Shown piece by piece: positions 1 to 64,000 of a DNA stretch of 64,000 nucleotides. A program made the translations under genes and the position numbers. The notes beneath the pieces are model-generated. The model saw only the letters and a program-made list of their open reading frames with translations, ran no database searches and was not told the DNA's origin. Where the stretch lies: the IMG/VR virus record IMGVR_UViG_3300027985_000843, positions 307,740 through 371,739 of that record. One strand, written 5' to 3'. How positions within the stretch are numbered: the first letter of the stretch is position 1; every line of letters begins with the position of its first letter.

Positions 1-462
1 CTTCATTGCGTTGGTCAGGACCTCTCGGAACTCGCTGTCCTTGCGAATCTTGTCGATCAAGAGCAGACGAGTGGCCTCGTTCTCGACGATCTGGTTCACA
101 AGCGCAGTCACGCGATCCTTGTCGGACTCCTTGATTGCTGTCCGGGCCTCACTCTTCGACCACTCCTCGACATCCCCTCGAAACTGTCCGTTGTTTCGAA
201 CATCGTCTACGAACTTGGCCTGAACCTCTCGGTCGTTGACGACTTCCCGAGCCCATTTCTTGACGAGGTCCTCCGATTTGAAGGCCGCGCCTCCGATGAC
301 GATGCACAGGAGAACGAACACGTAAGCAGAGCTTCGCTGAAAGCTCTGCTGCAACCGGTCGAGCCACGATCTGGGAGGCTCGGCAGGGGGCCTGTCAGAT
401 GGCCTTGGGGGCGGTATTACCGGCACCTTGGGGGCGGCGGGTATCTCGATTGAGTCGGTCAT
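1..462 (-). CDS. Membrane-anchored hypothetical protein, runs off the window (partial)
   Basis: Manual translation from ATG at 462: MTDSIEIPAAPKVP...SAYVFVLLCIVIGGAAFKSEDLVKKW...; open to position 1; one hydrophobic segment; absent from ORF track because no stop is in the window. Confidence 0.7.
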   Translation of the reverse strand, partial: MTDSIEIPAAPKVPVIPPPRPSDRPPAEPPRSWLDRLQQSFQRSSAYVFVLLCIVIGGAAFKSEDLVKKWAREVVNDREVQAKFVDDVRNNGQFRGDVEEWSKSEARTAIKESDKDRVTALVNQIVENEATRLLLIDKIRKDSEFREVLTNAMK

Positions 463-509
463 ACAGATCGGGCCGCACAAGAAGATCCACTTGTGAAACG
501 GCCTTATCG

Positions 510-779
510 ATGAGCGATAGAACCCTAGCGAATCGCGTTGTGGATCGCTTCCTCGGTAAAGGAAAGGTTGTGATCCCTACGCCGGGCCTGAGCATGCGGG
601 GTGTGGGGAAGCGCGTGCGTAACGGACAACCCGAATACTACTGTCTTCTCGACAATGGAGGAGCCCTTGTAAGCCCTTCCCGAGAGGGCTTTCGATTCAC
701 CCTCCAGTGCAATTCCGTACCTTCTGCCCGCGCCCTTGAGCTAATCAACAAGCTGGATCTGTTCCACCTGTCGAGCTAG
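510..779 (+). CDS. Hypothetical protein with N-terminal ANRVVDRFL motif
   Basis: In-frame ATG at 510 of track ORF 399..779; motif shared with other proteins in the window. Confidence 0.55.
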   Translation: MSDRTLANRVVDRFLGKGKVVIPTPGLSMRGVGKRVRNGQPEYYCLLDNGGALVSPSREGFRFTLQCNSVPSARALELINKLDLFHLSS

Positions 780-1050
780 TCTTCTCGTGCATGGTTACCG
801 CGAGCCGATGCTTGCAACGACTTGCGCGGTCTTTGCAGGTACAAGTGGACTTGCGGGCTTGCCGGAAAACACGGATGGTGTACCAGTTGTCGGGGTTCGT
901 CTCGGATCGCACCTTGTAGACATCCGGGTCCGACGTGGGGTCCACGCGTAGGAAGATCGCCCTCTCCAGGCGAGTTTTCAGCTTCGGGTGCATCTTCGAC
1001 CATTTTCGCATCCATTCGAGCTTGGCCTGGAAGCGATCGTATGAGACCAT
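745..1050 (-). CDS. SWIM-type zinc finger protein
   Basis: CTCKDRASRCKH (CxC...CxH); ATG at 1050 lies 5 nt after a class I promoter motif. Confidence 0.75.
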   Translation of the reverse strand: MVSYDRFQAKLEWMRKWSKMHPKLKTRLERAIFLRVDPTSDPDVYKVRSETNPDNWYTIRVFRQARKSTCTCKDRASRCKHRLAVTMHEKTSSTGGTDPAC

Positions 1051-1200
1051 GCATGTACTACGACCGCTGTCGCCGATGGTTCGGTTCTCTGCTAATCTTT
1101 GGGCTACCCGTAGAGGGAGGCCAATCCCTCCCCGCACCCGAGCGCGGGGTCATTGCAGGGAGAGCGTTTGGTCAGCCTCTCCCGAAAGGCTCGGGAGACC

Positions 1201-1231
1201 AAGGGCCGCCTTCGGGCGGTCCTTCTTTTTT
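1201..1231 (+). terminator. Intrinsic terminator-like hairpin
   Basis: aagggccgcc-TTCG-ggcggtcctt followed by a T-run, directly before a class I promoter. Confidence 0.65.
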
Positions 1232-1268
1232 CCGAACTCTTCCCGAGCCCCGACGTAGTAGGGGCATG
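1232..1268 (+). promoter_or_regulatory. Class I promoter motif CCGAAC-N16/17-CGTA(G/A)TA-N5-start (representative of about 32 copies)
   Basis: Plus copies (CCGAAC start): 1232, 1874, 2118, 6025, 6238, 12738, 15323, 16450, 18118, 19551, 20567, 21067, 21328, 21739, 25379, 36090, 47313, 55118, 57056. Minus copies (TA(C/T)TACG start): 1056, 34626, 56069, 56341, 60340, 60624, 61135, 61456, 61810, 62435, 63215, 63461, 63563. Confidence 0.85.
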
Positions 1269-1505
1269 AGCATCCAGTGGAACAAGCCGGTCGGGGACGA
1301 ATGGGGTGAGGGTCTGGTTCGCACGAGCAAATGCGGCCGATACCGCATCATCAAGCGGCAAGTGTGTGCCTACTTCAATGGCTGCTACCGCCCCTCCTAC
1401 GAGCTGGAAGTGACGCGGAATGGTGAGACGGAGAAGCATGACGAGCTGGACACTCTCCGGGACGCGAAGGAATGGGCCAAACAGGACGCCGAAGACAACG
1501 GCTGA
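1266..1505 (+). CDS. Hypothetical protein (79 aa)
   Basis: ATG 5 nt after class I motif; MSIQWNKPVGDEW... Confidence 0.75.
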   Translation: MSIQWNKPVGDEWGEGLVRTSKCGRYRIIKRQVCAYFNGCYRPSYELEVTRNGETEKHDELDTLRDAKEWAKQDAEDNG

Positions 1506-1517
1506 AGGGACACGACC

Positions 1518-1868
1518 ATGAACGCCACCTACTCCAACCAAGAAAACCTGACCGACTGGGACCTCATCGTTGCGTGCCTTTCCCCCACGAAGGGCACCAT
1601 CACGATCCACACTGCTGCCGACAGGCAAGCTCGCCTCCTGTGCGATGGGATGGGCAAGCTCTCTGTGGCGGACCTCCCGGCCGACCTCTACCCTCTGTAT
1701 GACTGGTCGCACGTCCGCGACTCGTCCGAAGCAGCCGTGACCGAGTGTGCCAAGTTCCTTCGACAGTACCTCCGCCTGTCCGACTTGGCCCTCAAGGCCA
1801 ATGACGCCCTGAGCCGGGGCGACACGGCCACCTACAATGAAGCCTTGGAAGCTTTGAAGGCATCCTGA
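1518..1868 (+). CDS. Hypothetical protein
   Basis: Track ORF, coding-like composition, aaggga upstream. Confidence 0.7.
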   Translation: MNATYSNQENLTDWDLIVACLSPTKGTITIHTAADRQARLLCDGMGKLSVADLPADLYPLYDWSHVRDSSEAAVTECAKFLRQYLRLSDLALKANDALSRGDTATYNEALEALKAS

Positions 1869-1907
1869 TTTCTCCGAACCTTCGTCGACCTGTGTCGTAG
1901 TAAGACC

Positions 1908-2108
1908 ATGAAGAAGCCTCAGACCTCAGAGCAGCCCCGACCCATCACCGCTTTCAACCGTGACAATGAACTCGTTTACATCAAGGAGTCCATGGATAGC
2001 CTGAATCAAAAGAGCCCCGACAGCTTCGTCAAGTGCAGCTACAAGCTTCGCGGGGGGTGCACGTTCACCACCCAAAAACGGCTTCTCCGAGACATCTGCG
2101 AAGGCTGA
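1908..2108 (+). CDS. Hypothetical protein (66 aa)
   Basis: ATG 5 nt after class I motif. Confidence 0.7.
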   Translation: MKKPQTSEQPRPITAFNRDNELVYIKESMDSLNQKSPDSFVKCSYKLRGGCTFTTQKRLLRDICEG

Positions 2109-2151
2109 CACTTTTCTCCGAACCTTCGTCGACTTACATCGTAGTAAGACC

Positions 2152-2301
2152 ATGAACACTCCCCGTAACATCATCATGGCTGCTGTGGCGGCCAACGACC
2201 CTACCCGCTTTCACTCTCGCACCGTCCAGCCCACCAAGGGCAAGGGACGCAAGTCCCGCCCCCGCAGCTCCAACAGAAGCCGCCGTGAGTGGGGTGTCTG
2301 A
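2152..2301 (+). CDS. ArfA-like (alternative ribosome rescue factor A-like) small basic protein, 49 aa
   Basis: MNTPRNIIMAAVAANDPTRFHSRTVQPTKGKGRKSRPR resembles the ArfA pattern N-x-I-x-A...DP-x-F-x-x-R...KGKG; class I promoter; below ORF-track cutoff. Confidence 0.55.
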   Translation: MNTPRNIIMAAVAANDPTRFHSRTVQPTKGKGRKSRPRSSNRSRREWGV

Positions 2302-2841
2302 TTTTGGTAGCGGTCGGTCTCTCAGTGGTGTATCTAGTCTGCATAACACCACTGGTGAACGCCGACTGCCGTCTAGCCCCCCCCCCAACAGCAGTCGGCG
2401 TTTCTTTTCCATGGTGTAGGTCATGTGGCACATTGAAGTGTGGTCGAAGACACTCCACAAGTGGGTGGAGGTAGGGACCGACGAAGACTCGACTTTCGTC
2501 GAGGAAGGGATCCAGTCCCTCGCGGTCGTGCATCATACGGCTCGGGCGTGGCGAGAGTCCGGAGAGGGCTGGACGGGCATGCAAGCCAGCCTGTACCGAG
2601 GATTCTGTCGATGGACGGGATCCGGCGGCCTTGTTCGGTGTATCTAGTTGTTCATGTCCCGTGAACAGGCTCGATCCTTGATCAAGGCCCTTGGCCTACC
2701 TGTGGCAGACGCTTCCGTCGAAGATCTTGAGGAAGCCCTGTCAGATGAACCCACGTCGAGGTTCGCGCTCTTTGACCCCGATCGTCTCATATCCGAGGAA
2801 ATGAGCCCCGGGGGAATCATCCTACCTGGGAAGGAGTTGTC

Positions 2842-3513
2842 ATGCTCATTCAAATCTCCACGCCTCGCCCCTTGTTCGACCACTCCAGACACCCTGAATA
2901 CGTCCACATCCATACAATCGCCAAGACAGGGGTGTCAGAAGGTCAGGTGCTATTCACCGGCCCAACCGACCCAGAACACGGGACGGTAGGGACACGGAAC
3001 CTCGAACCTTACATGAGGGTTCCCATCGACGGTGAAGAGGGCTTCGAAGCTCTCATCTACGTGCTGCCCTTCTGGGAGTTGTTCAAGGAGGGGAAGAATC
3101 GATCCATGCACGACGGGGAGATTGTAAGGTCCGCTCCCATTGCCCTCGTCCGATACTGCACGGCAGGCTTCAAGGTGACGGCCCATTCGGCCTTCCGAAC
3201 CGGCCCTCAGGAGTATCAAGGACGAGCTGTTGGGTTCACCATCATGACGGCCGCCACCGGCGGAGGCGTTCTGCGCCTTGCCGATTGGCCGGTTGATGTT
3301 GCCAACCCGACCTTCGACCCGTGGGCCCTGCATCCCGCCGCCCTCACGACGGGGCAGCAGCAGGACCTGTCGGTCGTGTACAACCGAACCCACCGGCTCT
3401 CGCGTGGTGGAGCTGCCGATCTCCGAGCCCAACGCATCGCCTCCGTCGAGGCCAGCATGGCAAAGGAAGGTCGGGCTCTACCGAGTAACCGGGCACTTCC
3501 AGAGAAAACATGA
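2842..3513 (+). CDS. Hypothetical protein
   Basis: AAGGAG 5 nt before ATG; 223 aa; overlaps start of next gene. Confidence 0.7.
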   Translation: MLIQISTPRPLFDHSRHPEYVHIHTIAKTGVSEGQVLFTGPTDPEHGTVGTRNLEPYMRVPIDGEEGFEALIYVLPFWELFKEGKNRSMHDGEIVRSAPIALVRYCTAGFKVTAHSAFRTGPQEYQGRAVGFTIMTAATGGGVLRLADWPVDVANPTFDPWALHPAALTTGQQQDLSVVYNRTHRLSRGGAADLRAQRIASVEASMAKEGRALPSNRALPEKT

Positions 3514-4109
3514 AATCATACCCATCCATTACATCCACCGTTACTTACGATACGAAGGTTCACGTCTTCAACAAGATCGACGGTTCCCAGATTCGGGCAG
3601 AGTGGTCCCGTAAGCGCGGCTTCTACAAGCTGGGGTCCAGGAGGCAGCTCATTGACGAGGACACCGTTCTAGGGGCCGCCAAGGGGCTGCTAGAGGTATC
3701 CTTCGTCGAACCCCTCGGCCGGATCTTCACCGACAAGAAGTTGGAGCGAGCTGTGTGCTTCTTCGAGATCTCGGGGGACCAGTCCTTCGCGGGCCGACAT
3801 GTCCCCGGGGATCCCCTCAGGCTCACTCTGTTCGACGTGGCGCCCTACAAGAAGGGCATCATGCTCCCCGAGGATTTCCTGGACGTCTTCGGGCACTTGA
3901 ATGTCCCGGCCTGCATCTTCAAAGGAATGCTCACCGAGGATTTCGTCGAAGACATCCGATCCAGCACCACCCTCGACGAGGGTGTTGTGTGCAAGGGGTC
4001 GCATCGCAATAACCAGGTTCTCATGTTCAAGATCAAGACCCGGGCGTGGATTCGCAAGTTGCGGGCCTTGTGTGGTGAAGATGAAGCCCGGTTCAAGGAG
4101 CTGTTGTGA
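3510..4109 (+). CDS. ATP-dependent RNA ligase-like nucleotidyltransferase
   Basis: Motif I KIDG, III FFE, IIIa LFDV, IV EGVVCK, V FKIKT; 199 aa with no OB fold. Confidence 0.75.
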   Translation: MKSYPSITSTVTYDTKVHVFNKIDGSQIRAEWSRKRGFYKLGSRRQLIDEDTVLGAAKGLLEVSFVEPLGRIFTDKKLERAVCFFEISGDQSFAGRHVPGDPLRLTLFDVAPYKKGIMLPEDFLDVFGHLNVPACIFKGMLTEDFVEDIRSSTTLDEGVVCKGSHRNNQVLMFKIKTRAWIRKLRALCGEDEARFKELL

Positions 4110-4297
4110 CATGGCCGAAGGAAGCCGCTGACCTCATTGCCCTTCTTGTTGGGCAGCTTGCTGACGTGCCCGTTCAGAACAATCACGCGGGCGCCGCCCC
4201 CGTCGTCGACATCGTCGAGGATGGTCGTGTAGGTCGTGTAGTCAGCCGTATGGGCTTCCTAGTCAACCCTGGCTAATCCTCTTGTCACTTCCCATCG

Positions 4298-5308
4298 GTG
4301 ATGTTCACCGATAAAGAAGCTGCCACTCTTCGGGCGCGTCTGCTCGTAGCAATGTCCACGGGAGAAGCCAAGGACATCTTGGACTTTCCGCCCCACGCCA
4401 ACCCGTCTCCAGAAGAAGTTCGGAAGAGGCTACGGACCAAGGTCAAGGAACTGCGGGTTCACCCTGACCAAGGTGGCGGAGCCCACTCCCCAAAGATGGT
4501 CGAGTTGTCTGTGGCCGCTGACATCCTCCAGGGACGTCGGATCAACGACCTCACCGAGGTGCAGCCCGAAGACGAAGAGCTTCGGAAGCGTCGTGAAGCT
4601 GCTCAGCGAATCAAGACGCTTCAGGACAAGGCCACCAACGGTATGAAGCTCATCCAGAATGCCTACGTCCTGCAACTCCGGTTTCCCGGCAGAATCAGCC
4701 TTCGGGACTACCTGGTCGATGACTTCGTGGACGGCCTAGGCGATCTGCAAGATGCCGCTGACGAGGCCCTTGAGGGGGAACTGGAGCCTCGGGACGAGCG
4801 CGTGTGGAAAGAGGTCAGCAAGCTTTCGCACGACCTCGTGGGCCGAACCAGCCGCCTCGCGTCCAAGTACAAGGCCCTCTTGAAGGATGTCGAGTCCTTC
4901 CAGAAGAGCCCAAAGCTGGCGGACCTCAAAGCCCTCATGAAGCAAGCCGAAAAATACCGCGAGATGTTCCTCGATTTCCGAATGGCTGCGAGTCGAGTGT
5001 CCGGCCTGCTCGGAACCACCGAGACAGTGCCGATGGATGCCTACGACGCGTACTTCGACAAGTTCAACATCATCGACGCCTTCTCTACGCAGTTCAAGCA
5101 GATCAACTTCGATGTGCGCCGGTCTGGTGACATGGTGCTCGAAGCCATCGAGGCCGCCAAGGCTGAGGCCGACGAGTTCAAGGTCCAAACCCCGAAGCCC
5201 GAACAGTGGGTCGTCCCGGACGACTTCGACAAGCTCGTCTCTACCCTCACCGGCTACAAGGCCGCGTCCTCCAGAATGGTCGCGGCGCACTTCCTCCGAA
5301 ACATCTGA
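4298..5308 (+). CDS. J-domain (DnaJ-like) protein with helical C-terminus
   Basis: EAKDILDF...EEVRKR...VHPDQGG...ELSVAADIL; HPD motif. Confidence 0.7.
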   Translation: MMFTDKEAATLRARLLVAMSTGEAKDILDFPPHANPSPEEVRKRLRTKVKELRVHPDQGGGAHSPKMVELSVAADILQGRRINDLTEVQPEDEELRKRREAAQRIKTLQDKATNGMKLIQNAYVLQLRFPGRISLRDYLVDDFVDGLGDLQDAADEALEGELEPRDERVWKEVSKLSHDLVGRTSRLASKYKALLKDVESFQKSPKLADLKALMKQAEKYREMFLDFRMAASRVSGLLGTTETVPMDAYDAYFDKFNIIDAFSTQFKQINFDVRRSGDMVLEAIEAAKAEADEFKVQTPKPEQWVVPDDFDKLVSTLTGYKAASSRMVAAHFLRNI

Positions 5309-5317
5309 GAGGCCACC

Positions 5318-6022
5318 ATGCAGCTACGTGACGGAACCACAGTTCAGGATGGGCGTCTTGCACGTCTCCAGCAGTTCGACGAGCGCAGCCGGAAGTTCCC
5401 CATCCGCAAAACGGTGGGAGCCAAGCCCCTTCGCAGCTTCACCTGGAAGTGCGACAAGTGGCTCGACCAGGGGACAGATGGCGCGTGCGTCGGCTTCTCT
5501 TGGACCCATGAGCTGATCGCCCGCCCTGCCGTGGTGTCGGGCGTGGCCGCCGCATTCGCCAAAGAGAAGGTCTACTGGGAAGCCCAGAAGATCGACCCGT
5601 GGCCGGGTGGGTCCTATCCTGGGGCGAGTCCCGTCTACGAAGGGACCAGCGTCCTCGCAGGTGCCAAAGTCATCCAGAAGATGGGCTATATCGAGGAGTA
5701 CCGGTGGGCTTTCAGCGTGCAAGAGCTGGCCCTGGCCGTCGGCTACTGCGGGCCGGCCGTACTCGGCATCCCTTGGTACGAGGGGATGTTCAATTTTCTC
5801 AGTTGTGGGCACATCCACATCAGCGGCCAAGTCGCGGGCGGGCACGCCATCCTCTGCAATGGCGTGAACGTGAAAGACAGAACGTTCAAGCTTCACAACT
5901 CGTGGGGCAAGGGCTGGGGCAACAGCGGGGAAGCCCTCGTCTCGTGGGATGAGATGGACAGGCTTCTGCATGAGGGTGGGGAAGCCTGTATCCCCGTCGG
6001 CCGCACCCGAATCCTCAAGTAG
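5318..6022 (+). CDS. Papain-like cysteine peptidase (C1 family)
   Basis: DQG..GACVGFS (Gln/Cys), GGHAI (His), HNSWGKGWG (Asn). Confidence 0.88.
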   Translation: MQLRDGTTVQDGRLARLQQFDERSRKFPIRKTVGAKPLRSFTWKCDKWLDQGTDGACVGFSWTHELIARPAVVSGVAAAFAKEKVYWEAQKIDPWPGGSYPGASPVYEGTSVLAGAKVIQKMGYIEEYRWAFSVQELALAVGYCGPAVLGIPWYEGMFNFLSCGHIHISGQVAGGHAILCNGVNVKDRTFKLHNSWGKGWGNSGEALVSWDEMDRLLHEGGEACIPVGRTRILK

Positions 6023-6058
6023 CTCCGAACTTCTCCCGCCCAGGGGCGTAGTAGGGGC

Positions 6059-6235
6059 ATGTATACTCACAAAGAAGCCCTAGCCGAGAAGAAACGTCGG
6101 AAGTTACCTCACAAGGTCCTGAAGAAGGTCAAGCACGACCCTCTCTGTCTTGTCTCCGACGGTCTACTCACCCCGGCACACGAGTGCACTTGCGGTAGCA
6201 AGGAGCACACCTACTACCTCCAGCTCGGCAAATAA
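6059..6235 (+). CDS. Small basic hypothetical protein (58 aa)
   Basis: ATG 5 nt after class I motif; MYTHKEALAEKKRRK...HECTCG. Confidence 0.65.
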   Translation: MYTHKEALAEKKRRKLPHKVLKKVKHDPLCLVSDGLLTPAHECTCGSKEHTYYLQLGK

Positions 6236-6271
6236 TCCCGAACTCTTCCCGTCGGCCGGCGTAGTAGGGGC

Positions 6272-6571
6272 ATGGAGCCTGAACTACAGTCCGTCGAAGC
6301 CTTCGTTGAATATCTCCTGGAAGATGAGCGGGACAGCTTCACCTTCGAGGAAGCCACAGAGCTGGCCGAAGCCCTCGGGTTGTCGGTTCCGACTCCTGTC
6401 ATCCGTGAGCTGAAGAGCTACGGGCTGACCATGGTCCCCCGCACGCCCGAAAAACGCGTGCGGGGGTTCCACTCCAACAACCATGACCGGTGGTACGGGC
6501 CCGGGGCCTGCCGCACGCATGGTGGCTCGGGATGGGAACAGATCACCGGTATCGCAGGGCAGGAGGGGTGA
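6272..6571 (+). CDS. Hypothetical protein
   Basis: Class I promoter, track ORF. Confidence 0.75.
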   Translation: MEPELQSVEAFVEYLLEDERDSFTFEEATELAEALGLSVPTPVIRELKSYGLTMVPRTPEKRVRGFHSNNHDRWYGPGACRTHGGSGWEQITGIAGQEG

Positions 6572-6769
6572 TGGCTCGCAAACCGACTCAGAGGCAGCTT
6601 CTTGACATCCTCGCAAGCCGACGGGCCGGATGTGTCAAGATTCTCAAGAGCCGCTCCACGGGGCAGTACGTTGGCCTGTACCGGTCAGCCGAGTCGGGTA
6701 TCGAAGTCGACCCCGACTACCCCTGGACGACGGTCTGTGAGGACCATGGTGGGGTGGTGAAGGCATTGC

Positions 6770-7018
6770 TCATGTCTTGTGCAGCTCCGCTTCTTTCCAG
6801 TCAGTGGGCTCGGGCTTGCTCTGCGAGTAGTGCTGGTCGTAAGCAGATTCGACCATCTCCAAAGTGATGTCGGGGTTGTCCAGCTTGCAGTTGCCGTAGA
6901 CCCAGCTCACCCTTTGCCGGCGAAGAAGCTCCGCTCGCTTCTCAGGAGACAGTTTCGACTCTGTCACCTTCATCTTGTTCGCCAGCTCGACCATCTCATC
7001 CCAATTCATTTTCGGCAT
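6770..7018 (-). CDS. Hypothetical protein
   Basis: ATG 6 nt after minus-strand class II motif. Confidence 0.7.
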   Translation of the reverse strand: MPKMNWDEMVELANKMKVTESKLSPEKRAELLRRQRVSWVYGNCKLDNPDITLEMVESAYDQHYSQSKPEPTDWKEAELHKT

Positions 7019-7028
7019 GCCCTCATCA

Positions 7029-7040
7029 TACACCGGTGTA
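7029..7040. promoter_or_regulatory. Class II promoter motif (C)GGTG-TANNNT-N6/9-start, here as bidirectional palindrome TACACCGGTGTA (about 35 copies in the window)
   Basis: Plus copies near 7035, 9927, 10511, 14759, 17605, 18439, 22238, 24510, 25618, 26824, 29348, 30768, 33274, 34662, 35769, 38417, 39383, 40785, 45200, 47628, 47948, 48672, 50486, 52021, 63968. Minus copies near 7029, 9916, 14753, 18433, 24037, 39156, 50443, 54595, 58690, 58975. Confidence 0.8.
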
Positions 7041-7050
7041 GGGTAGATGC

Positions 7051-7377
7051 ATGGCAAAGCTGAGCAAAAGCGTTCTGGAAGAGGGCCGTGCGCACGTTCG
7101 AAGCCGGGACCTGAAAAGCCTCCGGTTGTGGCAGGACACCAATATTCCCGCATGGAGACGTTCCTCCGTAGAGCAGCACTTCGAGAGGGCCTACGAGAAG
7201 GACAGCTCGGGAACACTGGCTCTGAAGCTTTTTGACAGGGTCTACACTGACATCGACCCTGTCGAAGAGAACGCCAAGGCTGTGCTCTCACTGGTCACCC
7301 TCGCCGTTAAACTAGTCGTCGTGCTCGTGCTTCTCGTTGGAGCGATCGGCGGGATCGTGTATCTTTTCCAGCTATGA
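7051..7377 (+). CDS. Hypothetical protein with C-terminal transmembrane helix
   Basis: Class II promoter; LVVVLVLLVGAIGGIVYLF. Confidence 0.75.
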   Translation: MAKLSKSVLEEGRAHVRSRDLKSLRLWQDTNIPAWRRSSVEQHFERAYEKDSSGTLALKLFDRVYTDIDPVEENAKAVLSLVTLAVKLVVVLVLLVGAIGGIVYLFQL

Positions 7378-7790
7378 GAGTCACACTGTACTGGCCCGAA
7401 TGCACCCTGTACCACAAGGGTAGCCCAGCAGAAGTCTTCTGGGACGCTCCCGCCCGCACCGTCTTCTGGGTGGAGGCCACCATCCAAGAGGTAGAGACGT
7501 CCATCCGACCTCACATGACATCCGGTCTTGAGGAGTACGAGAGGATACGGGATCTCCCCCTGGAAGTCAGGGAAGATCACATGTTCGATGATCGTCTGTG
7601 CTTCCTCGTGAGTCAGAACCTCGACTTCGTAGGCTGGTGCTTCCGGATCTACCCCTACTCCGCCATGTGGGGCCGGGACGGGAGCCCGTTCAAAGCTATC
7701 GGCCCGTGGCCGAAGGACGGAGGGTTCCCGCCGGCAGGTGTTCAGATTTCCTCCCTCGAAGCCTTGCGGAACTTCATCCCGCCTGCGTGA
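7374..7790 (+). CDS. Hypothetical protein
   Basis: ATGA overlap with upstream gene. Confidence 0.7.
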   Translation: MRVTLYWPECTLYHKGSPAEVFWDAPARTVFWVEATIQEVETSIRPHMTSGLEEYERIRDLPLEVREDHMFDDRLCFLVSQNLDFVGWCFRIYPYSAMWGRDGSPFKAIGPWPKDGGFPPAGVQISSLEALRNFIPPA

Positions 7791-7813
7791 TCTTCTTGTA
7801 TTCTCGTTGAGAC

Positions 7814-9070
7814 ATGAGTCTCTTCAAGACTGCGGCAGACCTCATCGCAGAAGGCAAGTCATCGGAAGCGTTCGATCTCATCCTCAAGGGCGAGGTCGTC
7901 GAAGACTCCCGGGACTTTATCGCCAACCAGCTGGGACGCGATGTCCCCTGGTGGGACCGAGCAGACATCCAGCCAGCTGGATCTCGGATGAGCACGGAGC
8001 CGGACTCCTGGATCGGTCACTCCCTACTCAAGAAGGCCATCGAGGGCGGCCCGCCTGTCCACAACAGTGAGTGGGCTGGTCAGCTCGTGGTGCCGGGCAA
8101 GCACCTGGTACAGGCGTGCGAGAAGGTGCTCGGCCTCCGACCCGTGTGGGTCCGGGGCAGCTCCATCCTGTTCGCCTCCGAAGAGACCATGCTCAAGATC
8201 TGGTTCACTGGTCGGGATAAGAATGCCTCGGCCGAGATGGTGACCTCGTCGGCGAAGTTGATGAAACACGCCTCCCAGCTCTTCGACAGATGCCTCACTC
8301 ATGAGAGTGCCAAGAAGGGACACGTCTTCACCCTCGTGGCAACCATGCACGGTTACCGTGTCGCTCAACTCGGCACGGCAGGCAATCCTATCGAGCGTGG
8401 GAACTACAGCCCGGAGACCCTCAAGGCGTACGATCACATTGCCCAGGAACTCAACGCGGAGGACCCTGACGGCCGCTTGAGCATCCTCGCGGGTGAGCCC
8501 GGGACCGGAAAGACCTACCTCATCCGAAGCCTTCTCGGAGAGTGTCCCAAGGCCGCCTTCATCGTGGTACCGCCCCAGATGGTCGAGAACCTCGGTTCCC
8601 CCGAGATGCTCCCAGCCCTGGTCAACGCCCGCGACATGATGGACGGCCCCATGGTTCTCATCCTGGAGGACGGCGACTCTTGTCTCGTGGCTCGAAAGAA
8701 GCTTGGGGAGACAGCAGCAGACAAGACAAGCAACATGAACGCCATCAGCTCCCTACTCAACCTCGGGGACGGCATCCTTGGTTCGGTGCTCGACCTGCGC
8801 ATCGTGGCGACCACGAATGCGGAGGAGATCGACCTGGACCCGGCCATCCAACGTCCAGGCCGCTTGAGCATCTACGCCAAGGTCGATGCCCTGCCGCCCA
8901 ACGTCGCGGCCGCCGCCTTGTCCCGCCTCACGGGCCAGAAGGTTGCCTTCGACAAGTCTGCAACCATTGCAGAAGTCTACAAGCGGGCTCGGGAGATGGG
9001 TTGGAAACCGGACACCAAGAAGAAGAAGGCTGAGAAGCAGAAGCAGCTCCGCCTCGACATTCTCACTTGA
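7814..9070 (+). CDS. AAA+ ATPase (single domain)
   Basis: Walker A GEPGTGKT, Walker B LILEDGD, sensor TTN, second region of homology DPAIQRPGR. Confidence 0.9.
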   Translation: MSLFKTAADLIAEGKSSEAFDLILKGEVVEDSRDFIANQLGRDVPWWDRADIQPAGSRMSTEPDSWIGHSLLKKAIEGGPPVHNSEWAGQLVVPGKHLVQACEKVLGLRPVWVRGSSILFASEETMLKIWFTGRDKNASAEMVTSSAKLMKHASQLFDRCLTHESAKKGHVFTLVATMHGYRVAQLGTAGNPIERGNYSPETLKAYDHIAQELNAEDPDGRLSILAGEPGTGKTYLIRSLLGECPKAAFIVVPPQMVENLGSPEMLPALVNARDMMDGPMVLILEDGDSCLVARKKLGETAADKTSNMNAISSLLNLGDGILGSVLDLRIVATTNAEEIDLDPAIQRPGRLSIYAKVDALPPNVAAAALSRLTGQKVAFDKSATIAEVYKRAREMGWKPDTKKKKAEKQKQLRLDILT

Positions 9071-9461
9071 TCGATGACTCGGGGAGCTTAGCGACGAGGA
9101 AGCTCCCGCCCCTCTGCCACGCCCGCTTCTCCAATCGGAACTTGAGCCCACGCTTCTTCATCGTGTCGATGACGTCCTTCATCGCAGCGTAGGCTTCCGG
9201 GTTCACGACGTCCGACAGTTTCGCCCCCGCGTCCATCATGTCGCGGGCGGTGTCGATGTCGTACTGGAGGTAATCGGAGGGGTCGATGTTGAAGGCGAAC
9301 ACCCGGGTTTGGGTGTTGAAATACCGGCGGCCCCGAGGGTACTTCTTGTGGGCTGCGTGAGCCCTCGGGCCGAGCCACTTCATGAGCTGGTCGAACTCTC
9401 GATCGGACAGCTCGCGAGCTTCCAGGTACCTGTTGACAACCCTCTCTGTGGACTCACTCAT
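9063..9461 (-). CDS. Hypothetical protein with N-terminal ERVVNRYL motif
   Basis: Track ORF, internal ATG at 9461. Confidence 0.7.
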   Translation of the reverse strand: MSESTERVVNRYLEARELSDREFDQLMKWLGPRAHAAHKKYPRGRRYFNTQTRVFAFNIDPSDYLQYDIDTARDMMDAGAKLSDVVNPEAYAAMKDVIDTMKKRGLKFRLEKRAWQRGGSFLVAKLPESSIK

Positions 9462-9521
9462 GACTACCCTCGCGGACAAGAACTTCTGTTGGTACTACGT
9501 CTCGGCGAGGGTCTGGTTCGG

Positions 9522-9905
9522 CTATTTCTCGTTCCGTACCTCGATGCCGGGTAGGGAGTTCACCCAAGCCTTGAGATCCTTGAGGTCGTCGAAGACCTGG
9601 ATCCCCAGCTTTTTGGCAAGCTCAACCTCTGCCCGCGTGCCCGACGACTTCTCCCAGCCCTTCAGGAGCATGATGGCGTCACATCTGGACATCATTTCCA
9701 GGGTGCCGGCAAGCCAGAAGCTGTCCGGCATCTCCCCGTCGTAGAAGGCTGTATTTGCATGCGGGATAAGTGGCATGACCCCCAACTTCGCCACCTGAAG
9801 CCCTAAGATTCGAGCATTGAAGATGTTACGGGCCACCTTCCAGGGGGTCTTGGCTCTGTAGGGGCCTGCAACGTACACGATTTTCATTCGGTTGATTCGT
9901 TCCAT
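9522..9905 (-). CDS. DUF4406/nucleoside 2-deoxyribosyltransferase-like protein
   Basis: IVYVAGPY...PLIPH...CDAIMLLKGWEKSSGTRAEVELAKKLG. Confidence 0.8.
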   Translation of the reverse strand: MERINRMKIVYVAGPYRAKTPWKVARNIFNARILGLQVAKLGVMPLIPHANTAFYDGEMPDSFWLAGTLEMMSRCDAIMLLKGWEKSSGTRAEVELAKKLGIQVFDDLKDLKAWVNSLPGIEVRNEK

Positions 9906-9941
9906 GTCCAGAATCTACACCGATTCGGTGTATGACTCAGC

Positions 9942-10508
9942 ATGACCACCGGAGAACCCTACCGGGACCCACCTCTCAGTGGGACAACGACACAGCAAGA
10001 ATTCGAAGTGTTCATGCGGGATCAGGAGATCGACTGCATCGCTCGATACCAGCTCTGTCGAAAGACAGCCGCCTATTGGAAGGACTACTCCCAAAAAGGC
10101 CGCGACCGATCGTTTTTCTATGCCGCCCTCGCCATTGTCGCGACCCCTCTCATCATCTTGGGCACGGCCTATCAGTACGGCGACAACAGGCTGTTCGAGG
10201 GTATCCTAACCCTCGTCCTCTTGGCTCTCGGCGCATTCATCCTTGCACAGATCATCGCCTACTACCGCTACTGGATGCACCGGGATGCGCACGCGGACCA
10301 CACCGTGAGGGCGGCCAAGTACAAATGCCTGGCAAGTACGGCGGCCTTTCAACTGGGCTTCGTCAATCACAGGATGTCCGACAGTGATCGAGAAGATGAG
10401 GTGATCTCCTTCCTCAAGGACAAGGAAGCTCTCGATCGTGACTGCAACCCGAGCCTCGCAACTCTGGTAGACGAAAAGAACAGCGTACTGCGACTGCTTA
10501 CCAAGTAA
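9942..10508 (+). CDS. Two-TM protein, SLATT-like
   Basis: Two hydrophobic helices followed by H...A.KY..L pattern; class II promoter. Confidence 0.5.
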   Translation: MTTGEPYRDPPLSGTTTQQEFEVFMRDQEIDCIARYQLCRKTAAYWKDYSQKGRDRSFFYAALAIVATPLIILGTAYQYGDNRLFEGILTLVLLALGAFILAQIIAYYRYWMHRDAHADHTVRAAKYKCLASTAAFQLGFVNHRMSDSDREDEVISFLKDKEALDRDCNPSLATLVDEKNSVLRLLTK

Positions 10509-10525
10509 CCGGTGTAGGTAGGAAC

Positions 10526-10852
10526 ATGGTAGACGACAAGGAAATGGACGAACCGACGGCGACCTTCGTCGCCTCTCCTGAGTGTGTGAGCGAGGCCCTG
10601 GAGACGTTCAAGACAGGGCGTAAGCCGGACTTCACGGTCACAAGGGCGTACCTGTCCGAGGCTTGGAACCACGAGAAATCCAAGGGCTTCGAGATCTCGT
10701 GGGAGACAGTGAGTGCCGGGTTCGGGTCAATCACGGTTGCCGTCGACCAAGAGACCGGGAAAGTTCGGTGCGACACGGAGTCCATGAGCAAGCGCTTCGT
10801 CAAGGAAGTGTTCGCCAAGTTCGTGGACGACCTGCCGGAGAGTACCACGTGA
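10526..10852 (+). CDS. Hypothetical protein
   Basis: Class II promoter, track ORF. Confidence 0.7.
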   Translation: MVDDKEMDEPTATFVASPECVSEALETFKTGRKPDFTVTRAYLSEAWNHEKSKGFEISWETVSAGFGSITVAVDQETGKVRCDTESMSKRFVKEVFAKFVDDLPESTT

Positions 10853-11133
10853 AGCTCACGGACCTGCAACTCCTGAGGATCTTGCTGAGCATGCCGCCCG
10901 GCAAGCTCAAGAACAGAAGCGCCTTCCAAGCGATGTACGACAGCCTTGCCACGGGCGAGATCGTATCGCTGTTCCCCAAACAGCGGGCATGGGCAGAGCG
11001 TGTCTACAAGGAAAACAACCTCGATAAGCGGCCTCTTACCTTCCGACAGAAGGTCGAAGTCCAGGACAAGAACAAGGGCTCGGGCAAGATCCTAGACTTC
11101 GGCCCGCTCCCCATGAAACCCCCAGGGAAGTAG
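10849..11133 (+). CDS. Hypothetical protein
   Basis: GTGA overlap with upstream stop; MKLTDLQLLRILL... Confidence 0.65.
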   Translation: MKLTDLQLLRILLSMPPGKLKNRSAFQAMYDSLATGEIVSLFPKQRAWAERVYKENNLDKRPLTFRQKVEVQDKNKGSGKILDFGPLPMKPPGK

Positions 11134-11136
11134 ACC

Positions 11137-11766
11137 ATGGCAAGTAAATACGTGAGCAAGTGGATCTGGAGAAGCTCAAATACGCATCCGGTCGAACGCC
11201 GGAACGTCATCATTGCGGACAACAAAGCCTACGTCCAGCCGAACAAGCATGACGCGAAGAAGGCCGAGATCGTCGACATGGTCCGGGTCTTCGACACCAA
11301 GGAAGAGGCCATCGCGGCCGCCGCGCTCGGGGGTCGCGTCGTCTGGACCTTCACGGACACCGGACCCCGTTGGGGTAGGCCCGAGGTGGACAAGATCGAA
11401 GTCTTCCGAGTGAAGATCTCCGAACTGCTCTACTCCTACGGAAACGTGTCTGCCGTCCGCATCGACGCCAAAGGCAACCGTCTGGGTGATGGGTTCATGA
11501 TTCCCCGGGAGCGTTGTTTCGGCACGGAAGCTGCGGCCCGCAAGGCCCTGGCCGAGAAGCTTTCCGAGTGGCGGCAGGACTTCGAGAAGGAACTGAGGAA
11601 CATCACGGCTCACGTGGAACTCGTGCGTAATGCGGTGAAGGCCGTCGAGCGTGCAGGCACCAAGGTTCCTGAGTACAAGTCGCTCCTCCGTCGGCAGAAG
11701 GACCGCCGGAACCGCGAACAAAAGAAGCGCGAAGCCCGACGAGCGGAACTTCGAAAGCACAGCTAG
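11137..11766 (+). CDS. Hypothetical protein with coiled-coil C-terminus
   Basis: Track ORF in operon-like run. Confidence 0.7.
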   Translation: MASKYVSKWIWRSSNTHPVERRNVIIADNKAYVQPNKHDAKKAEIVDMVRVFDTKEEAIAAAALGGRVVWTFTDTGPRWGRPEVDKIEVFRVKISELLYSYGNVSAVRIDAKGNRLGDGFMIPRERCFGTEAAARKALAEKLSEWRQDFEKELRNITAHVELVRNAVKAVERAGTKVPEYKSLLRRQKDRRNREQKKREARRAELRKHS

Positions 11767-11776
11767 CCTTCTGAGC

Positions 11777-12187
11777 ATGCCACTTCAGGTCTGGACTGCT
11801 CGCATTTCGTGTCGAGACCCTGACTCGCTCAACATCACGCGCAAGTCAGGGAATGCAGTCTTTGCACCCTCGTGGGCCCTCTTGGGGCCGGCCCTCGCCC
11901 GTCGCCGCGAAGGGGCAGCACTCACCGACGACGAGTGGAAGCTCGCCTACGCCGCACCCTACCTCCAGGAAATGACACGGAGCCACAAGATCCACCGCTC
12001 CGTGTGGGATCACCTACTCAAGCAGGACCGAGTAGTTCTCACCTGCTACTGCACCAACCCCAAGCGTTGTCATCGTACCCTTCTCGGGCTCTTCCTCCAA
12101 CAGAGGTTGGGGGCCGTGTTCCATGGTGAACTCGACCCTGATGCGGAGTTGCGAGACGTGTTCGACGCAATGCAGAAACTCGAATGA
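11777..12187 (+). CDS. DUF488/YeaO-like protein
   Basis: FAPSWALL...Y..EM...VVLTCYC....CHR. Confidence 0.7.
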   Translation: MPLQVWTARISCRDPDSLNITRKSGNAVFAPSWALLGPALARRREGAALTDDEWKLAYAAPYLQEMTRSHKIHRSVWDHLLKQDRVVLTCYCTNPKRCHRTLLGLFLQQRLGAVFHGELDPDAELRDVFDAMQKLE

Positions 12188-12735
12188 GGTTTACCGTGTT
12201 CCGACATCCGATCGATAGAGTGTTCGAAATCCCCGCACCCCTCACCCAAGAGCAGATAGAGAGGCAAACAGAGATCTACCAGATCTTTCTCCGGTTCGCA
12301 TCACTGCTGGACGCGACGATCTTCCACAACGAAGACAGCGACGCGTGTTTCGAGCTTCTTCGCCAAGCCAGAGACAAGGCTCTGTCCGCGTCCCGACTGA
12401 ATCGAAGCACCGTCACTATGGACGTGGTGTCGAGGCTCTTCTGGCATGTCGAGAAACAGGATCTTCTCGTCGGCCGAGTCTACTTTAATGCCATCGACTA
12501 CGCGGACGTGCGGAAGTTCGGCAGAGGCCAGCTGGATATCGAAAACAGAGCCGTGATGCTGAGGAAAGGTATTCAGGGTACGCTGTTCGGAGCCCAGGTC
12601 CGGACCAGCCGACGCATTCCCCCTGGTTACGCCCTTCTTGTGCCCATGGATGATCGGGAAGAGAGCTTCGAGAAGGACCCCGACTTCGATTCAGAGAAGG
12701 GGCCCGAAGAGAAGGATCTAATTCAGATCAGATAA
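12184..12735 (+). CDS. Hypothetical protein
   Basis: ATGA overlap, track ORF. Confidence 0.65.
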   Translation: MRFTVFRHPIDRVFEIPAPLTQEQIERQTEIYQIFLRFASLLDATIFHNEDSDACFELLRQARDKALSASRLNRSTVTMDVVSRLFWHVEKQDLLVGRVYFNAIDYADVRKFGRGQLDIENRAVMLRKGIQGTLFGAQVRTSRRIPPGYALLVPMDDREESFEKDPDFDSEKGPEEKDLIQIR

Positions 12736-12783
12736 CTCCGAACTCCACCTGGTCGGGGACGTAATAGGACAAAGGAACCGAGC

Positions 12784-13497
12784 ATGAGCCGCAACCGAAA
12801 GAAGCCGTCCCTGGGGGCGGCAATGATCATCTACCTCATCAGCTTCCTGATCTCAGGCAGTGTCATTGCCCTCACGCACTGGGTGAGTCCCGGACTCATC
12901 CCCCTGACCACGAGCGACATCTGGAGCTATCACAATACCGGCTTCGGAGAATGGATGCTCACGGCCTTGCCCCTTCTCGGGTGGGGGTTCGGGGCCTCGC
13001 TCATTTCTGGCCTGATCAACGGGTCCGACCCCTATGTGAGCGGCGGTGAGATCCTCGTGAAGGGGGCTACTATCAGTGCCTTCGCTGGAATCTTCGAGGA
13101 GTTGGCTCACCGGTGGCTTTCGTTCCTCGGGGCCTTTGGTGTTCTTGCCGTCACGAACTACCTTCTGGGAGGCTTCGTGTTCGGGACAGGTCTGCCTGAG
13201 TGGCTTCACAACAATGTGTGGGGCCATCTCGCGGACTGGACCACCTTCGGGATGCTGCACGACTGGATCTATCATCCGGGCGGGTGGCTCGTAGGCGCAG
13301 CCATGCTCTACAGCAACGCCGTCTTCCGCGACGGTCACAAGTATCAGGGGTGGTTCGGCTACATCAACTCGTGGTTTATCGGGATGTACCTGTTTTACAT
13401 CATGTTTCACCACGGGCTCCTAGCCGCCATTCTCGTGCACTTTGCCTACGACATGGTCATTTTCACGGTGCGTGCGCTTTTAGCCGGCCGATCTTAA
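12784..13497 (+). CDS. CPBP (CAAX/Abi-like) intramembrane metalloprotease
   Basis: Multiple TM helices; GIFEELAHRW (EExxxR), FRDGH (FxxxH), HFAYD (HxxxD/N); class I promoter plus AAAGGA SD. Confidence 0.72.
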   Translation: MSRNRKKPSLGAAMIIYLISFLISGSVIALTHWVSPGLIPLTTSDIWSYHNTGFGEWMLTALPLLGWGFGASLISGLINGSDPYVSGGEILVKGATISAFAGIFEELAHRWLSFLGAFGVLAVTNYLLGGFVFGTGLPEWLHNNVWGHLADWTTFGMLHDWIYHPGGWLVGAAMLYSNAVFRDGHKYQGWFGYINSWFIGMYLFYIMFHHGLLAAILVHFAYDMVIFTVRALLAGRS

Positions 13498-13707
13498 CGC
13501 CTGCGCAGTCGCTCTCGGCGGCCGCCTGCGGGGCGCTTCTTTCGCTTTTGCGGGTGTTCCTTGTACCATCGGCCGATGGCACTGGCGAGGCAATGCCTTT
13601 CGTCCGGCAGGCCGGCCCACGTCGACGTACGAATGCCCAACGACTTCGCCAGTCGGCGAAGGTTCTCGACACGGGCATCCATCAGAGTGTCGTAAGGTAT
13701 GGCGGGG

Positions 13708-14406
13708 CTAGGTTTCATCCTTGAGGCGTTTGATCATGGCCGGAACGCCGGAAAAGTCAATGCGGCTGAACTTGATGTAGTCGTGCCGCTCTACCTTCAC
13801 GCACTGGTCCCCCATCAGCTTGTTCCAGGTTTCCACGCATTGTTCGAACTCTTCGACCATCGCGTGACCCAGCACCTTGAGGACCTGTTCCTTCTGCGAG
13901 GCGACTTCCTTCTCGGCTGATTCTGTGTTCAGACCGCCGAGGATCATGACGCGGATGTGGTTCTTCGTGTTGTGCCACAAGGAATCCGCGAAGCTCTTCA
14001 GCTCGGTCTCGATCAGGATGGATGCCGCTGACTCGTACGCTTTTCGCTTCGTCAGATAAGGCCCCTGGAGGCCGCCGGCATTCACGAACCATGGACCGAG
14101 ATCTTCCTTCGTCTTGTGACCTCGGAACTCCTCCCACGGGCCCAGACAGCCACAGACCTTGCACTTGTTGTGCAGTGTGCTGCGTTCCCCCACGAACACG
14201 ACATCCTCGCTTCCGCAGGTTGGGCAGCCATAGGGGAGCGCCGCCTCCTCACTGAACTCGGGTTCGGGGTCGGGCCCGCAGTCCTCACAGGGATAGCTCT
14301 GCTGGATCTGCTGAGTCTGCACAGGACAGTCTTCGTGCCCGTACTTGCACCCGTGAATCGCACAGCAGTGCCCTTGGTGAACGAGAGGGTTGGAGTTGGT
14401 CATCAC
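13708..14406 (-). CDS. Cys-rich hypothetical protein (zinc ribbons)
   Basis: CPTCGS...CKVCGC; track ORF. Confidence 0.65.
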   Translation of the reverse strand: MMTNSNPLVHQGHCCAIHGCKYGHEDCPVQTQQIQQSYPCEDCGPDPEPEFSEEAALPYGCPTCGSEDVVFVGERSTLHNKCKVCGCLGPWEEFRGHKTKEDLGPWFVNAGGLQGPYLTKRKAYESAASILIETELKSFADSLWHNTKNHIRVMILGGLNTESAEKEVASQKEQVLKVLGHAMVEEFEQCVETWNKLMGDQCVKVERHDYIKFSRIDFSGVPAMIKRLKDET

Positions 14407-14741
14407 ACGCTCTTCCGGATGAAGGCAACGGGACCTTCCCCGCCACAGTGGGTGAACTGAGCGACCTTGCCGTCGTGAAGCTTGACGTCGTCGAAGCAGG
14501 TGAAGCCCCCGTCGGCCCCGTCTTCGTTGCCGTCATCGTAGGGCTTGCCGTCCTTCATCTTGAAGCCGTAGCTTAGGAAGAACTTGTGGACAGCCATCAC
14601 GGCTTCCCTGTAGGTAGGGCGGGAAGCGATGGTGCCGTCCGCTGAATGGTCGTGCTTCATGACCGCAACGAAAGGCTTGGTCAGAGGAGTCTTTTCCATG
14701 CCCTCGCCGGACGCGACTATGACGGGTTTTTTCTTTGCCAT
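14403..14741 (-). CDS. Hypothetical protein
   Basis: ATG at 14741 after minus-strand class II motif. Confidence 0.7.
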   Translation of the reverse strand: MAKKKPVIVASGEGMEKTPLTKPFVAVMKHDHSADGTIASRPTYREAVMAVHKFFLSYGFKMKDGKPYDDGNEDGADGGFTCFDDVKLHDGKVAQFTHCGGEGPVAFIRKSV

Positions 14742-14748
14742 GCTCTCC

Positions 14749-14768
14749 ACCATACACCGGTGTATGGT
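14749..14768. promoter_or_regulatory. Perfect 20-bp palindrome ACCATACACCGGTGTATGGT: back-to-back class II promoters
   Basis: Sequence equals its reverse complement; divergent ATGs at 14741 and 14775. Confidence 0.8.
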
Positions 14769-14774
14769 CGTTCC

Positions 14775-15332
14775 ATGAACACCGCAACGCCTTACAACGT
14801 CCTGTACTACGGTCAGTGGGGGCAGCCCGGGCACTACCTACTCGACGAATACGGCAGGACCGTCCGTATGGCTGTTCAGAAGAGCCTGCTGCCCTGGACA
14901 GAAGGGCAATACTACAGCCTACCGCCGGGCTTTCGTAGGAGTGGGTACGACATCATCGAAGCTCCACAAGGCCACGCATCCCTGCATCGCAAGGGTGGCT
15001 GGACGGCCCTAGCCTTCTGGGATCGCTCGGGCGACCATCGGGGGAATTCGATGAGCTGCTTCTTCGTCCGGGGCGAGCACACCTTCGACGAAGTGGTCCA
15101 GATCACGAAGGAGCGGCTCCCTTCCCTTTGGAAGCGGTTCCCTTTCGAGGTCATCTGCAAGGAGGACCAGGGCATCCTCAACCCCGACCACCTGTCCTTG
15201 GAGGAGAAGGCTGCCGACTATGCTCGGGTCACCGACATGCTCAGGCAAGTCATCGAAGATCGAGACAAATGGCGGCAGCGGGCCAAGGATCTTGAGGCTG
15301 ACCTCAAGCATGCAGAAAAATGCCGAACTTGA
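14775..15332 (+). CDS. Hypothetical protein
   Basis: Class II promoter; in-frame ATG of track ORF. Confidence 0.75.
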   Translation: MNTATPYNVLYYGQWGQPGHYLLDEYGRTVRMAVQKSLLPWTEGQYYSLPPGFRRSGYDIIEAPQGHASLHRKGGWTALAFWDRSGDHRGNSMSCFFVRGEHTFDEVVQITKERLPSLWKRFPFEVICKEDQGILNPDHLSLEEKAADYARVTDMLRQVIEDRDKWRQRAKDLEADLKHAEKCRT

Positions 15333-15356
15333 TCAGTCGGCAGGCGTAGTACGGGC

Positions 15357-15707
15357 ATGAAGACCCTGACCACCGAAGACCTCGCCAACTGGGAAGCCGT
15401 CTCCGCCGTCGCTTGGAAAGAATGCGACGACCGAAAGCTCACGAAGGTCGAGAAGATCGCCGTGACTATCAAGGCTCTCCGTGATGACCCCGACGCCTTC
15501 CGCGTCAGAGAGCTTCTCGTCCCCATGTCCCAGCGAGAAGTCTGTGCTGTCCTTCGGACCCACATGGTCCTCATCAACTCGGTGCTCGGGACCACCTACC
15601 GCTACGTGGGGGCGAGCTACGCCCCCTCCGGGCGGGGAGCCTTCGGTCGGCTCGGGGGCGGCCATCGGGGTCACTACAGCGAGCCGTGCCTGCTCAGCTA
15701 CACGTGA
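15357..15707 (+). CDS. Hypothetical protein, paralog of 21362..21733
   Basis: Shared W..C.DR.LT..EK and SGRGAFGRL.GG.R.HYS.P motifs; class I promoter. Confidence 0.8.
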   Translation: MKTLTTEDLANWEAVSAVAWKECDDRKLTKVEKIAVTIKALRDDPDAFRVRELLVPMSQREVCAVLRTHMVLINSVLGTTYRYVGASYAPSGRGAFGRLGGGHRGHYSEPCLLSYT

Positions 15708-16012
15708 GGTGTCTGTGAAGATCGAACTCAGTGTCAAGAACGTGCAAGTCCTCGTCAACCTCCCCGGAACGGACGAGGTGCACATCAATCTGAGCGGCCC
15801 CAGCCCCTTCCCTGCCATGGGATACGATGGCGTGGCAACGATCAAGACCCAGAAGGGCGAAGGAGTTCGGTGGTGCCGGGAAGTCCTCGGGGTCGAGCCC
15901 TCGGTGGTCGACTGCAACCCGGGCATCGTGAGTTGACTTTCCCGACAACCCCAGTACAATCACCACAACTGCTGACGGTGGATGGCCGTGGCCCCAACTG
16001 TGGGAGATCCCC

Positions 16013-16426
16013 ATGCAAAACATCCGCGTCAAACGCTTCAATAATGGCCCTTCTGAGTACAACGTCCACGTCCTGACGGGTGGGGTGGTCGAGCCAGAGG
16101 ACCGGTCGTGGCTTCTTTTCATCCACGAGGATGGCAGTCCGCCCACCTTGTGGCTCCGCACGAAGGTCGAGATGTGCCCCAACCACGTAGAAGACACCTA
16201 CGTGATGGCAACCGCCGTGCTGAACGATGAGGGGCAGGAAGTCACCCCCGCCAGCCTCTACCGGGTTGGGCTCCGCGTCCTCGGAACCAGTCTGTCCGCT
16301 GAGACACGCAACTGGTTGGAAGGTGAAACACCAGATGAGTCCCTCTTGGAGTTGCGGGAAGCTGCCCGAAAAATGGCCTCCCTGAACTTCGGCGGCACCA
16401 ATACCAAGGTCATGCTCGACACCTAA
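16013..16426 (+). CDS. Hypothetical protein
   Basis: GGAGA SD; track ORF. Confidence 0.65.
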   Translation: MQNIRVKRFNNGPSEYNVHVLTGGVVEPEDRSWLLFIHEDGSPPTLWLRTKVEMCPNHVEDTYVMATAVLNDEGQEVTPASLYRVGLRVLGTSLSAETRNWLEGETPDESLLELREAARKMASLNFGGTNTKVMLDT

Positions 16427-16483
16427 TCGGTGTATCTACGTCGAAAGCTCCGAACTCTTTCGAAGCTCTGACGTAGTACGGAC

Positions 16484-16717
16484 ATGAGCAACCCCTACCA
16501 TATCGCACTCGTTGTCGGAGCCGCTGTCGCCGCCCTTCAGGCGGACCCGGACTTCGGTCACATCGCCACCGTCCACACCAACGCGGACCCCGGGGTATGG
16601 CTCAAGACGGGCGAGGACGTCCATTGCTTCGTGTGCGCCCAAGACAACCTGGGTAACTTCTCCTGCGTGACGCAGGAGGGCTACGTACGCCAGTACCTGG
16701 CGAGTGAGGTGGACTGA
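16484..16717 (+). CDS. Hypothetical protein
   Basis: Class I promoter. Confidence 0.75.
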   Translation: MSNPYHIALVVGAAVAALQADPDFGHIATVHTNADPGVWLKTGEDVHCFVCAQDNLGNFSCVTQEGYVRQYLASEVD

Positions 16718-17103
16718 TGTCAATCGCGGAGACCATCCGGAAAATCCACAAGGACAACCCGACCACCAAGGTGGTGATCGTCTGCGAACCCGGGGAGATG
16801 AACTGGGAAAAGAAGACTCGCGGGCCTGGCAAGATCGAGGTCCAGCTACGGTTGGACTCGAACCGGGGCTTCTACTCAGAAGAGATATCCTTGCGCGGTA
16901 GCGACGAAAGGATCTCTGCTGTGATCCACAAGCTGTATCTCCGGGCGGTCAAGGGCGCCCTGGAATCCAGCAAGAGTGAACTGAAGAACCTGGTAGAGAA
17001 AGCCATTGCCGCCAAGAAGGCCGTCAAGGCTGCCGACCACGAGGTGGCCGAACAACAACGCATGATCGAAAAGACAGAGGCTCTGCTGACGAACGGAGGG
17101 TGA
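16717..17103 (+). CDS. Hypothetical protein with coiled-coil C-terminus
   Basis: TGATG overlap. Confidence 0.7.
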   Translation: MSIAETIRKIHKDNPTTKVVIVCEPGEMNWEKKTRGPGKIEVQLRLDSNRGFYSEEISLRGSDERISAVIHKLYLRAVKGALESSKSELKNLVEKAIAAKKAVKAADHEVAEQQRMIEKTEALLTNGG

Positions 17104-17223
17104 TATGGGCAAAAAGTACATCGTTGAAGAGGTTGAGAGTGGTAGCGGTTGGGGGTGCTTGTCGGTCATCGGACTGATCACAGTGGTGGGCTTCGTTCTG
17201 CTGCTCTGCGCTGCCATGGCAAA

Positions 17224-17601
17224 ATGAGTCGACGCGATCTGTCTCAACTCCGAAGGGCCCTCCCCACCTATCGGTTCTACGAGGACGACCGCTACGGATT
17301 CTGCGTCCTCGCCCCACACAATAGCCTGGAGAGTGTCCCTCGTGAGTTGAGGCTGGGGGCCGATGTCGTTCTCGGCCTGATCCGAGACACAGTGGTAGTT
17401 CTAAGGGATCAGCGCTGTCGTGCCGGCGGCACTCAGACGCTGCGCCTGTTCCAGGTGATTGCGGGGCTCGTCCCGGATGGTATCTACGACAGTCGGACGG
17501 TCGAACAGATCCGTGTGCTCCTGGAGGCTCATATCCGGGAGTGCCCCACGGTGTCGTCTTCGTGGGCCCGACTCAAAAATGGCCCCGACTTCGACTTCTG
17601 A
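17224..17601 (+). CDS. Hypothetical protein with possible degenerate peptidoglycan-binding motif
   Basis: FQVIAGLVPDGIYDSRT resembles PG_binding_1 (FQ...GL..DG..D..T). Confidence 0.55.
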   Translation: MSRRDLSQLRRALPTYRFYEDDRYGFCVLAPHNSLESVPRELRLGADVVLGLIRDTVVVLRDQRCRAGGTQTLRLFQVIAGLVPDGIYDSRTVEQIRVLLEAHIRECPTVSSSWARLKNGPDFDF

Positions 17602-17621
17602 ATCCGGTGTATGGTCCAGAC

Positions 17622-18116
17622 ATGGACGACACCCAAGACAAGACCCTCGACTGTATCAAGCGTCTACGCAGCCTCACCGTCCCCGGTAAGAACCTGCCCG
17701 GGAAAGAGGTCAAGAAAGCCCTCTCGGATCTTCAGGGGCTGCATCCCCAATACCGGTTCTACTACGACAAGCTCTACCTGCTCGTTGTCGTTGGCCCCCC
17801 TGATTGTCGACTGACTTTGCCGCCGTACCTCTACAATCAAGCCGATCTTGTGCTGGTTGTCCAAGAGGACGCTGCCAAGTTCCGGTGCGACATTCTGAAG
17901 GACAGAGACGGTGTCATTGAGACCGTCGGCCAGCGCTACCGCGTCATGCAGGCGGCCTTCGGTCTGCCTCCGACCGGCCGACTCGACGACGCATCCCTTG
18001 CCGCCATGGCCGGCGTGGTCGAGGGCGCCCCGAAGTTGACAGAGGAGGAGATCGAGGCTCTCCTGGAGGACCGGCGGAACCGCTACGGGCGGAATCTCAA
18101 AAATCTCAAGGGTTGA
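17622..18116 (+). CDS. Hypothetical protein, distant paralog of 17224..17601
   Basis: P.YRFY.D, AD.VL and Q...GL.P.G..D shared; class II promoter. Confidence 0.65.
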   Translation: MDDTQDKTLDCIKRLRSLTVPGKNLPGKEVKKALSDLQGLHPQYRFYYDKLYLLVVVGPPDCRLTLPPYLYNQADLVLVVQEDAAKFRCDILKDRDGVIETVGQRYRVMQAAFGLPPTGRLDDASLAAMAGVVEGAPKLTEEEIEALLEDRRNRYGRNLKNLKG

Positions 18117-18152
18117 TCCGAACTCTTGCTCGGTCCCGTCGTAGTACGGGCA

Positions 18153-18422
18153 TCAATGGACCGGATTGCACATGCCCTGGGCCCACAGGGCTCCTCGGAT
18201 GAAGTTCAGGTGTCCGTCACACCGTCCGAGGTTGCCTGGGCCGCCCTCGCGGATCTCTCGGCGAATTTCCCCGCACACCCACAGCAGGTGGCCTGCGGTT
18301 TCCTTTTCCGAGAGGGGAGGCCCGTCCAGTCGGCGGGCTGTGACGGTCTCTCGTCGAAGATCAGACTCGTAGGCGTCAACGACTTCGAGAATTCTGCTTT
18401 CGATGTAGGTCACGTCGGGCAT
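18153..18422 (-). CDS. Hypothetical protein
   Basis: ATG 6 nt after minus-strand class II motif in palindrome at 18433-18444. Confidence 0.7.
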   Translation of the reverse strand: MPDVTYIESRILEVVDAYESDLRRETVTARRLDGPPLSEKETAGHLLWVCGEIRREIREGGPGNLGRCDGHLNFIRGALWAQGMCNPVH

Positions 18423-18469
18423 AGGCCCACCATACACCGGTGTATCCTCCCAGGAAAGGAGTTCCAACG

Positions 18470-18796
18470 ATGAGCGTTCTCGGCATTCTTCCCACAGGTG
18501 TCCTCCACAACCAGGAGACAGATAGGTACCATCCCATCGCCTTCCACCACTCTCCGCCGCCGTCGGGCGACCTGCCGAATGGTACCGGCCGGTACCGATC
18601 CGTTGGTCATCATACGAATGGCTTCGACACGAAAGCCGAAGCCGATGCATGGATCGAAAAGACTGAGAACATGTCCCCGATCAACAGCGTGTGGGAGTGG
18701 GACGGCAAGGGTTCCCCCGCTATGGTCATCTGGCTCAAGTGCGACACGAGCGTCCATTTCGAGGAAGCATGCAGCGAGAAATCAAAATCCTCTTGA
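18470..18796 (+). CDS. Hypothetical protein
   Basis: AAAGGAG SD; divergent from 18433 palindrome. Confidence 0.7.
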   Translation: MSVLGILPTGVLHNQETDRYHPIAFHHSPPPSGDLPNGTGRYRSVGHHTNGFDTKAEADAWIEKTENMSPINSVWEWDGKGSPAMVIWLKCDTSVHFEEACSEKSKSS

Positions 18797-19584
18797 ATCA
18801 CTCGGACTTCGAAGTGTCCAAGACGAACCGGACCGACGCCGGCCAGTGGTTCGTGATGACGAGCCCCGACTACCACTTAGGGGACCGTCTTCAGGCGGAA
18901 GCCTCAAAGGTGAGGGCGCCGAACCGAGAAGGCGTGTTGACGCTGGTCTTCGAGAATCTGGACGGCACCCGCTGGGCTGACCACGAGGATCTGCTGATTC
19001 CGGCCGACGAATTCTGGGCCACTACCTACAAGTACAAGGGCGAGGAGCGCCCCGTCAATGCCAACCGCAAGAGCTGGACCTTCTCTCGGGGTTGGATCAA
19101 GTGCAAGGTGAGTGCGGCCAAGAAGCACTATCCCGAGATTTTCGTTGTTCCCACAGTGGATGAGATCCTACACAACGTCAGCATCCTCAGGCCGAGCCCA
19201 GTTCAGCGAGCACTGGCAAAGCTGCACGACGCCTTCGGCTACCCTCGCATTGCTCGTGTCACCTTCGACGTCCTCATGGAGCATGTCTCATGCAGTGCAA
19301 GCTAACTCATCGATACGACAGCACTTTTGCAAGCCTCCCGGACGACCAGGGAGGTGAGGGCCGCCACAAGTGTGCCGGCTGTGCCTACGCGAAGGGCTAT
19401 CAGCAGGGCCTTGCGCTCCAAAGCACCATGATCCTTGACCTCCGGAAGCTTCCAGATTCCCAGGCGGGGTCCGTTCGGCACAAGAGTCCTCACGCAGCCT
19501 TCGCTCTGGGCTATCTTCACGGAGTCATGGCCCGGTATGGAACGAAAGATCCGAACCTATCTGTCACTCGAACGTAGTATCAAC

Positions 19585-20061
19585 ATGGAACCTCGCTACG
19601 AACACCGCTGTGAGACTTGCGTCTTCCTTGGGCACCACGAAGACAAGGACCTGTATTGGTGCGCATCGAAGTCGAACCGCAGGCTGGACTCCATTATCGC
19701 TCGCCTGTCGAGCGAGCCTTCTGACTACCTGAGCAGTCACCCGCCTGGGGCCTTCGCCGGCCCGCCCCTGCCGCAATCCTGGTACGTCGCCGCCCTCAAG
19801 GCGGCCGAAGCCAAGGGCCTGTACGACCCCAAGGTGCAAGGATGGGTCCAGGACAGGGGTTGCATCGCCTGCGGCCATAAGTGGGTCGCAGAGTACCCTT
19901 ACGGGTCCACAGAGCAGTCTCCTGAGAAGTGCCCGGAGTGCGGGAGCTTCAAGACCTACCACGACAACGAATGCCAGTGGTGCGACGGCACTGGGTTCAC
20001 CCCCACTGGTATCATGTGCCACACCTGCCATGGCTCGGGAGAGAAGGCCAGGCGTGCCTAA
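19585..20061 (+). CDS. Hypothetical protein with multiple CxxC zinc ribbons
   Basis: Class I promoter at 19551; CIAC, CPEC, CQWC, CHTC. Confidence 0.75.
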   Translation: MEPRYEHRCETCVFLGHHEDKDLYWCASKSNRRLDSIIARLSSEPSDYLSSHPPGAFAGPPLPQSWYVAALKAAEAKGLYDPKVQGWVQDRGCIACGHKWVAEYPYGSTEQSPEKCPECGSFKTYHDNECQWCDGTGFTPTGIMCHTCHGSGEKARRA

Positions 20062-20566
20062 GTTTGTAGACATACCTCAGCTCCCGTCGGCCGCCTACCA
20101 GGTGGATGTTCCGTGGGGTTACCTTCGAAGGCATCTCGAATGCGGCGTCGAGATCAATCTCACCCCGGACTATCAGCGAGGACATATATGGTCCACGAAG
20201 AAGCGGGCAGCCTTCGTCGAGTATGGGCTCATGGGAGGCGAAGCGGCCCGTACCATTGTCACCAATTGCCCGGGATGGATGGCTGACTTCAGGGGGCCCT
20301 ACGAGCTGGTGGACGGCCTCCAGCGAGTCACGAGCGTGCTCATGTTCTTGGACAACAAGTTCAAGGTGTTCGGACACTACTTCCAAGACTTCGAGGACAG
20401 CAAGCTCTTCAGGTCACGATCCCGGCCGTTCTTCAGTTGGCAGGTCTTGAGCCTGCCGACTCGCAAAGAGGTCTTGAACCTCTACCTCCTGCTCAACAGC
20501 GGAGGAGTCGTGCACAGCCCCAAAGAGATTGCTCGGGTCAAATCTCTGTTGGCCGACGAGAAATAA
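20054..20566 (+). CDS. Stand-alone DUF262 (ParB-like/GmrSD N-terminal) domain protein
   Basis: PDYQRGHIW and ELVDGLQRVTS signatures. Confidence 0.8.
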   Translation: MPKFVDIPQLPSAAYQVDVPWGYLRRHLECGVEINLTPDYQRGHIWSTKKRAAFVEYGLMGGEAARTIVTNCPGWMADFRGPYELVDGLQRVTSVLMFLDNKFKVFGHYFQDFEDSKLFRSRSRPFFSWQVLSLPTRKEVLNLYLLLNSGGVVHSPKEIARVKSLLADEK

Positions 20567-20600
20567 CCGAACTGGTTGAGCTGGCCGTCGTAGTACAGGC

Positions 20601-20833
20601 ATGAAGAAGCTCAACTGGAAAGCCTCGGACCTCAACGACAAGAAGATCAGATTCTATCACGCGTCCTTCGGTAAGACGCAGCTTCACATGAGCTTCTTCG
20701 CCGGCAAGGAGAAGAGCCTAGGTGGGAGATCAACTCGGACAGCCGGACCATCTGCTCGGCTCCGACCCGCAAGGAAGCTGAGGAGAAACTGGCTCAGGCG
20801 ATTGCGAACACCTGGGGCTTCATGGCTCTGTAG
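20601..20833 (+). pseudogene. Small gene with apparent frameshift near 20710
   Basis: After FFAGKE the protein-like reading (EPRWEINSDSRTICSAPTRKEAEEKLAQAIANTWGFMAL*) is in another frame ending at TAG 20833, next to the SD of the next gene. Confidence 0.5.
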
Positions 20834-21361
20834 GAGGAACGGATCATGCTACGCGGAACCCCGACTGAAGCTTTGGTGATGCGGCACAAGACCTCCGGTC
20901 GAGAAGCCAGCCCCTACGGCTCGGCCCCTTGGACGGGAGCCCAGGGCGACACGGAAGCCGACTGGGAAATGGTCCAGGTGGGATGGACGGTTCGCTGGAA
21001 CGACGGAACCATCGGCCTTCGGGTGCGGCCTCCCATGGCCTCCCAAGAGGAGGTCGAAACTTTTCTCCGAACCACTGGCCGATTGGAGGCGTAGTACAGT
21101 CATGGAAACAACGCTAGACCGAGTGGAATTCGTTCAACGTAGGATCGCTGAGAGGCTGGAGATTGCCAAGACGCTTCGGGAGCGGGCAGCAGGTCTTAAT
21201 GAAACTGATCCCGAGTCGGCTGAAGACTATCGCCGTCGAGCAGACGACGCGGAGTCTGTAGCTCTGGGTCAGAGGTCTGTTCTTTTGACTCTGTTCCCCC
21301 ACCTGGATCTATAGCCCAACGATTTTTCCGAACTCTTTCGGCCGGCCGTCGTAGTACGAGC

Positions 21362-21733
21362 ATGACGACCTCAACTGAGAACACCGCCTCCTGGAAGCAA
21401 CTGGCCGAACAAGCGTGGGACGCTTGTGAGGACAGAGAGTTGACGGTTGACGAAAAGGTGGCCCTGGTGGCGGAAGCCATCACCATCCAGTACCTGGAAA
21501 AGAAGGGCTACCGTAGCCTGGATTTCGCTTACCTGTCTTCCTGCTCTTGCCTCTCCGTCCGAGAGATGTCGGCCATCTGCCGCCATCATCTGGACAAGGT
21601 GGCTGCTCACCTCGGTGGCATCGCCCTCTCCTACCGCAAGGGCGAGTATGAGGGCAGCGGGCGCGGCGCCTTCGGTCGACTCAGTGGCGGCCGCCGAGCC
21701 CATTACAGCAAGCCTGGCCTGGTCATCGGTTGA
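21362..21733 (+). CDS. Hypothetical protein, paralog of 15357..15707
   Basis: Class I promoter; shared motifs. Confidence 0.8.
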   Translation: MTTSTENTASWKQLAEQAWDACEDRELTVDEKVALVAEAITIQYLEKKGYRSLDFAYLSSCSCLSVREMSAICRHHLDKVAAHLGGIALSYRKGEYEGSGRGAFGRLSGGRRAHYSKPGLVIG

Positions 21734-21773
21734 TTTCTCCGAACTCGCACCCTCCGAAGAGCGTAGTACGACC

Positions 21774-21989
21774 ATGAACACCACGACCACGATGAACTAC
21801 GAATCCGCTGCCCGCCAAGTCCGACAGGCAGCCCGCACCGCAGCGTATCACACGGACGTCCGATTCACCTACGCAGACGTGGCCGCCATGTGCGTTCCTG
21901 GCCTCTCGCCCCGCTTCATCTGCGAACAGGCAGAGCTGGCCGGCTTCCCCTGCTGGACCTCAGCCCCCGACGAAGCCTGGAACCCCTGA
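21774..21989 (+). CDS. Hypothetical protein
   Basis: Class I promoter; MNTTTTMNYESAARQ... Confidence 0.7.
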   Translation: MNTTTTMNYESAARQVRQAARTAAYHTDVRFTYADVAAMCVPGLSPRFICEQAELAGFPCWTSAPDEAWNP

Positions 21990-22254
21990 AATGCTGGCTG
22001 GCTACAAGGTCCTATGATCTCGCCGTCGAGCCTCCCACCCACTCAAGACCACGCCACCCTTTTCGACACAGCAGCTCCGAAGGGGCTCCGCCCCCAAGCC
22101 ACTCCGTGTAGCGGCGAACACCAAGAGGTTGCCGTCCAACTTCTCCAGTTCTTCGATCAGCTCGCGCACCGTTAGTTGTTGCTTCATACGATAGATGGAG
22201 CCCGAGCCACCGAGAATGGAAGCCGGAATCGACTGCCCGGTGTATCTTGCCCCC

Positions 22255-22860
22255 ATGAGCCGACTACCTCGCATGGGGAACGAACCCCTTCCCACCAACG
22301 AGAACATCCGTCGTAACTTCCGGTGTTCTCTTGGGTGGCACGACACCGAAGAAGTATCCGAAAGGCACGTCGCCGTCGACCCGCCCCCGCCAGATCACCC
22401 ACCCTACCCGTCTCACAACCACATTCATGTCAAGCGGCACAAGACCGTGTACCCTGTCGTGGGCTTCAACGAGACGATTTTTCGGTGCCGTCGGTGCAAC
22501 GAGAAGTGGATACAGCGAAGGGCAGTGCACGGAAACGCGGAGACGCGCACCTGGTGGGACACCATCCAGCTCCCCATCAATGGGATCGAGCTGCCGGAGA
22601 TTGTACTTCCTCCGTATGCCGTCGACTTGCTCACGTGGCACAGCGTTGACAACACCACCGCTAACATCCCGTTCCTCACCCCTCTGTTGGTCGTCGACCA
22701 TAACGGCTACCTCGATCTGTACCTTTTCAACGGCGAGTGTCAGTGGCTTCGGTATCGGAAAGGTGGCCGTGTGACGCCGCCCACCCACTGGATGCGCCCC
22801 CCAGACGTCTTCGTCAGCCACGACCCGAGCGAAGGACCTCCGGAGCCCGACAATGTCTGA
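22255..22860 (+). CDS. Hypothetical protein with C-terminal DUF551-like THWM motif
   Basis: Class II promoter; PTHWMRPP. Confidence 0.65.
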   Translation: MSRLPRMGNEPLPTNENIRRNFRCSLGWHDTEEVSERHVAVDPPPPDHPPYPSHNHIHVKRHKTVYPVVGFNETIFRCRRCNEKWIQRRAVHGNAETRTWWDTIQLPINGIELPEIVLPPYAVDLLTWHSVDNTTANIPFLTPLLVVDHNGYLDLYLFNGECQWLRYRKGGRVTPPTHWMRPPDVFVSHDPSEGPPEPDNV

Positions 22861-23212
22861 TCTGTACTCTGCGGCCGACAGGCTGAACGAATTGATCAAA
22901 CGAGCCGAGCATATCTTCGGAACCATTGGTGTGTCTGGAGATATTTGGCTGACGTTCACCGCCACTGTCAGTGGTCGACTGGCCTTCAAGAAAGTCCGTC
23001 ACGAGTGGAAACTCATGTGGATCGTCGGTGACAATGAGTCCCCCTTGACCAACACAAGCCTGGAACTACGCCTGTTCACCGTAGGCTATCTGCCGAATCT
23101 GTATGAAACAATCATACGTAACCGGCAGAACATCACGAAGGACATCGAGGGAGCCAACGCCTCCTTGGAAGCCTTCCTGGACCGCATCGAGGAATCCAGC
23201 AGTGTTCACTGA
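22853..23212 (+). CDS. Hypothetical protein
   Basis: Overlap with upstream gene; track ORF. Confidence 0.65.
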   Translation: MSDLYSAADRLNELIKRAEHIFGTIGVSGDIWLTFTATVSGRLAFKKVRHEWKLMWIVGDNESPLTNTSLELRLFTVGYLPNLYETIIRNRQNITKDIEGANASLEAFLDRIEESSSVH

Positions 23213-24525
23213 TTTCAAGCCCACCAAGCCGGTCGAATACCGTCAGATCCTAGAGGGTAACTTGCCGGCCGGAGTCACATCCGAACCCATGCATGACTTC
23301 AATGGGCTGATCGAGGGGAGCACCCGCCTCATCGGGTTCGGGGCAACACTCATTGCTCAACGGATCGACCTCCCCGGCCTGGGAGACCTCGTCCAGTTCG
23401 AGCCCGCCGACCAGCTGGAGTCAGACAAGCGAAGGAACCGCTTGCTGCAAGCCCTCGCCGATCACTTCAGGACGGAGATCCGGAACGTGAGCGGGGACAC
23501 GGTTTTCCAGCATGTCACCTGGGAGGACGTCTACATCCTCGGGTTCTACGATGCCAGTGGGCGGGGTTACTTCACCAGTTGGACTGGTGATGCGCCCGTC
23601 ATCCACGTCGTTGTCACAGGGTGTCGCCACACCATCCGCGACCCCTTCCCCTTCTTGGCAACGCACGTGCCCTCGGGAGCGGGGATTCATTCCATTCCGC
23701 CCGGATGGGATGAGAAAGACTACGCGGAGGAACTGGGAGGTGTCCGGGCCTTTGGCTGGTACCTCCCCGGAACTGTGCGCCGTACACAGTCTCGGGGCTA
23801 GTTGGGCTTGGGCTTGACGTACCCGCACACGGGGCAGGTATCTACGAAGACCCCATTCCCTAGGAAGGGGTGCAGCGTCGCTTCGCAAAGCGGTTTGGTG
23901 GGCGGCCTTCGAGCCGCTGCCCGAATCCTGCCCACCATCACACGGGACATGCAACTCATGCACATGTGAACACCTTCTTTGGTCACCAGAACCTTTTTCG
24001 TCTCACCACATTTTTCGCAGGCCATACTCGAACCATACACCGGAGGCAGTCATGCCAGTTTGGGTAGTTTTGCATGAAACCGCTCGCGTGGGCGACACGA
24101 TTCAGATCAGGGACAACCCGCCCAGGTGGGTCGCAGAGGTCGAGATGAAGGTACCTATCGGCACTCAGTTGCTCAACCGAGACATCCGCAGGGACAATCT
24201 TCGATGGCCCTTCCTCAATCCAACACCACTGTTGCCGGAGGTTCCCCTCTGCCACGCGCGTCTTGTGGCTAGCCCGCCAAACCCTGTCGGTGTATGTTGG
24301 GCGTGTGACGCCAGCTAGGAGCAAGCCGTGCCAACCCTCTTCTGTGTTGACTGCTACGCCCACAACGACAAGCCGCTCATTGTCGAATCTCCCGACGATA
24401 AGCTCACGATCAAGTGCGACCGAACCTGTGATGGAGACGGCCCTGTCACGGACGAAGACGGGCTGAGGAAAATCCGACGAGACAAGAATCCAAAGAAGAC
24501 AACGGCGCCGGTGTAGGGTTCCCTC

Positions 24526-25392
24526 ATGGGAACCTTCAACGCCACCTGCTGTGTGTCCAGTCTGCCAATCCTCGAAGGCGAGCCCGCCGTAGAGATTCTC
24601 CTCCTGCCCGGCAGGACTCACCCACACAAGGAAGCTTGCTTTCCCACCCTCGGAAGCTACTCTGGGTCCAGTCACGGTCCCGGGTCCTTCTACCGCCCAT
24701 TCCTGTGGCCCATCCACGGGATCTATGGAAGTGCCGGCTCTCTGTTCGCTGAGTACGAGGACGACCCCCAGCCCACGGTAGCAGTTCCCGAGCTGTTCGA
24801 GCGTCTCCTGTTTCAGTCGCTGAGGCACACCGCCGAGATGATTCCGGAAGGGGACTCGCCCGAGTATGTCCAGTGCGAGCCTATGTCGCTGAACGAGCTG
24901 CTCAAGCGAAGGGCCTACTTCCACCATCCTGTCAAGATCGACACCTCGTTCGGGTGGATGCCCCTGTACTCAACTCTCGTTCGCAAGGACATCTGGGACG
25001 CCCTCCAGGGCCTCGCTTTCGAAGAGATCCATGAAGGGGCTGAGGAGTACCTCCGCGACATGAAGAAGCCGGCGGGTCTGGCAGAAGCTCTCAGTCGAAC
25101 GGCGTCGCTGGAGGGGTGGGACAACATGTTCTGCCATGTGTTGTATCCGTACGGGATAGTGGGCATCGACAGGCACCTGCTGGAAGTGCCCCTGCAAGAC
25201 GCCCAGAAGGTCGTTGCTGCCCTCGTCGAGCTGCTCCACGTCGACGCACACATGGACTTGCTCCGGAAGCACTGGGGGCCCATGACGGGGGCGGGGAGCC
25301 AAGATGACGAGTTCGACGCCCACGTCCGGTTTGCCGACATCGTTCGGAAGATTGCGGTCACCAAGCGTGACGAATTGTCCGAACGATACTGA
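24526..25392 (+). CDS. Hypothetical protein (MG.FN.TC.VS.LPI..G phage-type N-terminus)
   Basis: Class II promoter; 288 aa. Confidence 0.75.
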   Translation: MGTFNATCCVSSLPILEGEPAVEILLLPGRTHPHKEACFPTLGSYSGSSHGPGSFYRPFLWPIHGIYGSAGSLFAEYEDDPQPTVAVPELFERLLFQSLRHTAEMIPEGDSPEYVQCEPMSLNELLKRRAYFHHPVKIDTSFGWMPLYSTLVRKDIWDALQGLAFEEIHEGAEEYLRDMKKPAGLAEALSRTASLEGWDNMFCHVLYPYGIVGIDRHLLEVPLQDAQKVVAALVELLHVDAHMDLLRKHWGPMTGAGSQDDEFDAHVRFADIVRKIAVTKRDELSERY

Positions 25393-25412
25393 CCGACCAG
25401 CGTAGTAGAGCT

Positions 25413-25613
25413 ATGGATATCGAGAAGCTAGCGTCCAGGCCGAACGTCCAGGCCGAAGCTGTCGTAAACTTCCTGTCGTCCCTCGAAGGGCTCACCTACC
25501 AAGAGGCCGTCGCGAACTGCGAGTGCGACGCCCAGTCCTACGGGTGGAATCACGAGACCTCTGGGGCCATCCGGGAAGGGCTCGTCCAGCACTACTTCCG
25601 CGACAATCGCTGA
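25413..25613 (+). CDS. Hypothetical protein
   Basis: Class I promoter. Confidence 0.7.
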   Translation: MDIEKLASRPNVQAEAVVNFLSSLEGLTYQEAVANCECDAQSYGWNHETSGAIREGLVQHYFRDNR

Positions 25614-25622
25614 GTCCGGTGT

Positions 25623-26822
25623 ATGGTCCAGGCCATGACTAAGTGGATCAGCACCAAGGACAAGGACAAGCTACCCGAACCAGGAACGGGCGTTCTCGCC
25701 CTCATAGACGGAGTCCCCACGACCATGAAGTGGGACGGCATTCAATGGGTACGGGAAGGGGGCTTCCCCTCTCCCCCCACTCACTGGATGCCTCTGCCCG
25801 AGCTACCGAAAGGGGTGGTTGGCAAGTACCCGAAGACTCCGAAGGTCAAGAAGCCTCCCAGGGCCAAGGCTACATTTCTGCTGGTGTTTCAGGCCGTTCT
25901 CGCTGCGTCGGCCGAGGGGCCGTCTACTATCTCTGGCATCGATCGGTACCTCACTCGTAAGGGCGTCAATCTGTCGTCAGCAAGTCGCATCCTCAAAACA
26001 CTGCATCAATGCAACATTCTCTCGGAGAGCGAGAGCCGCTACGCCGTCGCCCCCGAGGCACGCTTCGTCTACGAATGGCTTGAGGGCTTGACCCGCCCCC
26101 TCTCCCTAGAAGCCATTCGGCGGGCAGGAGAGGCCCAATACGGCTCTCGAAAGATGGACATCATCATCATCGCTCTGCACGAGGCCGGGATACTCCAGTA
26201 CGTCGAGCACGACAGCAATGAAATCAAGGGATTTTTGATCAACGGGGTGGAACCGACCTTCCAAGACGAGGCTGGAGCCGAAACGATCGAGCCCCTGATC
26301 TTCAAAATCCTCACCACGAGGAAACTCACTCAGAAAGAAGCGATCGTCCGATTCGTGCACGTAGGGAGCGGAGCTTCGTTCGTGTCAGTCCTGAGCTACT
26401 GCGACGGGTTGATCGACAAGGGCATCGTCGCTCGGGATGACTTCGGACAGTGGCGGTGGGTCGGGAAGCCTTCCAGGGTCCGGGAGGGTGCGGACACGCC
26501 GCCCATGTGGCGGGTAGAATCAGTTCTCGCCCCTGAGCCTGCTCTTGAGCCACCCGCCCCGGATATCTCTGAATCGTGGAAGGCCGCCATTCAAAGCGTC
26601 CACCCCAACGACCTGTTCGTGATCTTCCGCTACCCAACGAACGGCCACATTTCTCGTATCCAGCGCATCCCGGGGGACACTCCCGTGTCCAAGCTGTCGG
26701 TCGAGTCGCGATCCGAATACATGACCGGCTACCAAGTCAGGTTCATGTTGTATTCCACCGCAGAAGCCCTAGGGCACGTCTTCCGAACTCCTGGCGCGGA
26801 ATTCGATCTGCATACGCCCTGA
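25623..26822 (+). CDS. DUF551-like N-terminus plus probable winged-helix repeats (start probably ATG 25636)
   Basis: WIST....P...PTHWMPLPELP; LSSASRILKTLHQCNIL. Confidence 0.6.
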   Translation: MVQAMTKWISTKDKDKLPEPGTGVLALIDGVPTTMKWDGIQWVREGGFPSPPTHWMPLPELPKGVVGKYPKTPKVKKPPRAKATFLLVFQAVLAASAEGPSTISGIDRYLTRKGVNLSSASRILKTLHQCNILSESESRYAVAPEARFVYEWLEGLTRPLSLEAIRRAGEAQYGSRKMDIIIIALHEAGILQYVEHDSNEIKGFLINGVEPTFQDEAGAETIEPLIFKILTTRKLTQKEAIVRFVHVGSGASFVSVLSYCDGLIDKGIVARDDFGQWRWVGKPSRVREGADTPPMWRVESVLAPEPALEPPAPDISESWKAAIQSVHPNDLFVIFRYPTNGHISRIQRIPGDTPVSKLSVESRSEYMTGYQVRFMLYSTAEALGHVFRTPGAEFDLHTP

Positions 26823-26829
26823 CCGGTGT

Positions 26830-27204
26830 ATGGTCCAGGCCATGAAGCAATTCAGCCTTGAGTTGTTCGCCAACGCCTTCACGCTCGTGGAAGCCCAGGA
26901 GAGCTTCGTGCACATCGTCATGGGGCACCCTCAGAGCCTCAAGGCCATGGTTGCGATCATCAGCGCCATCCAGAAGGATGCCGTGAAACATAGGACCGTG
27001 TGGGACGCCCTCATCGTCGAGAACGAAAGCATGCGTCGCGGCGTTCTTCATCTGAGGTCGAGCATCTACAGCCGCCCCAAAGTAGCATCCCTCGCAGTGC
27101 CGGGCCCGGTCATCGAGGCGAGCCTTCAGCAGCTGACCAAACTGCCGGTAAGGCTGGACGAACACCCCGGGAGTCATTGGACCCTCAAGGTAGACTTCAA
27201 TTGA
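26830..27204 (+). CDS. Hypothetical protein (start probably second ATG, 26842)
   Basis: Class II promoter identical to that at 25618. Confidence 0.7.
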   Translation: MVQAMKQFSLELFANAFTLVEAQESFVHIVMGHPQSLKAMVAIISAIQKDAVKHRTVWDALIVENESMRRGVLHLRSSIYSRPKVASLAVPGPVIEASLQQLTKLPVRLDEHPGSHWTLKVDFN

Positions 27205-27320
27205 CGCTGATTGTTAACGGCCACCCCGCTTCTCTGACCGAGTGGCTTGCAACGCAGCACTCTGACCCCAAGGTTCAAGTTGCGGCCGGCTGGATGATTA
27301 TCGAAACAAGGCTACGGCAC

Positions 27321-27599
27321 ATGATCAAACCAGGCAGCATCTATCAGCATTTCAAGGGCGAATACTACTACGTCGTCGGTCTGGCAAAGCACAGCGAGAC
27401 GGGCGAGGTCATGGTTGTCTACCGGCACTCAGGACAAGCTGACGTGGAGAACGAAGACGGCACTCTGCGAAAAGTCTTCGTGAAACCCGGCCCCTACCAC
27501 GAGACATGGGTCCGCCCCCTGTCCATGTGGGCTGAACCCACCGACCGGTGGCCTGATGGCATCACTCGGCCACGGTTCGTCCTTGTCGAGGAGCCATGA
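27321..27599 (+). CDS. DUF1653 domain protein
   Basis: YQHFKGEYYYVVGLAKHSETGEVMVVYR...WVRPLSMW. Confidence 0.85.
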   Translation: MIKPGSIYQHFKGEYYYVVGLAKHSETGEVMVVYRHSGQADVENEDGTLRKVFVKPGPYHETWVRPLSMWAEPTDRWPDGITRPRFVLVEEP

Positions 27600-28109
27600 G
27601 GGAATCGCTCAAGAACTTCGCATACCTCCTCGCACTGGGGGCTATCGTCCTCGTGTCAGCAGCCCTTGCCCTGCTACTGCACCGTGGGTGCGTACAGTTC
27701 ATGTTGTCGTGAACCGAATCTTTGCCCCCTACATTCCATTGACGTGTGGCTTGACCCCCAGCCCTACCAGGAGGACGTTCAACGTGAGCAAGGAGCCAAA
27801 GAAGCCCAAGGGAGCTATGGCCGAAGCCCGCAAGCGACACCTCAACCAGCAAGCCGCTTCCGATGCCCTCAAGAGGCTCAGGGAAGGGTTGGAGGTCGAC
27901 GTGACTGCCTTCGGCATCGACCGCAAGCTTGCCACCTTCCACGTAAGGCCCATCGAGCACGGAGAAGACCCGGCCTTGTGGGAGCCCTTCCCCGGTCAGC
28001 TTGTGCTGTGCGTGTGTGGGCGCCGCCTCCGCGTCATGCATTATGTCTGGAAGGATGGCTTCAACGTGGCGGATTGTCGTGACGTCATACGACTCCCGGA
28101 AGAGCAGAT

Positions 28110-28547
28110 CTACGGGGTCGTGGACGACAAGAACCGCTGAACCACCCGGTGTGCCTTCTTGGCTTCCAGGTCGGACTCCATCTTGTCCAACGCCTCGTAA
28201 TACTTGGGCGACTCGGCCAAGTGATCCAAGACGATCTTCTCAGCCAGCTCACGATCCTTCGTATGCTCCAACTCGACCTTGATCCCCTTCTCGATGGTCT
28301 CTTTGGGGAAGTCCTTGGCCGAGACCCCTTCTTTCTCCGCCCGGCCGCCAGGATTGACCTTGGACCGCTCGTTCATGGCCCACAGAGAAGCGTAGGCATA
28401 GATCTCGCTCTCCAGGACATGGGCATCCAAACCCAGATCCTCCGCGAGCTTGTGCACCTTCGAATCGTCGATGGGCTTGCCCTTGGCGTCGGCAAGAAGG
28501 TCAATGACCTTCTTTCGTCCCTCGTCCGTGAGCTTGGCAGTCTTCAT
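28110..28547 (-). CDS. DUF5661-like protein with C-terminal HRVVQRFL motif
   Basis: KGIKVELEHTKDRELAEKIVLDHLAESPKYYEAL. Confidence 0.8.
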   Translation of the reverse strand: MKTAKLTDEGRKKVIDLLADAKGKPIDDSKVHKLAEDLGLDAHVLESEIYAYASLWAMNERSKVNPGGRAEKEGVSAKDFPKETIEKGIKVELEHTKDRELAEKIVLDHLAESPKYYEALDKMESDLEAKKAHRVVQRFLSSTTP

Positions 28548-28661
28548 ATCCAACCCAAGCAACAAGAAGATCTGGTGTACCTTTCCGGGTAGTCGTCCGT
28601 TCTGCGATCGAAAGAGTGAGCACTTCCGTACCCGATGGCCGTATTCTAATGCGAGGTCGAC

Positions 28662-29021
28662 ATGAAATTATGCCAAAACCACTGGGATGAGCTGGTACAA
28701 GCCATCAAGGACAGGGGTCTATCCAAGCTCAACTCCACCACCTCCAAGGAAGCCATGCGTCGAATGGTCGACTCTGTGGGCGAGCAGGCCATTACGGCGA
28801 GCAACTTCGACCCCCTGATCAACGCCAACATGGCTATCTGGAGCAACTCCATCGAAGTCGTTGGCTTGGAAATCCTACAGCTTGAAGGCTGCCCCGTGTG
28901 CTTCCTGATCGAAAACTGCGGGTGCGGGAGCGACGACTGCGAATACCGCAAGTGGGTGGGGTACGCAGCCGATGACCAAGTGGTCGAAGCAAAGAAGCAC
29001 GGCTTCGTAGGCGACAGGTGA
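28662..29021 (+). CDS. Hypothetical protein (Cys-rich)
   Basis: Track ORF, GAGG SD. Confidence 0.7.
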   Translation: MKLCQNHWDELVQAIKDRGLSKLNSTTSKEAMRRMVDSVGEQAITASNFDPLINANMAIWSNSIEVVGLEILQLEGCPVCFLIENCGCGSDDCEYRKWVGYAADDQVVEAKKHGFVGDR

Positions 29022-29363
29022 CCTCTCCTTACCGAATTCCGGCCGGTCCCTCTCAGCCCGTCAGGAAGGTACATGAGAGGCCCGTCGAGGCCGCGAGGTA
29101 CCGAAACGCCTCCGAGATGTTTGAGTCGATTCTGGGGGCCGTACGGCGGCACGGTGGGCCGGTTTTGACTTGGACCGACTCTCGCCTGTGGGGACTGTTC
29201 TACGATATGCCCCACGCAAGGCTCAGATGGGCCATCGCTCCACACGACATGGCCCGCAGCTGTCCCGAACACCTCCGACCCTATCTCAAGACCGACGGGG
29301 GGTTAGCCCGCATCGCGGCTGCACTTTCATGCGGAACCGACCGCCCTGGTGTATAATGGGGGC

Positions 29364-29864
29364 ATGAACCGTCGAGACTTCTCGAAAGCCCTCGTGGCCG
29401 CCCCCGTCATCGCCACCACTTCCCAGACGGCCTTCGCCTTCATGGAGAAGCCTGTGAAGACGGCCCCGCCCGAGCCTCCTCTTGAGCCCCCTTCCAGCTG
29501 CACCATCATCGTCAATCCGAGAGATGGCAAATTCGCTACGGAATTTGAGATATGCGTCGAGCAGGCGTTCAAAAACTTGCAGCCGGAAGACGTCGACGGC
29601 CCAATCTACTTTGATCCCAGAACCATGTACAACAAGCCGTGGCTCATGGTTCCGGGGCTCAAGGACAACACCCTCACTACACCCCCGGATGTCATCTTCA
29701 GACAGCGTCGATTCGACATCATCGATCGAGCCGTGGACCTGCGCCTCTCCCAGTACGGCAAGGTCGTGGGCTTTCGCCCGACGGACATCAATGAGTGGCA
29801 TGCCCGCCGGAAGGCCGCCCGCCAGTTTCTGCTGCGTGTCCTCGTCACGTTCCGAATGAGGTAA
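29364..29864 (+). CDS. Protein with twin-arginine (Tat)-like signal peptide
   Basis: MNRRDFSKALVAAPVIATTSQTAFA; preceded by GGTG-TATAAT. Confidence 0.6.
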   Translation: MNRRDFSKALVAAPVIATTSQTAFAFMEKPVKTAPPEPPLEPPSSCTIIVNPRDGKFATEFEICVEQAFKNLQPEDVDGPIYFDPRTMYNKPWLMVPGLKDNTLTTPPDVIFRQRRFDIIDRAVDLRLSQYGKVVGFRPTDINEWHARRKAARQFLLRVLVTFRMR

Positions 29865-30196
29865 CCCGTGTTCTACGGACCAGTGCTCCCCGAATTCAGG
29901 CACATCAAGTGCGGGCAATACAAGAACCCGGTCAGGATGTTCAAAGACATCCTGGTGGCCGTCGTAGCGACCGAGGGCGAACATCCCGTCTTGTGTTGCG
30001 ACGACCCTACCAACAAGCTCATGGGCTTCACCACGTACGCGATTCGAGACGGCATGCAGTACGAGTGGAAGTGGTTCATCCACATCAATGACTTCGTTCG
30101 ATACTCCCGGTACAACGCGGAACTCTGCAAGAAGTTACTCAGCTGTGAAGACCGGGTTGAAATCGCCGCCACCCTCTCGAAAGGCCAGATGCCCTC

Positions 30197-30766
30197 ATGA
30201 GCGACAACCTCCGCACCGACCCTCTCATACAGCAGGCCGTCGAAGAGACGAACCGATGGTTTAATCACAAGCGGGCCCGTCTCATGGTCCACGGCACCGT
30301 AAAAGAGAAGGCCGACCTCCAACGGCTTATCGATGGTATGGGCCCTGATGAGAGGATGCGGTTCCTACGTGATGTCCAGTTCGTCAAGGACGCTCACCAG
30401 CGGAAGCTCCGCAAGCGGCCATACTGCAATGGTCTCGAAGGGCTCGACCCCGAGTGCAGGGAGCTTGCTGAGGCTCTCAACGATCAGCCGGGAGTCGTGA
30501 CCATCGGGTCTTGCTCCGGCCACGGGAAGCGGAACTTCTTCATCAGCTTCAAGATTGCGCCCGACATGAACGAAGACTATGCCTCCGACCTCGCTCGCCT
30601 CCTGTCTGGCCTAGAGGATGACCCCTCCTTCCGCCAAAGCTGGAGGATCGAGGCCAATTACACAAATGGTGTCTGGTTTGCTCTCCTTGGCCCCAAGGGA
30701 GCCTCGGGCGACGGCCTAGCCAAAACCCTCCGTCGACGAGATCAAGACGCTTCTGAGGGCACGTAG
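30197..30766 (+). CDS. Hypothetical protein with G..T..SC.GH motif
   Basis: PGVVTIGSCSGHG. Confidence 0.65.
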   Translation: MSDNLRTDPLIQQAVEETNRWFNHKRARLMVHGTVKEKADLQRLIDGMGPDERMRFLRDVQFVKDAHQRKLRKRPYCNGLEGLDPECRELAEALNDQPGVVTIGSCSGHGKRNFFISFKIAPDMNEDYASDLARLLSGLEDDPSFRQSWRIEANYTNGVWFALLGPKGASGDGLAKTLRRRDQDASEGT

Positions 30767-31172
30767 CGGTGTATGCTCCCATCCATGAGCAGGGAATTCA
30801 TCAACGGTCAGATCGCTGAGAAGGCAAAGATCGCATCTCAGCTCATCACTGAAGTTCTGGCCGAGATGCCAGACGAGTTCCTCGAAGACCACCAGAAGAA
30901 CCTCAGCGAGGGGTGCGGCTCCCTTCAGCTCATCCACCACCTCCTCCGGCAACAGGACAAGAAGTGAGCCAAGACCTGAACCTCGCGGTCGTTCGGAAAG
31001 CTGCTCCAGCCCTGCTGAAGGGCCTGCGCCTCGCCACGTCTTACGCAGCAACCGCCGACGAACGCCTGTATCTTCAAAGCCTCACCTGTCAAGTCCAGAC
31101 ATTCATCGACACGCCCGAACCGACGTACGCCAAAGTCACCGTGCTCGCTCGTGACGGAGTCCCGGAAAAGTA

Positions 31173-31772
31173 ATGCACTCGCGACCATCCCATTGCTTCG
31201 ACTGCGACAGCAACACCACCCTCTACTCCGTCCATGACCACGTGTGGCTCAAAGCGTGGCCCGACTACCAAGAGGACAAAGCTCGGGTCGTGACTCGCTA
31301 CGGGGAGTACATTGTGGACGCGTACGAGGGTACGAAGCGCCACCCAATGAACTGCCTGTGCCTCTGTTTCGATTGCCTGGAGAAGCGCCTGGGCCGCCCC
31401 CTCACCATCGACGACTTCGACGGCACCCGAGCCAATGACGGCATCCGGTTCGGCCACAGCCTCGCTCAAATCAATAGGGGACGCCCCCTGAAGGTCATTC
31501 CCCTGGAAGATCTGCCGAAGGCTGCCTACAAAATCCTGCTCCTGCACAACTGTGAGTTCGCTATCGACGAGGAACTGACCTTCCTCCAAGGCGACGAGGT
31601 CGACTCTCTCTGGTTCATCAACCACGACTACCCCGACGCCAAGATCGCCCAGCGATGGGATGGGGCCGAGTGGTGCGCCACGGACTACGACGTCCTGGTT
31701 CGGTCCCTGCCAAAGACTACGCTGGAACTGCGCCATCTACACCACCCACTCCTCGACGAGGCGGAGACATGA
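31173..31772 (+). CDS. Hypothetical Cys/His protein, paralog of 46423..46947
   Basis: HCFDCD...VHD.VW..AWPDYQE...HPMNCLCLC..CLEKRLGRPLT..DF. Confidence 0.8.
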   Translation: MHSRPSHCFDCDSNTTLYSVHDHVWLKAWPDYQEDKARVVTRYGEYIVDAYEGTKRHPMNCLCLCFDCLEKRLGRPLTIDDFDGTRANDGIRFGHSLAQINRGRPLKVIPLEDLPKAAYKILLLHNCEFAIDEELTFLQGDEVDSLWFINHDYPDAKIAQRWDGAEWCATDYDVLVRSLPKTTLELRHLHHPLLDEAET

Positions 31773-32245
31773 AAGCCCACTACATAGCCTTCCCTCGGTT
31801 CAACAGCATCACCAGCAAACGCCGAACCGTCATACACATTCCGTACCTCCAGGACCCCATTCTTCGGGCCCAGAACCCCAAGCCAGGCGATTGGATCCTT
31901 CCTTCTAACGCCGACGCTGACGTCAACGCCCGGAAGATCGGCCCCTTCATGCGGGTCACCACCTCCGAGGTCGGCTTGCTCACCGACTTCCTGAAGCGAC
32001 GCGACGAACTGGAACGGCTTGATACGACGCTTCCGAAGTATCTGGACTCATGGCGGAAGGCCCACGGCGATTACTACAACACCCCTGCTATCCGCCTCGA
32101 AGTCGAATACCCCGGCATGCCCACCGACGAAGAAACCGTCGAAGAGCTGTGCAAGCAACTGCACTTCGTGGATGCCATAAAGCTCCAAGAAGACGCGCGT
32201 GTCCTGAGGGAGATTGAGGCCGTCGTCGCAGGTGGGGCGCCATGA
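31769..32245 (+). CDS. Hypothetical protein
   Basis: GGAG SD, ATGA overlap. Confidence 0.65.
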   Translation: MKAHYIAFPRFNSITSKRRTVIHIPYLQDPILRAQNPKPGDWILPSNADADVNARKIGPFMRVTTSEVGLLTDFLKRRDELERLDTTLPKYLDSWRKAHGDYYNTPAIRLEVEYPGMPTDEETVEELCKQLHFVDAIKLQEDARVLREIEAVVAGGAP

Positions 32246-32495
32246 CAGCCTGCAAGCATTCGTGGGAACTGTACGGCAACCATCCGCCTGGTGAGGACCG
32301 GGAGCGCTTCTGGAAGTGCGTCTCGTGTGGCATCATCGGCTATCGGTGCGGGAGCAGGAGCACCCGCACGATCAAGTGCCACGTCAAGGGCTGCAACAAC
32401 CTCGCAGTCAACCGGATGTGGGGCCGGGACTACGCCGGCCGCCTCAAGTGGGTCTGCCAAAAGCATAGTGACAGCAACGATCTGGTGGTTACGCC

Positions 32496-32960
32496 TTGAA
32501 ACACGTTCAACAGCCGAGGGATTCTTCCTTGTGTGGGCACGCTGTGCTCGCCATGGTCTTAGGCTTGTCTCTCGACGAAGCTTGCGATCGTATGGGCCAC
32601 CGCCACGGCACCCGGACACGTGAGCTGGTCAAAGCCCTCGGGCCTGCTGCCCTCGACACCAGCCTCACCCGCATCTCCCGTCGCCACCCTATGCCCCACA
32701 CTTGTGTCCTCAAGGTTCGCTGGAACGGATCGCACCGATCGCACTTCGTCCTCAAGGTGGACTCCGACATCCACGACCCCGTTCTGACTGGTCCTGTGAC
32801 CCTCGAAGGCTGGTCGCAGGTGCTCAAGGAGTCCGGCCGGGTTACGAGTTTCTTGCCGGTTCGGCGCGTAACCGAGTGGGATATCTACTTCCAAAGTCTC
32901 GCAGACAAGGTCCGCACCAGGGCGGAAATCAAGGATCTCGTTGAATCTGTCCTACTATAG
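32496..32960 (+). CDS. C39-like cysteine peptidase
   Basis: VQQPRDSSLCGHAVLAMVLG...SHFVL...IHDP (Q/C/H/D). Confidence 0.7.
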   Translation: MKHVQQPRDSSLCGHAVLAMVLGLSLDEACDRMGHRHGTRTRELVKALGPAALDTSLTRISRRHPMPHTCVLKVRWNGSHRSHFVLKVDSDIHDPVLTGPVTLEGWSQVLKESGRVTSFLPVRRVTEWDIYFQSLADKVRTRAEIKDLVESVLL

Positions 32961-33509
32961 GTCCAACATGGCACGCAAACTCACATACTGCTCATTCGCC
33001 AACGAAACCAAGTGTCTTGGAGTCCTCATCTTGGAAGGCTCCCTGGACCCCGTGGAGGCGGCTAAAATCGCGCGTGCGAAGAATCTGACTCCGGAAGGTC
33101 GAGGGCAGCTCATAGCCATGCCCTGCACAGAGACGGATTCAGATGTGCCACCCAAGTTGTTCGAGGCCATGTGGGAGAATCGCGACAAGCTCCTCACTGG
33201 TTACGAGGCCCGAGAACTGTTCGACGCAAGGACCGTCGAGGAACTCGACGCGGAGTCAGACGATCTGGCCTAGCTGGTGTAAGATCCCCGTATGAGCGCA
33301 TACAGGGAACAGCCCTACAACGAACACGAAAAGGTCTGGGACGCTTTCATCTGCAAGCGGATAGGCCACAGAATCCAAGGTAACCGGTGCCTCCGGTGCG
33401 GGGCCGCCGGCATCATGCTCATTCGGCCTCACCGATTCCCCATGCTTGAAAGTGAGAGTGTCGCCGACGTCAGGGCCATCGAAGACGCCGCCACGTTCGA
33501 GAACCTCCC

Positions 33510-34130
33510 ATGAAAGTCGTCTGCCTGTCCGATACACACGGCTGCCACCGCCGAATCTACGTGCCCCCAGGGGATGTGCTCATTCACGCGGGGGACTTTA
33601 CCTGTTCGAACAGCTACGAGGATCTCATCGACCTTGACGAGTGGTTTGCCGACCTTCCCCACCCCTTCAAAATCCAGGTCGCCGGGAACCACGACCGTTG
33701 CTTCGAGAACCGCCCCTGGTGGTCCCTCAACAACCTCACGTCCGCCATCTACCTCCAGGACCAGGCTCACGTGATCGGCGGGGTCAAGTTCTACGGGTCC
33801 CCCTGGCAACCGCACTTCTGCGATTGGGCGTTCAACCTCGAACGAGGCCAGCCCTTGCGGGAGAAGTGGCAGCTCATCCCCGACGACGTGGACGTGCTCA
33901 TCACGCACACGCCTCCTGCGAACATGCTCGACACCAACTCGAAGAACAACCGGATGGGCTGCGAGGACCTGCGGGAAGCCGTTCGTCGAGTCCGCCCCAA
34001 GTTCCACGTCTTCGGCCACAATCACGAAGGCTACGGAACCGGTACGGACGGCACCACGACCTTCATCAACGCGTCCATCTGTACCGCCTTCTACAGCCCA
34101 ACCAACGATCCCATCGTCTTCGAGATATGA
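33510..34130 (+). CDS. Calcineurin-like metallophosphoesterase
   Basis: SDTHG, HAGDF, AGNHD, THTPP, FGHNHE. Confidence 0.92.
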   Translation: MKVVCLSDTHGCHRRIYVPPGDVLIHAGDFTCSNSYEDLIDLDEWFADLPHPFKIQVAGNHDRCFENRPWWSLNNLTSAIYLQDQAHVIGGVKFYGSPWQPHFCDWAFNLERGQPLREKWQLIPDDVDVLITHTPPANMLDTNSKNNRMGCEDLREAVRRVRPKFHVFGHNHEGYGTGTDGTTTFINASICTAFYSPTNDPIVFEI

Positions 34131-34395
34131 ACCTGCTGGTTGTCATCGTCCGCGAGGGCGTCGCTGAAGTGACCGAGTTCGAGGACGATGACACCGCCCG
34201 GACCTTCTTCGACGAACACGCCCAGCAGTGGACCGAGTCCTTTCTGTGCCGCGTGCTCGCCGGCCCAGGTCGGCCTGTCGACGCCACGGAAGCTCGCCTG
34301 AGACTGATGCAGGGTGTCTGGAATGCGGCCCTGGAAGAGGCCGCCAAGGCGGTAGACGAGGCCGATCGGCCGACCATCCTCGGGCTGAGGCGCGG

Positions 34396-34620
34396 TCAAC
34401 GAATCTCGCGCTGATAGCTCTCCAGGATGACGTAGATTTCAAGAGCCTCCAGAGCCACCTCCCACGTAGGGCGTTCATCCTCCGCTGCCTCCGCCAGGCA
34501 GATGGCATTGTGAACGTACGCCTTCACGTCTTCCTTGCAGCATCCCATACGAACTGCCGCATGAAGGCGGGCTCGGTACTCTTCTCTGTGAAGTTGAAGC
34601 TGCTGGGCATCGGTAGTCAT
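34396..34620 (-). CDS. Hypothetical protein
   Basis: Minus-strand class I promoter at 34626-34654. Confidence 0.7.
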   Translation of the reverse strand: MTTDAQQLQLHREEYRARLHAAVRMGCCKEDVKAYVHNAICLAEAAEDERPTWEVALEALEIYVILESYQREIR

Positions 34621-34678
34621 GCTCGTACTACGGTGGTCAGGGACCAAGGTTCGGACAAATCGGTGTATGGTCGAAGGT

Positions 34679-35107
34679 ATGGAAACCAAAAACCCGCTCG
34701 ATCCGCCCCTGTATGTAGTTTGCGACGCCAACGGCGAGTGCAAAGGGATCTTCACCGACGGAGACGAGGCCGGCAAGTGCGCCGATTACCATGGGGCCAA
34801 CGTCTCCGAGCACTTCTTCACTCTCAACCGATTCACCTCTCCAGACATGGTGCTGCTCCAACCTACGCGCGTCGACACTTCGATGGCTATCCGGGACGCT
34901 CTGCTCGAACACGTCCAGGCCGATATCCGCGAGCCCCCGAGCTGCATCCCAACCAACATCGTCAAGGAGAGCCACCCGCAATGGGACAACGGCGATATCG
35001 TGTCCGTCTGGGAAGCTCTCGTTGACAACCAGGTAGTCCACCAAATCACAAACGGCGAGGGCTGGTACGTCAACCCGAACCGACCTGTTTCCCCCTGGGC
35101 GCCATGA
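34679..35107 (+). CDS. Hypothetical protein
   Basis: Class II promoter back-to-back with a class I promoter. Confidence 0.7.
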   Translation: METKNPLDPPLYVVCDANGECKGIFTDGDEAGKCADYHGANVSEHFFTLNRFTSPDMVLLQPTRVDTSMAIRDALLEHVQADIREPPSCIPTNIVKESHPQWDNGDIVSVWEALVDNQVVHQITNGEGWYVNPNRPVSPWAP

Positions 35108-35775
35108 GCAACCTTCTACCCATCCTGCAAAGGGTCGAGCCGTACGGAGAGGGAGACAGGATCCCCTACCAAGTCCCGAACGATCCCGACGGCGGCGCTT
35201 TCATCATCGGTGAGGAGGGGGACAACATCCTGCATGTTCAGAAGCCCAAGACAGTCCTCATCCCTCGAATCGAGATTGCCGTCCCGACGGGAGCCCCCGA
35301 AGCTGTCCGGAAGAACCAGTATGGCCGGACCGTCAACAACTACATCGAGCAACTTCTATGGGCTGCCGTCCTCCAACGGACGATCACTCGACCGGACGGG
35401 ACCGACTTTCTGACCAGCGTCCCAGAAAGCCGGGTGCTCGTGGCCTTGCGTCTCCAGCTCAAGCCCTCGGACAACCTCATGTGGCTTCTTGCCAACACGC
35501 AACGCGCCCTTGATGCTGCCGCTCGGATCGCCACCGAGTTCCGGGCCTCGATGTCAGGCCCCATGGAAGTCATGCAGATCACCGGCACCCTTCGAGGTCG
35601 TTCCGACCCCAAACCCCGAGACATCATCATCGGTACCACCAACCCCGTCGGCTACTACCTCGAACCGAATCAGCCCTGCACGGTCAAGGGCGAATTGGAG
35701 CACGAAGTCCATGACGGACACGGCTGGCTCCTGTACCCAGGCAAGGTGGCGGCCATCGAACTCGTCTCGGTGTAA
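35104..35775 (+). CDS. Hypothetical protein
   Basis: ATGA overlap. Confidence 0.65.
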   Translation: MSNLLPILQRVEPYGEGDRIPYQVPNDPDGGAFIIGEEGDNILHVQKPKTVLIPRIEIAVPTGAPEAVRKNQYGRTVNNYIEQLLWAAVLQRTITRPDGTDFLTSVPESRVLVALRLQLKPSDNLMWLLANTQRALDAAARIATEFRASMSGPMEVMQITGTLRGRSDPKPRDIIIGTTNPVGYYLEPNQPCTVKGELEHEVHDGHGWLLYPGKVAAIELVSV

Positions 35776-36123
35776 AGTCTTCGCATGAACAAGGACCTCG
35801 AAGACCTTTTCAATCAGGACATCGACACCAATGACATCTTGGACGGTGTCGCCCGAAAAGTCCTATCCCTCCCGGGAGGGGCCCGCCTCGCTGCCGAGAC
35901 AGCGACCAACTATCTCAAGCAGGTGATGGCTGATGGCCCGGAAGACAGCACCACGATCACCCTGCCCCGCCGGACCATCAACCGCCTCGTCATTGTCCTC
36001 GAAGGTTTGGCCTTGTACGCCGACGACAGGCCGAAAGGCGAGGCGTAGAATCCAGTAGCACTGAATCTCCGGCTGACGGTCAGAAAATTCCGAACCCTTG
36101 TCCGTGCCTGACGTAGTACAGAC

Positions 36124-37545
36124 ATGGTCACAGAATCAGACCTCCTAATCCACGGGCTCTCGAAAGCTTCCAGCGAAGCCTACACGAAAAGCTGGAAAGA
36201 GTTCGAGACCTGGTGCCAGGCGAACGGCAGATCAGCCCTCCCGGCCTCTGTCGAGACCATGGTGGAGTTCATCAAGAGCCACGAAGAGAAGTGGTCCGCT
36301 TCCACCCTGAGCCGAGCTGCGGCCGCCATCGCCAAGATCCACGTCCTGTACGGGGCCAGGTCCCCTGTCCAAGACGAGGCCAAGTTCATCCTCAAGAGCT
36401 TGGAAGCACAGCAGGAGCCCAACAGCAAAAAGGCCCTCACGAAAGACGAGTTCGAGACACTAGTTAGGCACACGAGCGGGCAGTCCCTCAAAGACATGCG
36501 GGACAAGGCTATGCTCCTGTTGGGCGTCTACACGGGCATGCCCATCGATACCCTGGTGGCCCTGCAAACAGAGCACATTGTCGAAGACAACGGCCGTTGG
36601 ACCATCGAGGTCGACGACTACCGGGTCGACTTCGACTTTGCTGTTGAACCCATCCCAAGCTTGTCCGCTTGGCTGAACTTCGCGAACATCGAAAAAGGCT
36701 ACGTTTTCCGCAATGTTCGGAAGAATGATACGCTGGGAGAGGGCAGCATCGGCTCGCGCCAGGTCAACCGCCTGCTCAAGAACCTTGCCACCAAAGCGGG
36801 GCTCGACGCCAAGGGCATCTCCTACGATTCGCTTCGTCGGAGCTTCCAGAATTCGGTCGGGCAGAAGATCGCCGTGGTCGTCCAAAAAACGGTTCGGCCC
36901 CGGACCTCTCCCAGCCTCCAGCGAGCCCTCTCCGACCTGGTCGAAGTGAAGGCTCAGGAAAAGCAGCTCCTCCAGGACTGGGTCGAAGCCTCCGAACGTG
37001 CTGAGGCCCTAAGCAAAGAGCTGAACCTCGTCACGGCACAGCTCCAGCAGATCCGTCAGGCCACCCAGGCCCACACGGTCACTGCGGACAGCAGCACACA
37101 AGACCTTCTCCGGTCCCTACTCTCCGGCTCGAAAACCCCCGAGGAGTGCCTTCAGCTCCTCGCCACGGCCTATCCCGAACGGATTGTGGTGCTGCCCTCA
37201 GCCGTGGCCTCTGCCCAGAAGGCACGCGCCTTCCGCTTCACAGACAAGCTGTTGCAGCTCTTCGATAAGCTCGCAACCGTCTACTTCGAGGCCCTGGCCT
37301 CAGGGAAGGGAGATACCGGCGCATACGCCTACATGGGGTGGAGCTATGCCGCCAACGACAGCTTCGGAAGCGCGTCCGCCAAGAAGCGGCGGGTCTTCGA
37401 ATACAAGGGCCAAGACATCCTCATGGAGAAGCACCTGCGGATCGGTCAGAAGCCCTCCCCCTCCGAAACCATCCGCGTCCACTTCGAGTGGATCGCCCCC
37501 GAGAAAAAGATCGTCATCGGCTGGTGCGGCCGCCACCTGGAGTAA
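36124..37545 (+). CDS. Degenerate Cre-like tyrosine-recombinase fold fused to coiled coil and possible RelE-like C-terminal domain
   Basis: SAM-like N-terminus (W..F..WC...PAS.ET..FI...S.STL); RD.AMLLLG..TGMP (Arg to Pro); SYDSLRR (His to Asp); no C-terminal Tyr motif; C-terminus MEKHLRIG...TIRVHF.W...KIVIGWCGRHL. Confidence 0.7.
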   Translation: MVTESDLLIHGLSKASSEAYTKSWKEFETWCQANGRSALPASVETMVEFIKSHEEKWSASTLSRAAAAIAKIHVLYGARSPVQDEAKFILKSLEAQQEPNSKKALTKDEFETLVRHTSGQSLKDMRDKAMLLLGVYTGMPIDTLVALQTEHIVEDNGRWTIEVDDYRVDFDFAVEPIPSLSAWLNFANIEKGYVFRNVRKNDTLGEGSIGSRQVNRLLKNLATKAGLDAKGISYDSLRRSFQNSVGQKIAVVVQKTVRPRTSPSLQRALSDLVEVKAQEKQLLQDWVEASERAEALSKELNLVTAQLQQIRQATQAHTVTADSSTQDLLRSLLSGSKTPEECLQLLATAYPERIVVLPSAVASAQKARAFRFTDKLLQLFDKLATVYFEALASGKGDTGAYAYMGWSYAANDSFGSASAKKRRVFEYKGQDILMEKHLRIGQKPSPSETIRVHFEWIAPEKKIVIGWCGRHLE

Positions 37546-37549
37546 ATCC

Positions 37550-38137
37550 ATGTACAACGAATTCGACTCCCTTGTTGAACAACTCCGCGACATGCAGCGG
37601 AACTCGAAACTCACCCTGGCCGTCGATGTTGGCCGGCTCATAGTCGATAGGATCTTCGGCGGGGACTACAGCATCCTCAAGCAGAACGGACACGACCATG
37701 TGAGCTTCCGAAAGCTCGCGGCCCACCCCAAGCTGCCGTTCTCGAAGTCCACCCTGTGGCGGTATGTTGGCGTGAGCGAGCTGGCCCAGAACTTCCCCTG
37801 GGTCATGCAGGCCAACGCCCTGACCACCGCCCACCTCATTGCCGTGCTGGGACTCCCGACCTCCGAACAGAAGCGCTTTCTCCGGGACTCCCTGAAGAAC
37901 CGCTGGACAGCCAAGGATCTACGAAAGCAGATAGGGAAGCCCATCGTTCCCAGGGCCAACCCTGTGGACGTGTTCCTTCAGAAGCTCGAACGTGCCCAGT
38001 CCGAACTGCCCCAAGACATGACCGACCTCGACCGGCAGCGAGTGATGAAGGCGCTTCAGAACACAGGAGACTGGTGCTACCGAAGCCTCGCCTCCCTCTC
38101 TGTCCTCTCTGAACAGAAGCAAGCTGCCAACACCTGA
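37550..38137 (+). CDS. DUF1016 (YhcG) N-terminal-like helical protein
   Basis: VGRLI...FSKSTLWRY...LTTAHLIAVL...RWTAKDLRKQI; 4 nt after upstream stop. Confidence 0.55.
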   Translation: MYNEFDSLVEQLRDMQRNSKLTLAVDVGRLIVDRIFGGDYSILKQNGHDHVSFRKLAAHPKLPFSKSTLWRYVGVSELAQNFPWVMQANALTTAHLIAVLGLPTSEQKRFLRDSLKNRWTAKDLRKQIGKPIVPRANPVDVFLQKLERAQSELPQDMTDLDRQRVMKALQNTGDWCYRSLASLSVLSEQKQAANT

Positions 38138-38461
38138 CTGTGGTATAGTTCGGAGCCATCATGTTCTACGGAAGCCCCGCCATCAGCCTTTCAAGTACCC
38201 AACCTTGGAGGCTGCATGCACGTCAATCATCGACGGAAGAATCATCCCCCCTGCGTCTCTCACGTGTGGCCTAGCGCCAAAGAGGCTCGCAAGATGCTCC
38301 ATCGTGCCTGCCGACGTACCGAGAAGCTCCGACTCCGCTTGGGAAAACCCCAAGCCCACCTCACCTCCCGCAAGTGCCCCTGCTGCGGCTTCTACCAATT
38401 CCTGCTGTCCTAGCTCGGTGTATGATCCAGCCTCAACCTGGAACACACCTCAAGGAACATC

Positions 38462-38905
38462 ATGAACACCAGCGTAGAAAGCATCCGTGAAGCGGAAGAC
38501 CTTCGAATCCTCAAGGTCGTAGACAGTGAAGTCCCGGCAGAGGCACAGGCGCCCGAACCCGATCCCATCCGCAAGTTCTGGGCGCACGACCCACCCTCTG
38601 ACAACGGTGTCAAGGGACACCCGCGCACCCTCATTGCCTTCACCGTCAAGGACAACAACGTCACCTACGCCGCCGTCACTTGGAACCCCGTCGAGAAGTT
38701 CGACCGACACCATGCCATGCGCCGCGTCCTCGGCCGCCTCAACTGCCCCAAGCGACAGCGTAACATTCCCCTCGTCGCCAGCCTCGGTGCCCACAAGACC
38801 ATCCTCAAGGACATCCTCGCGCGAGATCTCCAGAACCGCCGCACCGACACCTACCGTTTCCGGGCCTGCAACTACACCCAGGGGCACCAGAAGTTCGCCG
38901 TATGA
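38462..38905 (+). CDS. Hypothetical protein
   Basis: AAGGA SD; class II motif upstream. Confidence 0.7.
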   Translation: MNTSVESIREAEDLRILKVVDSEVPAEAQAPEPDPIRKFWAHDPPSDNGVKGHPRTLIAFTVKDNNVTYAAVTWNPVEKFDRHHAMRRVLGRLNCPKRQRNIPLVASLGAHKTILKDILARDLQNRRTDTYRFRACNYTQGHQKFAV

Positions 38906-40494
38906 CGGACTTCCGCCCATTCCCCTGCACGGCCTGCGGAGCCACCGTGAGCCTCGCCGCCGGCAAGGGGCGTACGCGCCTCATGGCCCCCGGAGTCGAA
39001 AGCCCCATCCCGGAGGACTTCCTCTTGCCCACGTGCGAGGAGTGCGGGGAGATCTTCTATTCCCCTGAGTTTTCAGAGCCCTTGGACCAGCTCATCAAAC
39101 AAAAGGCCCCCTAGCCGTTTGTAGGGAGCCTCTGCGAAACGCAACACGACAAGCATACACCGACAATTCGACCGAGCGGGCGATTATTTGTCTCAGACAA
39201 GTCCGCTGGCCCGTTTGTAGAGCATGAAGCCCTTGATCATGTTCTCGCTTGTCGTTCTTCTGCTCGCCATCTCCGCTTGGGCCGCCATCTCCGGATGGGG
39301 TATGCCCGGCCTGTTCTACGGCTGGGTATCCGCCTTCAGCCTGCTTACGGCTGAAAGAGTCCTCCGGTCCGTCTCCTGAGGCGGTGTATGGTCCGAGTAT
39401 GCCTAACTCGGACTTCTGCATCACGTTCAAGGACGGTCAGCCTGTTGCCGCCAAGAGGCTCCCTGACGGGGTCTCCTACGGCATCAGGCACTACAACGAT
39501 GCCATCGCGGTCGTCATCTCAGCCACGAGCCTTCTAGCCGCCGTCACCGAGGCCACAAGCCTATTGTCTGATGGGGACAACCCGTGAGCACGAACGATGA
39601 GCCCCTCCCCGACTTTCGAAACGGCATGTATGTGCGCGTAGAGCGGGTAACATCCGGCACATGGTCCGCTCACCTGATGAAGCCTGTGGGCATGTTCAGG
39701 AAGAGCAAGATCGTCCGTTCGGTCCACGGAACATCTGATGTCAATGCCGCTCAAGCCATGCTCGCCTCCCTCAGGGAAGAGGTGTCCGAGCCTACCATGA
39801 TCCGCGTCATTGCCAGCCAACCCTATACAGCCCTCATCGAACCATGAGCCTTGACCAAGACCACCTCATCATCGTCCTACGCTGGGAGTAACGCCATGCA
39901 CACCACAAGCGGCCTCGCCAAAGATGGAACCGAATTCCACCTCCACCACAACAGCGACTTCTCAGGCAATGCATCCCTCGTCCTGCACCAACCAGGTACC
40001 AGCCACTCCAACGATAAACGAATTGAACTCCCAGGAGAGGTCGTCAAAGCCCTCGCCATGCTCATCGCCGCCGATGTCATCCGAACCGCCGTCCAAGAAG
40101 CTGTCGAACTCGCCATCAAGAACACAGTACGATGACCCTCGTCTTCCTCGCCCTTCTGCTGATCGCCATCGTCGCAGTCACGTGCCACGTGCTGTATCAC
40201 ATCGGCTTCGAACGCGGGCACGCCGCCGGCTGCCAGTTCATCATCGAACGTGATGAAGCCATTCGAGCAAACGAAGTACGACAGAACCGAAAGTCCTAGA
40301 CTATGGTCCTCAAGGTCTCCTGCAAACACGAACTCATTCTCCAAGAGGAATCCTTCACGTGGTGCCGGTCCTGCGGCGCCATCAAGATCAAGGGCCGGTG
40401 GCGCCACCCCCACCGCAACCAAACGAAGGGCCAGGACTTCGCGTGCTTCGTCGACCGGGGTATCCCCCTGTCCAAGCACAGTGTATGATCGGGC

Positions 40495-40764
40495 ATGGTC
40501 GACATCAAACGCGGAACCTTCTTCGACATAGGTCACGGCGTCACCCTCGAACCCGTCTACTTCGACGGTAGCTTGGAGGCCGTCGAATACACCCACCCGG
40601 ACAAGGAGGGCAAGCCGTGCGTCGGCTGGGTCCCCCTCAAGCCCCGAAACAAGCTCGGTTGGGACCTCCTCAACGAGGAACCGCTGACCCTGTCCCCCTC
40701 CCTGCTATGCCGCCGCTGCGGCCATCACGGATTCATCCGAAACGGCAAATGGGTGCCCGCCTGA
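40495..40764 (+). CDS. DUF6527-like protein
   Basis: PLTLSPSLLCRRCGHHGFIRNGKW. Confidence 0.7.
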   Translation: MVDIKRGTFFDIGHGVTLEPVYFDGSLEAVEYTHPDKEGKPCVGWVPLKPRNKLGWDLLNEEPLTLSPSLLCRRCGHHGFIRNGKWVPA

Positions 40765-40801
40765 CTGCCTCGTAAAGGCCCGGCCGGTGTATCTTGGTGT
40801 G

Positions 40802-41368
40802 GTGAGTGATACGACCAAGATCCAAAGCCATCTGGAAAAGAGGCTCAAGGCGATCCAAGGCCGCCACAACTTCAATCCTCGGGTGGGCTCTCGACAGGTC
40901 AGAGAACACCCTGAACTCCGTCAGGAGTTCGGAGCTTTCCAAGAGTTGCTCAAGCTCCTGGAGGTGCTTGATCTGGACATCGCTATCCCGTACGACCCCG
41001 CTGGACTCGACATCAGAAAAACCACCAAGGTCGAAGCGAAACCGGTGTACGTGTATTTCATGCGAGAGCAGGGTGACCCTATCTGGAAGATAGGATACTC
41101 CAGCAACCTGTACCAGAGAAAGGGCGGTGTTCAGACGGGAAACTCCAACTACGTCGGCATCGTGCACAAGATCGCATGCAAGGACGTGGAGGAAGCTCGC
41201 TCACGTGAGAAGCAACTACACCGCTACTTCGAGAAGCTCAAGACGCGTCACCACAACAGCTCCGTGAAGGGAGAGTGGTATCGAATCCGACCGTCCGAGG
41301 TCACTGCCACTGTCAAACGGCTGAAGACCGAAGGATGGGATTGGTTGAAAGCAGGACGGCCCTCTTGA
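40802..41368 (+). CDS. T5orf172/GIY-YIG family nuclease
   Basis: VYVYF...KIGYSSNLYQR...VQTGN...EKQLHRYF...GEWY; class II promoter; stop abuts the cas ORF. Confidence 0.85.
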   Translation: MSDTTKIQSHLEKRLKAIQGRHNFNPRVGSRQVREHPELRQEFGAFQELLKLLEVLDLDIAIPYDPAGLDIRKTTKVEAKPVYVYFMREQGDPIWKIGYSSNLYQRKGGVQTGNSNYVGIVHKIACKDVEEARSREKQLHRYFEKLKTRHHNSSVKGEWYRIRPSEVTATVKRLKTEGWDWLKAGRPS

Positions 41369-43663
41369 ATGGCCGGAACAAAGGTGGCCTACGACCTATT
41401 GAACGGTAGGACCCATGCACATACGCATAACCCAGACGAGATGAACATGACGAAAAAGCAGTATTCGACAGCCCGCAAAGTGTCCAAGACACCCACCAGG
41501 AACTTCGTGTACGGAGTGGGCAACAAGGGTGAACAGCCCTTCCCCAAAGATATCATCCAGGACCAGTTGTGGAAGGCCCACGACTACAAGGCAACTGTGC
41601 TGTGGAACCATTGCCTGAGGGTCGACGAAGAGACCGCAATCCTGTGTGAGGTCGAACCCCGCCTGACGGAGCTGGACCAGCAAGCCAAAGAGCTGTCCGC
41701 TGAAATCAAAACCATGCGGACCGAACTGAACATCCCCAAGGGGTGTCGGGACGACTCCCCCGAGAGTGCAGCCATCAAGGCACTCACAATCCAGCGAAGC
41801 AGCATCTACGAGGAGATGTCGACGCTCCGTAAGGCGGCATTCAAGACGATCGAAGGCCCCCAGAAAGAATTCGATGAGGCGCTGGGGCAAGCCCTCTTGA
41901 AGATGGCCGCCGAACGTGATCCCAGCTTCGCCCCTCTCCTCGACGGGTGTCCCAAGGACGAAGACCCCGACGAGTTCAAGAAGAAGGTGACTCGGGCAAT
42001 CAACACCATCGGCCCGCGTAACCCCGAACGGGTTGCCTTGGTCAAACGCATGACTGACGAGATGCTCTCCAGTGACGCGGTTCCCGACTTGATGAAGCGG
42101 CTCAAGGAGGTCGAACGGCGCTGCCACGAGAAGAACACCTTGGCACGCAATAACTCCGGGTGCTTCTCCGGGACCTATCAAGCCGTCGACAGCGCCGTCA
42201 AAGACGCCATCCGGAAGTCCTACCGCCCCAGGATCCCCAAGTACGAGCACACGGGCAAGATCGGCATCCAGCTGACCAAGGGGATCAACACCAAGGGCGA
42301 GGTCGTCAAGGGGCTGCCCGTCTCCAGTGTGTTCGACACCCGCCAGAAGTTCTCCCTCGAACTGCTCCCGAACCACAAGGTCTACGGAGCTGCTGGCAAG
42401 AAGATAAAAGTGATGGCCCGGGCTCGAATCCGAGTCAAGCGAAACGTCTGCGTGGAAGCTCTCGTTGTCCTGCACCGACCCTTGCCTGAAGACGGATTGA
42501 TCAAGTGGGCCTACCTGGAGGTCAAAAAGGACGGCCTCCGAACCCGCTACGAACTCCGGCTGGTTATCGAGTTCACTCCCCAGCCCAAGCCCCGAACCAA
42601 CAGTAAGCTGCCCCTGCTCGCCATCAACCTCGGGTACCGATCCATGGATGATGGCACCATCCGACTCGCTACCACTTGGGACGGCGAGAATATCGGAGGC
42701 ATCACCCTGCCCGCCCACATCAAAGAAGACGAGGACCTCTCACGCCGGCTCGAAAGCTACGCGGGGAAGCACTTCACGTACGTCAAGAAAGAGCTGTCGA
42801 AGTGGAAGGGCAAGAACAAGAAGGACCTGCCAGAAGACCTGAAGGACTTCCTCCAGTTCAGCGGGCAGTGGCGTGCTCATGGTAAGCTCGCAAAGGCTAC
42901 TCGCATGATGGTCAATGCCTTCGTCCCGGAAGCCAGGGAGACCATCAAGCGACTGTGGCACGAGTGGCGCGTGGAACGTCTCAGTACAGGGGAAGGTGTC
43001 TTCCGTGTGCCCCGGAAGGGCAGCTGCCGCAAGGACTGGGAAAAGGAGGACCTGTTCGACAGCTGGCCCTTCCTGGAGGCTTGGTTCCAGAAGCATGGAG
43101 TCCGAAGCCGCGACGCCCGCTTTGCCCTGTACCTGGAATGGTGGCGCATCAAGGACGATCACCTCATCGGCCTGTCCAAGCACCTCCGAACCAGGTACAA
43201 GCTCAGGATCCGGGAAATCATTCGGATGCAAGTGGCCCGGTGGCGAGAATCCTACGAAGTCGTTGCCAGCAACGAGTGGGATATGCGGAAGACGGCCAAG
43301 AAGCCGAAGCCCGAGAACGACACCCGCACCCACCAAGAAAAGGCCGCCAACAGCGTCCGGCAGATCAGCGGGCCCGGTGCCGTAACTGCCTCTCTCAAGG
43401 AGTCCTTCAAGGGCCGTCTCATCAAGACCAACTCCAAGGACATCTCGAAGACGCACTTCGGGTGCAACGGAGAAGGCGTCGGTGTCGACGTGGACCGCTA
43501 CTGCGGCAAGTGTGGGAGGACCTACGACCAAGACGTCAACGCGGTCCTCCACACCTGGAAGGCCGCCAACGAAGTCCTCAACGGCCCGTCTGACCCATCC
43601 GAGGACAAGCCCCAGAAAGGTCCCGCGAAACGCTCGAAGCGAAGGTCCAACCTCGAAACATGA
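41369..43663 (+). CDS. cas12m: Type V-M (V-U1) Cas12m-like effector, RuvC probably inactive (alternative start ATG 41441/41447)
   Basis: Colinear motifs recalled from Cas12m: DQLWKAH, HTGKIGIQL, LHRPLPED, LAINLGYRSMDDG (RuvC-I D to N), ASNEWD, HFGC...CGKC zinc finger, YDQD; adjacent CRISPR array. Confidence 0.85.
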   Translation: MAGTKVAYDLLNGRTHAHTHNPDEMNMTKKQYSTARKVSKTPTRNFVYGVGNKGEQPFPKDIIQDQLWKAHDYKATVLWNHCLRVDEETAILCEVEPRLTELDQQAKELSAEIKTMRTELNIPKGCRDDSPESAAIKALTIQRSSIYEEMSTLRKAAFKTIEGPQKEFDEALGQALLKMAAERDPSFAPLLDGCPKDEDPDEFKKKVTRAINTIGPRNPERVALVKRMTDEMLSSDAVPDLMKRLKEVERRCHEKNTLARNNSGCFSGTYQAVDSAVKDAIRKSYRPRIPKYEHTGKIGIQLTKGINTKGEVVKGLPVSSVFDTRQKFSLELLPNHKVYGAAGKKIKVMARARIRVKRNVCVEALVVLHRPLPEDGLIKWAYLEVKKDGLRTRYELRLVIEFTPQPKPRTNSKLPLLAINLGYRSMDDGTIRLATTWDGENIGGITLPAHIKEDEDLSRRLESYAGKHFTYVKKELSKWKGKNKKDLPEDLKDFLQFSGQWRAHGKLAKATRMMVNAFVPEARETIKRLWHEWRVERLSTGEGVFRVPRKGSCRKDWEKEDLFDSWPFLEAWFQKHGVRSRDARFALYLEWWRIKDDHLIGLSKHLRTRYKLRIREIIRMQVARWRESYEVVASNEWDMRKTAKKPKPENDTRTHQEKAANSVRQISGPGAVTASLKESFKGRLIKTNSKDISKTHFGCNGEGVGVDVDRYCGKCGRTYDQDVNAVLHTWKAANEVLNGPSDPSEDKPQKGPAKRSKRRSNLET
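41377..41412 (+). CRISPR. Orphan CRISPR repeat at the 5' end of cas12m
   Basis: aacaaaggtggcctacgacctattgaacggtaggac, 31/36 identical to the array repeat. Confidence 0.85.
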
Positions 43664-43901
43664 CGTCGGCGAAGATACTTGCGCCGAACTTGCCACGCTC
43701 GGTGTAAGTATCACGAGCGGTCGAGTGCTCCGGAAAATTCGGGGACCTCTCGCACAGCTCCCAGGTGTTTGAAAACCCACGATTTCTCTGCCTCCGAGAA
43801 GGCTCAGTGGCGTGCTGGACATGCTCAACACTTGAACGAAATAAGAGGCTCTCGCAGACCCCGGTCTAAGTGACCGTATTTAGGGGTATTCTGCGATACC
43901 T
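43664..43901 (+). promoter_or_regulatory. CRISPR leader
   Basis: Non-coding gap between cas stop and first repeat; CTCTCGCA occurs twice; cggtgtaagta near 43700. Confidence 0.6.
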
Positions 43902-45175
43902 CTCAAAGGTGGCCCACGACCTATTGAATGGTGGGACATGCCTTCATCACCCCATTGCTGGCCTGGGCCGCACGCTCAAAGGTGGCCCACGACCTATTGA
44001 ATGGTGGGACCAGCAGGTGGGCCTCAGTGAGATGACGGCCCAAAGCATCTCAAAGGTGGCCCACGACCTATTGAATGGTGGGACGTTCCCGTTGCGGTAT
44101 GGCGGGATTGGCTTGAGCACTCAAAGGTGGCCCACGACCTATTGAATGGTGGGACGACCGGGTCAACGAACCTCAATCCTCAAAGGTGGTCCACGACCTA
44201 TTGAATGGTGGGACGAGTAGCCGTCCTGCTTGAGCACCCGAACTGCTCCTCTCAAAGGTGGCCCACGACCTATTGAATGGTGGGACTGGACGCCGACCTC
44301 ACCCTGCTCGCCGGGCGGCATCCTCAAAGGTGACCCACGACCTATTGAATGGTGGGGCTCATAGAACTGGCTCGTACGACCACCATACTCCCACCTCAAA
44401 GGTGACCCACGACCTATTGAATGGTGGGGCCAGAACTCAATCGGCCAAAGAAGCGCACGACGAAGAACTCAAAGGTGACCCACGACCTATTGAATGGTGG
44501 GGCGTGTAAACGCGTGCACTGACTCCTCCCGCGTCGGGCGCTCAAAGGTGACCCACGACCTATTGAATGGTGGGACAGGCGCACAATCCGGGATAGCTCA
44601 AAGGTGGCCTACGACATATCGAATGGTGGGACCTCAGCTCGCTGAGACCAAAGGTGGCCCACGACCTATTGAATGGTGGGACGACACGCTCCCGCTCACG
44701 GTCGTAGCCGTACTCCCCACCTCAAAGGTGGCCCACGACCTATTGAATGGTGGGACAGAAGTAACCCGATCTCACCTTCTTGGTCGGGCCGACTCAAAGG
44801 TGGCCCACGACCTATTGAATGGTGGGACGGTGATGAAGCCCCACGACCATGCTCTCAAAGGTGACCCACGACCTATTGAATGGTGGGGCAGTTGACTCAT
44901 CATCGGGAGTAGGGCCCCGCCTCAAAGGTGGCCCACAGCCTATTGAATGGTGGGACTACCGGCAGCCTTCCATGGGTTTCCCGCCCGTCACCTCAAAGGT
45001 GGCCCACGACCTATTGAATGGTGGGACGCGGTCCTCCTGGAGCCCCACACTTCGTGGGCACTATCGCTCAAAGGTGGCCCACGACCTATTGAATGGTGGG
45101 ACATCCTGCACCCCGAGGCCATCCAATGGCTACGTGATGCTCAAAGGTGGCCCACGACCTATTGAATGGTGGGAC
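43902..45175 (+). CRISPR. CRISPR array, 19 repeats / 18 spacers
   Basis: Repeat CTCAAAGGTGGCCCACGACCTATTGAATGGTGGGAC (36 bp); spacer lengths 37,38,35,23,36,36,36,37,37,20,14,38,36,25,31,35,39,37. Confidence 0.98.
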
Positions 45176-45216
45176 CCGAAGTAAATCAGCCTCTCGTATC
45201 GGTGTAGAGTCCCCTC

Positions 45217-45654
45217 ATGTCCAACGCCACCGACTTCGCCAAAGTCTTCCTGTCCGCCCTGTCCAAGGCCGTCGAACACAACAGCAACGCTGTCCGGGTA
45301 ATCGCTGAGACCCTCGGTGTCCCCCATCGACCCGAACTCGAAAAGGATGGACCACGAGGCCCGCGCATCAGGACCTTCTACGAGAACGGCCGCCTCAAAA
45401 GCTCTCGTGTCGGCGAACTGCTCCCGGGCTCCGTCGACAACTCTCCAGACACCTACAACAGCGTCAACGAAGCCCTCGCCCTCATGAAGAACGACACGCT
45501 CACCGGCATGTACTTCCACGCCCCGAGCCTCAACCTCGTGCTTATGACCCTCTCAGGTAAGAAGATCGGCATCCGCATGATCGACCTCCGAGGCCGCACC
45601 CCCTATCTCATCCAAGAACTCAAGAGCATGTCCGAGGCTCGTATGCTCTCGTAG
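45217..45654 (+). CDS. Hypothetical protein
   Basis: Class II promoter right after the array. Confidence 0.75.
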   Translation: MSNATDFAKVFLSALSKAVEHNSNAVRVIAETLGVPHRPELEKDGPRGPRIRTFYENGRLKSSRVGELLPGSVDNSPDTYNSVNEALALMKNDTLTGMYFHAPSLNLVLMTLSGKKIGIRMIDLRGRTPYLIQELKSMSEARMLS

Positions 45655-45844
45655 TCAGAGGTCAAGATGCGAATCAGCTATTTCACCCACGAAAATCTCA
45701 CCATCGAGGCCAGAATCCAGATCCTGAAAGACTCCATCGCCTTTCTGGATAACCGGTGGCCCAACGGCGCAATCGCCGTGCAGCTCCGAGACCGGAAGCT
45801 CAAACAGCTCCGGCACCTGGAAGCTTCGATACAGGGAGATCAAG

Positions 45845-46423
45845 ATGCAACTGTGGATTGAACACGTACAGACCCTGTGGATCCTCCAACAAGACCGGGA
45901 CGGCCTCCTCGTTGTCCTCCCGCCCAACGCGAAAGTCGTGGGCTCGGTAGATGGCAACGAAGGGACGCTGACCCCCCTGAAGGCCATCCCCACGGAAGTG
46001 CAGAAAGAAGTCCGGTCCGTTCCAAACGTGTCCGTCTACGAACTGACCCCCGACAACGCCCGCACACACAAGCACCTCTTCCTCCCCGCCGAGAACACCA
46101 TGTACTGGTGGATCATGCTCGACCCCAAGAAAGAGCACTTCGACATCGCCATCTCCATCGACGTGGTGAGCAAGGTCCGACAAGTCAGCGTCATCGCGCG
46201 GCCCGACAGGGACCCGAACGACCGCCAAATCACCCTGTTCCGACCGCCCCCCACGTGGACAGTAACCCGGCCGAAGTCCCGCCAAGAAGCCCTGGAGCGC
46301 CGCCCGAGTTACGACCGGGGCCGCCGGGACGGGGAGGCGGGCAAGTCCCCTACCGACGCCACCGATGAATACCTCGCCGGCTACACCTCCGGCCGCAAAC
46401 AATTCCTAGAAAGTCATACCTGA
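45845..46423 (+). CDS. Hypothetical protein
   Basis: GGAG SD; track ORF. Confidence 0.7.
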   Translation: MQLWIEHVQTLWILQQDRDGLLVVLPPNAKVVGSVDGNEGTLTPLKAIPTEVQKEVRSVPNVSVYELTPDNARTHKHLFLPAENTMYWWIMLDPKKEHFDIAISIDVVSKVRQVSVIARPDRDPNDRQITLFRPPPTWTVTRPKSRQEALERRPSYDRGRRDGEAGKSPTDATDEYLAGYTSGRKQFLESHT

Positions 46424-46947
46424 TGCATTCCAAAGCTTTTCACTGCTTCGACTGCGACAGTCGGGACGCGTTCCTGTACTTCGTTCACGATGACATCTGG
46501 GCCCAAGCATGGCCCGATTACCAAGAGGAGAAGGCCAAGGCCGTAGAGCGCAACGGCAAGTACCTCATCGTCAACGGTGTAAAGCGCAGCCATCCGATGA
46601 ACTGCCTGTGCCTCTGCATCCCCTGTCTGGAGAAGCGCCTCGGACGGCCCCTCACCCTCAACGACTTTGATGACTCCTCTGCCAATGATCCTGTCCGCTT
46701 TGGCTTCAGCCTCCGAACCGGCGTGCCCATGGAACCCCGTCCCAAACCTGACCTCTCGGCCTTCACCCTCAAGATCAAGAATGGCGACACCTTGATTCAC
46801 CTAGGAACCGGAACCATCTTCGAAGTCGTCGACTGCAAAGGCGCCCTCTCACCCGTCGCCGTATCCAAGGGTGTTCTCCTGCCCGAAATCCACAATGGCT
46901 GCCTCTCCAACAAGGAGTTCAAACCCAAGCCGGAGGTGACCCCGTGA
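46423..46947 (+). CDS. Hypothetical Cys/His protein, paralog of 31173..31772
   Basis: Shared N-terminal domain; different C-terminus. Confidence 0.8.
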   Translation: MHSKAFHCFDCDSRDAFLYFVHDDIWAQAWPDYQEEKAKAVERNGKYLIVNGVKRSHPMNCLCLCIPCLEKRLGRPLTLNDFDDSSANDPVRFGFSLRTGVPMEPRPKPDLSAFTLKIKNGDTLIHLGTGTIFEVVDCKGALSPVAVSKGVLLPEIHNGCLSNKEFKPKPEVTP

Positions 46948-47282
46948 TCCTCGGAACCATCCTGACTCAGTCCGACCTCGTCCAACACTACGTCGACGTC
47001 TTCAACCGAAACGAGCCCGAGGCCAAAGGCAAGTTCGAAGACGTCGAGAAGGCCGCCGACAAAGCCAGCGAAGACCTATTCAACGAGGTCCCCGAACTGG
47101 CAGAACGAATCATGGCCTCTGCCATGATTCTCACCCTCAACATCTCCCTCATCACGTATTGCCGCCCCTACACTTGCGGGTACCTCGTCGAACTCACCTC
47201 CGATAAGGCCGTCGTTCTCGTCCACGACACTGTGTGGGTCGGAACCCCCGCCGAATACCTTCTCACCTGGCAAGTGAACTGA
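46944..47282 (+). CDS. Hypothetical protein
   Basis: GGAGG SD, GTGA overlap. Confidence 0.7.
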   Translation: MILGTILTQSDLVQHYVDVFNRNEPEAKGKFEDVEKAADKASEDLFNEVPELAERIMASAMILTLNISLITYCRPYTCGYLVELTSDKAVVLVHDTVWVGTPAEYLLTWQVN

Positions 47283-47346
47283 GACACCGCCTGGCAAAAA
47301 ACACCCGGGTCTCCGAACTCCTAGCCACCGCCGTCGTAGTACCACC

Positions 47347-47622
47347 ATGGAACCAACTCAAGATCCTACCGACGCCTACTTCCAAACCATCTCCCTCGAT
47401 ACGTCCAACTACATCGGCCATACGGACGACACCGATGGTGTCGAACCCGACAAGGCTGTCCGCTACGTCCACGAATACGATTCCAACGCCACCGTTGTCG
47501 TCCTCTGGTACGCCTACGCCGGGCGTGCCTGCATCATCACCAACGGTGGTGACAAGTGGACCGACGCCGATGACCCCGAAGATGCCCTCTTCCGGTACTG
47601 CTCCGGCACGATGGTCGAGTAG
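47347..47622 (+). CDS. Hypothetical protein
   Basis: Class I promoter. Confidence 0.75.
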   Translation: MEPTQDPTDAYFQTISLDTSNYIGHTDDTDGVEPDKAVRYVHEYDSNATVVVLWYAYAGRACIITNGGDKWTDADDPEDALFRYCSGTMVE

Positions 47623-47963
47623 CCCCCGGTGTATGTTCCCACCCATGGGAACACGGCCATCCTACCGAATCTACGACTGCTGCATCTGCGGCGAAGACTC
47701 CCGAGCCTATGGAGCCCGAGAGCCCAAGCCCACCTACCCCTACTGCCACACCCACCTCATCATCGCCTTCCGACAAGAAGTCCTCGATGCCCTCACCGAA
47801 CTGGGCAAGCCCTCGACCTTCGTCGACGTGCAACACCACATCCACACCCCCTTCTCCTTCACCGTTCAAGCAGCCCTCGGCTGGCTTCACCAAAACGGCT
47901 TCGTCGACGTACAAGGCAACCTGTGGTCCGTCGTGTAGACGGTGCTGGTGTATGTTCCCTCCC

Positions 47964-48692
47964 ATGGGAATACACATCCTCGAAGGCACCAAGGTCAACG
48001 ACGGCCCCGACGCCGGTACCGCCGCCGTTCTGTACTGCTCAACGTATCTCGTCGCCCTGCCCATGATGTTCGACAACGCAGAGGAAGCCCAACGCTTCCT
48101 CGACTGGTTCGGACAAGACCCCCGCAAAGACGAATCCACCGCCTGGAAAGAATGGGAACGCTGGGTTGCCGCTGGCAAACCCGAAAAGGGCAAACCCACA
48201 AGGATCACGAAACGCCCCAACCTGCTCGACCCGCCCGTCATCGAGGCCGTCGTCAAGAAGCTCCTCCCCCAAGTCACCCTGTGGCTCGAAGAGGATATCG
48301 ATTCCATCGACCCCACCACCGACCTCACCAAAGCCATCGAAAACGCCTTCGCTTGGGACGGCTACCGCATCGCCCGAGCCCTCTCCGACCTCGGCTGGGA
48401 ACCCGACGACAGTCTCGTCAACACCCTTTCCCTATCCATCCACGAAGCCTACCTCGCCCGTGACGAAATCACCCGCCAATGGGTCGCCTCCGAAGGCATC
48501 AAGCCCACATACAAGGTCGGGGACACCGTCACCTACAAGGGCAACATCTGCGAAGTCACCAAGGTCGACGAACAACTCGCCCGCTACCTCCTCTTCTGCG
48601 AAGCCCTCGGCCACGTCCATTGCGGCCTCGGTACCCACGGCACCTACGCCAACTTCGAAGATGTCTCAGACGGTGTAGAATCCAAGGCATGA
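47964..48692 (+). CDS. Hypothetical protein
   Basis: Class II promoter. Confidence 0.7.
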   Translation: MGIHILEGTKVNDGPDAGTAAVLYCSTYLVALPMMFDNAEEAQRFLDWFGQDPRKDESTAWKEWERWVAAGKPEKGKPTRITKRPNLLDPPVIEAVVKKLLPQVTLWLEEDIDSIDPTTDLTKAIENAFAWDGYRIARALSDLGWEPDDSLVNTLSLSIHEAYLARDEITRQWVASEGIKPTYKVGDTVTYKGNICEVTKVDEQLARYLLFCEALGHVHCGLGTHGTYANFEDVSDGVESKA

Positions 48693-49165
48693 TCATCGAC
48701 ATCACGTCCAACCCACCTTCCGAACTCAAAGACCCGCCCTTCACCCCAACCTACTCCCTGTGGGTCCACTCCAACCTCGGAGTGCTCGGGAGCCAAGACC
48801 AGGTCCCCTACAACAAGGAACGCATGATCTCACGGATCTCGTCACCAGGGACCTACGAGGTCATCGAATCAGACATTGTCCTCGATGTCTCCGAAAACGA
48901 CGGCAGCACCCACATCCGAGTCCTCAAGAACGGGGCTGAACTCGCCACCTTCCAAAGCGCACCTCTACCTCGCAAGCCTGAGCCCTCCAAGAACCCCCTC
49001 TCCGGCCCCGTCGAAGACCCCATCGAAGCCCAAGGCTGGTTCACCGTCTACGCCGCCGTGTACTGCCACAACTTCGTGAAGGACTACACCACCACCGCCA
49101 GGGAAGAAGCAGCCGCCGCCATCGCCGACAAGGCCCTGACCCTCTTCCGCCAACGGACCCGCTAG
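48689..49165 (+). CDS. Hypothetical protein
   Basis: Class II motif GGTG-TAGAAT. Confidence 0.7.
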   Translation: MIIDITSNPPSELKDPPFTPTYSLWVHSNLGVLGSQDQVPYNKERMISRISSPGTYEVIESDIVLDVSENDGSTHIRVLKNGAELATFQSAPLPRKPEPSKNPLSGPVEDPIEAQGWFTVYAAVYCHNFVKDYTTTAREEAAAAIADKALTLFRQRTR

Positions 49166-49478
49166 CGATGACCCCCAAAGAAGCCAAGGCCGACTTCCAA
49201 CGCCTCGTCTCTGCCCACGAAGCCGAGCTGTTCGAGTGGAAACTCAAGTACGCCGCCCTCTCCGACCACGACCGGGGCCGCCTAGCCTTCTTCCTCGACG
49301 TCCCAGGCTTCCCTCCCAAGCCCATCCACCCAAGCTACACCCACAAGGCCGGTACCCCCCACCCGCACATGGTCCACGAACAAGCCAAGCTCGGACTCGT
49401 CTGGGTCAAAGGCTACGGGTGGATGGACAAGACCTTCCGCGATGACATCATCGAGTGGCTCCTAGAAGAATCTCAGTC

Positions 49479-50432
49479 CTAGCTGCTCCACTCAAGGTCG
49501 CCTACCCGAACCAGAGCTGGTATGGACTCCAGCTCAACAGGCTCCAGCTCAACAGGCTCGACATTGTCCACGAATTCAAGAAGCGCCATAGGCACCGGCT
49601 GCAACATACCGGCATACACGACCATCGCTAGATCCGACTCCTCGATCCGAGCTACAATCACCCCCTGCCCCTGCTCCAGTAGCACGCCCGCTCGCTGATA
49701 ACCCTCTCGCAAGAAGGCCACCATCACCGGCTGATCCGGCTGAACCGTTGAGTACAACCGGCAAGCAGGAATGAACACATTGAAACCGTCCGATGTGACG
49801 ACCTGCGCCGATAACCACCCGTCACGCGTTCGAGCAGCTGACACAGGGCGAACTTGATCAACCGTTGGAAAGTTCCCTCCCGGATCCCCATCCAAGTCCA
49901 CGTTCGACCAAAAGGGCGTCGCACTCATCCAGTATGTCGGCAACGCATTCATTATCGGCCGAACATGCTCCGGTTGTACCACCACCCGCGACCCGTCCGG
50001 CAAGCCCACATACAAGCGTCGACTGAGAATGGTCACTGGAGTCCCACTCAGAACATGCCCCGGGGGAATCCCAGCATCAACATCATCCTCCCAATAAGGG
50101 ACCGGGCCACCATCCTCACGGACCATCACCGCGTCCGCCACAGATATCCTTTCCAGCTCCTCATTCACAACCACGGAACTCGCCGGGAAGGTGTCGATGA
50201 ACCGCCGGTCCGTGATGAGTATCCGCGACGTCTCGTCGATCAACATGATGAGCCGTGTCGGCCGATCACTCTCGATCGGATCAGGAATGCCCCTCTGACC
50301 TTCATGCATCACCACCATCGTCACGTCCGGCAGCGGCACTTCCACCCCCAACACGTGCGGATGGTTGATCAACGCAGACAACACCCCTGGCGACAGAACG
50401 TCCGCCACAAGCCAGACAACATGGTAAGGCAT
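49479..50432 (-). CDS. Hypothetical protein (beta-rich repeats)
   Basis: ATG 6 nt after minus-strand class II motif at 50443. Confidence 0.7.
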   Translation of the reverse strand: MPYHVVWLVADVLSPGVLSALINHPHVLGVEVPLPDVTMVVMHEGQRGIPDPIESDRPTRLIMLIDETSRILITDRRFIDTFPASSVVVNEELERISVADAVMVREDGGPVPYWEDDVDAGIPPGHVLSGTPVTILSRRLYVGLPDGSRVVVQPEHVRPIMNALPTYWMSATPFWSNVDLDGDPGGNFPTVDQVRPVSAARTRDGWLSAQVVTSDGFNVFIPACRLYSTVQPDQPVMVAFLREGYQRAGVLLEQGQGVIVARIEESDLAMVVYAGMLQPVPMALLEFVDNVEPVELEPVELESIPALVRVGDLEWSS

Positions 50433-50501
50433 CCCAAGAACATACACCGGCCAAAAGGGCCACCTCGGGGGCATAGAGCCCAACCGGTGTATGGTTGAGG
50501 C

Positions 50502-51401
50502 GTGATGGACGACGACCTCGAAGACTTCCTCTCCGACATAACCCCCAAGCCCAGACCCGAGCCCCCTCCCGTCGAGTCCACTGACGACCCCCTCGAAGAC
50601 TTCCTGCCTCCTCCCAAACCAGAAGTCCCCACCACCCTCACGCCAGAGCTGCAAGCCCAACGCGTCCTCGCTGAAGCCCCGAGCGCCAACCCCGCCTACG
50701 TCCACACCCTCGTGAGCAGATCGTCCGATGCCTTCATCGACGCGCTTCTCGACCCCACCCTGTCCAAACGAGCAAAACGAATACGCAACCTCATCCTCCA
50801 ACAAGGGGGATGGTTCGCATACAGTCAGCTGAAAGAGACCTACGCCTGCCACCGCCGAGCCAAACGAGACCTGGTCGAGAAAGGTATCACCCTCTCGGAA
50901 ACGAAAGTCCGAGGCGACACTATCTTCGAACTCGACCCGCACGCCTTCCAACGCCAACGCGAGGGCCGCCTTCCCCTCACCCCCACCGAACTCGATGAGC
51001 TGAGGGCAAGGTACAACTCCAAGTGCGTCCTGTGCCATACACCCCACCACCAACGCCACCTCGAAGCCGACCACCGCGTCCCCTTCGAAGTCGCCGGCAA
51101 CTCCCTGCACGAGCTGCATGGCATCGACGCATTCCAACCCCTGTGCGGAGCCTGCAACACGAAGAAGCAACGCGCCTGCATCGAATGCTCAAACAGACTC
51201 CCGGACGTCTGCCAAGACTGCTTCTGGGCCAACCCACAAACGTACGCCCACGTCGCCACCATCCCCGAACGACGTCTCGAAGTGGTCGTCCACAACACCA
51301 CCCTCATCAAGTTCCTAGACAGCCTTCTACCTAAGCTCCAAGTCGAAGGCCAAACACCAGGAGAAGCTCTGCTCCATCTCCTCCTCAAAGGTGCCGGGTG
51401 A
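50502..51401 (+). CDS. HNH endonuclease, SphI-like type II restriction enzyme family
   Basis: SKRA..IR..IL..G, RA.RDL...G, KC.LC...DHRVPF..AG, F.PLC...N..K..C..C.N...C..CFWA.P..Y.HV.T.PERR, matching my recollection of R.SphI. Confidence 0.7.
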   Translation: MMDDDLEDFLSDITPKPRPEPPPVESTDDPLEDFLPPPKPEVPTTLTPELQAQRVLAEAPSANPAYVHTLVSRSSDAFIDALLDPTLSKRAKRIRNLILQQGGWFAYSQLKETYACHRRAKRDLVEKGITLSETKVRGDTIFELDPHAFQRQREGRLPLTPTELDELRARYNSKCVLCHTPHHQRHLEADHRVPFEVAGNSLHELHGIDAFQPLCGACNTKKQRACIECSNRLPDVCQDCFWANPQTYAHVATIPERRLEVVVHNTTLIKFLDSLLPKLQVEGQTPGEALLHLLLKGAG

Positions 51402-52036
51402 CCCGGACTAAGGCACTTGTGTGCACACGCTTAATGAAAACCCGCACCGAGCCAAATCCCGGTGCCACGGGAGAGATCCCAACCTGCGTGCCACCGGCAC
51501 AGCACAGGGCGTCGTACGCCCAGAAGGATGAACATGTCCCACATATTGCAACTGCAAAGATCTCAAGGCCCTCTCGCGGTTCAACGTACATCCTCCAGAT
51601 TTCCGGGTGGGGCCGTAATTGCTCGCGGTCTTCTCATGGGTGAAGACCTAGCCACTCTCTGGGGTGTTCGTAACCCGGATGAATTCGACCCCTTCGCCTG
51701 GGCCAAGACAGGCACCGACCCAATTGACGAGTATCTGAGGAGACATACCTGGTCCGACGAATTCAAGACAGCCATGAAGTGGGCTGCCGAAGGGGCCCCT
51801 CCAGAGCTACATGGGCCGGGTATGGATGTTGATGGTATACGGGAAAAGTGGCCTAGAGCCCTGTTGGTTGCTGCTCACGGGTATGACCGGTTCATGCGGG
51901 CCAGGTGGACCGATCAGAACTGGGAGATCTTCGATCCAGCTCCCCTTTTGACTCCAAAGCGCTCTAGCTAGCCCCACGCCCCTTCGCGCCACCATCGACA
52001 CCGCCCACTCTCACACGAACGGTGTATGGTACCAGT

Positions 52037-53683
52037 ATGACAAAACCATGCATCCAAGAGAATGTTCTTGTCACCCCCCCATCAAGCCCAAGGGTGCGGG
52101 GAGGTCTACTCCCCCGAGTTTTCAGAACCCTTCAACAAACTCTTGGAACCATGAAAATCTCCTGGCAGATGCTCTGGCTACGGGAAGCCCCCATCCGAGA
52201 CGTCCACGTCACCTCTCGCATCTGGCTCCCCCACAAGGGCTGGTCGCTCCCAACACACCCGCCTGACCACTCCACCCTCACCCTCTGCCCCGTCCGACTC
52301 GACGACGCCAAACGGTGGATCCAATACCGGGCCGACAAGCTCGAAACCGCAAAAGGCGTCCTCTGGGCTCTCGTCCGCGACCCACGCGAAGGCGATGGCA
52401 CCCACATCAACATCGCCCTCGCCTGGCTTCCAGAAGGCTACACCATGTCCGGGGGCGAGGACGACAACCCACCCCACCCGAGGCTCGACTTCCACGAGGT
52501 CCACGATCCAAAAAGTGAGATTGAAGAGTTCCTTGCTGACTTTTCTGACCCCAATACAGCAGAGGTTCCCCTCGTTGTCCCCAGAAAATGGAAGCCAAAG
52601 AAGCCTCTGCAAGAGCATAACCCTACGGCTGCCTCTCAATGGCACCCTACAAAAAACGGAACAATCACACCTCAAGATGTAGGAGTGGGATCCAAGTACA
52701 ATGCCTGGTGGGTGTGTCCTGAAGGGCATACTCACCAGGCACCCGTTTTCCAGAAGGCCCGTGCTGGTGAGCCCGGCTCACACAGACCCTACTCCAACGG
52801 GTGCCCAACATGTCACAAGATACGACGCTCATTAGGTTGGGGGCCCGGCAAAAACTGCCTGGCAGCTAGAAAACCAGAAGTGGCCGAAGACTGGCACCCT
52901 GACAACAAGCTCCGATCGGATGAAGTGGGTTGGTCTTCTCAGGCAGTTGCCAAGTGGCGTTGTAAAACCTGCAAGCACGTGTGGGAAGCCAGCATCTTCT
53001 CAAGGTGCTGGCCCTCAAGAGCAGAGCTTAGCTGCCCCGTGTGTGTACAAAAGTTGGCGGAAAACGGAGATCCGCACGCTAAACGAAGGGCGGGGACGAC
53101 GCCCTCGCTAGCTGAGAGCCTGCCTGGGCTTGCGAAACTTTGGCATCCCACAAAGAATGGCAGCTTGACCCCTGATGATGTCACAGAGCACACCACCAAG
53201 GTAATTTGGTGGATCTGTTCCGAGGGTCATGAGTGGGAGGCTCCTGTGAAGCTCAATCGGCAGCGGTGTTTACAGTGCCGTCAAGAGAAGTCTGTAAGAA
53301 AAGCTGAAAAGGTGCGAACCGCCAACCGATTGAAGAAACAACGATGGGAACCTCTTCTGCCGTATTGGGATGATCAGAACGGCCCCGTGCCCTGGACTAC
53401 ACGCCCAAGTGTCCTAAAAAGTGTGACCTGGAGCTGTCCTGAGGGTCATGTGTGGGAAGCCACCGGGCGGCTCATGTCGAGAAAACCATTGTGCCCATAC
53501 TGTTACTTCCTCAAGCACCTGAAGAACGAATGGCAAGGCTCCGGCCTCCCCGACCTGTCCAAAAGTTACTGGTGGAGGTGCTCCTGCGGGGTCGTCTGGA
53601 AAGCTTCCTTGGCCGTCAGGGTAGGGATGAGCATGGACTACGATCATGGCCCCCCTAACTGCCCGTACTGTTCTCAGCTCTAA
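52037..53683 (+). CDS. Multi-copy treble-clef zinc-ribbon (DUF4379-like) protein
   Basis: Repeated WHP.KN...P..V...WW.C..GH.W.A...CP.C units. Confidence 0.85.
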   Translation: MTKPCIQENVLVTPPSSPRVRGGLLPRVFRTLQQTLGTMKISWQMLWLREAPIRDVHVTSRIWLPHKGWSLPTHPPDHSTLTLCPVRLDDAKRWIQYRADKLETAKGVLWALVRDPREGDGTHINIALAWLPEGYTMSGGEDDNPPHPRLDFHEVHDPKSEIEEFLADFSDPNTAEVPLVVPRKWKPKKPLQEHNPTAASQWHPTKNGTITPQDVGVGSKYNAWWVCPEGHTHQAPVFQKARAGEPGSHRPYSNGCPTCHKIRRSLGWGPGKNCLAARKPEVAEDWHPDNKLRSDEVGWSSQAVAKWRCKTCKHVWEASIFSRCWPSRAELSCPVCVQKLAENGDPHAKRRAGTTPSLAESLPGLAKLWHPTKNGSLTPDDVTEHTTKVIWWICSEGHEWEAPVKLNRQRCLQCRQEKSVRKAEKVRTANRLKKQRWEPLLPYWDDQNGPVPWTTRPSVLKSVTWSCPEGHVWEATGRLMSRKPLCPYCYFLKHLKNEWQGSGLPDLSKSYWWRCSCGVVWKASLAVRVGMSMDYDHGPPNCPYCSQL

Positions 53684-54584
53684 ATCCAGGTAGAAATTCG
53701 AGAAAGTCTTCCATCTCTCGTGCACACTCCTTGGGTGTAGCTTGTTGGTCAAGAGCTTGACTCACCGTCCAGCCCAACTTCAGACGGCTTCGGATCCTAT
53801 TTACTGGGATCTGAAGGTGCTCGGACCACTCGACCAGTGTGAGCGTCTTGCCTCCGTACGAAAGACGTGTGTTCCCCCTGTTGTTCCTTGCTTGCTGCTC
53901 CAATGTAGCCCATCGACAATTATCCGGTTCATAGTTCCCGTCATTATTGACTCGGTCTAGGCTAAGTCCCTTGTGACAGGGACCCATGTCTTTCAAGAAG
54001 GCTAAAAAACTCTCCACCCATCGGTCACAGACAGTGATTCCCCTGCCCCCGTAATCGTCCCACGCCGGATGTCTTGGATTGGTGCATCGTGAAATCATGG
54101 CTTGCCACGCTAAATACGTAGGCGTCCCAGACATGCCGTGCTGTTCCCTCAGCTTCTCAGACTTTTGCCGACCCCTCTGTTGCCCTTTTGGCCTAATTCT
54201 CGGGTCGAGTACCTCTTCGATAGCCCACCCTGCCTTCAGTCGGTTGTATATGTTGTGCCTCTTCATTCCCAACCGTTCCGCCCACTCAGGTACCGACAAC
54301 GTCACCCCACCCAACGTCAACCGGACCGTCTTCCGCGTGTTTCTCGCCTGTTGCTCCCTCGTAGCCCACCGACAATTGCCCGGCTCGTAGTTCCCGTCCG
54401 GGTCAATCCGGTCAAGTGACCACCCTTTTCCTGGACGCCGCCCCATATCTTCCAGGAAGTTGTCGAAAACCTCCCATCGCTCACACACCCGGATCCCACG
54501 CCCACCGTAGTCCGGATGGTCGTTCCGGCATCGGGTGAGCATCGAATGCCACACGTGATATTCAGGCAGGTTTGATGACGCCAT
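53655..54584 (-). CDS. Tandem double HNH homing-endonuclease-like protein
   Basis: Two copies of W..M..RC...YGGRGI.VC.RW...SLDR...DGNYEP.NCRWAT..QQARN plus HTH; class II promoter. Confidence 0.88.
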   Translation of the reverse strand: MASSNLPEYHVWHSMLTRCRNDHPDYGGRGIRVCERWEVFDNFLEDMGRRPGKGWSLDRIDPDGNYEPGNCRWATREQQARNTRKTVRLTLGGVTLSVPEWAERLGMKRHNIYNRLKAGWAIEEVLDPRIRPKGQQRGRQKSEKLREQHGMSGTPTYLAWQAMISRCTNPRHPAWDDYGGRGITVCDRWVESFLAFLKDMGPCHKGLSLDRVNNDGNYEPDNCRWATLEQQARNNRGNTRLSYGGKTLTLVEWSEHLQIPVNRIRSRLKLGWTVSQALDQQATPKECAREMEDFLEFLPGFRAENSTGS

Positions 54585-54681
54585 GCCTAGAACATACACC
54601 GGACGACCCTGTGGACGAACAAGCAGGGGCCGCCAAGGCGGCCCCTGCTTGTTCCCTGCCCCCTCCTGCCCATCTGACCGC

Positions 54682-54732
54682 CCGAAGAGAGGCAGCATCG
54701 CCCTGCCGAAGAGAGGCAGCATCGCCCTGCCG
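54682..54732 (+). repeat. 24-bp tandem repeat x2 (ccgaagagaggcagcatcgccctg)
   Basis: Direct duplication; ggcag/ctgcc stem. Confidence 0.85.
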
Positions 54733-55269
54733 TGGCCCGAAGGGCCGAGGGCGTGGCAAAAACACGGGCGGGAGAGGGTTTGGGATTATCGGGGCGTTTT
54801 TCGGCCAAAAAATGACCGGGGCGGGATTTTGGATTTTTGACTTTTCGAACCACAGAGCGCAATACGTACCCTAAACACGCCCCGTAGCCCTCTTTGTCAA
54901 TCTCAAAGTCATAATACGTCGGTTCTGCTACGGCGGTAATTCAGCCCCCTCCGGAGGTCCGCCCCGGCCAGTGACCTGGCCTCGAACCCAACACCCCGAC
55001 CCCCGTCCATCTCGTACGCCCTCACGGTAAGCGCGTAGCTCACGCCCACGAGCCCACCACCCCAGGGCAACGCCCGCGAGGGCGGCCGCCAAAGGTGTGA
55101 GAAGGGGGACGATTTGTCCGAACATGCGAGCCACCGCGAGCGTAGTAAGGGTGTGGCGGGTGGGAGCCCCCTCCCACAGGGAGGCCGGGAGGATCGAGCC
55201 TCCCACCCGCACACCTACACCTCGACACAAGGAGATTGTTCGAGCGTATGCCCAGGGCCTGAGCCATGC

Positions 55270-55452
55270 CCCTGGGCAGGGGGCGTAGCCCGAGGCCCTG
55301 GGCAGGGGGCGTAGCCCGAGGCCCTGGGCAGGGGGCGTAGCCCGAGGCCCTGGGCAGGGGGCGTAGCCCGAGGCCCTGGGCAGGGGGCGTAGCCCAGGGG
55401 GCGTAGCCCGAGGCCCTGGGCAGGGGGCGTAGCCCGAGGCCCTGGGCAGGGG
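55270..55452 (+). repeat. 26-bp tandem repeat (ccctgggcagggggcgtagcccgagg), about 7 copies
   Basis: Unit starts at 55270, 55296, 55322, 55348, 55374, 55414, 55440; one 14-bp partial duplication; inverted copies near 55485 and 55517. Confidence 0.95.
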
Positions 55453-55745
55453 CACCGCCTCGGGCATGGCAGGGGGGCGTATGCCCCCCTGCCCAGGGGC
55501 GTGGACAAAGAAAGGCCCCTGCCCATGTCCCTGGGCAGGGGCCTAGAATCCCTCGGCAACCACCAGCCCTGCTATGCACCAAGCCAGAGCTGGCGGAGGT
55601 ACGGGCAGCACCCTCATCTCGACTGCCGGCCCCATTGCCGGCGTAGTGCCGAAGCGTGGTACTTTTCGCACCTTGCGGACTGGGCCTCTTTCACACAGCC
55701 CAGCAGGCCCCGCCGTGCCAGAATTCTATTCGTCCCGGAGAACGT

Positions 55746-56063
55746 TCACGACCCTAGGGCCTCAAGGGCTTCGGGGGTCGGCACGTAGCCGCGTAGCTCC
55801 CGACTGCCCTCATAATAGACCCTGTCCACGAGGCCCTGCTTCGCGAGCTTCGACAGGTACCCGCCCGCGAGCAAGTTCCGCTTCGGGTTGTTCGCGGGGA
55901 TGGGGCGGGATGTCTCCTCCGGCCACATGACCCGGCCGAATACCGCCGCCTTCACGGGGCGTCCCTGGCCGATCCGGACCAGGATCTTGATCGCCTTGAG
56001 GGCTGTGGGCGTCATGCTTCCTCCGTGTCTCGCGAACTTCCCGATGGTGGTGTTGGTATTCAT
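55746..56063 (-). CDS. Hypothetical protein (possible winged helix)
   Basis: Class I promoter; GGYLSKLAKQGLVDR. Confidence 0.7.
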   Translation of the reverse strand: MNTNTTIGKFARHGGSMTPTALKAIKILVRIGQGRPVKAAVFGRVMWPEETSRPIPANNPKRNLLAGGYLSKLAKQGLVDRVYYEGSRELRGYVPTPEALEALGS

Positions 56064-56098
56064 GACCGTACTACGCTCCCCGAACATCCAAGTTCGGA

Positions 56099-56335
56099 TT
56101 AAACTTCGTCTCGAAGGATGTTCACGAGAAGCGTGGGGTCATCGGCCGCGCCATCGAAGTTGCAGAGGCAGGCCGTCCACCGAAGGGGTGGCTCGCCAGG
56201 AAACGGTGAGGGGGACTCGACGTCGACCACCCACCCTCCAGGGATATAGCGGGGCTCATCCGTGGTCGTGACGACCCCGGAATGGTTCACCTTGTACTTG
56301 AGGCCCTTCTTGACCTCGCCGTGGCTCATGCTCAT
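56099..56335 (-). CDS. Hypothetical protein
   Basis: Class I promoter. Confidence 0.7.
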   Translation of the reverse strand: MSMSHGEVKKGLKYKVNHSGVVTTTDEPRYIPGGWVVDVESPSPFPGEPPLRWTACLCNFDGAADDPTLLVNILRDEV

Positions 56336-57241
56336 GCACGTACTACGCTCGCCACCGGGAGGAGTTCGGAACCCTCTTCCATTTTGGCGGCTTCCACCAC
56401 ACGGTCCCAGAAGAGCATGTTGATCACGTCAACCACGAGGCGGATGATCGCGCCGTTCCAACGAATCGAACACTTCACGATGTCTGCGTCCAAGAAGGGT
56501 TGCAGCCGCTCGGCGATCCATTGGTCGATCGCTATCAGGACCTCGTTCAGCGGCTCGGGGAAGTCCACGATCAGACTGTTCGAACGCACCTCGACGAAGC
56601 GACCCATCTAGCTGTCCTCCTCGACACACGATCCCCCGACGTGCGTCGCGTAGACATTGGCTGCTCGGATGATCGCATTGATCTTGGTGGTCCCCTGCCG
56701 GAACCATTTGCGGCGTGTCTTGCGGTCGGACAGAGACACGAAGCTCGTTCGACTCACGTCCCCCACAGACATTCGCCGCTGCCGCATGAGCCGTCGCGTC
56801 GATGCTCGATACATCTCCGCGCAGCTGTCGCACAACGGCCAGATTAATCCTCCCCCGCTCACAAAGAACACAGCGGCTTGCCCCCCGCATCGTGCTCGAT
56901 GAGCGTTCCCCCTGAACACACAATCGATCATGTCCGGATCGTATACCGGCCCGGTCGGGGATCAAGCACAAATCCTACTGGATTGCGTTTTCGTGCAGGG
57001 CGAAATGACTTAAATATGCAGGCATTCTCCCTCCTCGCGTGTCCCGACGAATTATCCGAACTTCCGGGCGCGGGAGATCGTAGTAAGGGTGTGGCGGGTG
57101 GGGACCGGCCCCGATCCGGGCCTCATGGAAGATCGAAGCCCCCGGAACCGTCCCGATCCGAGGGCCTACCTCCGTAGTGAGGCCCTGTGAGGGTACGCCC
57201 CGGGCCCGGGGCGTGTCAACTATACCGAATGTTCTCGATGA

Positions 57242-58258
57242 TCATGGCTCCTCCGGGTACTTCGCTCGTACCTTCTCCAGCAGCTTCTGAAGCGCCTCCG
57301 TCACCTTCACCTCAGGGATGCTCGTCGCCCTCACACCGGTCAGGATGATGATCCAGTCGGCCGGGAGGGGGTCCGGCTCGGGCTCCGAAGGGTTCAGCTC
57401 TTCTCGGATGGCCTGCTCGACGGCCTCATCGTGGGCCATGTACCGCTCGAAGTCCTCGTCCGATTCCCGGGCCGGTGCCGGCCCCTTCTCGGCCAGGTCC
57501 GCGAGGGCGTTGGCCGCCAACTTGGTCGCCTTCGGGATCTCATACTCGTTGACCGGACTCACCCCAAGACCCGCCCGGATGTCCGCGAGGGGGTCGCCAC
57601 TCGTCTCCTCGTAGGCCGACAAGCCATCCAAGTCCTCCCGGAAGATGTCGTCCGAGCCCGAGAGGGTGTCGTCCTCCTCTTCTTCCTCGTCTTCGTCCTC
57701 GTCGGGGTCCTTGTGCTCCATCCACCGCTCGAAGTCCTCATCCGACTCCCGCTTGGGGGGCGGGACGGGGTCCGGACCCATCACAACCATCGGCTGGTGG
57801 ACCGGAATCGACAGGTCGGGGGTGGCGTCGTGTCGTTTCAGCCCCTCTGAGGGCCCGTTTTCGGGGGTTTCGGGGGTCGAAACGACATCGGGACTGCCGC
57901 CAGGCACCTCTTCCCCAGCCGTGTCGATGACTTGGGGGTCGGGGGTCAAAACGGACATTTTGTCCGTTTTGGGGCGAGGGGGACTGAGAAGTTTTTTGGC
58001 CTCCGCCAGGTTGGAGGCATCAGCCAGTCGAGGATTGTCCTTCTGGGAGTATACCCACATGTATCTTCGGGCACTTCGTGGTTCGATACCAAGCTTCTCA
58101 AGCCAGGGACCAAACTCCCCGTGCTTGAGGGCCTTCTTCTGCTCAGTGAGAAGCTCCCCGATACGGATGAAGTCCGGAAGGGACTTCCGGAAGACTTGGC
58201 CCACCTTCTCGATGAGCTGTAGAACCTCTTCAGAATGGTCTACGACTAGGTCAGTCAT
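57242..58258 (-). CDS. DUF3102 domain protein with long acidic low-complexity tail
   Basis: IRIGELLTEQKKALKHGEFGPWLE...RSARRYM; RESDEDFER motif twice. Confidence 0.8.
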   Translation of the reverse strand: MTDLVVDHSEEVLQLIEKVGQVFRKSLPDFIRIGELLTEQKKALKHGEFGPWLEKLGIEPRSARRYMWVYSQKDNPRLADASNLAEAKKLLSPPRPKTDKMSVLTPDPQVIDTAGEEVPGGSPDVVSTPETPENGPSEGLKRHDATPDLSIPVHQPMVVMGPDPVPPPKRESDEDFERWMEHKDPDEDEDEEEEEDDTLSGSDDIFREDLDGLSAYEETSGDPLADIRAGLGVSPVNEYEIPKATKLAANALADLAEKGPAPARESDEDFERYMAHDEAVEQAIREELNPSEPEPDPLPADWIIILTGVRATSIPEVKVTEALQKLLEKVRAKYPEEP

Positions 58259-58677
58259 ACTGCCTCCATGATCTCGGCCACTTCGTGATCCCAACGAGTG
58301 TCTTCCAGGGCCTCCCCATCCTTGAAGACGATGAGGGCAACCCCGGCATCCTTGAGAGCGTCGCGGTAGGTGGGGTTCGCCTCCCAGTCCAACACAACAC
58401 AAGGCTTCCGTTTCAAGGCGGTTGCGTAGAGAACCGCTTGGCCTACGGCTGAGAACGAGCTACGACACCCAGTTTTCAGCTCATACACCCACGTCTTGTC
58501 CACTACATCAGCTCGTCCAACCGAGCATCTGACCTGCTCCTGGCATGGGCCCAACCACGCCACGAAAGCCTTCTGCATGACTCGTTCTCGGGACTTGTAG
58601 GTGGGTCGTAAGAAGACTCGGGCGAGCCGCATCTCCGTGAGAAGCCGTCTTATCTCTTGGGCTGGTTCGTCAGTCAT
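58255..58677 (-). CDS. PD-(D/E)XK nuclease with QxxxY motif
   Basis: RE...GRADVV...YELK...VGQAVLY; class II promoter. Confidence 0.75.
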   Translation of the reverse strand: MTDEPAQEIRRLLTEMRLARVFLRPTYKSRERVMQKAFVAWLGPCQEQVRCSVGRADVVDKTWVYELKTGCRSSFSAVGQAVLYATALKRKPCVVLDWEANPTYRDALKDAGVALIVFKDGEALEDTRWDHEVAEIMEAV

Positions 58678-59640
58678 GCCCCCGAACATACACCGGGCCG
58701 AACGCCGAAGGCCGGCGTCTTTTCACCGGCCTTCGGACTCGCTCAAACCGAACTGGGCTCTTCGGCCCATGGGGTGAGCGTACCTACAAGAACCCGCTCG
58801 TGTAGCCGTAGGGTGGACTGCTCACAAGGTCTGCTGTTGAGCGATTGAGCCCATTGGCGGGCTCCGTTACCGGCCGGAGGGACGTCACCTCCGGTTGAGC
58901 CAGGGCAACGAACCACTCCCAGGCAATGAGAACGGGCAAGTAGTTCGTTGCAACCCAGAACACGGTACTAGGATACACCAACCAGACTCAGATGGGGGCG
59001 AAAACTCAGATCTTCCCCTCGTCGACGAGTGTCAAGAGGGTCTCAGCTACCCGCCACATGGGCAGCGTGGTCGTACCCGTCGGGGCCAGCTGGTCTCCCT
59101 CCCCCTCCTCCCGGAGATAGTTGTTGTACTTGCCCAAGAACTCGGCCACCTCTTCGTCCGTGAGGTCGTCGATGAACCCTAGGTCTGTTGCTCCCTCGCT
59201 CGACAAGTCCTTTTCCTTGGGCGCCGCGTGCTTCAAGAGCATGTTGCAGCCCTCCGCGTTCAACATGTCGCAAGCCACGACCAACACACGGCACAGCAGC
59301 TTCCTCTCAGCGCTCGTCATGGGAACTTCTCCCTCTTGGTCACCACGAAGCCGTGACCGGCGTCATAGTGGGCCTTCACCCGCTTGACCGGCTTGTGAAG
59401 GATGTGCCTCTCCGACCGAATGATGTCGGTCAGCTCCCTCTCCAGGCCGGCGTCTACGGGCCGCACAAGCTCCCGGAGGGACTGAATCGACAGGGTGTAG
59501 GTATCGAGCACCGGCCAGCCCAGGGCGGCGGCCACCCGCTCTCGTAGCTCCTCAGGCACGATTCCTCCAATCCAGCCACACGCGAACGGCGACGGCCGCA
59601 AAGAACCCTACGGTGAAGCTGATGACGATGCCGGGGTACA

Positions 59641-59799
59641 TGTCAGCCCTCCTCGAACATTTCGAACTGCTCGTCCCAGTCGCTATACCCCATCTCCATG
59701 GGAAACTCTTCCGGGTTGATGGGGTGGCTCTCTCGCCACCACTTCTCAAATCGTGCCAGATCCTCACGCTTCTTGTTGAGGAATTCATCCAAAGGCATG
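59641..59799 (-). CDS. Small acidic hypothetical protein (52 aa)
   Basis: AAGGAGG SD; MPLDEFLNKKREDLARFEKWW... Confidence 0.65.
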
Positions 59800-60079
59800 T
59801 TCCAGCCCTCCTTTAACGGCCTAAGGCGGGCACCCCCCAGGGTCCCGCCTCCCGTCCCCAGTTCCCTTGCCGTACCAACCTACCGGGGCGAGGTTGGGGT
59901 CACCGGCTGACACTATCTCAAGGCTGAAATCCTCCTTCCGTGTCGGTTGGCCGTCCTGTGACGGGTTCCTGTCAGCCCCCTGTCCCTTGTCTTACTTCGG
60001 CCGTGCGGGGGTCACGGCCAGGGTTTTACGCTCTCAAGGGCAGCCTCCTCTCAGGTTTGGTTCCTATGCCAAGCCCCCT

Positions 60080-60334
60080 TCACTTGCAGGGGTCGGGGTT
60101 GCCGTACTCCGCCGCGACGGTGCGGGGACTGTCGAGCCCCGCAGCTTCCAGGACGTCACACGCTGCCGACAGCGTCTCTTTGCAGCCCGAAAGCTGCGCC
60201 TTCAAGAAGGCAACCTGGGTCTCCAGGTCTTGGATGCGAAGAGCCTGGTCCAGCTCCTTGCGGGTCGGGCGGTCGACCGAGGGGCTTCGAAGCTGCGGCA
60301 TGGCGGGGTCTCTGTCTGCGGTGTTGGTGTTCAT
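60080..60334 (-). CDS. Hypothetical protein
   Basis: Class I promoter. Confidence 0.75.
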   Translation of the reverse strand: MNTNTADRDPAMPQLRSPSVDRPTRKELDQALRIQDLETQVAFLKAQLSGCKETLSAACDVLEAAGLDSPRTVAAEYGNPDPCK

Positions 60335-60378
60335 GTCTCTACTACGCTCCCCGAAGGCCAAGGTTCGGAAAAATCGTC

Positions 60379-60618
60379 TCACTCGTCTTCGCACTCAGCT
60401 CGTTCCGTGAGGATGTCGTCCACCAGGGACTCGAAGGCTTCCTTGCTGTCGACGTCTTCGACGTACTCATCGTTGTCGTCCCAGCATTCCAGCCGGGTGC
60501 CACCTTCGTAGTCCTCGTGCTCTTCCGAGTAGGTGACCTTCAGAAGGGCGAAGCCTTCGTAGCGGGCGACGGTCACGTGGGCGATGTAGGCGGGGTGCTC
60601 GGTGATGTTGGTGTTCAT
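60379..60618 (-). CDS. Acidic hypothetical protein
   Basis: Class I promoter. Confidence 0.75.
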   Translation of the reverse strand: MNTNITEHPAYIAHVTVARYEGFALLKVTYSEEHEDYEGGTRLECWDDNDEYVEDVDSKEAFESLVDDILTERAECEDE

Positions 60619-60940
60619 GTCTCTATTACGCTCCCCGAAGGCCAAGGTTCGGTGAAAAGTTCACTTCTCGCAGCGGTGTCGGTCGAACCGCTTGCTGTCG
60701 ACGCTGACTTCGCATCCACAGCCGGGGCAAACCAAGAAGAGGCTGCCCTCTCGCACCACCGCAGTGGTCCCCAGCTGCTCACTGCCCACCTTCATGTTGC
60801 GAGCCGTCTTCGAGCCCGGGACCATACTGTAGACGTCAGCAGCTCGAATGCTCTCGCGGGAGCGAATCTGCATTGCCCACCCCCGGATTCTCGCCACGAC
60901 CTCTTTCCAGGTCTTGGCTGACATGTCTTGGGCACCCATG

Positions 60941-61129
60941 TCAGTTGACATCCCCAGCACCAACGCGGTTGGCGGCCCACTCGAAGTTGCCGCAGCGGAC
61001 CGCACGGTTGTTGGCGTGACGCTCGCGGCGGCGAGCAGTGACCTTGATGCCCCGGAGGGTGGCCTCACCGTCAACGGTGCGGCGGGTGGCCTTACGAGCT
61101 GCGCGGGTGGTGGTCATCTTGGCGTTCAT
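60941..61129 (-). CDS. Basic hypothetical protein
   Basis: Class I promoter. Confidence 0.7.
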   Translation of the reverse strand: MNAKMTTTRAARKATRRTVDGEATLRGIKVTARRRERHANNRAVRCGNFEWAANRVGAGDVN

Positions 61130-61171
61130 GGTCTTACTACGCTCCCCGGAGGTGATGGTTCGGAAGAAAGA

Positions 61172-61450
61172 TCAGACCGTGAGGACTTGCTTCGCGTAGC
61201 TCTTCGCGGCCTTGAGGGTCGCCCTCGCGTCCCCACCCTTGGGCACGCTGAACTCTCGGTCCTTGTCATCGATGCCGAAGAAGCGAACCTCGTAGCTGCC
61301 TGCGCGGTACTCGTGAATCGAGCCACCAACGTCGACCACGTGCTTGATCAGCTCCCCAACCGACTCCCCATCGACCAGGACTTCGCACGACTGGTCGTCA
61401 TGCCAGAGACCCGAGATCGATTCCATCTTGCTGAAGGTGACCTTGCTCAT
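61172..61450 (-). CDS. Hypothetical protein
   Basis: Class I promoter. Confidence 0.75.
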   Translation of the reverse strand: MSKVTFSKMESISGLWHDDQSCEVLVDGESVGELIKHVVDVGGSIHEYRAGSYEVRFFGIDDKDREFSVPKGGDARATLKAAKSYAKQVLTV

Positions 61451-61495
61451 GCCCGTACTACGATCAGGGCGAGGGAAGGTTCGGAAGAAAATGGT

Positions 61496-61804
61496 TCACC
61501 AAACTCGGTCGGGCTCGTAGTCGTACCCACGAGGGGCCGGCTCGGCCTCAGGCTCCTCTTCCGGCCCTCGGTCACACAGGATGATGGCTTCCGCCATCTC
61601 ATAGCCGACGTCATCGGCCAGCTCGTCCAGGGCCTCGTCACGGTCCTCGATCTTCTGGACGGCCTGGGCCGCCGCGTGGACCCGGCGAGCCTCTCTGAGG
61701 GCCCTCTGCGCCCCGCGAACGGCCTCTTCGGCCATCTCCAGGGCGATCTCCGCGTCTTCGATTGCGGTGTAGGTGTCGTAGGTCCAGGGTTTTGAAGTTG
61801 CCAT
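61496..61804 (-). CDS. Acidic coiled-coil hypothetical protein
   Basis: Class I promoter. Confidence 0.75.
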   Translation of the reverse strand: MATSKPWTYDTYTAIEDAEIALEMAEEAVRGAQRALREARRVHAAAQAVQKIEDRDEALDELADDVGYEMAEAIILCDRGPEEEPEAEPAPRGYDYEPDRVW

Positions 61805-61844
61805 GTCCCTACTACGCTCCCCAGCCTCAAAGGTTCGGAACAAA

Positions 61845-62018
61845 TCAGCCCTCGACCTCAAGACGGTCAAGGATCGCAAGCATGGCCTTCAGATTCGTCC
61901 GCATGGTCCCGTGAACATCCCGGGAAGGTGGCTCCCCGATCACGGCCTGCACATCCGCTTGCAGCCCCTCAAGGCACCGCACGAGGATGGCCTCTTCCTT
62001 CGCTGTTGGTTCTCGCAT
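61845..62018 (-). CDS. Hypothetical protein (57 aa)
   Basis: AGGAGG SD immediately after the CCA of the tRNA-like RNA; MREPTAKEEAILVRCLEGL... Confidence 0.7.
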   Translation of the reverse strand: MREPTAKEEAILVRCLEGLQADVQAVIGEPPSRDVHGTMRTNLKAMLAILDRLEVEG

Positions 62019-62028
62019 CTCGCCTCCT

Positions 62029-62159
62029 TGGTGGAGCTGACCGGAATCGAACCGGCTTCCCCGTTCACGGTCTGCCTAAAGGCCCTTCTCGGGCCATCCA
62101 GGTCCCCCCGGCCCTGGCCTAGCTTTCGCTCGAACGGGAGGTGCCATACCTCCAGCCCC
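62029..62159 (-). ncRNA. 131-nt tmRNA-like/tRNA-Ala-like RNA
   Basis: 5' GGGGCUG pairs with CAGCUCC-A-CCA 3' (G3.U70, A73); T arm GCCGG-UUCGAUU-CCGGU; helix CCCGUUC/GAACGGG; 3-nt linker GAA. Confidence 0.8.
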
Positions 62160-62162
62160 GAA

Positions 62163-62429
62163 TCACACCCTGCTGAAGTCCACCACCTGGGTCATGGCCT
62201 TGATCGTCTGCGCATAGGTCGTCGAAGCAATCCAGATGGCAAGGTCGTAGCTCCCAGGGGTTCTGTCCTTCGGAAACGTCTCCTGGAAGCACTGCCACAG
62301 GCCCATCCCCCACTCGGGGTCAGGATCCTCACCCCGATGCACGGCAAGCTGAACCTGCTCGCGGGCCGCGTCGATAGCCCAGGTGATGATTGCTTCGTTG
62401 CTCTTGCCGATTTCGTTCAAGGTTGCCAT
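62163..62429 (-). CDS. Hypothetical protein
   Basis: Class I promoter; stop 3 nt before the tRNA-like RNA. Confidence 0.75.
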   Translation of the reverse strand: MATLNEIGKSNEAIITWAIDAAREQVQLAVHRGEDPDPEWGMGLWQCFQETFPKDRTPGSYDLAIWIASTTYAQTIKAMTQVVDFSRV

Positions 62430-62451
62430 GCCCGTACTACGATCCCCGGCC

Positions 62452-62829
62452 TCAAGAGTTCGGAGAATTCTTTCCCCTGGCCTTCCGCTGCCGCTCCGCC
62501 TCCCGCTCCAGGGCGGGGTACTTCCCTGGAGGAAGCCCGCACAGGCCGGCAAGCTCCGGCCCCATGTCCCGAGCCAGTTGCCGCCGCTCCCGCCTCACGG
62601 CCTCTTGCTCCCGCCGCTCTGCCTCCTCCCTACGGGCCCTCAAGATGTCCCGTAGCCTCCCTATGTCTGTCCTCACCTTGAACAGGATGAGACCCTCACC
62701 ACGGCCCTCCAGGAAGGCTTCCCCGGCCAGGGACTCAGCCACCATCGCTTCCAAGGTCGCGTCGTCGATGAGCCTCACGTCCCCTCGATCAAACGCATCC
62801 CATGCTGCTCGCATTGTCGAACGTTCCAT
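62452..62829 (-). CDS. Hypothetical protein
   Basis: GGAGG SD; track ORF. Confidence 0.65.
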   Translation of the reverse strand: MERSTMRAAWDAFDRGDVRLIDDATLEAMVAESLAGEAFLEGRGEGLILFKVRTDIGRLRDILRARREEAERREQEAVRRERRQLARDMGPELAGLCGLPPGKYPALEREAERQRKARGKNSPNS

Positions 62830-62996
62830 GTCACGCCTCCTCCCGAAGCATCTCCTCCAGGATCGAATCCGCCAGCTCTATCTGAGCCTTGTAATCCTCG
62901 ACAGTCAGCCCAAGGCGGTCTGCCTCCTCCTGCCACCACTCCTCAGGCGAGGACGAGGACAGGGGAACCAACGTCCGCGAACGGCCAATGTACGGC

Positions 62997-63209
62997 CTAC
63001 CAGCCGGTGTCGTTCTCACAGCTCCGCCTCCTATTGTCCGGGCCCTTCTCGGCCAGCGTGGTGCCATCCTCGCCTCTCCAGATGACTCTGCCAACGGTCA
63101 GCGTCAATCGCTGCCCACTCGCCTTGGTCACCGTGACTGTCTGGCCCTCGACCAGGTCCGTTCCACGAAGGCCCCAGTTCCCGTTCTTCAACTTGGCGAA
63201 GGTTGTCAT
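62997..63209 (-). CDS. Hypothetical protein
   Basis: Class I promoter. Confidence 0.7.
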   Translation of the reverse strand: MTTFAKLKNGNWGLRGTDLVEGQTVTVTKASGQRLTLTVGRVIWRGEDGTTLAEKGPDNRRRSCENDTGW

Positions 63210-63883
63210 GCTCGTACTACGACCCCCGCCCCCCAAGGTTCGGAACAAAAGCGAAACGGCCCGAGGGCTGGTCCTCCCTCAGGCCGTCTCAGAACAGAGC
63301 CACGCAGGGACCAGCTGCGCGGTATCCAGACGGCTACCTCGGCCAGTCTATCGGCCCGGGACTCTAACCCAAGAGGCTAGCTCGTCAGCGTCAGACCTAC
63401 GTCAGGTCTGGGAGGGCTCGCACCTCCCCGGCCACCATTGGCCGTCTCTGCTCTCCCCCCTACTACGTCCGCCAAGCCCAGATGTTCGGATCAAAGATCC
63501 CAGGCCAGGCCCCGGGCCGAAGAGCCCCTGGCCCCGCCGGGGACTCCCACCCGCCACACCCGTACTACGACCCCGCCTCACCAGAAGTTCGGAAAAATCT
63601 CACGCACCCCACCACAAAAATTCCACGGGGCTCGCACACCCACCCACGCCCCCGTACATGGCCCGGGCCGGTGGATTCCAGTGAGGGCGGAGCGAGGGGG
63701 CCCGATTTGGCAATCGTGCTGCGCCTTTGAGCGTAAGTGTACGGAAATATTGAGGAATTCCCGGGCAATGGCTGGGGGGCGTGAAAACGTTTGCAATCCG
63801 GCCCCCCTTCCCGGCCCTTGCCCTTGAATTTGCCTGGCCTTGAACACGGCCTGTCGGCCACGTTCGAGGCCGAGCAGCCATCA

Positions 63884-63907
63884 AACTACTCAATTAATTG
63901 AGTAGTT
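63884..63907. repeat. Perfect 24-bp AT-rich palindrome AACTACTCAATTAATTGAGTAGTT
   Basis: Equals its reverse complement; lies in a non-coding region. Confidence 0.9.
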
Positions 63908-64000
63908 CTGGCCGTTTTTACCTACATTCCCCCACCTTTGATTCCGATAAGTGGGAGGGGTGTGTGTGGTGTATGGTTGGGGGTATGTCGACGGTGAGGG

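What the first reader, a model, noticed from the sequence alone, without database searches (positions are those of the whole stretch)
1232..63592. About 32 copies of a rigid ECF-sigma-like promoter feeding leaderless small genes
Seen: CCGAAC-N16/17-CGTAGTA on both strands, followed in most copies by exactly 5 nt and ATG with no Shine-Dalgarno. The genes are small, and several start ATG-AAC-AC (MNT...). Established: AAC at -35 with CGT at -10 is the typical ECF sigma signature. Inference: a whole regulon, probably early genes, is transcribed as leaderless mRNA by one host or phage ECF sigma. No sigma gene is in this window.
Basis: partly seen in the sequence, partly recalled or inferred. Interest (0 to 1): 0.72.

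Follow-up and report, generated by a model that had tools for sequence, protein, structure and literature searches.

The report
Phage sigma promoters for leaderless genes
A huge uncultured phage from a hydrothermal-vent metagenome carries about 55 near-identical two-box promoters, most placed so that transcription should start on the ATG of a small gene; they are most likely read by a sigma factor the phage itself encodes just outside this window.

Summary
CCGAAC-N16/17-CGTAGTA occurs 31 times in the window (0.01 expected) and 51 times in the 372-kb phage record. In 40 of 51 copies, 5 nt separate the motif from an ATG that opens a coding ORF of median 92 aa. Copies sit only in the ORFan-rich arms and are absent from the 76-253 kb replication/structural block. 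Spacers and downstream proteins are unrelated, so selection acts on the two boxes and their spacing.

A second huge phage (G001, 51% GC against 59%) has 23 exact copies. Both phages encode two adjacent, virus-only sigma-70-family genes, 24 kb upstream of the window in this record. These genes follow a dual promoter: a distal TTGAC/TAnnnC box pair of the host primary-sigma type, and a proximal copy of the motif. In at least 10 more distant relatives the dual promoter persists, and the -35 box changes with the phage lineage while CGTA stays.

Best reading: a host-sigma early promoter makes the phage sigma, which then turns on its own gene and about 55 mostly leaderless units. No RNA data exist, so start sites, and which sigma reads the motif, are inferred. 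Leaderless starts are not special to this class; a second class, GGTGTAT-N9/10-ATG, is also abundant.

The parts
1056..1084 (-). class I promoter, N16; ATG at +6; ORF 748-1050 (101 aa)
1232..1260 (+). class I promoter, N16; preceded by a hairpin plus T-run; ATG at +6; ORF 1266-1502 (79 aa)
1874..1902 (+). class I promoter, N16; ATG at +6; ORF 1908-2105 (66 aa)
2118..2146 (+). class I promoter, N16; ATG at +6; ORF 2152-2298 (49 aa, MNT...)
6025..6053 (+). class I promoter, N16; ATG at +6; ORF 6059-6232 (58 aa)
6238..6266 (+). class I promoter, N16; ATG at +6; ORF 6272-6568 (99 aa)
9493..9521 (-). class I promoter, N16; not leaderless: leader of about 31 nt with GAGGG before the ATG of a 132-aa ORF (9063-9461)
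12738..12766 (+). one-mismatch copy (CGTAATA); leader with AAGGA; 237-aa ORF 12784-13497
15323..15351 (+). class I promoter, N16; ATG at +6; ORF 15357-15704 (116 aa; paralogue of the ORF at 21362)
16450..16478 (+). class I promoter, N16; ATG at +6; ORF 16484-16714 (77 aa)
18118..18146 (+). class I promoter, N16; ATC at +6 and ATG at +10, giving a 4-nt leader; in frame with ORF ending 18473
19551..19579 (+). class I promoter, N16; ATG at +6; ORF 19585-20058 (158 aa)
20567..20595 (+). class I promoter, N16; ATG at +6; ORF 20601-20876 (92 aa)
21067..21096 (+). class I promoter, N17; ATG at +6; ORF 21102-21311 (70 aa)
21328..21356 (+). class I promoter, N16; ATG at +6; ORF 21362-21730 (123 aa)
21739..21768 (+). 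class I promoter, N17; ATG at +6; ORF 21774-21986 (71 aa, MNT...)
25379..25407 (+). class I promoter, N16; ATG at +6; ORF 25413-25610 (66 aa)
34626..34654 (-). class I promoter, N16; ATG at +6; ORF 34399-34620 (74 aa); back to back with a class II promoter at 34662(+)
36090..36118 (+). class I promoter, N16; ATG at +6; ORF 36124-37542 (473 aa, tyrosine-recombinase-like)
47313..47341 (+). class I promoter, N16; ATG at +6; ORF 47347-47619 (91 aa)
55118..55147 (+). class I promoter, N17; no ORF; followed by a conserved G-rich block and then a 26-bp tandem repeat (55270-55452)
56069..56097 (-). class I promoter, N16; ATG at +6; ORF 55749-56063 (105 aa, MNT...)
56341..56369 (-). class I promoter, N16; ATG at +6; ORF 56102-56335 (78 aa)
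57056..57085 (+). class I promoter, N17; G-rich block subclass; no convincing ORF
60340..60368 (-). class I promoter, N16; ATG at +6; ORF 60083-60334 (84 aa, MNT...)
60624..60652 (-). one-mismatch copy (CGTAATA) with the same spacer as the copy at 60340-60368; ATG at +6; ORF 60379-60618 (79 aa)
61135..61163 (-). class I promoter, N16; ATG at +6; ORF 60944-61129 (62 aa)
61456..61484 (-). class I promoter, N16; ATG at +6; ORF 61175-61450 (92 aa)
61810..61838 (-). class I promoter, N16; terminator-like hairpin just upstream; ATG at +6; ORF 61499-61804 (102 aa)
62435..62463 (-). class I promoter, N16; ATG at +6; ORF 62166-62429 (88 aa)
63215..63243 (-). class I promoter, N16; 16-bp terminator-like hairpin upstream; ATG at +6; ORF 63000-63209 (70 aa; an orthologue in G001 also follows a class I promoter)
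63461..63489 (-). class I promoter, N16; no ATG at +6; G-rich start; product unknown
63563..63592 (-). class I promoter, N17; G-rich block subclass

Best explanation
The motif is the promoter of a phage-specific transcription class, which I call class I. CCGAAC is the -35 box. CGTAGTA is the -10 box, with CGT at -12 to -10. A GAwwTTT tract lies just upstream of the -35 box. The A of the ATG five bases after the -10 box is the transcription start, so most transcripts are leaderless mRNAs for small ORFan proteins.

The promoters are read by host core RNA polymerase carrying a phage-encoded sigma-70-family factor of ECF-like build. That factor is one of two adjacent sigma genes at record positions 283859-282040, 24 kb upstream of the window. 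These sigma genes are first transcribed from a distal promoter of the host primary-sigma type (TTGAC-N18-TAGGAC). They then boost themselves from a proximal class I copy, giving positive feedback, and switch on about 55 class I units in the two ORFan-rich arms of the genome.

Shown: the motif, its statistics, its geometry relative to coding starts, its conservation and lineage-wise co-variation, and the sigma-like nature and position of the genes.
Inferred: the start sites, which of the two sigmas binds the motif, and the timing.
For: 1. Promoter architecture.
- Thirteen invariant bases sit in two boxes with a 16/17-nt spacer of free sequence. Mean pairwise spacer identity is 5.9 of 16.
- The base before the ATG is C in 44 of 51 copies and the next is A in 45 of 51, the usual -1/+1 pair.
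- Forty of 51 copies are fused to real coding starts.
- Only one paralogue pair exists among the 40 products, so this is not a copied cassette.

2. A class, not a general signal.
- All copies lie at 283-372 kb and 0-76 kb. None lies in 76-253 kb. That block holds DNA polymerase, helicase and baseplate genes.

3. No phage RNA polymerase was found by Pfam models.

4. Sigma-1 (303 aa).
- It scores above the Pfam Sigma70_r2 cut-off, as do 26 of 41 family members.
- Nearly all of the 50 best structural matches of its model are sigma factors. They align on the sigma-2 domain and include sigmaE region 2 bound to -10 DNA.
- Its C-terminal part is nearest to region-4 clusters by language-model features.

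5. Sigma-2 (286 aa, the next gene).
- Language-model features score 0.95 to viral sigma clusters.
- It matches TIGR02937 at E 0.005.

6. Conservation.
- G001 has a different GC content and a sigma-1 only 58% identical, yet it has 23 exact copies with unrelated spacers, all within 47 kb on one side of its sigma gene.
- The 17-base pattern that includes CATG hits no other viral contig. It gives only scattered single hits in 185,579 prokaryote genomes.

7. Feedback layout.
- A class I copy lies 34-41 nt before the sigma-1 start codon in G000, G001 and L034.
- A distal TTGAC-N17-19-TAnnnC promoter lies 55-85 nt further up in at least 10 relatives. Only 5 such sites are intergenic in the whole record.

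8. Co-variation.
- In relatives whose sigma-1 is 30-45% identical, the proximal box keeps CGTA(G) but its -35 becomes CTCAAC, CTAAA(C/T/G), CTGAAT or (G/C)TTCAT.
- In several of these relatives (L038, L039, L046, L047, L051, L052, L053) the same variant recurs before other genes of the same locus.

9. The sigma-1 family has 232 clusters in metagenomes and no relative in prokaryote genomes.
Against: - No transcript data: no RNA run was listed. Start sites and timing are therefore inferred.
- Nothing links either sigma physically to the motif. The complex prediction was not run by the tool.
- Structural matches are of middling strength (Z 5-8.6). Region 4 of sigma-1 is not seen by Pfam.
- Lineage-wise change of the -35 box would also arise if hosts differ and a host ECF sigma is used.
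- The record is only about 78% complete, so another sigma or a polymerase could lie in the missing part.
- A third sigma-like protein exists: 225 aa, region 4 only, at 218 kb.
Confidence: 0.62

Rival explanations
1. The promoters are read by a host ECF sigma, for example one released by envelope stress at infection. On this view the phage sigma genes are simply members of that early regulon and serve other promoter classes.
For: - AAC/CGT is the generic ECF signature.
- The sigma genes lie downstream of a class I copy, as any regulon member would.
- Other promoter classes exist that the phage sigmas could serve.
- The -35 box could track host differences.
Against: - The 13 bases are identical in two phages that differ by 8 points of GC and whose sigma-1 proteins are 58% identical.
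- Such rigidity, 51 exact against about 5 plausible variants, is typical of phage-specific recognition rather than a host stress regulon.
- No prokaryote genome shows a cluster of the motif plus CATG.
- The conserved distal primary-sigma promoter before the sigma genes is hard to explain if a host ECF already drives them.
Confidence: 0.2
2. Host primary-sigma holoenzyme is redirected to these sites by a phage activator, in the manner of T4 MotA/AsiA sigma appropriation. Alternatively, an unrecognised phage RNA polymerase reads them.
For: - Many large phage proteins have no Pfam match.
- The record is incomplete.
- Divergent jumbo-phage polymerases escape standard models (PMC7598289, listed).
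Against: - CGTAGTA is not a TAnnnT -10 box, and its position 5 nt from the start does not fit a primary-sigma -10.
- A two-box layout with a 16/17-nt spacer is sigma-like.
- No polymerase domains were found.
- Two sigma-like genes are present and linked to the motif.
Confidence: 0.08
3. The motif is mainly an operator for a repressor or other DNA-binding protein, like the stoperators or start-associated sequences of mycobacteriophages, and not a promoter.
For: - The repeat is rigid, asymmetric and oriented with transcription, which resembles stoperators (own knowledge).
Against: - Two boxes at sigma spacing, a fixed 5-nt distance to the ATG, the C/A pair at the start, absence of any other promoter or ribosome site before 40 genes, and terminator hairpins directly upstream of some copies all need a promoter here.
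Confidence: 0.04

Closest known systems
Bacterial ECF (group 4) sigma regulons, e.g. Bacillus subtilis sigmaW or E. coli sigmaE
   Same: AAC-type -35 box and CGT-type -10 box with a 16/17-nt spacer. The promoter also stands before the sigma gene itself, giving positive feedback. A second, housekeeping-type promoter stands before the sigma operon, as at rpoE (PMC8103513).
   Different: - The sigma genes are viral and have no cellular relatives.
- Sigma-1 is 303 aa with a large insertion in the sigma-2 domain; sigma-2 has a 95-aa N-terminal extension.
- No anti-sigma was recognised.
- The promoter is far more rigid than host ECF regulons.
- Most targets are leaderless.
Phage sigma cascades (SPO1 gp28 and gp33/34; T4 gp55; phiEco32 gp36)
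   Same: Early host-sigma transcription makes a phage sigma, which redirects host core polymerase to a phage-specific, highly conserved promoter class (own knowledge; SPO1 summarised in PMC13401047, listed).
   Different: - Here the sigma gene also carries its own target promoter.
- Two sigma genes sit in tandem.
- The promoter has an ECF-type two-box form.
- Targets are about 55 mostly single-gene leaderless units.
Thermus phage phiYS40 middle/late genes and the '-10 next to the ORF' pattern of Deinococcus-Thermus
   Same: The promoter directly abuts the start codon, so mRNAs are leaderless. TAnnnT lies 6-7 bp before the ORF (PMC12340547). phiYS40's leaderless middle and late genes are from my own knowledge of Sevostyanova et al. 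2007.
   Different: That pattern uses the primary sigma and only a -10 box. It matches this phage's class II (GGTGTAT-N9/10-ATG), not the two-box class I.

Membership tests
ECF (group 4) sigma system | [quoted passage not shown] | tested here: met
   CCGAAC-N16/17-CGTAGTA in 51 copies. The criterion is taken from PMC8103513.
ECF (group 4) sigma system | [quoted passage not shown] | tested here: inconclusive
   - Sigma-1: region 2 found by Pfam. The sigma-2 fold spans residues 20-180 with an insertion, and a disordered stretch covers 176-225. Region 4 is indicated only by language-model features at 0.89.
- Sigma-2: sigma-2 at 96-176 and sigma-4 at 191-284, plus a 95-aa N-terminal extension, at Z of 6 or less.
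ECF (group 4) sigma system | Co-transcribed cognate anti-sigma factor | tested here: not met
   The gene after sigma-1 is a second sigma-like protein, followed by an N6/N4 DNA methylase, in all relatives. No anti-sigma domain was seen. A novel anti-sigma is not excluded.
ECF (group 4) sigma system | Positive autoregulation: the sigma's own promoter stands before its gene | tested here: met
   A motif copy lies 34-41 nt before the sigma-1 start codon in G000, G001 and L034, and lineage variants lie there in at least 8 further relatives. Only the position is shown; the feedback itself is not testable here.
Sigma-70 family | Region 2 (core binding and -10 recognition) detectable | tested here: met
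   PF04542 at 29.3 bits against a cut-off of 24 for sigma-1. 26 of 41 family members match. Structural matches are to sigma-2 domains.
Leaderless mRNA genes | Transcription starts at, or within a few nt of, the start codon | not testable with these tools
   No RNA run was listed for this DNA. The geometry fits: CGT at -12 to -10 and C/A at -1/+1.
Leaderless mRNA genes | No Shine-Dalgarno; the start codon is ATG; a real coding frame follows | tested here: met
   Only 5 nt lie between the -10 box and the ATG in 40 of 51 copies. All 40 ORFs are at least 44 aa. GC3 is 0.76 in frame.

The most novel reading that the evidence does not exclude
A virus-only pair of sigma factors runs a self-amplifying switch that expresses about 55 host-takeover genes solely as leaderless mRNAs. 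A second, -10-only class does the same for much of the rest of the genome. Together with the phage's roughly 46 tRNAs and its tmRNA, this could mean the phage shifts the infected cell to 70S-type, Shine-Dalgarno-independent initiation and so gives its own messages priority. More distant relatives use Shine-Dalgarno leaders behind the same promoter family, so the trait would have been gained within this lineage.
Probability: 0.2. Interest if true: 0.75.

Novelty: new variant of a known kind. Interest (0 to 1): 0.55.

Why it matters
Huge phages are known almost only from metagenomes, and their gene-expression programmes are largely unread. Here the sequence alone yields a testable circuit: a host-type promoter, then tandem phage sigmas, then a self-boosting promoter class with about 55 targets.

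The circuit marks which ORFans belong to one temporal class. It gives exact start codons for dozens of small genes that gene callers misplace. It also offers an unusually rigid sigma/promoter pair, with natural -35 variants, that could serve as orthogonal parts.

Finally, it shows that leaderless expression can dominate a phage genome even though several more distant relatives put SD-type leaders behind the same promoter family, which bears on how phages compete for ribosomes.

Tried and rejected
- RNA evidence: no RNA run holds this DNA. Only two DNA metagenome samples do.
- Known phage records: megablast of 12 kb of the window against GenBank phage records found nothing.
- Sigma-DNA docking: the job was accepted but not folded, so it gives no evidence either way.
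- Phage RNA polymerase: Pfam models for T7-type and multisubunit polymerases found nothing.
- Initiation factors IF1, IF2 and IF3: none in the held 78% of the genome.
- Third 'sigma' hit at 268 kb: it is a LAGLIDADG homing endonuclease with helix-turn-helix ends, so it was rejected.
- Sequence search of sigma-1 against PDB: only noise. Plain Foldseek was not significant. Only the second-look aligner gave consistent sigma matches.
- Duplicated cassette or mobile element: rejected, because spacers and products are unrelated.
- G-rich subclass as a structured RNA: no shared fold and no Rfam family.
- Two motif copies in a 'Thermoplasmata' MAG: they are a coding tandem repeat with no similarity to this phage.
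- Wider records of two relatives could not be opened. The broad sigma alignment was too diverse for locus search.
- Host identity: not resolved.


Full report
**What the window is.** The window is the last 64 kb of a single 371,739-bp IMG/VR virus record. The record is linear, CheckV rates it about 78% complete, and its GC content is 59.4%. It comes from a hydrothermal-vent metagenome. A crude codon-usage gene call gives 473 genes. Genes in the 76-250 kb stretch lie almost all on the minus strand. They include family A DNA polymerase, a UvrD-type helicase, a baseplate J protein and a topoisomerase-Nudix fusion. The two arms, 0-76 kb and 253-372 kb, hold mostly small genes.

**The observation.** The pattern CCGAAC-N16/17-CGTAGTA matches 31 times in the window, against 0.01 expected, and 51 times in the record. 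All copies lie at 283-372 kb or 0-76 kb.
- Forty of 51 copies have ATG exactly five bases after the motif. The chance probability is about 1e-64.
- Each of these ATGs opens an ORF of at least 44 aa. The frame shows the third-position GC excess expected of coding sequence: 0.76 against 0.60 and 0.47.
- Median ORF length is 92 aa.
- The motif is very rigid. Only seven one-mismatch copies exist, where one is expected, and four or five of them look real.
- Flanks add information: a GAwwTTT tract directly upstream of CCGAAC, a pyrimidine-rich start to the spacer, purines before CGTAGTA, and C then A at the base before and at the ATG.
- In some cases the upstream T-tract is also the tail of a terminator-like hairpin.

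**It is not a copied cassette.** The 16-nt spacers share 5.9 of 16 bases on average. Only one pair among the 40 downstream proteins is paralogous. Most products have no Pfam or PHROG match. The exceptions are a tyrosine-recombinase-like protein and a ProQ-C-like protein.

**Who reads it.** No phage RNA polymerase was found. A sigma-70 region 2 match lies at record 283659-283769(-), inside a 303-aa ORF that I call sigma-1.
- Sigma-1's AlphaFold model has a mean pLDDT of 70.7. Re-alignment to PDB gives an almost pure list of sigma factors, superposed on the sigma-2 domain. The list includes sigmaE region 2 on -10 DNA, at Z 6-8.6. These values are middling by the tool's own note, but the hits are uniform.
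- Sigma-1's C-terminal 100 residues are nearest to region-4 clusters by language-model features, at a score of 0.89, which is a lead only.
- The next gene (286 aa, sigma-2) also looks like a sigma. [quoted passage not shown]
- A DNA methylase follows. The order sigma-1, sigma-2, methylase is kept in every relative seen.
- The sigma-1 family has 232 clusters at 50% identity in metagenomes. It has no relative in 185,579 prokaryote genomes.

**Link between the sigma genes and the motif.** A class I copy lies at record 283927(-), 34 nt before the sigma-1 start codon, and here a Shine-Dalgarno-type leader follows.

A second huge phage, G001 (IMGVR_UViG_3300032136_000001), was found by scanning viral contigs for the motif plus CATG; it was the only contig hit.
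- It has 23 exact copies within its first 47 kb.
- Its GC content there is 51.5%, and its spacers are unrelated to those of G000.
- Its sigma-1 orthologue is 58% identical, and a class I copy lies 41 nt upstream of the match to it.

A third relative, L034, has the same arrangement with one base changed.

Further upstream in G000, G001, L034 and at least eight others lies a TTGAC-N17-19-TAnnnC promoter of the primary-sigma type. Only five such sites are intergenic in the whole record.

In relatives whose sigma-1 is 30-45% identical, the proximal box keeps CGTA(G), but its -35 reads CTCAAC, CTAAA(C/T/G), CTGAAT or (G/C)TTCAT. In several of these relatives (L038, L039, L046, L047, L051, L052, L053) the same variant recurs before other genes of that locus. 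In several of those loci the target genes have Shine-Dalgarno leaders.

**Model.** The host primary sigma fires the distal promoter. Sigma-1 and sigma-2 are made. One of them reads class I, boosts its own operon and turns on about 55 units. This fits the ECF hallmarks of AAC/CGT promoters and positive autoregulation (PMC8103513). It does not fit the anti-sigma hallmark, and the domain-only criterion is unclear. I therefore say it works like an ECF system without filing it as a plain ECF member.

**Limits.** No RNA run was listed. The sigma-DNA prediction was not run by the tool. The host is unknown. A host ECF sigma remains a live rival. The points against that rival are the identical boxes in two phages of different GC content, the rigidity of the motif, the conserved distal promoter, and the lack of any cellular genome with clustered motif-plus-CATG sites.

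**Context that changes the reading.** Leaderless starts are not special to class I. GGTGTAT occurs 103 times in the record, about twice a rough base-composition estimate (~48). Sixty copies are followed after 8-11 nt (mostly 9-10) by ATG or GTG opening an ORF of at least 40 aa. This reads as a GGTG-extended TATGnT -10 box placed 6-7 nt before the start, with no -35 box. That is the same geometry as the '-10 next to the ORF' pattern of Deinococcus-Thermus (PMC12340547). This class II is interleaved with class I in the window, with about 25 copies. Several copies head runs of two or more genes, including the 193-aa gene and the Cas12m-like gene after it. It also occurs in G001.

**Exceptions within the window.** Six of the 31 copies do not drive a leaderless ORF.
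- One has a leader of about 31 nt with a ribosome-binding site (9493-9521).
- One has a 4-nt leader (18118-18146).
- Four are followed by G-rich sequence without an ORF. Three of these share a conserved block also found after six G001 copies.

Noticed in passing
window 43908-45176 (+) and ORF 41369-43660 (+): CRISPR-like array of about 19 copies of a 36-nt repeat with unique spacers of roughly 25-40 nt. It lies directly after a 764-aa protein related to Cas12m (PDB 23vw_A, E 4e-20). A 2026 preprint calls a myxophage Cas12m the first in a phage. A class II promoter at 40786 heads the 193-aa gene plus this gene.
   Followed up: partly
record 6001(+), window 1383 (record 349122, +), and L033/L050 about 70 nt before the sigma-1 orthologue: Solo copies of the CRISPR repeat outside the array. 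One lies inside the start of the Cas12m-like gene. One lies in a distant relative at the place where other relatives have the class I box before the sigma gene. Possible self-regulation by the effector; untested.
   Followed up: no
whole window, e.g. 14758/14759, 18438, 25618, 26825, 34662, 40786, 47628: Second promoter class: GGTGTAT followed after 9-10 nt by ATG. It is a -10 box only and leaderless, with 60 copies in the record. Some form palindromic back-to-back pairs (cATACACC-GGTGTATg).
   Followed up: partly
window 55148-55170, 57086-57108, 63540-63562(-); L029 near 299, 2835, 3028, 13910, 15256, 15788: Subclass of class I copies, all with N17 spacers. Instead of an ATG they are followed by a conserved G-rich block of about 17 nt (G[TA]G[TA]GG[CT]GGGnGGG). 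No shared RNA fold and no Rfam match. Function unknown.
   Followed up: partly
window 55270-55452: Perfect 26-bp tandem repeat of about 7 copies, downstream of the promoter at 55118.
   Followed up: no
record 283899-283927(-) and leader; L035 9938-9990; L034 171-225: The class I copy before sigma-1 carries a 7-bp inverted repeat that straddles the -10 box (CyGTTTC ... GAAACrG), with a compensating change between G000 and G001. Possible operator.
   Followed up: no
record 247-276 kb (L019-L021): About 46 tRNA genes and a tmRNA (tag ANDNSAMPVAA), all on the minus strand. Several are followed directly by GGTGTAT promoters.
   Followed up: partly
record 218309-218983(-) (L002:1147-1821): A 225-aa protein with two region-4-like helix-turn-helix units and no region 2, inside the minus-strand block. 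It could be a partner or late factor.
   Followed up: no
record 267327-268262(-) (L003): LAGLIDADG homing endonuclease among the tRNA genes.
   Followed up: no
window 60944-61129(-) versus L029 near 12779(-): Orthologous small genes in G000 and G001. In G001 the ATG at +6 is ATC, and the frame starts at the next ATG 9 nt later. So the promoter position is kept even where the leaderless start is lost.
   Followed up: no

What the first reader, a model, noticed from the sequence alone, without database searches (positions are those of the whole stretch)
7029..18444. Second promoter class fused into bidirectional palindromes
Seen: (C)GGTG-TANNNT occurs about 35 times, 6-9 nt before start codons, with no evident -35 box. 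Because CCGG is self-complementary, two copies overlap into TACACCGGTGTA (7029, 18433), a perfect 20-mer ACCATACACCGGTGTATGGT (14749) and TACACCGA-T-TCGGTGTA (9916), each between divergent genes. The GGTG extension is not in the canonical TGn register. Inference: an ultra-compact divergent promoter, possibly read by a sigma70-type enzyme plus a phage factor, where the two directions compete for the same bases.
Basis: partly seen in the sequence, partly recalled or inferred. Interest (0 to 1): 0.6.

Follow-up and report, generated by a model that had tools for sequence, protein, structure and literature searches.

The report
Back-to-back leaderless promoters in huge phage
A giant uncultured phage from a hydrothermal vent starts about a hundred of its genes with one invariant six-base signal (GGTGTA) placed so that the messenger RNA should begin at the start codon itself, and where two such genes diverge the signals abut and form short palindromes; this is a compact variant of known promoter types, not a new kind of element.

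Summary
GGTGTANNNT occurs 38 times in the window against 2.8 expected, and 100 times in the whole 371,739-bp phage record. In 66 of those 100 sites, ATG or GTG opens an ORF of at least 50 aa exactly 6-8 nt after the hexamer. There is no -35 signal.

With the A of GGTGTA at -11, transcription should start on the start codon, so these are promoters for leaderless mRNAs.

GGTGTA is invariant, and the last T is only preferred. A relative (51.7% GC; its sigma-like protein is 57% identical) keeps the motif and spacing at seven orthologous genes from one 21-kb stretch and at two orthologues of the window's palindrome genes, while flanking sequence has diverged.

The palindromes are two promoters set back to back. 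The genome has 14 close pairs, with gaps of 0 to 37 bp and no overlap of the cores. The relative has no zero-gap pair, and one orthologous gene there has a gap of 25.

A second class (CCGAAC-N16/17-CGTAGTA-N5-ATG) looks ECF-type and probably uses a phage-encoded sigma.

Which sigma reads GGTGTA, and who the host is, remain open. No RNA data exist, so no transcription start has been mapped.

The parts
7025..7044 (.). Zero-gap divergent class II pair. The minus-strand site is 7025-7034 (hexamer TATGAT) and the plus-strand site is 7035-7044 (hexamer TAGGGT). The palindrome core TACACCGGTGTA is 7029-7040. The two start codons are 33 bp apart.
6773..7018 (-). 82-aa ORF. Its ATG is 6 nt after the minus-strand hexamer, so the mRNA is predicted to be leaderless.
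   Evidence: codon LLR +19.5 in frame, negative in the other frames
7051..7374 (+). 108-aa ORF. Its ATG is 6 nt after the plus-strand hexamer. The orthologue in relative G292 also has GGTGTA followed 10 nt later by ATG, but has no divergent partner.
9912..9936 (.). Divergent class II pair with a 5-bp gap (CACC-GATTC-GGTG), forming the 17-nt palindrome 9916-9932. The plus-side hexamer is TATGAC, which lacks the T at -7, and its ATG is 9 nt after the A of GGTGTA.
9525..9905 (-). 127-aa DUF4406/DUF7768 protein, predicted leaderless from the minus-strand promoter.
9942..10505 (+). 188-aa ORF read from the plus-strand promoter of the 9916 pair.
14749..14768 (.). Zero-gap divergent pair. Both hexamers are the consensus TATGGT, which is why the palindrome extends to a perfect 20-mer. 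The two start codons are 34 bp apart.
14406..14741 (-). 112-aa ORF. Its ATG is 7 nt after the minus-strand hexamer.
14775..15329 (+). 185-aa ORF. Its ATG is 6 nt after the plus-strand hexamer. The next gene downstream (15357) has its own class I promoter.
18429..18448 (.). Zero-gap divergent pair. The minus side (TATGGT) is leaderless. The plus side (TATCCT) is followed by a 21-nt leader containing AAAGGAG, then ATG at 18470.
18156..18422 (-). 89-aa ORF, predicted leaderless. Its orthologue in G292 is also class II leaderless, but sits in a divergent pair with a 25-bp gap.
18470..18793 (+). 108-aa ORF with a Shine-Dalgarno-containing leader, read from the plus promoter of the 18433 pair.
50439..50495 (.). 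Divergent class II pair with a 37-bp gap. It drives leaderless ORFs 49482-50432 (minus, 317 aa) and 50502-51398 (plus, 299 aa, GTG start).
17606..17615 (+). Example of a solitary class II promoter (CCGGTGTATGGT, 6 nt, ATG of the 164-aa ORF 17622-18113). The 38 sites in the window are listed; beyond the four pairs above (eight sites, one of which lacks the final T and so is not among the 38), the remaining 31 are solitary.
15323..15359 (+). Example of the other class (class I): CCGAAC, 16 nt, CGTAGTA, 5 nt, ATG. There are 33 such bipartite sites in the window, interleaved with class II.

Best explanation
GGTGTA(nnnT), usually preceded by two pyrimidines, is a promoter that needs no -35 element. 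It is read by the host RNA polymerase with a sigma70-family factor. The TA is the T-12/A-11 of a -10 element, and GGTG at -16 to -13 replaces the -35 contact, as an extended -10 does but one base closer. Initiation 10-11 nt after the A falls on the A or G of ATG/GTG, so the mRNA has no leader and no Shine-Dalgarno sequence, and the ribosome must start at the 5' end.

Because nothing upstream of -18 is needed, two such promoters can be placed back to back. At zero gap, the CC preferred at -18/-17 of one promoter is the GG of the other. This gives TACACCGGTGTA and only 32 bp of DNA between the two start codons (the start codons lie 33-34 bp apart).

The palindrome is a by-product of this packing and not a separate element. 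One polymerase bound there should sterically exclude the other.

The sigma is most likely the host's primary one, which would make this the class that needs no phage protein. The ECF-like class I would then be read by the phage's own sigma.

Shown here: the motif, its spacing, its conservation and the packing. Inferred: the transcription start, the identity of the sigma, and the mutual exclusion.
For: Enrichment and fixed spacing to RTG start codons: 66 of 100 sites against a 3.8% background. Start codons are 57 ATG, 9 GTG and no TTG or CTG. This matches the ATG/GTG-only rule for leaderless initiation reported in mycobacteria (PMC4633059).

C is preferred at -1 before the A of ATG. Shine-Dalgarno-like words occur upstream of only 8 of 122 starts that follow GGTGTA, against 45% at other gene starts.

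The motif is a transcription signal and not a translation signal. It also stands 7 nt before a tRNA gene and 41-346 nt before others, and it precedes leaders that carry their own Shine-Dalgarno sequence.

Single-base variants of GGTGTA show only background association with start codons.

Relative G292 is enriched for the pattern (34 sites against 6 for the control) with the same 10-nt peak. Seven orthologous genes from one 21-kb stretch, plus two orthologues of the window's palindrome genes, keep the motif and spacing while the flanks differ.

Divergent pairs with a gap of 40 bp or less: 15 observed against 1.85 expected at random. In the 14 close pairs listed the gaps are never negative.

No RNA polymerase gene was found. 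Canonical -35/-10 promoters are not above chance.

The only sigma domain 2 protein is ECF-like, and a class I promoter precedes its gene in both phages.

In both phages a class II promoter lies upstream of the sigma gene on the same strand.
Against: No transcription start has been mapped, because no RNA run holds this DNA.

The T at -7, normally one of the best-conserved bases of primary-sigma promoters, is present in only about 66% of sites here and 45% in the relative. GGTG, by contrast, is invariant, and TG is one base out of the canonical register. That pattern is more typical of a dedicated phage factor than of a host housekeeping sigma.

The pattern is not enriched in 10 genomes from 10 phylum-level groups, in 201 Actinomycetota or in 81 Chloroflexota. 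No host whose own promoters look like this was found.

The record is only 78% complete, so a factor could be encoded in the missing part.
Confidence: 0.72

Rival explanations
1. The promoter and leaderless reading is the same, but GGTGTA is recognised by a phage-specified factor rather than by the host primary sigma alone. Candidates are an unrecognised sigma-like or gp55-like protein, the 303-aa sigma-like protein itself, or a co-factor that binds GGTG next to sigma.
For: GGTGTA is invariant across about 100 sites in this phage and 31 in a relative of different GC content, while the T at -7 is loosely kept. The TG register is non-canonical. The pattern is not enriched in any sampled bacterial genome. 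The phage encodes a sigma domain 2 protein and a separate protein with two sigma region 4 motifs.
Against: Only one sigma domain 2 was detected. Its region 2 sequence and its best structural matches are mostly of the ECF/group 4 type, which suits CGT-type -10 elements such as class I. A factor needed for every promoter class would have to be injected with the DNA, and no canonical host-type promoter was found that could express it first. T-12/A-11 at the right distance is the hallmark of group 1-3 sigmas.
Confidence: 0.25
2. The palindromes are operators for a dimeric phage or host regulator that co-controls both divergent genes, and the promoter resemblance is secondary.
For: There are perfect 12-20-bp palindromes lying exactly between divergent genes. 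The 20-mer and the 9916 site can form hairpins as single strands.
Against: Most sites are solitary: 69 of the roughly 97 GGTGTA sites with a correctly spaced start lie outside the 14 close pairs. Positions -19/-20, which a palindromic operator would fix, carry no information. The gap between half-sites varies from 0 to 37 bp. The 20-mer is perfect only because both sides carry the commonest hexamer. The relative has no zero-gap pair, and one orthologous gene there has a 25-bp gap. Two of the four sites fold no better than shuffled sequence.
Confidence: 0.07
3. GGTG is a Shine-Dalgarno-like translation signal (GGUG can pair with the CACC of the 16S rRNA 3' end) on transcripts that start further upstream.
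For: GGUG is complementary to part of the usual anti-Shine-Dalgarno tail (established knowledge of 16S rRNA). The motif has fixed proximity to start codons.
Against: The distance from GGTG to the start codon is 12-13 nt, which is too long. The TA after it is invariant and unexplained by this reading. The motif precedes tRNA genes and precedes leaders that have their own GGAG-type Shine-Dalgarno sequence. In zero-gap pairs a transcript containing GGTG would have to start inside the oppositely oriented gene. Other genes in the genome use GGAG/GAGG/AGGA.
Confidence: 0.03

Closest known systems
Promoters of leaderless mRNAs in Actinobacteria and Deinococcus-Thermus (TANNNT 6-8 nt before ATG/GTG)
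   Same: A -10-type element sits at a fixed short distance from the start codon. There is no Shine-Dalgarno sequence. Only ATG or GTG is used. A -35 element is often absent (PMC4633059 for the mycobacterial rules; the motif geometry is from general knowledge).
   Different: Here an invariant GGTG abuts the TA, and the T at -7 is only preferred. The full pattern is not enriched in the 201 Actinomycetota genomes sampled. The host is unknown. Deinococcota could not be sampled.
[quoted passage not shown]
   Same: Promoter strength comes from bases just upstream of the -10 hexamer, so no -35 box is needed. In P23-45 this lets a phage keep using the host polymerase (PMC7403470).
   Different: TG is at -14/-13 instead of -15/-14, and GG at -16/-15 is also invariant. 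The original P23-45 promoter paper could not be read here, so its consensus was not compared.
Bidirectional promoters of bacteria (Warman, Grainger and colleagues)
   Same: Symmetric promoter sequence drives divergent transcription from one short stretch, and one polymerase excludes the other (bioRxiv 10.1101/2020.01.31.928960; PMC12825309).
   Different: In those promoters the -10 hexamers themselves overlap, and starts lie 7-25 bp apart, most often 18. Here the hexamers are 8 bp apart, the symmetry centre is CCGG upstream of both, the predicted starts are 33-34 bp apart, and in three of the four window pairs both mRNAs would be leaderless (at 18433 the + gene has a leader).
ECF sigma promoters (GAAC-type -35, 16-17 nt spacer, CGT-type -10) with an autoregulated sigma gene
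   Same: This applies to class I of this phage and not to the finding itself. Class I has CCGAAC, a 16/17-nt spacer and CGTAGTA. A class I promoter lies upstream of the phage sigma gene in both phages.
   Different: Class II has no -35 element and has a TA-type -10. It fails the ECF definition.

Membership tests
sigma70-family -10 promoter element | T-12 and A-11 at about 10-12 nt before the transcription start | tested here: met
   TA is invariant. The A lies 10 nt (60 sites), 11 nt (25) or 9 nt (11) before ATG/GTG. This takes the start codon as the transcription start, which is inferred.
sigma70-family -10 promoter element | T at -7 highly conserved | tested here: inconclusive
   T is present in about 66% of sites with a correctly spaced start here and in 14 of 31 in the relative.
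Extended -10 (TGn) promoter | TG at -15/-14, one base before the hexamer | tested here: not met
   TG is at -14/-13, directly abutting T-12.
Extended -10 (TGn) promoter | Functions without a -35 element | tested here: met
   Information content is about 0 at every position from -50 to -19. In zero-gap pairs that DNA is the partner's promoter and gene. This is sequence evidence only.
Leaderless mRNA gene | No room for, and no occurrence of, a Shine-Dalgarno sequence; start codon ATG or GTG | tested here: met
   There are 6-8 nt between hexamer and start. Shine-Dalgarno-like words occur at 8 of 122 starts. Start codons are 57 ATG, 9 GTG and 0 TTG/CTG.
Leaderless mRNA gene | The mRNA 5' end coincides with the start codon | not testable with these tools
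   No RNA run holds the sequence. Read laying laid nothing.
Bidirectional promoter sensu Warman et al. | Divergent starts 7-25 bp apart with overlapping -10 elements | tested here: not met
   Start codons are 33-34 bp apart at zero gap, and the hexamers are separated by 8 bp.
Palindromic operator of a dimeric regulator | Two half-sites at fixed spacing wherever the element occurs | tested here: not met
   Most sites are single. Gaps range from 0 to 37 bp. Zero-gap pairs are absent from the relative.
ECF sigma promoter | GAAC-like -35 and CGT-like -10 separated by 16-17 nt | tested here: not met
   Class II does not meet this. Class I does: 54 sites, with spacer 16 in 47 and 17 in 7.

The most novel reading that the evidence does not exclude
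GGTGTA is the target of a so far unrecognised phage-specified initiation factor. This would be a new promoter specificity that reads duplex GGTG plus A-11 and largely dispenses with T-7. The zero-gap pairs would then act as either/or switches, so that each genome copy expresses only one of the two divergent genes at a time.
Probability: 0.15. Interest if true: 0.7.

Novelty: new variant of a known kind. Interest (0 to 1): 0.45.

Why it matters
This uncultured phage of at least 372 kb gets an explicit, testable transcription map. About 100 class II and 54 class I promoters are predicted, almost all of them yielding leaderless mRNAs. A plausible cascade runs from class II, through a phage sigma, to class I.

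It corrects gene starts that standard gene callers misplace. The JGI calls in the relative often miss the leaderless ATG.

The zero-gap pairs come close to the tightest possible packing of two complete expression signals: 32 bp between two start codons, with no untranslated region on either side in two of the three zero-gap pairs. That makes them a compact natural part for studying polymerase competition and supercoiling coupling at divergent promoters.

The out-of-register, invariant GGTG is a lead to an unusual sigma-DNA contact or to a new factor.

Tried and rejected
Close relatives by DNA: megablast of 12 kb against cultured phages gave no match. A 16-mer of the palindrome in IMG/VR hit only an unrelated phage by chance.

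LR745208.1, the best DNA polymerase hit at 31% identity, is not enriched for the motif: 48 sites against 60 for the control.

The fused architecture, searched as a 20-specified-base pattern, is in no other record of viral contigs or metagenome contigs.

Host search:
- No WhiB gene was found.
- The DNA ligase query found no relative in bacterial genomes.
- The pattern is not enriched in 10 single genomes from 10 phylum-level groups, in 201 Actinomycetota or in 81 Chloroflexota.
- This is a sample and does not prove absence. Deinococcota could not be reached.
- One genome (G012) is unpublished. It had one match, and nothing rests on it.

Phage RNA polymerase: Pfam models for the beta, beta' and T7-type enzymes found nothing, and no DFDGD motif lies in a large ORF. 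This is weak evidence, because phage polymerases can be very divergent.

A possible third motif, TCGGTGA, seen in the long minus-strand module, is not enriched and lies mostly in coding sequence. It was dropped.

Foldseek on the whole sigma model gave only non-significant sigma hits. VIA-align supported domain 2 only.

RNA evidence: none is available. Read laying on the two DNA runs laid nothing, so there is no independent check of the assembly.

The P23-45 promoter paper (PMC3018760) is not held.


Full report
**Where the window lies.** The window is the last 64 kb (307,740-371,739) of a 371,739-bp linear IMG/VR virus record. The record has 59.4% GC and is 78% complete by CheckV. The DNA is held by runs labelled hydrothermal vent metagenome, and no RNA run holds it. 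A crude codon-usage gene call gives 437 genes covering 89% of the record. The two arms (0-100 kb and 240-372 kb) hold many short, strand-switching units. The centre (about 80-247 kb) is a long minus-strand block. It carries the DNA polymerase A, helicases, ligase, clamp loader, GroEL-like and baseplate genes that I could identify.

**The observation.**
- TACACCGGTGTA is present at 7029, 14753 and 18433 (0.02 expected by chance).
- The 20-mer ACCATACACCGGTGTATGGT is at 14749-14768. TACACCGATTCGGTGTA is at 9916-9932.
- GGTGTANNNT occurs 38 times in the window against 2.8 expected, and 100 times in the genome.
- In 66 of the 100, ATG or GTG opens an ORF of at least 50 aa exactly 6 nt (44 sites), 7 nt (18) or 8 nt (4) after the last T. 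The background rate for such a start is 3.8%.
- Aligning these sites shows no information anywhere from -50 to -19. There is a pyrimidine preference at the two bases before GGTG (C in 48 of 66 at the nearer one), a preferred hexamer TATGGT, and C just before the A of ATG.

**What is actually conserved.** I replaced each specified base in turn. Every single-base variant of GGTGTA falls to the background rate of association with start codons. Variants of the last T keep some association: 11 of 48 for A, 6 of 57 for C and 6 of 54 for G. Counting GGTGTA alone gives 259 sites. About 100 of them have ATG or GTG 9-12 nt after the A, with a sharp peak at 10. The signal is therefore yy-GGTGTA-nnn(T), with the A placed 11 bases before the first base of the start codon.

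**What it is.** T and A at -12/-11, a preferred T at -7, a pyrimidine at -1 and a purine at +1 make up the geometry of a sigma70-family -10 element whose transcription start is the start codon itself. The mRNAs would be leaderless. Four further observations support this:
- Six to eight bases leave no room for a Shine-Dalgarno sequence. Shine-Dalgarno-like words are rarer before these starts (8 of 122) than at random positions (12%). They occur at 45% of other gene starts.
- The start codons are 57 ATG and 9 GTG, with no TTG or CTG. This is the rule found experimentally for leaderless initiation in mycobacteria (PMC4633059).
- The motif is not tied to translation. It stands 7 nt before the first base of a tRNA gene (G000 1355-1430) and 41-346 nt before three others. 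It also stands before short leaders that carry their own GGAG-type ribosome site, as at window 18439 and 38417.
- The reading of GGTG as a ribosome-binding word fails on distance (12-13 nt) and on these cases.

**Comparative test.** The phage encodes a 303-aa protein with a Pfam Sigma70_r2 match above the curated cut-off. Its closest homologue (57% identity) lies on JGI contigs of 240,951 and 282,752 bp. The first of these is held as a virus record, which I fetched (G292, 51.7% GC).
- G292 has 34 matches to GGTGTA-N9-11-ATG against 6 for the reversed control.
- It shows the same peak at 10 nt, T or C at the two bases before GGTG, and T at -7 in only 14 of 31 sites.
- Seven genes in a 21-kb stretch have orthologues in our phage at 47-75% protein identity. 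All seven keep GGTGTA and the spacing to the same start codon, while the rest of the upstream DNA is unalignable.
- The motif is thus under selection across phages that differ by 8 points of GC.

**The palindromes.** I listed every minus-strand site that lies just left of a plus-strand site.
- There are 14 close pairs, with gaps between the two GGTG cores of 0, 0, 0, 5, 5, 5, 5, 9, 10, 12, 14, 15, 26 and 37 bp. Start codons are 33-70 bp apart. The gap is never negative.
- A separate count of all pairs of GGTGTA sites with a gap of 40 bp or less gives 15 against 1.85 for random placement, and only one face-to-face pair.
- At zero gap, the CC that each promoter prefers at -18/-17 is supplied by the GG of the partner, which makes TACACCGGTGTA. 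The 20-mer at 14749 is perfect only because both sides carry the commonest hexamer.
- Positions that a dimeric operator would fix (-19/-20 at solitary sites) carry no information.
- Two of the four sites fold no better than shuffles as single strands.
- All eight flanking ORFs have positive codon scores in the predicted frame only.
- In G292 there are only three pairs (gaps 8, 9 and 25) and none at zero.
- The orthologue of window 7051-7374 has a solitary class II promoter there. The orthologue of window 18156-18422 sits in the gap-25 pair. One pair with a gap of 9 is shared by both phages.
- A pattern that describes the fused architecture with 20 specified bases is found in no other viral or metagenome record.

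I conclude that the palindromes are the limiting case of packing two -35-independent promoters back to back. They are lineage-specific and are not a separate conserved element.

**Who reads it.**
- No multisubunit or T7-type RNA polymerase gene was detected, so the host core enzyme is assumed. Canonical TTGACA/TATAAT promoters are not above chance.
- A second, equally strict class is interleaved with class II. It has the form tCCGAAC, 16 nt (47 sites) or 17 nt (7 sites), CGTAGTA, 5 nt, ATG. There are 54 sites, 42 with exactly 5 nt to the start. This is the ECF sigma architecture, and with the ATG as +1 the CGT falls at -12 to -10.
- The 303-aa protein has ECF-like region 2 sequence. Its model (pLDDT 72.6) matches sigma domain 2 of many sigmas over residues 20-182, at Z 5-7.3. 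That is modest, but almost every top hit is a sigma, most of them ECF or other alternative sigmas.
- Its gene is preceded by a class I promoter in both phages, and further upstream on the same strand by a class II promoter.
- A separate 225-aa protein carries two sigma region 4 motifs.
- The simplest scheme is as follows. Class II is read by the host primary sigma and needs no phage protein. It primes expression of the phage sigma, which then reads class I and its own gene. This scheme is an inference.
- Against it stand the invariance of GGTG, the loose T at -7, the out-of-register TG and the lack of enrichment of the pattern in the bacterial genomes I could sample. The sample was ten phylum-level representatives, 201 Actinomycetota and 81 Chloroflexota. 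One of them, G012, is unpublished and immaterial.
- I therefore give a phage-specified factor about one chance in four.

**How the fused pairs should behave.** The two A-11 positions are 11 bp apart, and the bubbles open outwards. A polymerase in open complex covers roughly 40-55 bp upstream and 20 bp downstream of its start (general knowledge). That stretch includes the whole partner promoter, so binding should be mutually exclusive. Work on E. coli bidirectional promoters shows that such exclusion matters only when one side is strongly occupied (PMC12825309). Those promoters differ in geometry, with overlapping hexamers and starts 7-25 bp apart, mostly 18.

**Comparison and novelty.** The element works like the leaderless, -35-independent promoters of Actinobacteria and Deinococcus-Thermus. 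It also works like the extended -10 promoters that Thermus phage P23-45 uses with host polymerase (PMC7403470). It fails the TGn register test and the Warman-type bidirectional definition. I file it as a new variant of a known kind. The host is unknown, and no transcription start has been mapped.

**Limits.** Gene calls are my own rough ones. The record is incomplete. Read laying returned nothing, so the assembly has no independent check. No code other than table 11 was used.

Noticed in passing
window 1084-63592 (33 sites, e.g. 15323-15359); genome-wide 54: There is a second strict promoter class: tCCGAAC, 16/17 nt, CGTAGTA, 5 nt, ATG. It has ECF-sigma architecture, is also leaderless, and is interleaved gene by gene with class II. 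It is absent from 80-240 kb of the genome.
   Followed up: partly
outside the window: G000 282948-283859 (minus), locus L009:790-1701: A 303-aa sigma-like protein has an ECF-type region 2 with an insertion of about 70 residues. The fold of its C-terminal domain is unclear. A class I promoter with a leader of about 34 nt precedes the gene here and in the relative, which suggests autoregulation.
   Followed up: partly
outside the window: G000 218306-218983 (minus), locus L010:1144-1821: A 225-aa protein has two sigma region 4 helix-turn-helix motifs and no region 2. It is encoded inside the long minus-strand block. It could be the -35-reading half of a split sigma or a separate regulator.
   Followed up: no
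outside the window: G000 1336-1430: A tRNA with anticodon TTA, which would read the stop codon TAA, begins 7 nt after a class II hexamer. Its primary transcript may therefore start at or next to the mature 5' end. Standard code gives 89% coding density, so there is no sign of recoding.
   Followed up: partly
outside the window: G000 247554-276034 (minus): An array of about 46 tRNA genes plus a tmRNA (tag ANDNSAMPVAA) is interspersed with small ORFs and class II promoters.
   Followed up: no
window 55141, 57079 (plus) and 63569 (minus): Three class I promoters are followed by the same words, agggtGTGgcgggtggga. This is a small repeated gene family or a repeated 5' end.
   Followed up: no
outside the window: G000 100-247 kb, minus strand: In the long replication and structural block, 10 of the 12-13 GGTGTA sites with a correctly spaced start lack the T at -7. 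These may be weaker or differently timed promoters. No separate late promoter motif was found.
   Followed up: partly
relative, L035 445, 3086, 4791, 6907, 17225: In the relative, GGTGTA is often directly preceded by a GC-rich hairpin and a run of T (words like gccctccttt). An intrinsic terminator thus abuts the next promoter, which explains T instead of C at -18/-17 there.
   Followed up: no
window 52037-53680 and 36124-37542: A 548-aa protein with five DUF4379 treble-clef zinc-finger repeats is driven by class II. A 473-aa tyrosine-recombinase-like protein is driven by class I.
   Followed up: no
relative, loci L034/L035: Automatic gene calls on the relative's contigs often start downstream or upstream of the ATG predicted from the promoter. 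One call (9131-9811) starts exactly at it. Leaderless starts are probably mis-annotated in this phage group.
   Followed up: partly

Follow-up and report, generated by a model that had tools for sequence, protein, structure and literature searches.

CRISPR immunity that works by binding alone has its model in Cas12m, the effector of type V-M, a protein also under development as a compact platform for base editing and repression. Other binding-only CRISPR modules recruit a separate enzyme, as type I Cascade does with Cas3 and type IV-A with DinG. We know of no single-effector type V system with a dedicated trans-acting GIY-YIG nuclease. A further binding-only module with a separate enzyme is Cas12k, with its Tn7-like transposase (PMC11013384). 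Characterised Cas12m proteins with DED, HDD and NDD triads all bind DNA without cutting it (PMC11013384), and NED, NDD and DND triads have been described in the family (PMC10442227, PMC11013384). In the PNAS 2023 census, V-M effectors are described as accompanied by arrays and by no other cas genes (PMC10691335). A phage-encoded Cas12m has also been published, MvCas12m of myxophage MV-1 (bioRxiv 10.64898/2026.09.14.751636).

The locus considered here lies on IMGVR_UViG_3300027985_000843, a contig of 371,739 bp that IMG/VR lists as viral, and of which a stretch of 64 kb (the window) was analysed. The module has four co-oriented parts: a T5orf172 (GIY-YIG-type) nuclease gene, termed the partner, a 740-aa Cas12m-family gene, and a CRISPR array of 19 repeats preceded by a conserved leader. 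The features, all on the plus strand, are as follows.

40787 to 41368, plus strand: partner gene, 193 aa; N-terminal part helical, C-terminal nuclease domain of the T5orf172/MUG113 type (GIY-YIG superfamily) assigned by Pfam
41377 to 41412, plus strand: solitary CRISPR repeat, degenerate (5/36 mismatches to the consensus) and in array orientation, located after the partner gene and ahead of the cas12m-like start
41441 to 43663, plus strand: cas12m-like effector gene, 740 aa; an alternative start at 41369, the first ATG, gives 764 aa
42626 to 42628, plus strand: RuvC-I position, Asn396 replacing the catalytic Asp in the motif LAINLGY, from alignments
43271 to 43276, plus strand: RuvC-II position, Asn611 with adjacent Glu612, from alignments
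43454 to 43534, plus strand: TNB zinc ribbon (H672, C675, C688, C691) followed by RuvC-III Asp698, the columns being invariant in A1 and A2
43664 to 43901, plus strand: CRISPR leader, with the motif CTCTCGCA twice (43747-43754, 43849-43856) and a TTTGAAAAC box (43768-43776)
43902 to 45175, plus strand: CRISPR array, 19 repeats of 36 nt and 18 spacers, with 0 expected in 100 shuffles

Much of the preliminary description of this DNA stands. It had reported an open reading frame of 740-764 aa with an HxxC/CxxC zinc finger, an array of 19 repeats whose first repeat begins 238 nt past the effector stop codon, and the absence of cas1, cas2 and cas4 from the window, where Pfam gives 0 matches to Cas1, Cas2 or Cas4 among the ~70 ORFs scanned (not every ORF below ~110 aa included). 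Its reading as a phage-type Cas12m-like system is likewise supported, a Cas12m-family effector with its own array being present on a contig listed as viral. What it overlooked were the sister clade without D-E-D, the upstream T5orf172 gene, the leader motif shared by the clade, and the solitary repeat that lies between these two genes. The ORFs of the window are small and co-oriented and their function is mostly unassigned; they include PHROG matches, DUF551 and one integrase-family gene. Matches to capsid, portal or terminase were not found in the 64-kb window, nor was any tRNA. The carrier may be a giant phage-like element, a giant plasmid-like element being the alternative.

By sequence and by predicted fold, the effector is a Cas12m relative. 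Its homologues start at the Met of 41441, which gives the 740-aa reading, and the 24 codons by which the 764-aa reading exceeds it overlap the solitary repeat. In a phmmer search of the PDB the best match is Cas12m 23vw (E 3.4e-20), and a profile of the clade matches four Cas12m sequences (23vw, 8pm4, 23vu and Cas12m2) at E 1.5e-79 to 2e-35, the first match after these standing at E 4e-5. The AlphaFold model (pLDDT 88, pTM 0.82) retrieves Cas12m2 8hhl (E 1.1e-19) and GoCas12m 8pm4 (E 1.1e-18) in Foldseek with target TM 0.67-0.69, as against E 4e-8 or worse and target TM <=0.48 for all other Cas12 and TnpB structures. Type V-M Cas12m (MmCas12m2, GoCas12m, MsCas12m; 8hhl, 8pm4, 23vw) is thus the best match in both sequence and fold. 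The likeness extends to a single effector with an array, no adaptation genes, no tracrRNA, a repeat with a 3' hairpin and a TNB zinc ribbon, and non-canonical triads (NED, NDD, HDD) are known in that family. Identity to the solved Cas12m2 and GoCas12m is nevertheless <=16% in the Foldseek alignments, and 24% to MsCas12m in a local tblastn alignment. As had been proposed, the protein is enlarged relative to the characterised Cas12m of about 600 aa, being ~140 aa longer (740 vs 536-614 aa), and the extra length falls in helical REC and RuvC-insert regions.

The relatives of the effector are annotated in databases as 'transposase' or 'zinc ribbon domain-containing protein', and the effector itself gives a weak Pfam match to Cas12f1-like_TNB, a domain common to TnpB; both would suit an IS200/IS605-type TnpB with a guide RNA in place of a CRISPR effector. 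It is, however, a 19-repeat array with varied spacers that adjoins the gene, the top sequence and fold matches are all Cas12m, and no transposase domain was found among the window ORFs scanned. TnpB structures are matched at E 6.5e-4 or worse with query TM <=0.25, as against 1e-19 for Cas12m, so that the grouping with IS-associated TnpB raised in the preliminary description is not seen. Given the array and such distant structural matches, the TnpB identity was rejected as scarcely credible.

The effector belongs to a clade of 59 representatives, known from metagenomes only, whose median length is 730 aa and whose zinc finger is of the HCCC type. In a FastTree analysis, which had no outgroup and could not be matched to the four clades described by Wu et al. 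(2022), the window protein falls in a clade of 57-60 rows (SH-like support 95-99), distinct from MsCas12m and from the HDD types. It appears to represent a deep sister clade of Cas12m. The clade is set off from type V-M by this separate position, by an HCCC in place of a CCCC zinc finger and by the lack of any D-E-D member: the first zinc ligand is His in 57/59 members and Cys in 67/81 other Cas12m relatives, and the D-E-D triad occurs in 0/59 and 41/81, respectively. The window resembles the MvCas12m locus of MV-1 and an unannotated locus of Virus Rctr197k (KX853510.1), in which a phage genome devoid of cas1, cas2 and cas4 carries a Cas12m-type gene beside an array. Unlike the window protein, these two keep D-E-D and have ~610-622 aa, and that of Rctr197k falls in the canonical CCCC group of the tree and has no T5orf172 neighbour.

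At the RuvC-I position, N396 aligns with the Asp of AIDLGW in 23vw and the His of VHLGW in 8pm4, and across the clade representatives this column is Asn in 45/59 and Asp in 2/59. The preliminary description was correct in placing Asn at 42626 and a retained Asp at 43532 (D698, in the motif YDQDVNA), but not in taking the Glu at 43274 as a retained catalytic residue. This residue, E612, lies one residue past the homologous RuvC-II column, at which the window protein has N611 and most relatives have Glu; the triad thus reads N-N-D, with Glu as the next residue after the second Asn, and not N-E-D. Within the clade the RuvC-II column is Glu in only 32/59, the rest having G, N, A, Q, P, S, L, V, R, T or K. 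From these residues the RuvC nuclease of the effector is predicted to be dead, clade-wide. The Asn at RuvC-I, which had been presented as the distinctive feature of this protein, loses that status, the Asp-to-Asn change being already known in Cas12m and the Asn being shared across the clade. The effector is very probably an RNA-guided, non-cutting DNA binder of Cas12m type.

Thirteen of the 18 spacers are 35-39 nt long, and five are short (31, 25, 23, 20 and 14 nt) and adjoin degenerate repeats. In eight loci the 3' end of the repeat forms a 5-bp stem followed by AC, and the stem sequence varies while its pairing is kept (covariation). No anti-repeat was found on either strand of the 64-kb window at <=9/36 mismatches, and the guide is predicted to be crRNA only, with no tracrRNA. 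The leader core CTCG[C/A]A is invariant in 8 loci of 32-59% GC and is accompanied by a TTGAAA-like box ~18 nt further on; loci L016 and L019 have the same arrangement. The motif is not enriched in the rest of the window (9 matches vs 7.6 expected). In the solitary repeat upstream of the effector gene, the substitutions C14T and G32A fall on the two sides of one stem pair, a double change with a chance of 0.026; because they compensate each other, the hairpin is kept.

No target was found for any of the 18 spacers. Silencing of competitors or host genes, as suggested in the preliminary description, therefore keeps the rank of a suggestion. Its companion idea, that spacer acquisition is borrowed from the host, finds no support in the distribution of the repeat core, which is in 0 of 185,579 GTDB species genomes and, within IMG/VR, in this contig only.

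The want of spacer targets, the five truncated spacers, the several degenerate repeats and the substitution of both RuvC-I and RuvC-II could be read as decay, the locus being a non-functional remnant in which the RuvC changes mark mere loss of function. This is very improbable: the 740-aa ORF is intact and its model confident (pLDDT 88), and 62 columns outside the triad are invariant or >=90% conserved among 40 members of the clade whose identity to the window protein is only 24-34%. The zinc ligands and the RuvC-III Asp are retained in the clade, the architecture is found again in at least 13 other loci, and the hairpin of the solitary repeat has been preserved by compensatory change.

The partner matches the Pfam families MUG113 (E 2.8e-10, 41 bits, curated cut-off 22.3) and T5orf172 (E 1.8e-9, 38.4 bits, curated cut-off 20), and the same domain is detected in the partners of six other loci (L001, L002, L004, L013, L014 and L015). 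The window partner also matches PHROG endonuclease families. Seven residues are invariant across 8 partners: Y90, K101, G103, R111, E141, R154 and E163. An Arg and a Glu of T5orf172 were named catalytic in work on ICP1 (PMC8263062), and the partner appears to keep both, the assignment of R111 and E141 following that work and not a structural superposition. The model of the partner (pLDDT 81, pTM 0.53) gave no significant structural match, the GIY-YIG proteins 1zg2 and Slx1 4xlg appearing only at E 0.7 to 3. That T5orf172 can act as a phage DNA nuclease domain is proven by Odn (Gp88) of ICP1, a sequence-directed nuclease that acts against a competing mobile element and replaces the CRISPR-Cas system of the phage (PMC8263062). 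Like the partner, Odn is a phage-encoded T5orf172 protein with a catalytic Arg and Glu; it locates its target with a RepA-like DNA-binding domain of its own, whereas the partner has no recognisable one and lies beside an RNA-guided binder.

The partner gene lies directly upstream in 10/12 clade loci reached via the Cas12 gene and is adjacent in 0/6 loci outside the clade (Fisher p = 0.0015). In the reverse search, 2/2 close homologues of the partner precede clade Cas12 genes, of 719 or 720 aa (HMM E 1e-252 and 1e-246), so that with both directions combined a T5orf172 gene stands directly upstream in 12/14 clade loci. This sets the clade apart from V-M as portrayed in the census (PMC10691335). 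In nine other loci partner and cas12 are spaced by -8 to +20 nt, a distance suggestive of coupled translation; the window junction is 72 nt. The pairing is old, since the loci that carry it range over 32-59% GC and show protein identities of only 25-42%. Around the pair no further gene is conserved, and co-divergence of partner and Cas12 was not detected (Mantel r 0.13, p 0.30). The partner is absent from locus L012 and, within the 208 nt of upstream sequence available, from the basal locus L021; the effector can thus exist without an adjacent partner.

These data bear on a simpler account, in which the effector is a plain silencer of Cas12m type whose binding blocks transcription or replication of the target, and the T5orf172 gene travels with cas12 as a selfish homing endonuclease or as a cassette mobility gene. 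Binding-only interference is established for Cas12m (PMC11013384, PMC10442227), and free-standing T5orf172 genes are common as selfish homing endonucleases of phages, found at genetic-exchange boundaries (bioRxiv 10.1101/2023.03.23.533998). The two loci that lack the partner fit this account, as do the matches of the window partner to PHROG homing-endonuclease families. Homing endonuclease genes are, however, sporadic and recently mobile, whereas the partner holds the same place and orientation in 12 loci, often overlapping the cas12 start, and has never been met beside Cas12m relatives outside the clade (6 loci). It is as diverged as Cas12 itself (25-42% identity among partners, 29-40% among Cas12 proteins), its family-specific N-terminal region is conserved across loci, and the Pfam scan recognised in it no DNA-binding domain of the kind that homing endonucleases need. 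The conserved gene upstream argues against a purely silencing mechanism, and the plain silencer is judged unlikely, if by no means negligible. Taken by itself, conserved synteny points tentatively to the partner as the effector nuclease of the system.

The preferred reading is an RNA-guided DNA binder that probably works with a partner nuclease, the latter role being read from the gene order. By homology with characterised Cas12m, the leader would drive transcription of the array, and the effector would bind the 3' hairpin of the repeat and mature crRNAs, each with a repeat-derived 5' handle and a spacer, with no tracrRNA. The ribonucleoprotein would then locate PAM-flanked double-stranded DNA and form a stable R-loop, without cutting because its RuvC site is Asn-Asn-Asp. 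Finally, and as synteny would suggest, the partner, made from the adjacent and often overlapping gene, would be drawn to the bound target, or activated there, and would nick or cut it; the competing phage, plasmid or host locus would then be destroyed and not simply blocked. To this whole chain of binder and partner nuclease we give a probability of roughly 0.45. The partner is not required in principle, since characterised Cas12m protects cells by binding alone. If the chain holds, the logic of an RNA-guided, non-cutting binder with a separate catalytic partner would be shared with Cascade and Cas3, type IV-A and DinG, and Cas12k and its Tn7-like transposase. V-U24 (Altae-Tran et al. 2023) also combines a dead RuvC-I with a conserved small partner, which is an HTH protein there and T5orf172/MUG113 by Pfam in the window; V-U24 may or may not be the same clade (PMC10691335).

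A different division of labour would place the partner on the RNA or adaptation side, maturing pre-crRNA, or making or inserting spacers without Cas1 and Cas2. GIY-YIG enzymes are DNA endonucleases, and to our knowledge no member integrates spacers or processes crRNA. The maturation site of Cas12m pre-crRNA is not RuvC and its location is not established (PMC11013384, PMC10442227), the clade has long, varied arrays, the window counting 19 repeats and L014 at least 4, yet no adaptation genes are seen, and the conserved leader motif might be recognised by some system-encoded factor. Canonical Cas12m nevertheless matures its crRNA partner-free (PMC11013384), and the window array, with its short spacers and degenerate repeats, is decaying and not actively growing. 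Such a role is improbable.

The fullest form of the preferred reading is more speculative than the nuclease assignment. The clade would constitute a new subtype of type V, pairing a nuclease-dead binder derived from Cas12m with a dedicated and separate GIY-YIG (T5orf172) cutter to which DNA cleavage has passed; it would be mainly phage-carried and directed at rival elements. The solitary repeat would serve feedback control in the lineage of the window, where the effector would bind or cut the shared mRNA before its own start codon.

So far, combinations of a binder with a cutter have come from engineering only, GoCas12m-FokI being an example (PMC13092967). If the preferred reading is true, this system would be a natural and separable pairing of an RNA-guided binder with a small GIY-YIG cutter, and it would extend the short list of CRISPR systems borne by huge phages. 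Should the partner prove to be only a homing endonuclease, the finding would shrink to a new, enlarged, phage-borne branch of Cas12m, useful but ordinary. Outsourcing of the cut, if real, would represent a second route out of nuclease loss, taken in a large and unstudied sister clade of Cas12m.

The effector gene, described at first as Cas12m-like, lies between a small nuclease gene, its partner, and a CRISPR array, in the following arrangement.

Features of the cas12m-like locus
40787-41368, plus strand: partner gene, 193 aa
41369-43663, plus strand: effector open reading frame, 764 aa from the first ATG
41377-41412: solitary degenerate repeat
43747-43754 and 43849-43856: leader motif, with its box at 43768-43776
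43902-45175: CRISPR array (36-nt repeat, 19 copies)

The open reading frame, the Asn at RuvC-I (N396 at 42626, motif LAINLGY), the Asp at RuvC-III (D698 at 43532, motif YDQDVNA), the zinc finger (ribbon ligands H672, C675, C688 and C691) and the array, whose first repeat begins 238 nt past the stop codon, all stand as the preliminary description gave them, as does the absence of Cas1, Cas2 and Cas4, none of which was detected by Pfam among some 70 ORFs scanned in the window. The Glu said to be retained does sit at 43274 (E612), but alignments of relatives place N611 in the RuvC-II column itself, with E612 next to it, and the triad is read from these alignments as N-N-D. Homologues begin at the Met of 41441, so a length of 740 aa is the most likely; the 24 extra codons of the 764-aa reading overlap the solitary repeat.

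The underlying observation is real, and the effector was rightly assigned to the Cas12m family. Pfam returned only a sub-threshold match to the Cas12f1-like TNB domain, so that family libraries would overlook the protein; NCBIfam and PHROGs gave nothing useful. Against the PDB, phmmer placed the Cas12m entry 23vw first (E 3.4e-20), followed by 8pm4 and UnCas12m4a, and a profile of 40 clade members recovered four distinct Cas12m sequences (23vw, 8pm4, 23vu and Cas12m2) with E values between 1.5e-79 and 2e-35, the protein after these scoring 4e-5. A confident AlphaFold model built on the same 40-member alignment (pLDDT 88, pTM 0.82) was matched by Foldseek foremost to Cas12m2 and GoCas12m (E ~1e-19, target TM 0.67-0.69). 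The protein does not group with IS-associated TnpB: all other Cas12 types and TnpB fall far behind Cas12m in the Foldseek ranking, and a TnpB element is an extremely improbable reading of the locus. Among the viral structures of BFVD, only distant TnpB- and Fanzor-like matches came up.

Only three relatives, at 30-33% identity, came out of a word-indexed search over 5.8 billion proteins; exhaustive profile searching of 1.84 billion cluster representatives yielded 3,489. A tree built from 142 of the top relatives places the effector in a clade that comprises 57-60 rows and has SH-like support of 95-99, and MsCas12m, the HDD types and the relative from Virus Rctr197k lie outside it. The clade differs from the other relatives in length, zinc ligand and active site.

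Clade members compared with other relatives in the tree
Median length: clade (59 representatives) 730 aa; other relatives (81) 661 aa
First zinc ligand: clade His in 57/59; other relatives Cys in 67/81
RuvC-I: clade Asn in 45/59 and Asp in 2/59; other relatives Asp in 46/81 and Asn in 26/81
RuvC-II Glu: clade 32/59; other relatives 56/81
RuvC-III Asp: clade 51/59; other relatives 78/81
Full D-E-D triad: clade 0/59; other relatives 41/81

The canonical active site has been abandoned clade-wide, but the members retain the fold and zinc ribbon along with many further invariant positions. Two peptide patterns found no clade member in GTDB genomes, which is weak evidence of absence because so narrow a search was used.

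The Asn at RuvC-I, made the headline of the preliminary description, is not special, this being a known feature of Cas12m: clades with NED, DND, NDD and HDD triads have been published (PMC10442227), and DED, HDD and NDD members alike bind DNA and leave it uncut (PMC11013384). Carriage by phages has likewise been described, for a 610-aa D-E-D Cas12m reported in September 2026 (bioRxiv 10.64898/2026.09.14.751636). Virus Rctr197k (GenBank KX853510.1, locus L010) carries a 622-aa D-E-D relative at 3845-5713 that is annotated only as 'similar to transposase' and adjoins an annotated CRISPR at 5747-7261; this phage record was deposited in 2016, ahead of the 2026 report that claimed the first Cas12m encoded by a phage.

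The C-terminal half of the partner matches T5orf172 and MUG113, nuclease domains of the GIY-YIG superfamily, above curated Pfam thresholds. A like gene stands in the same place and orientation on the contigs of eight relatives (P0002, P0003, P0004, P0005, P0013, P0014, P0015 and P0026) and in the metagenome locus L004; it was not found at L012, nor at the basal locus L021, where the upstream sequence amounts to 208 nt only. Among loci reached through the Cas12 gene, and with the window counted, the partner is present at 10 of 12 in the clade versus none of six outside it (L005-L010, MsCas12m and Rctr197k among them; Fisher p = 0.0015). The reverse search, with a profile of eight partners, yielded few relatives, and both close ones that were looked up are followed directly by a 719- or 720-aa clade Cas12 with Asn at RuvC-I. 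Since the paired loci span 32% to 59% GC, and their partners are only 25-42% and their effectors 29-40% identical, the pairing is ancient and no recent insertion. A Mantel test of co-divergence (r 0.13, p 0.30) is uninformative because all pairs are near saturation. The two genes lie -8 to +20 nt apart in nine loci; a spacing of 72 nt occurs in the window only. No further conserved gene was detected upstream of the pair or nearby by all-against-all BLASTP. As to other neighbours, L006, a D-E-D, CCCC relative, has an AbiEii/DUF6036 nucleotidyltransferase gene ahead of cas12 (8995-9576) and not T5orf172; no ORF of this kind is present in the near-identical L007, whose called cas12 ORF extends upstream across that region.

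The N-terminal part of the partners is helical, family-specific and common to the loci, and Y90, K101, G103, R111, E141, R154 and E163 are invariant. The Arg and Glu that are treated as catalytic in ICP1 Odn, the sole characterised T5orf172 nuclease (PMC8263062), belong to this invariant set. Pfam detected no DNA-binding domain in the partners, and a fold search gave no significant structural match.

Homology with characterised Cas12m, together with the dead triad, makes it very probable that the array is transcribed, that the crRNA is matured by the effector, and that a PAM-dependent R-loop is formed in which the DNA stays uncut. In a fourth step, the partner nuclease would nick or cut the DNA held by the effector. 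This step is put forward tentatively, at a probability of roughly 0.4, from the conserved and tightly coupled pair, from catalytic residues that are intact and from the partner's want of any targeting domain. Its main rival, in which the effector silences by binding alone and the neighbour is a hitch-hiking homing endonuclease, is in line with the frequency of T5orf172 homing genes in phages (bioRxiv 10.1101/2023.03.23.533998) and with the two loci that lack the partner; set beside the age of the pairing, it is judged a doubtful but serious possibility.

A full-text literature search found no paper naming T5orf172 alongside Cas12, and for MUG113 with CRISPR only the ICP1 homing-endonuclease paper. 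A 2023 census ties V-M to arrays and to no other cas gene (PMC10691335); it also names a V-U24 group, whose RuvC-I is non-canonical and whose partner is an 'HTH domain protein'.

The 19 repeat copies of the array compare with none expected in shuffled sequence. Most relatives' contigs stop 95-350 nt past the cas12 stop codon, at or just inside the first repeat, as assemblies commonly do at arrays; four repeats survive in L014, and in L002 a mini-array of two. At all loci the 3' end of the repeat is a 5-bp stem and then AC, arranged as in a type V 5' handle, and the stems vary with pairing kept (CCCAC/GTGGG, CTCAC/GTGAG, CTCAG/CTGAG). No anti-repeat was found in the window, and Rfam gave chance-level matches only over 40.5-45.6 kb. 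Five short spacers in mid-array (23, 20, 14, 25 and 31 nt; 44156-44178, 44577-44646 and 44829-44920) and degenerate repeats at 44597 and 44647 indicate deletions and decay there, a state that does not point to recent growth of the array. A role for the partner in crRNA maturation or spacer uptake is unlikely. That the whole locus is a dead remnant is more improbable still.

Four repeats carry identical linked changes, G11A and A35G, at stem-flanking positions, a pattern that suggests block duplication or recombination. Spacers 7 (44359-44394) and 12 (44683-44720) have similar 3' parts, ATACTCCCAC and GTACTCCCCAC; read on the reverse strand, each could encode Glu-Tyr-Gly, the differences being synonymous, and the two may derive from homologues in a pair of related targets. 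Extra repeat copies or a mini-array in opposite orientation, some kilobases away from the main array, occur at L004 (6060-6294, minus strand, with a leader-motif copy beside them) and at L008 (10-45 and 11180-11215, minus strand).

The leader motif comprises a core, CTCG[C/A]A, with a TTGAAA-like box ~18 nt on. It lies 45-70 nt before the first repeat and is kept in L001, L002, L004, L008, L011-L014, L016, L019 and L021, loci of 32-59% GC. A general phage promoter was considered and rejected, since the rest of the window shows no enrichment of the motif; for the same reason it is taken as part of the CRISPR system, where it could act as a promoter for the array or be recognised by a factor that the system encodes. 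Scanning the locus for sigma-70 promoters and terminators gave nothing above shuffles. The solitary repeat, within the 72-nt gap, has five mismatches, two of which (C14T and G32A) alter both sides of one stem pair from C-G to T-A (chance 0.026), so that its hairpin survives. Were both genes cotranscribed, the effector might bind or cleave its own mRNA immediately ahead of the start codon, which would form a feedback loop. At basal L021, a repeat-like sequence ending in GGTGAGAC lies ~150 nt upstream of cas12.

With up to 8 mismatches allowed, spacers of at least 25 nt matched nothing in the rest of the window, whole-array blastn against 50,697 GenBank phage records and 72,556 PLSDB plasmids gave chance-level hits only (E 0.4 or worse), and for three spacers the opening 22 nt had IMG/VR matches on the source contig only. 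With no target found, the PAM could not be inferred. The window repeat was found neither in GTDB species genomes nor elsewhere in IMG/VR, so that no host array sharing it came to light. Silencing of competing elements or host genes with borrowed spacer acquisition, as the preliminary description proposed, is accordingly conjecture.

The window forms the final 64 kb of a 371,739-bp record, IMGVR_UViG_3300027985_000843. Its genes are small, largely co-oriented and largely of no known function, with some PHROG matches and DUF551; the recognizable ones include the following.

Other genes and domains of the window
7814-9070, plus strand: AAA ATPase
36124-37545, plus strand: tyrosine-recombinase (phage integrase family) gene
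52022-53683, plus strand: 553-aa protein with five DUF4379 treble-clef zinc-finger domains (Pfam E 8e-49)
Within the 48 window ORFs of alignment A5, pooled scan only: GmrSD_N restriction-endonuclease domain
Within the same 48 ORFs, pooled scan only: Metallophos phosphoesterase

Neither virion genes nor tRNAs were found in the 64 kb, and the content is consistent with a huge phage, without proving one. The value of the finding lies in a large, unstudied sister clade of Cas12m with a fully degenerate RuvC site and, beside it, a conserved GIY-YIG partner gene.
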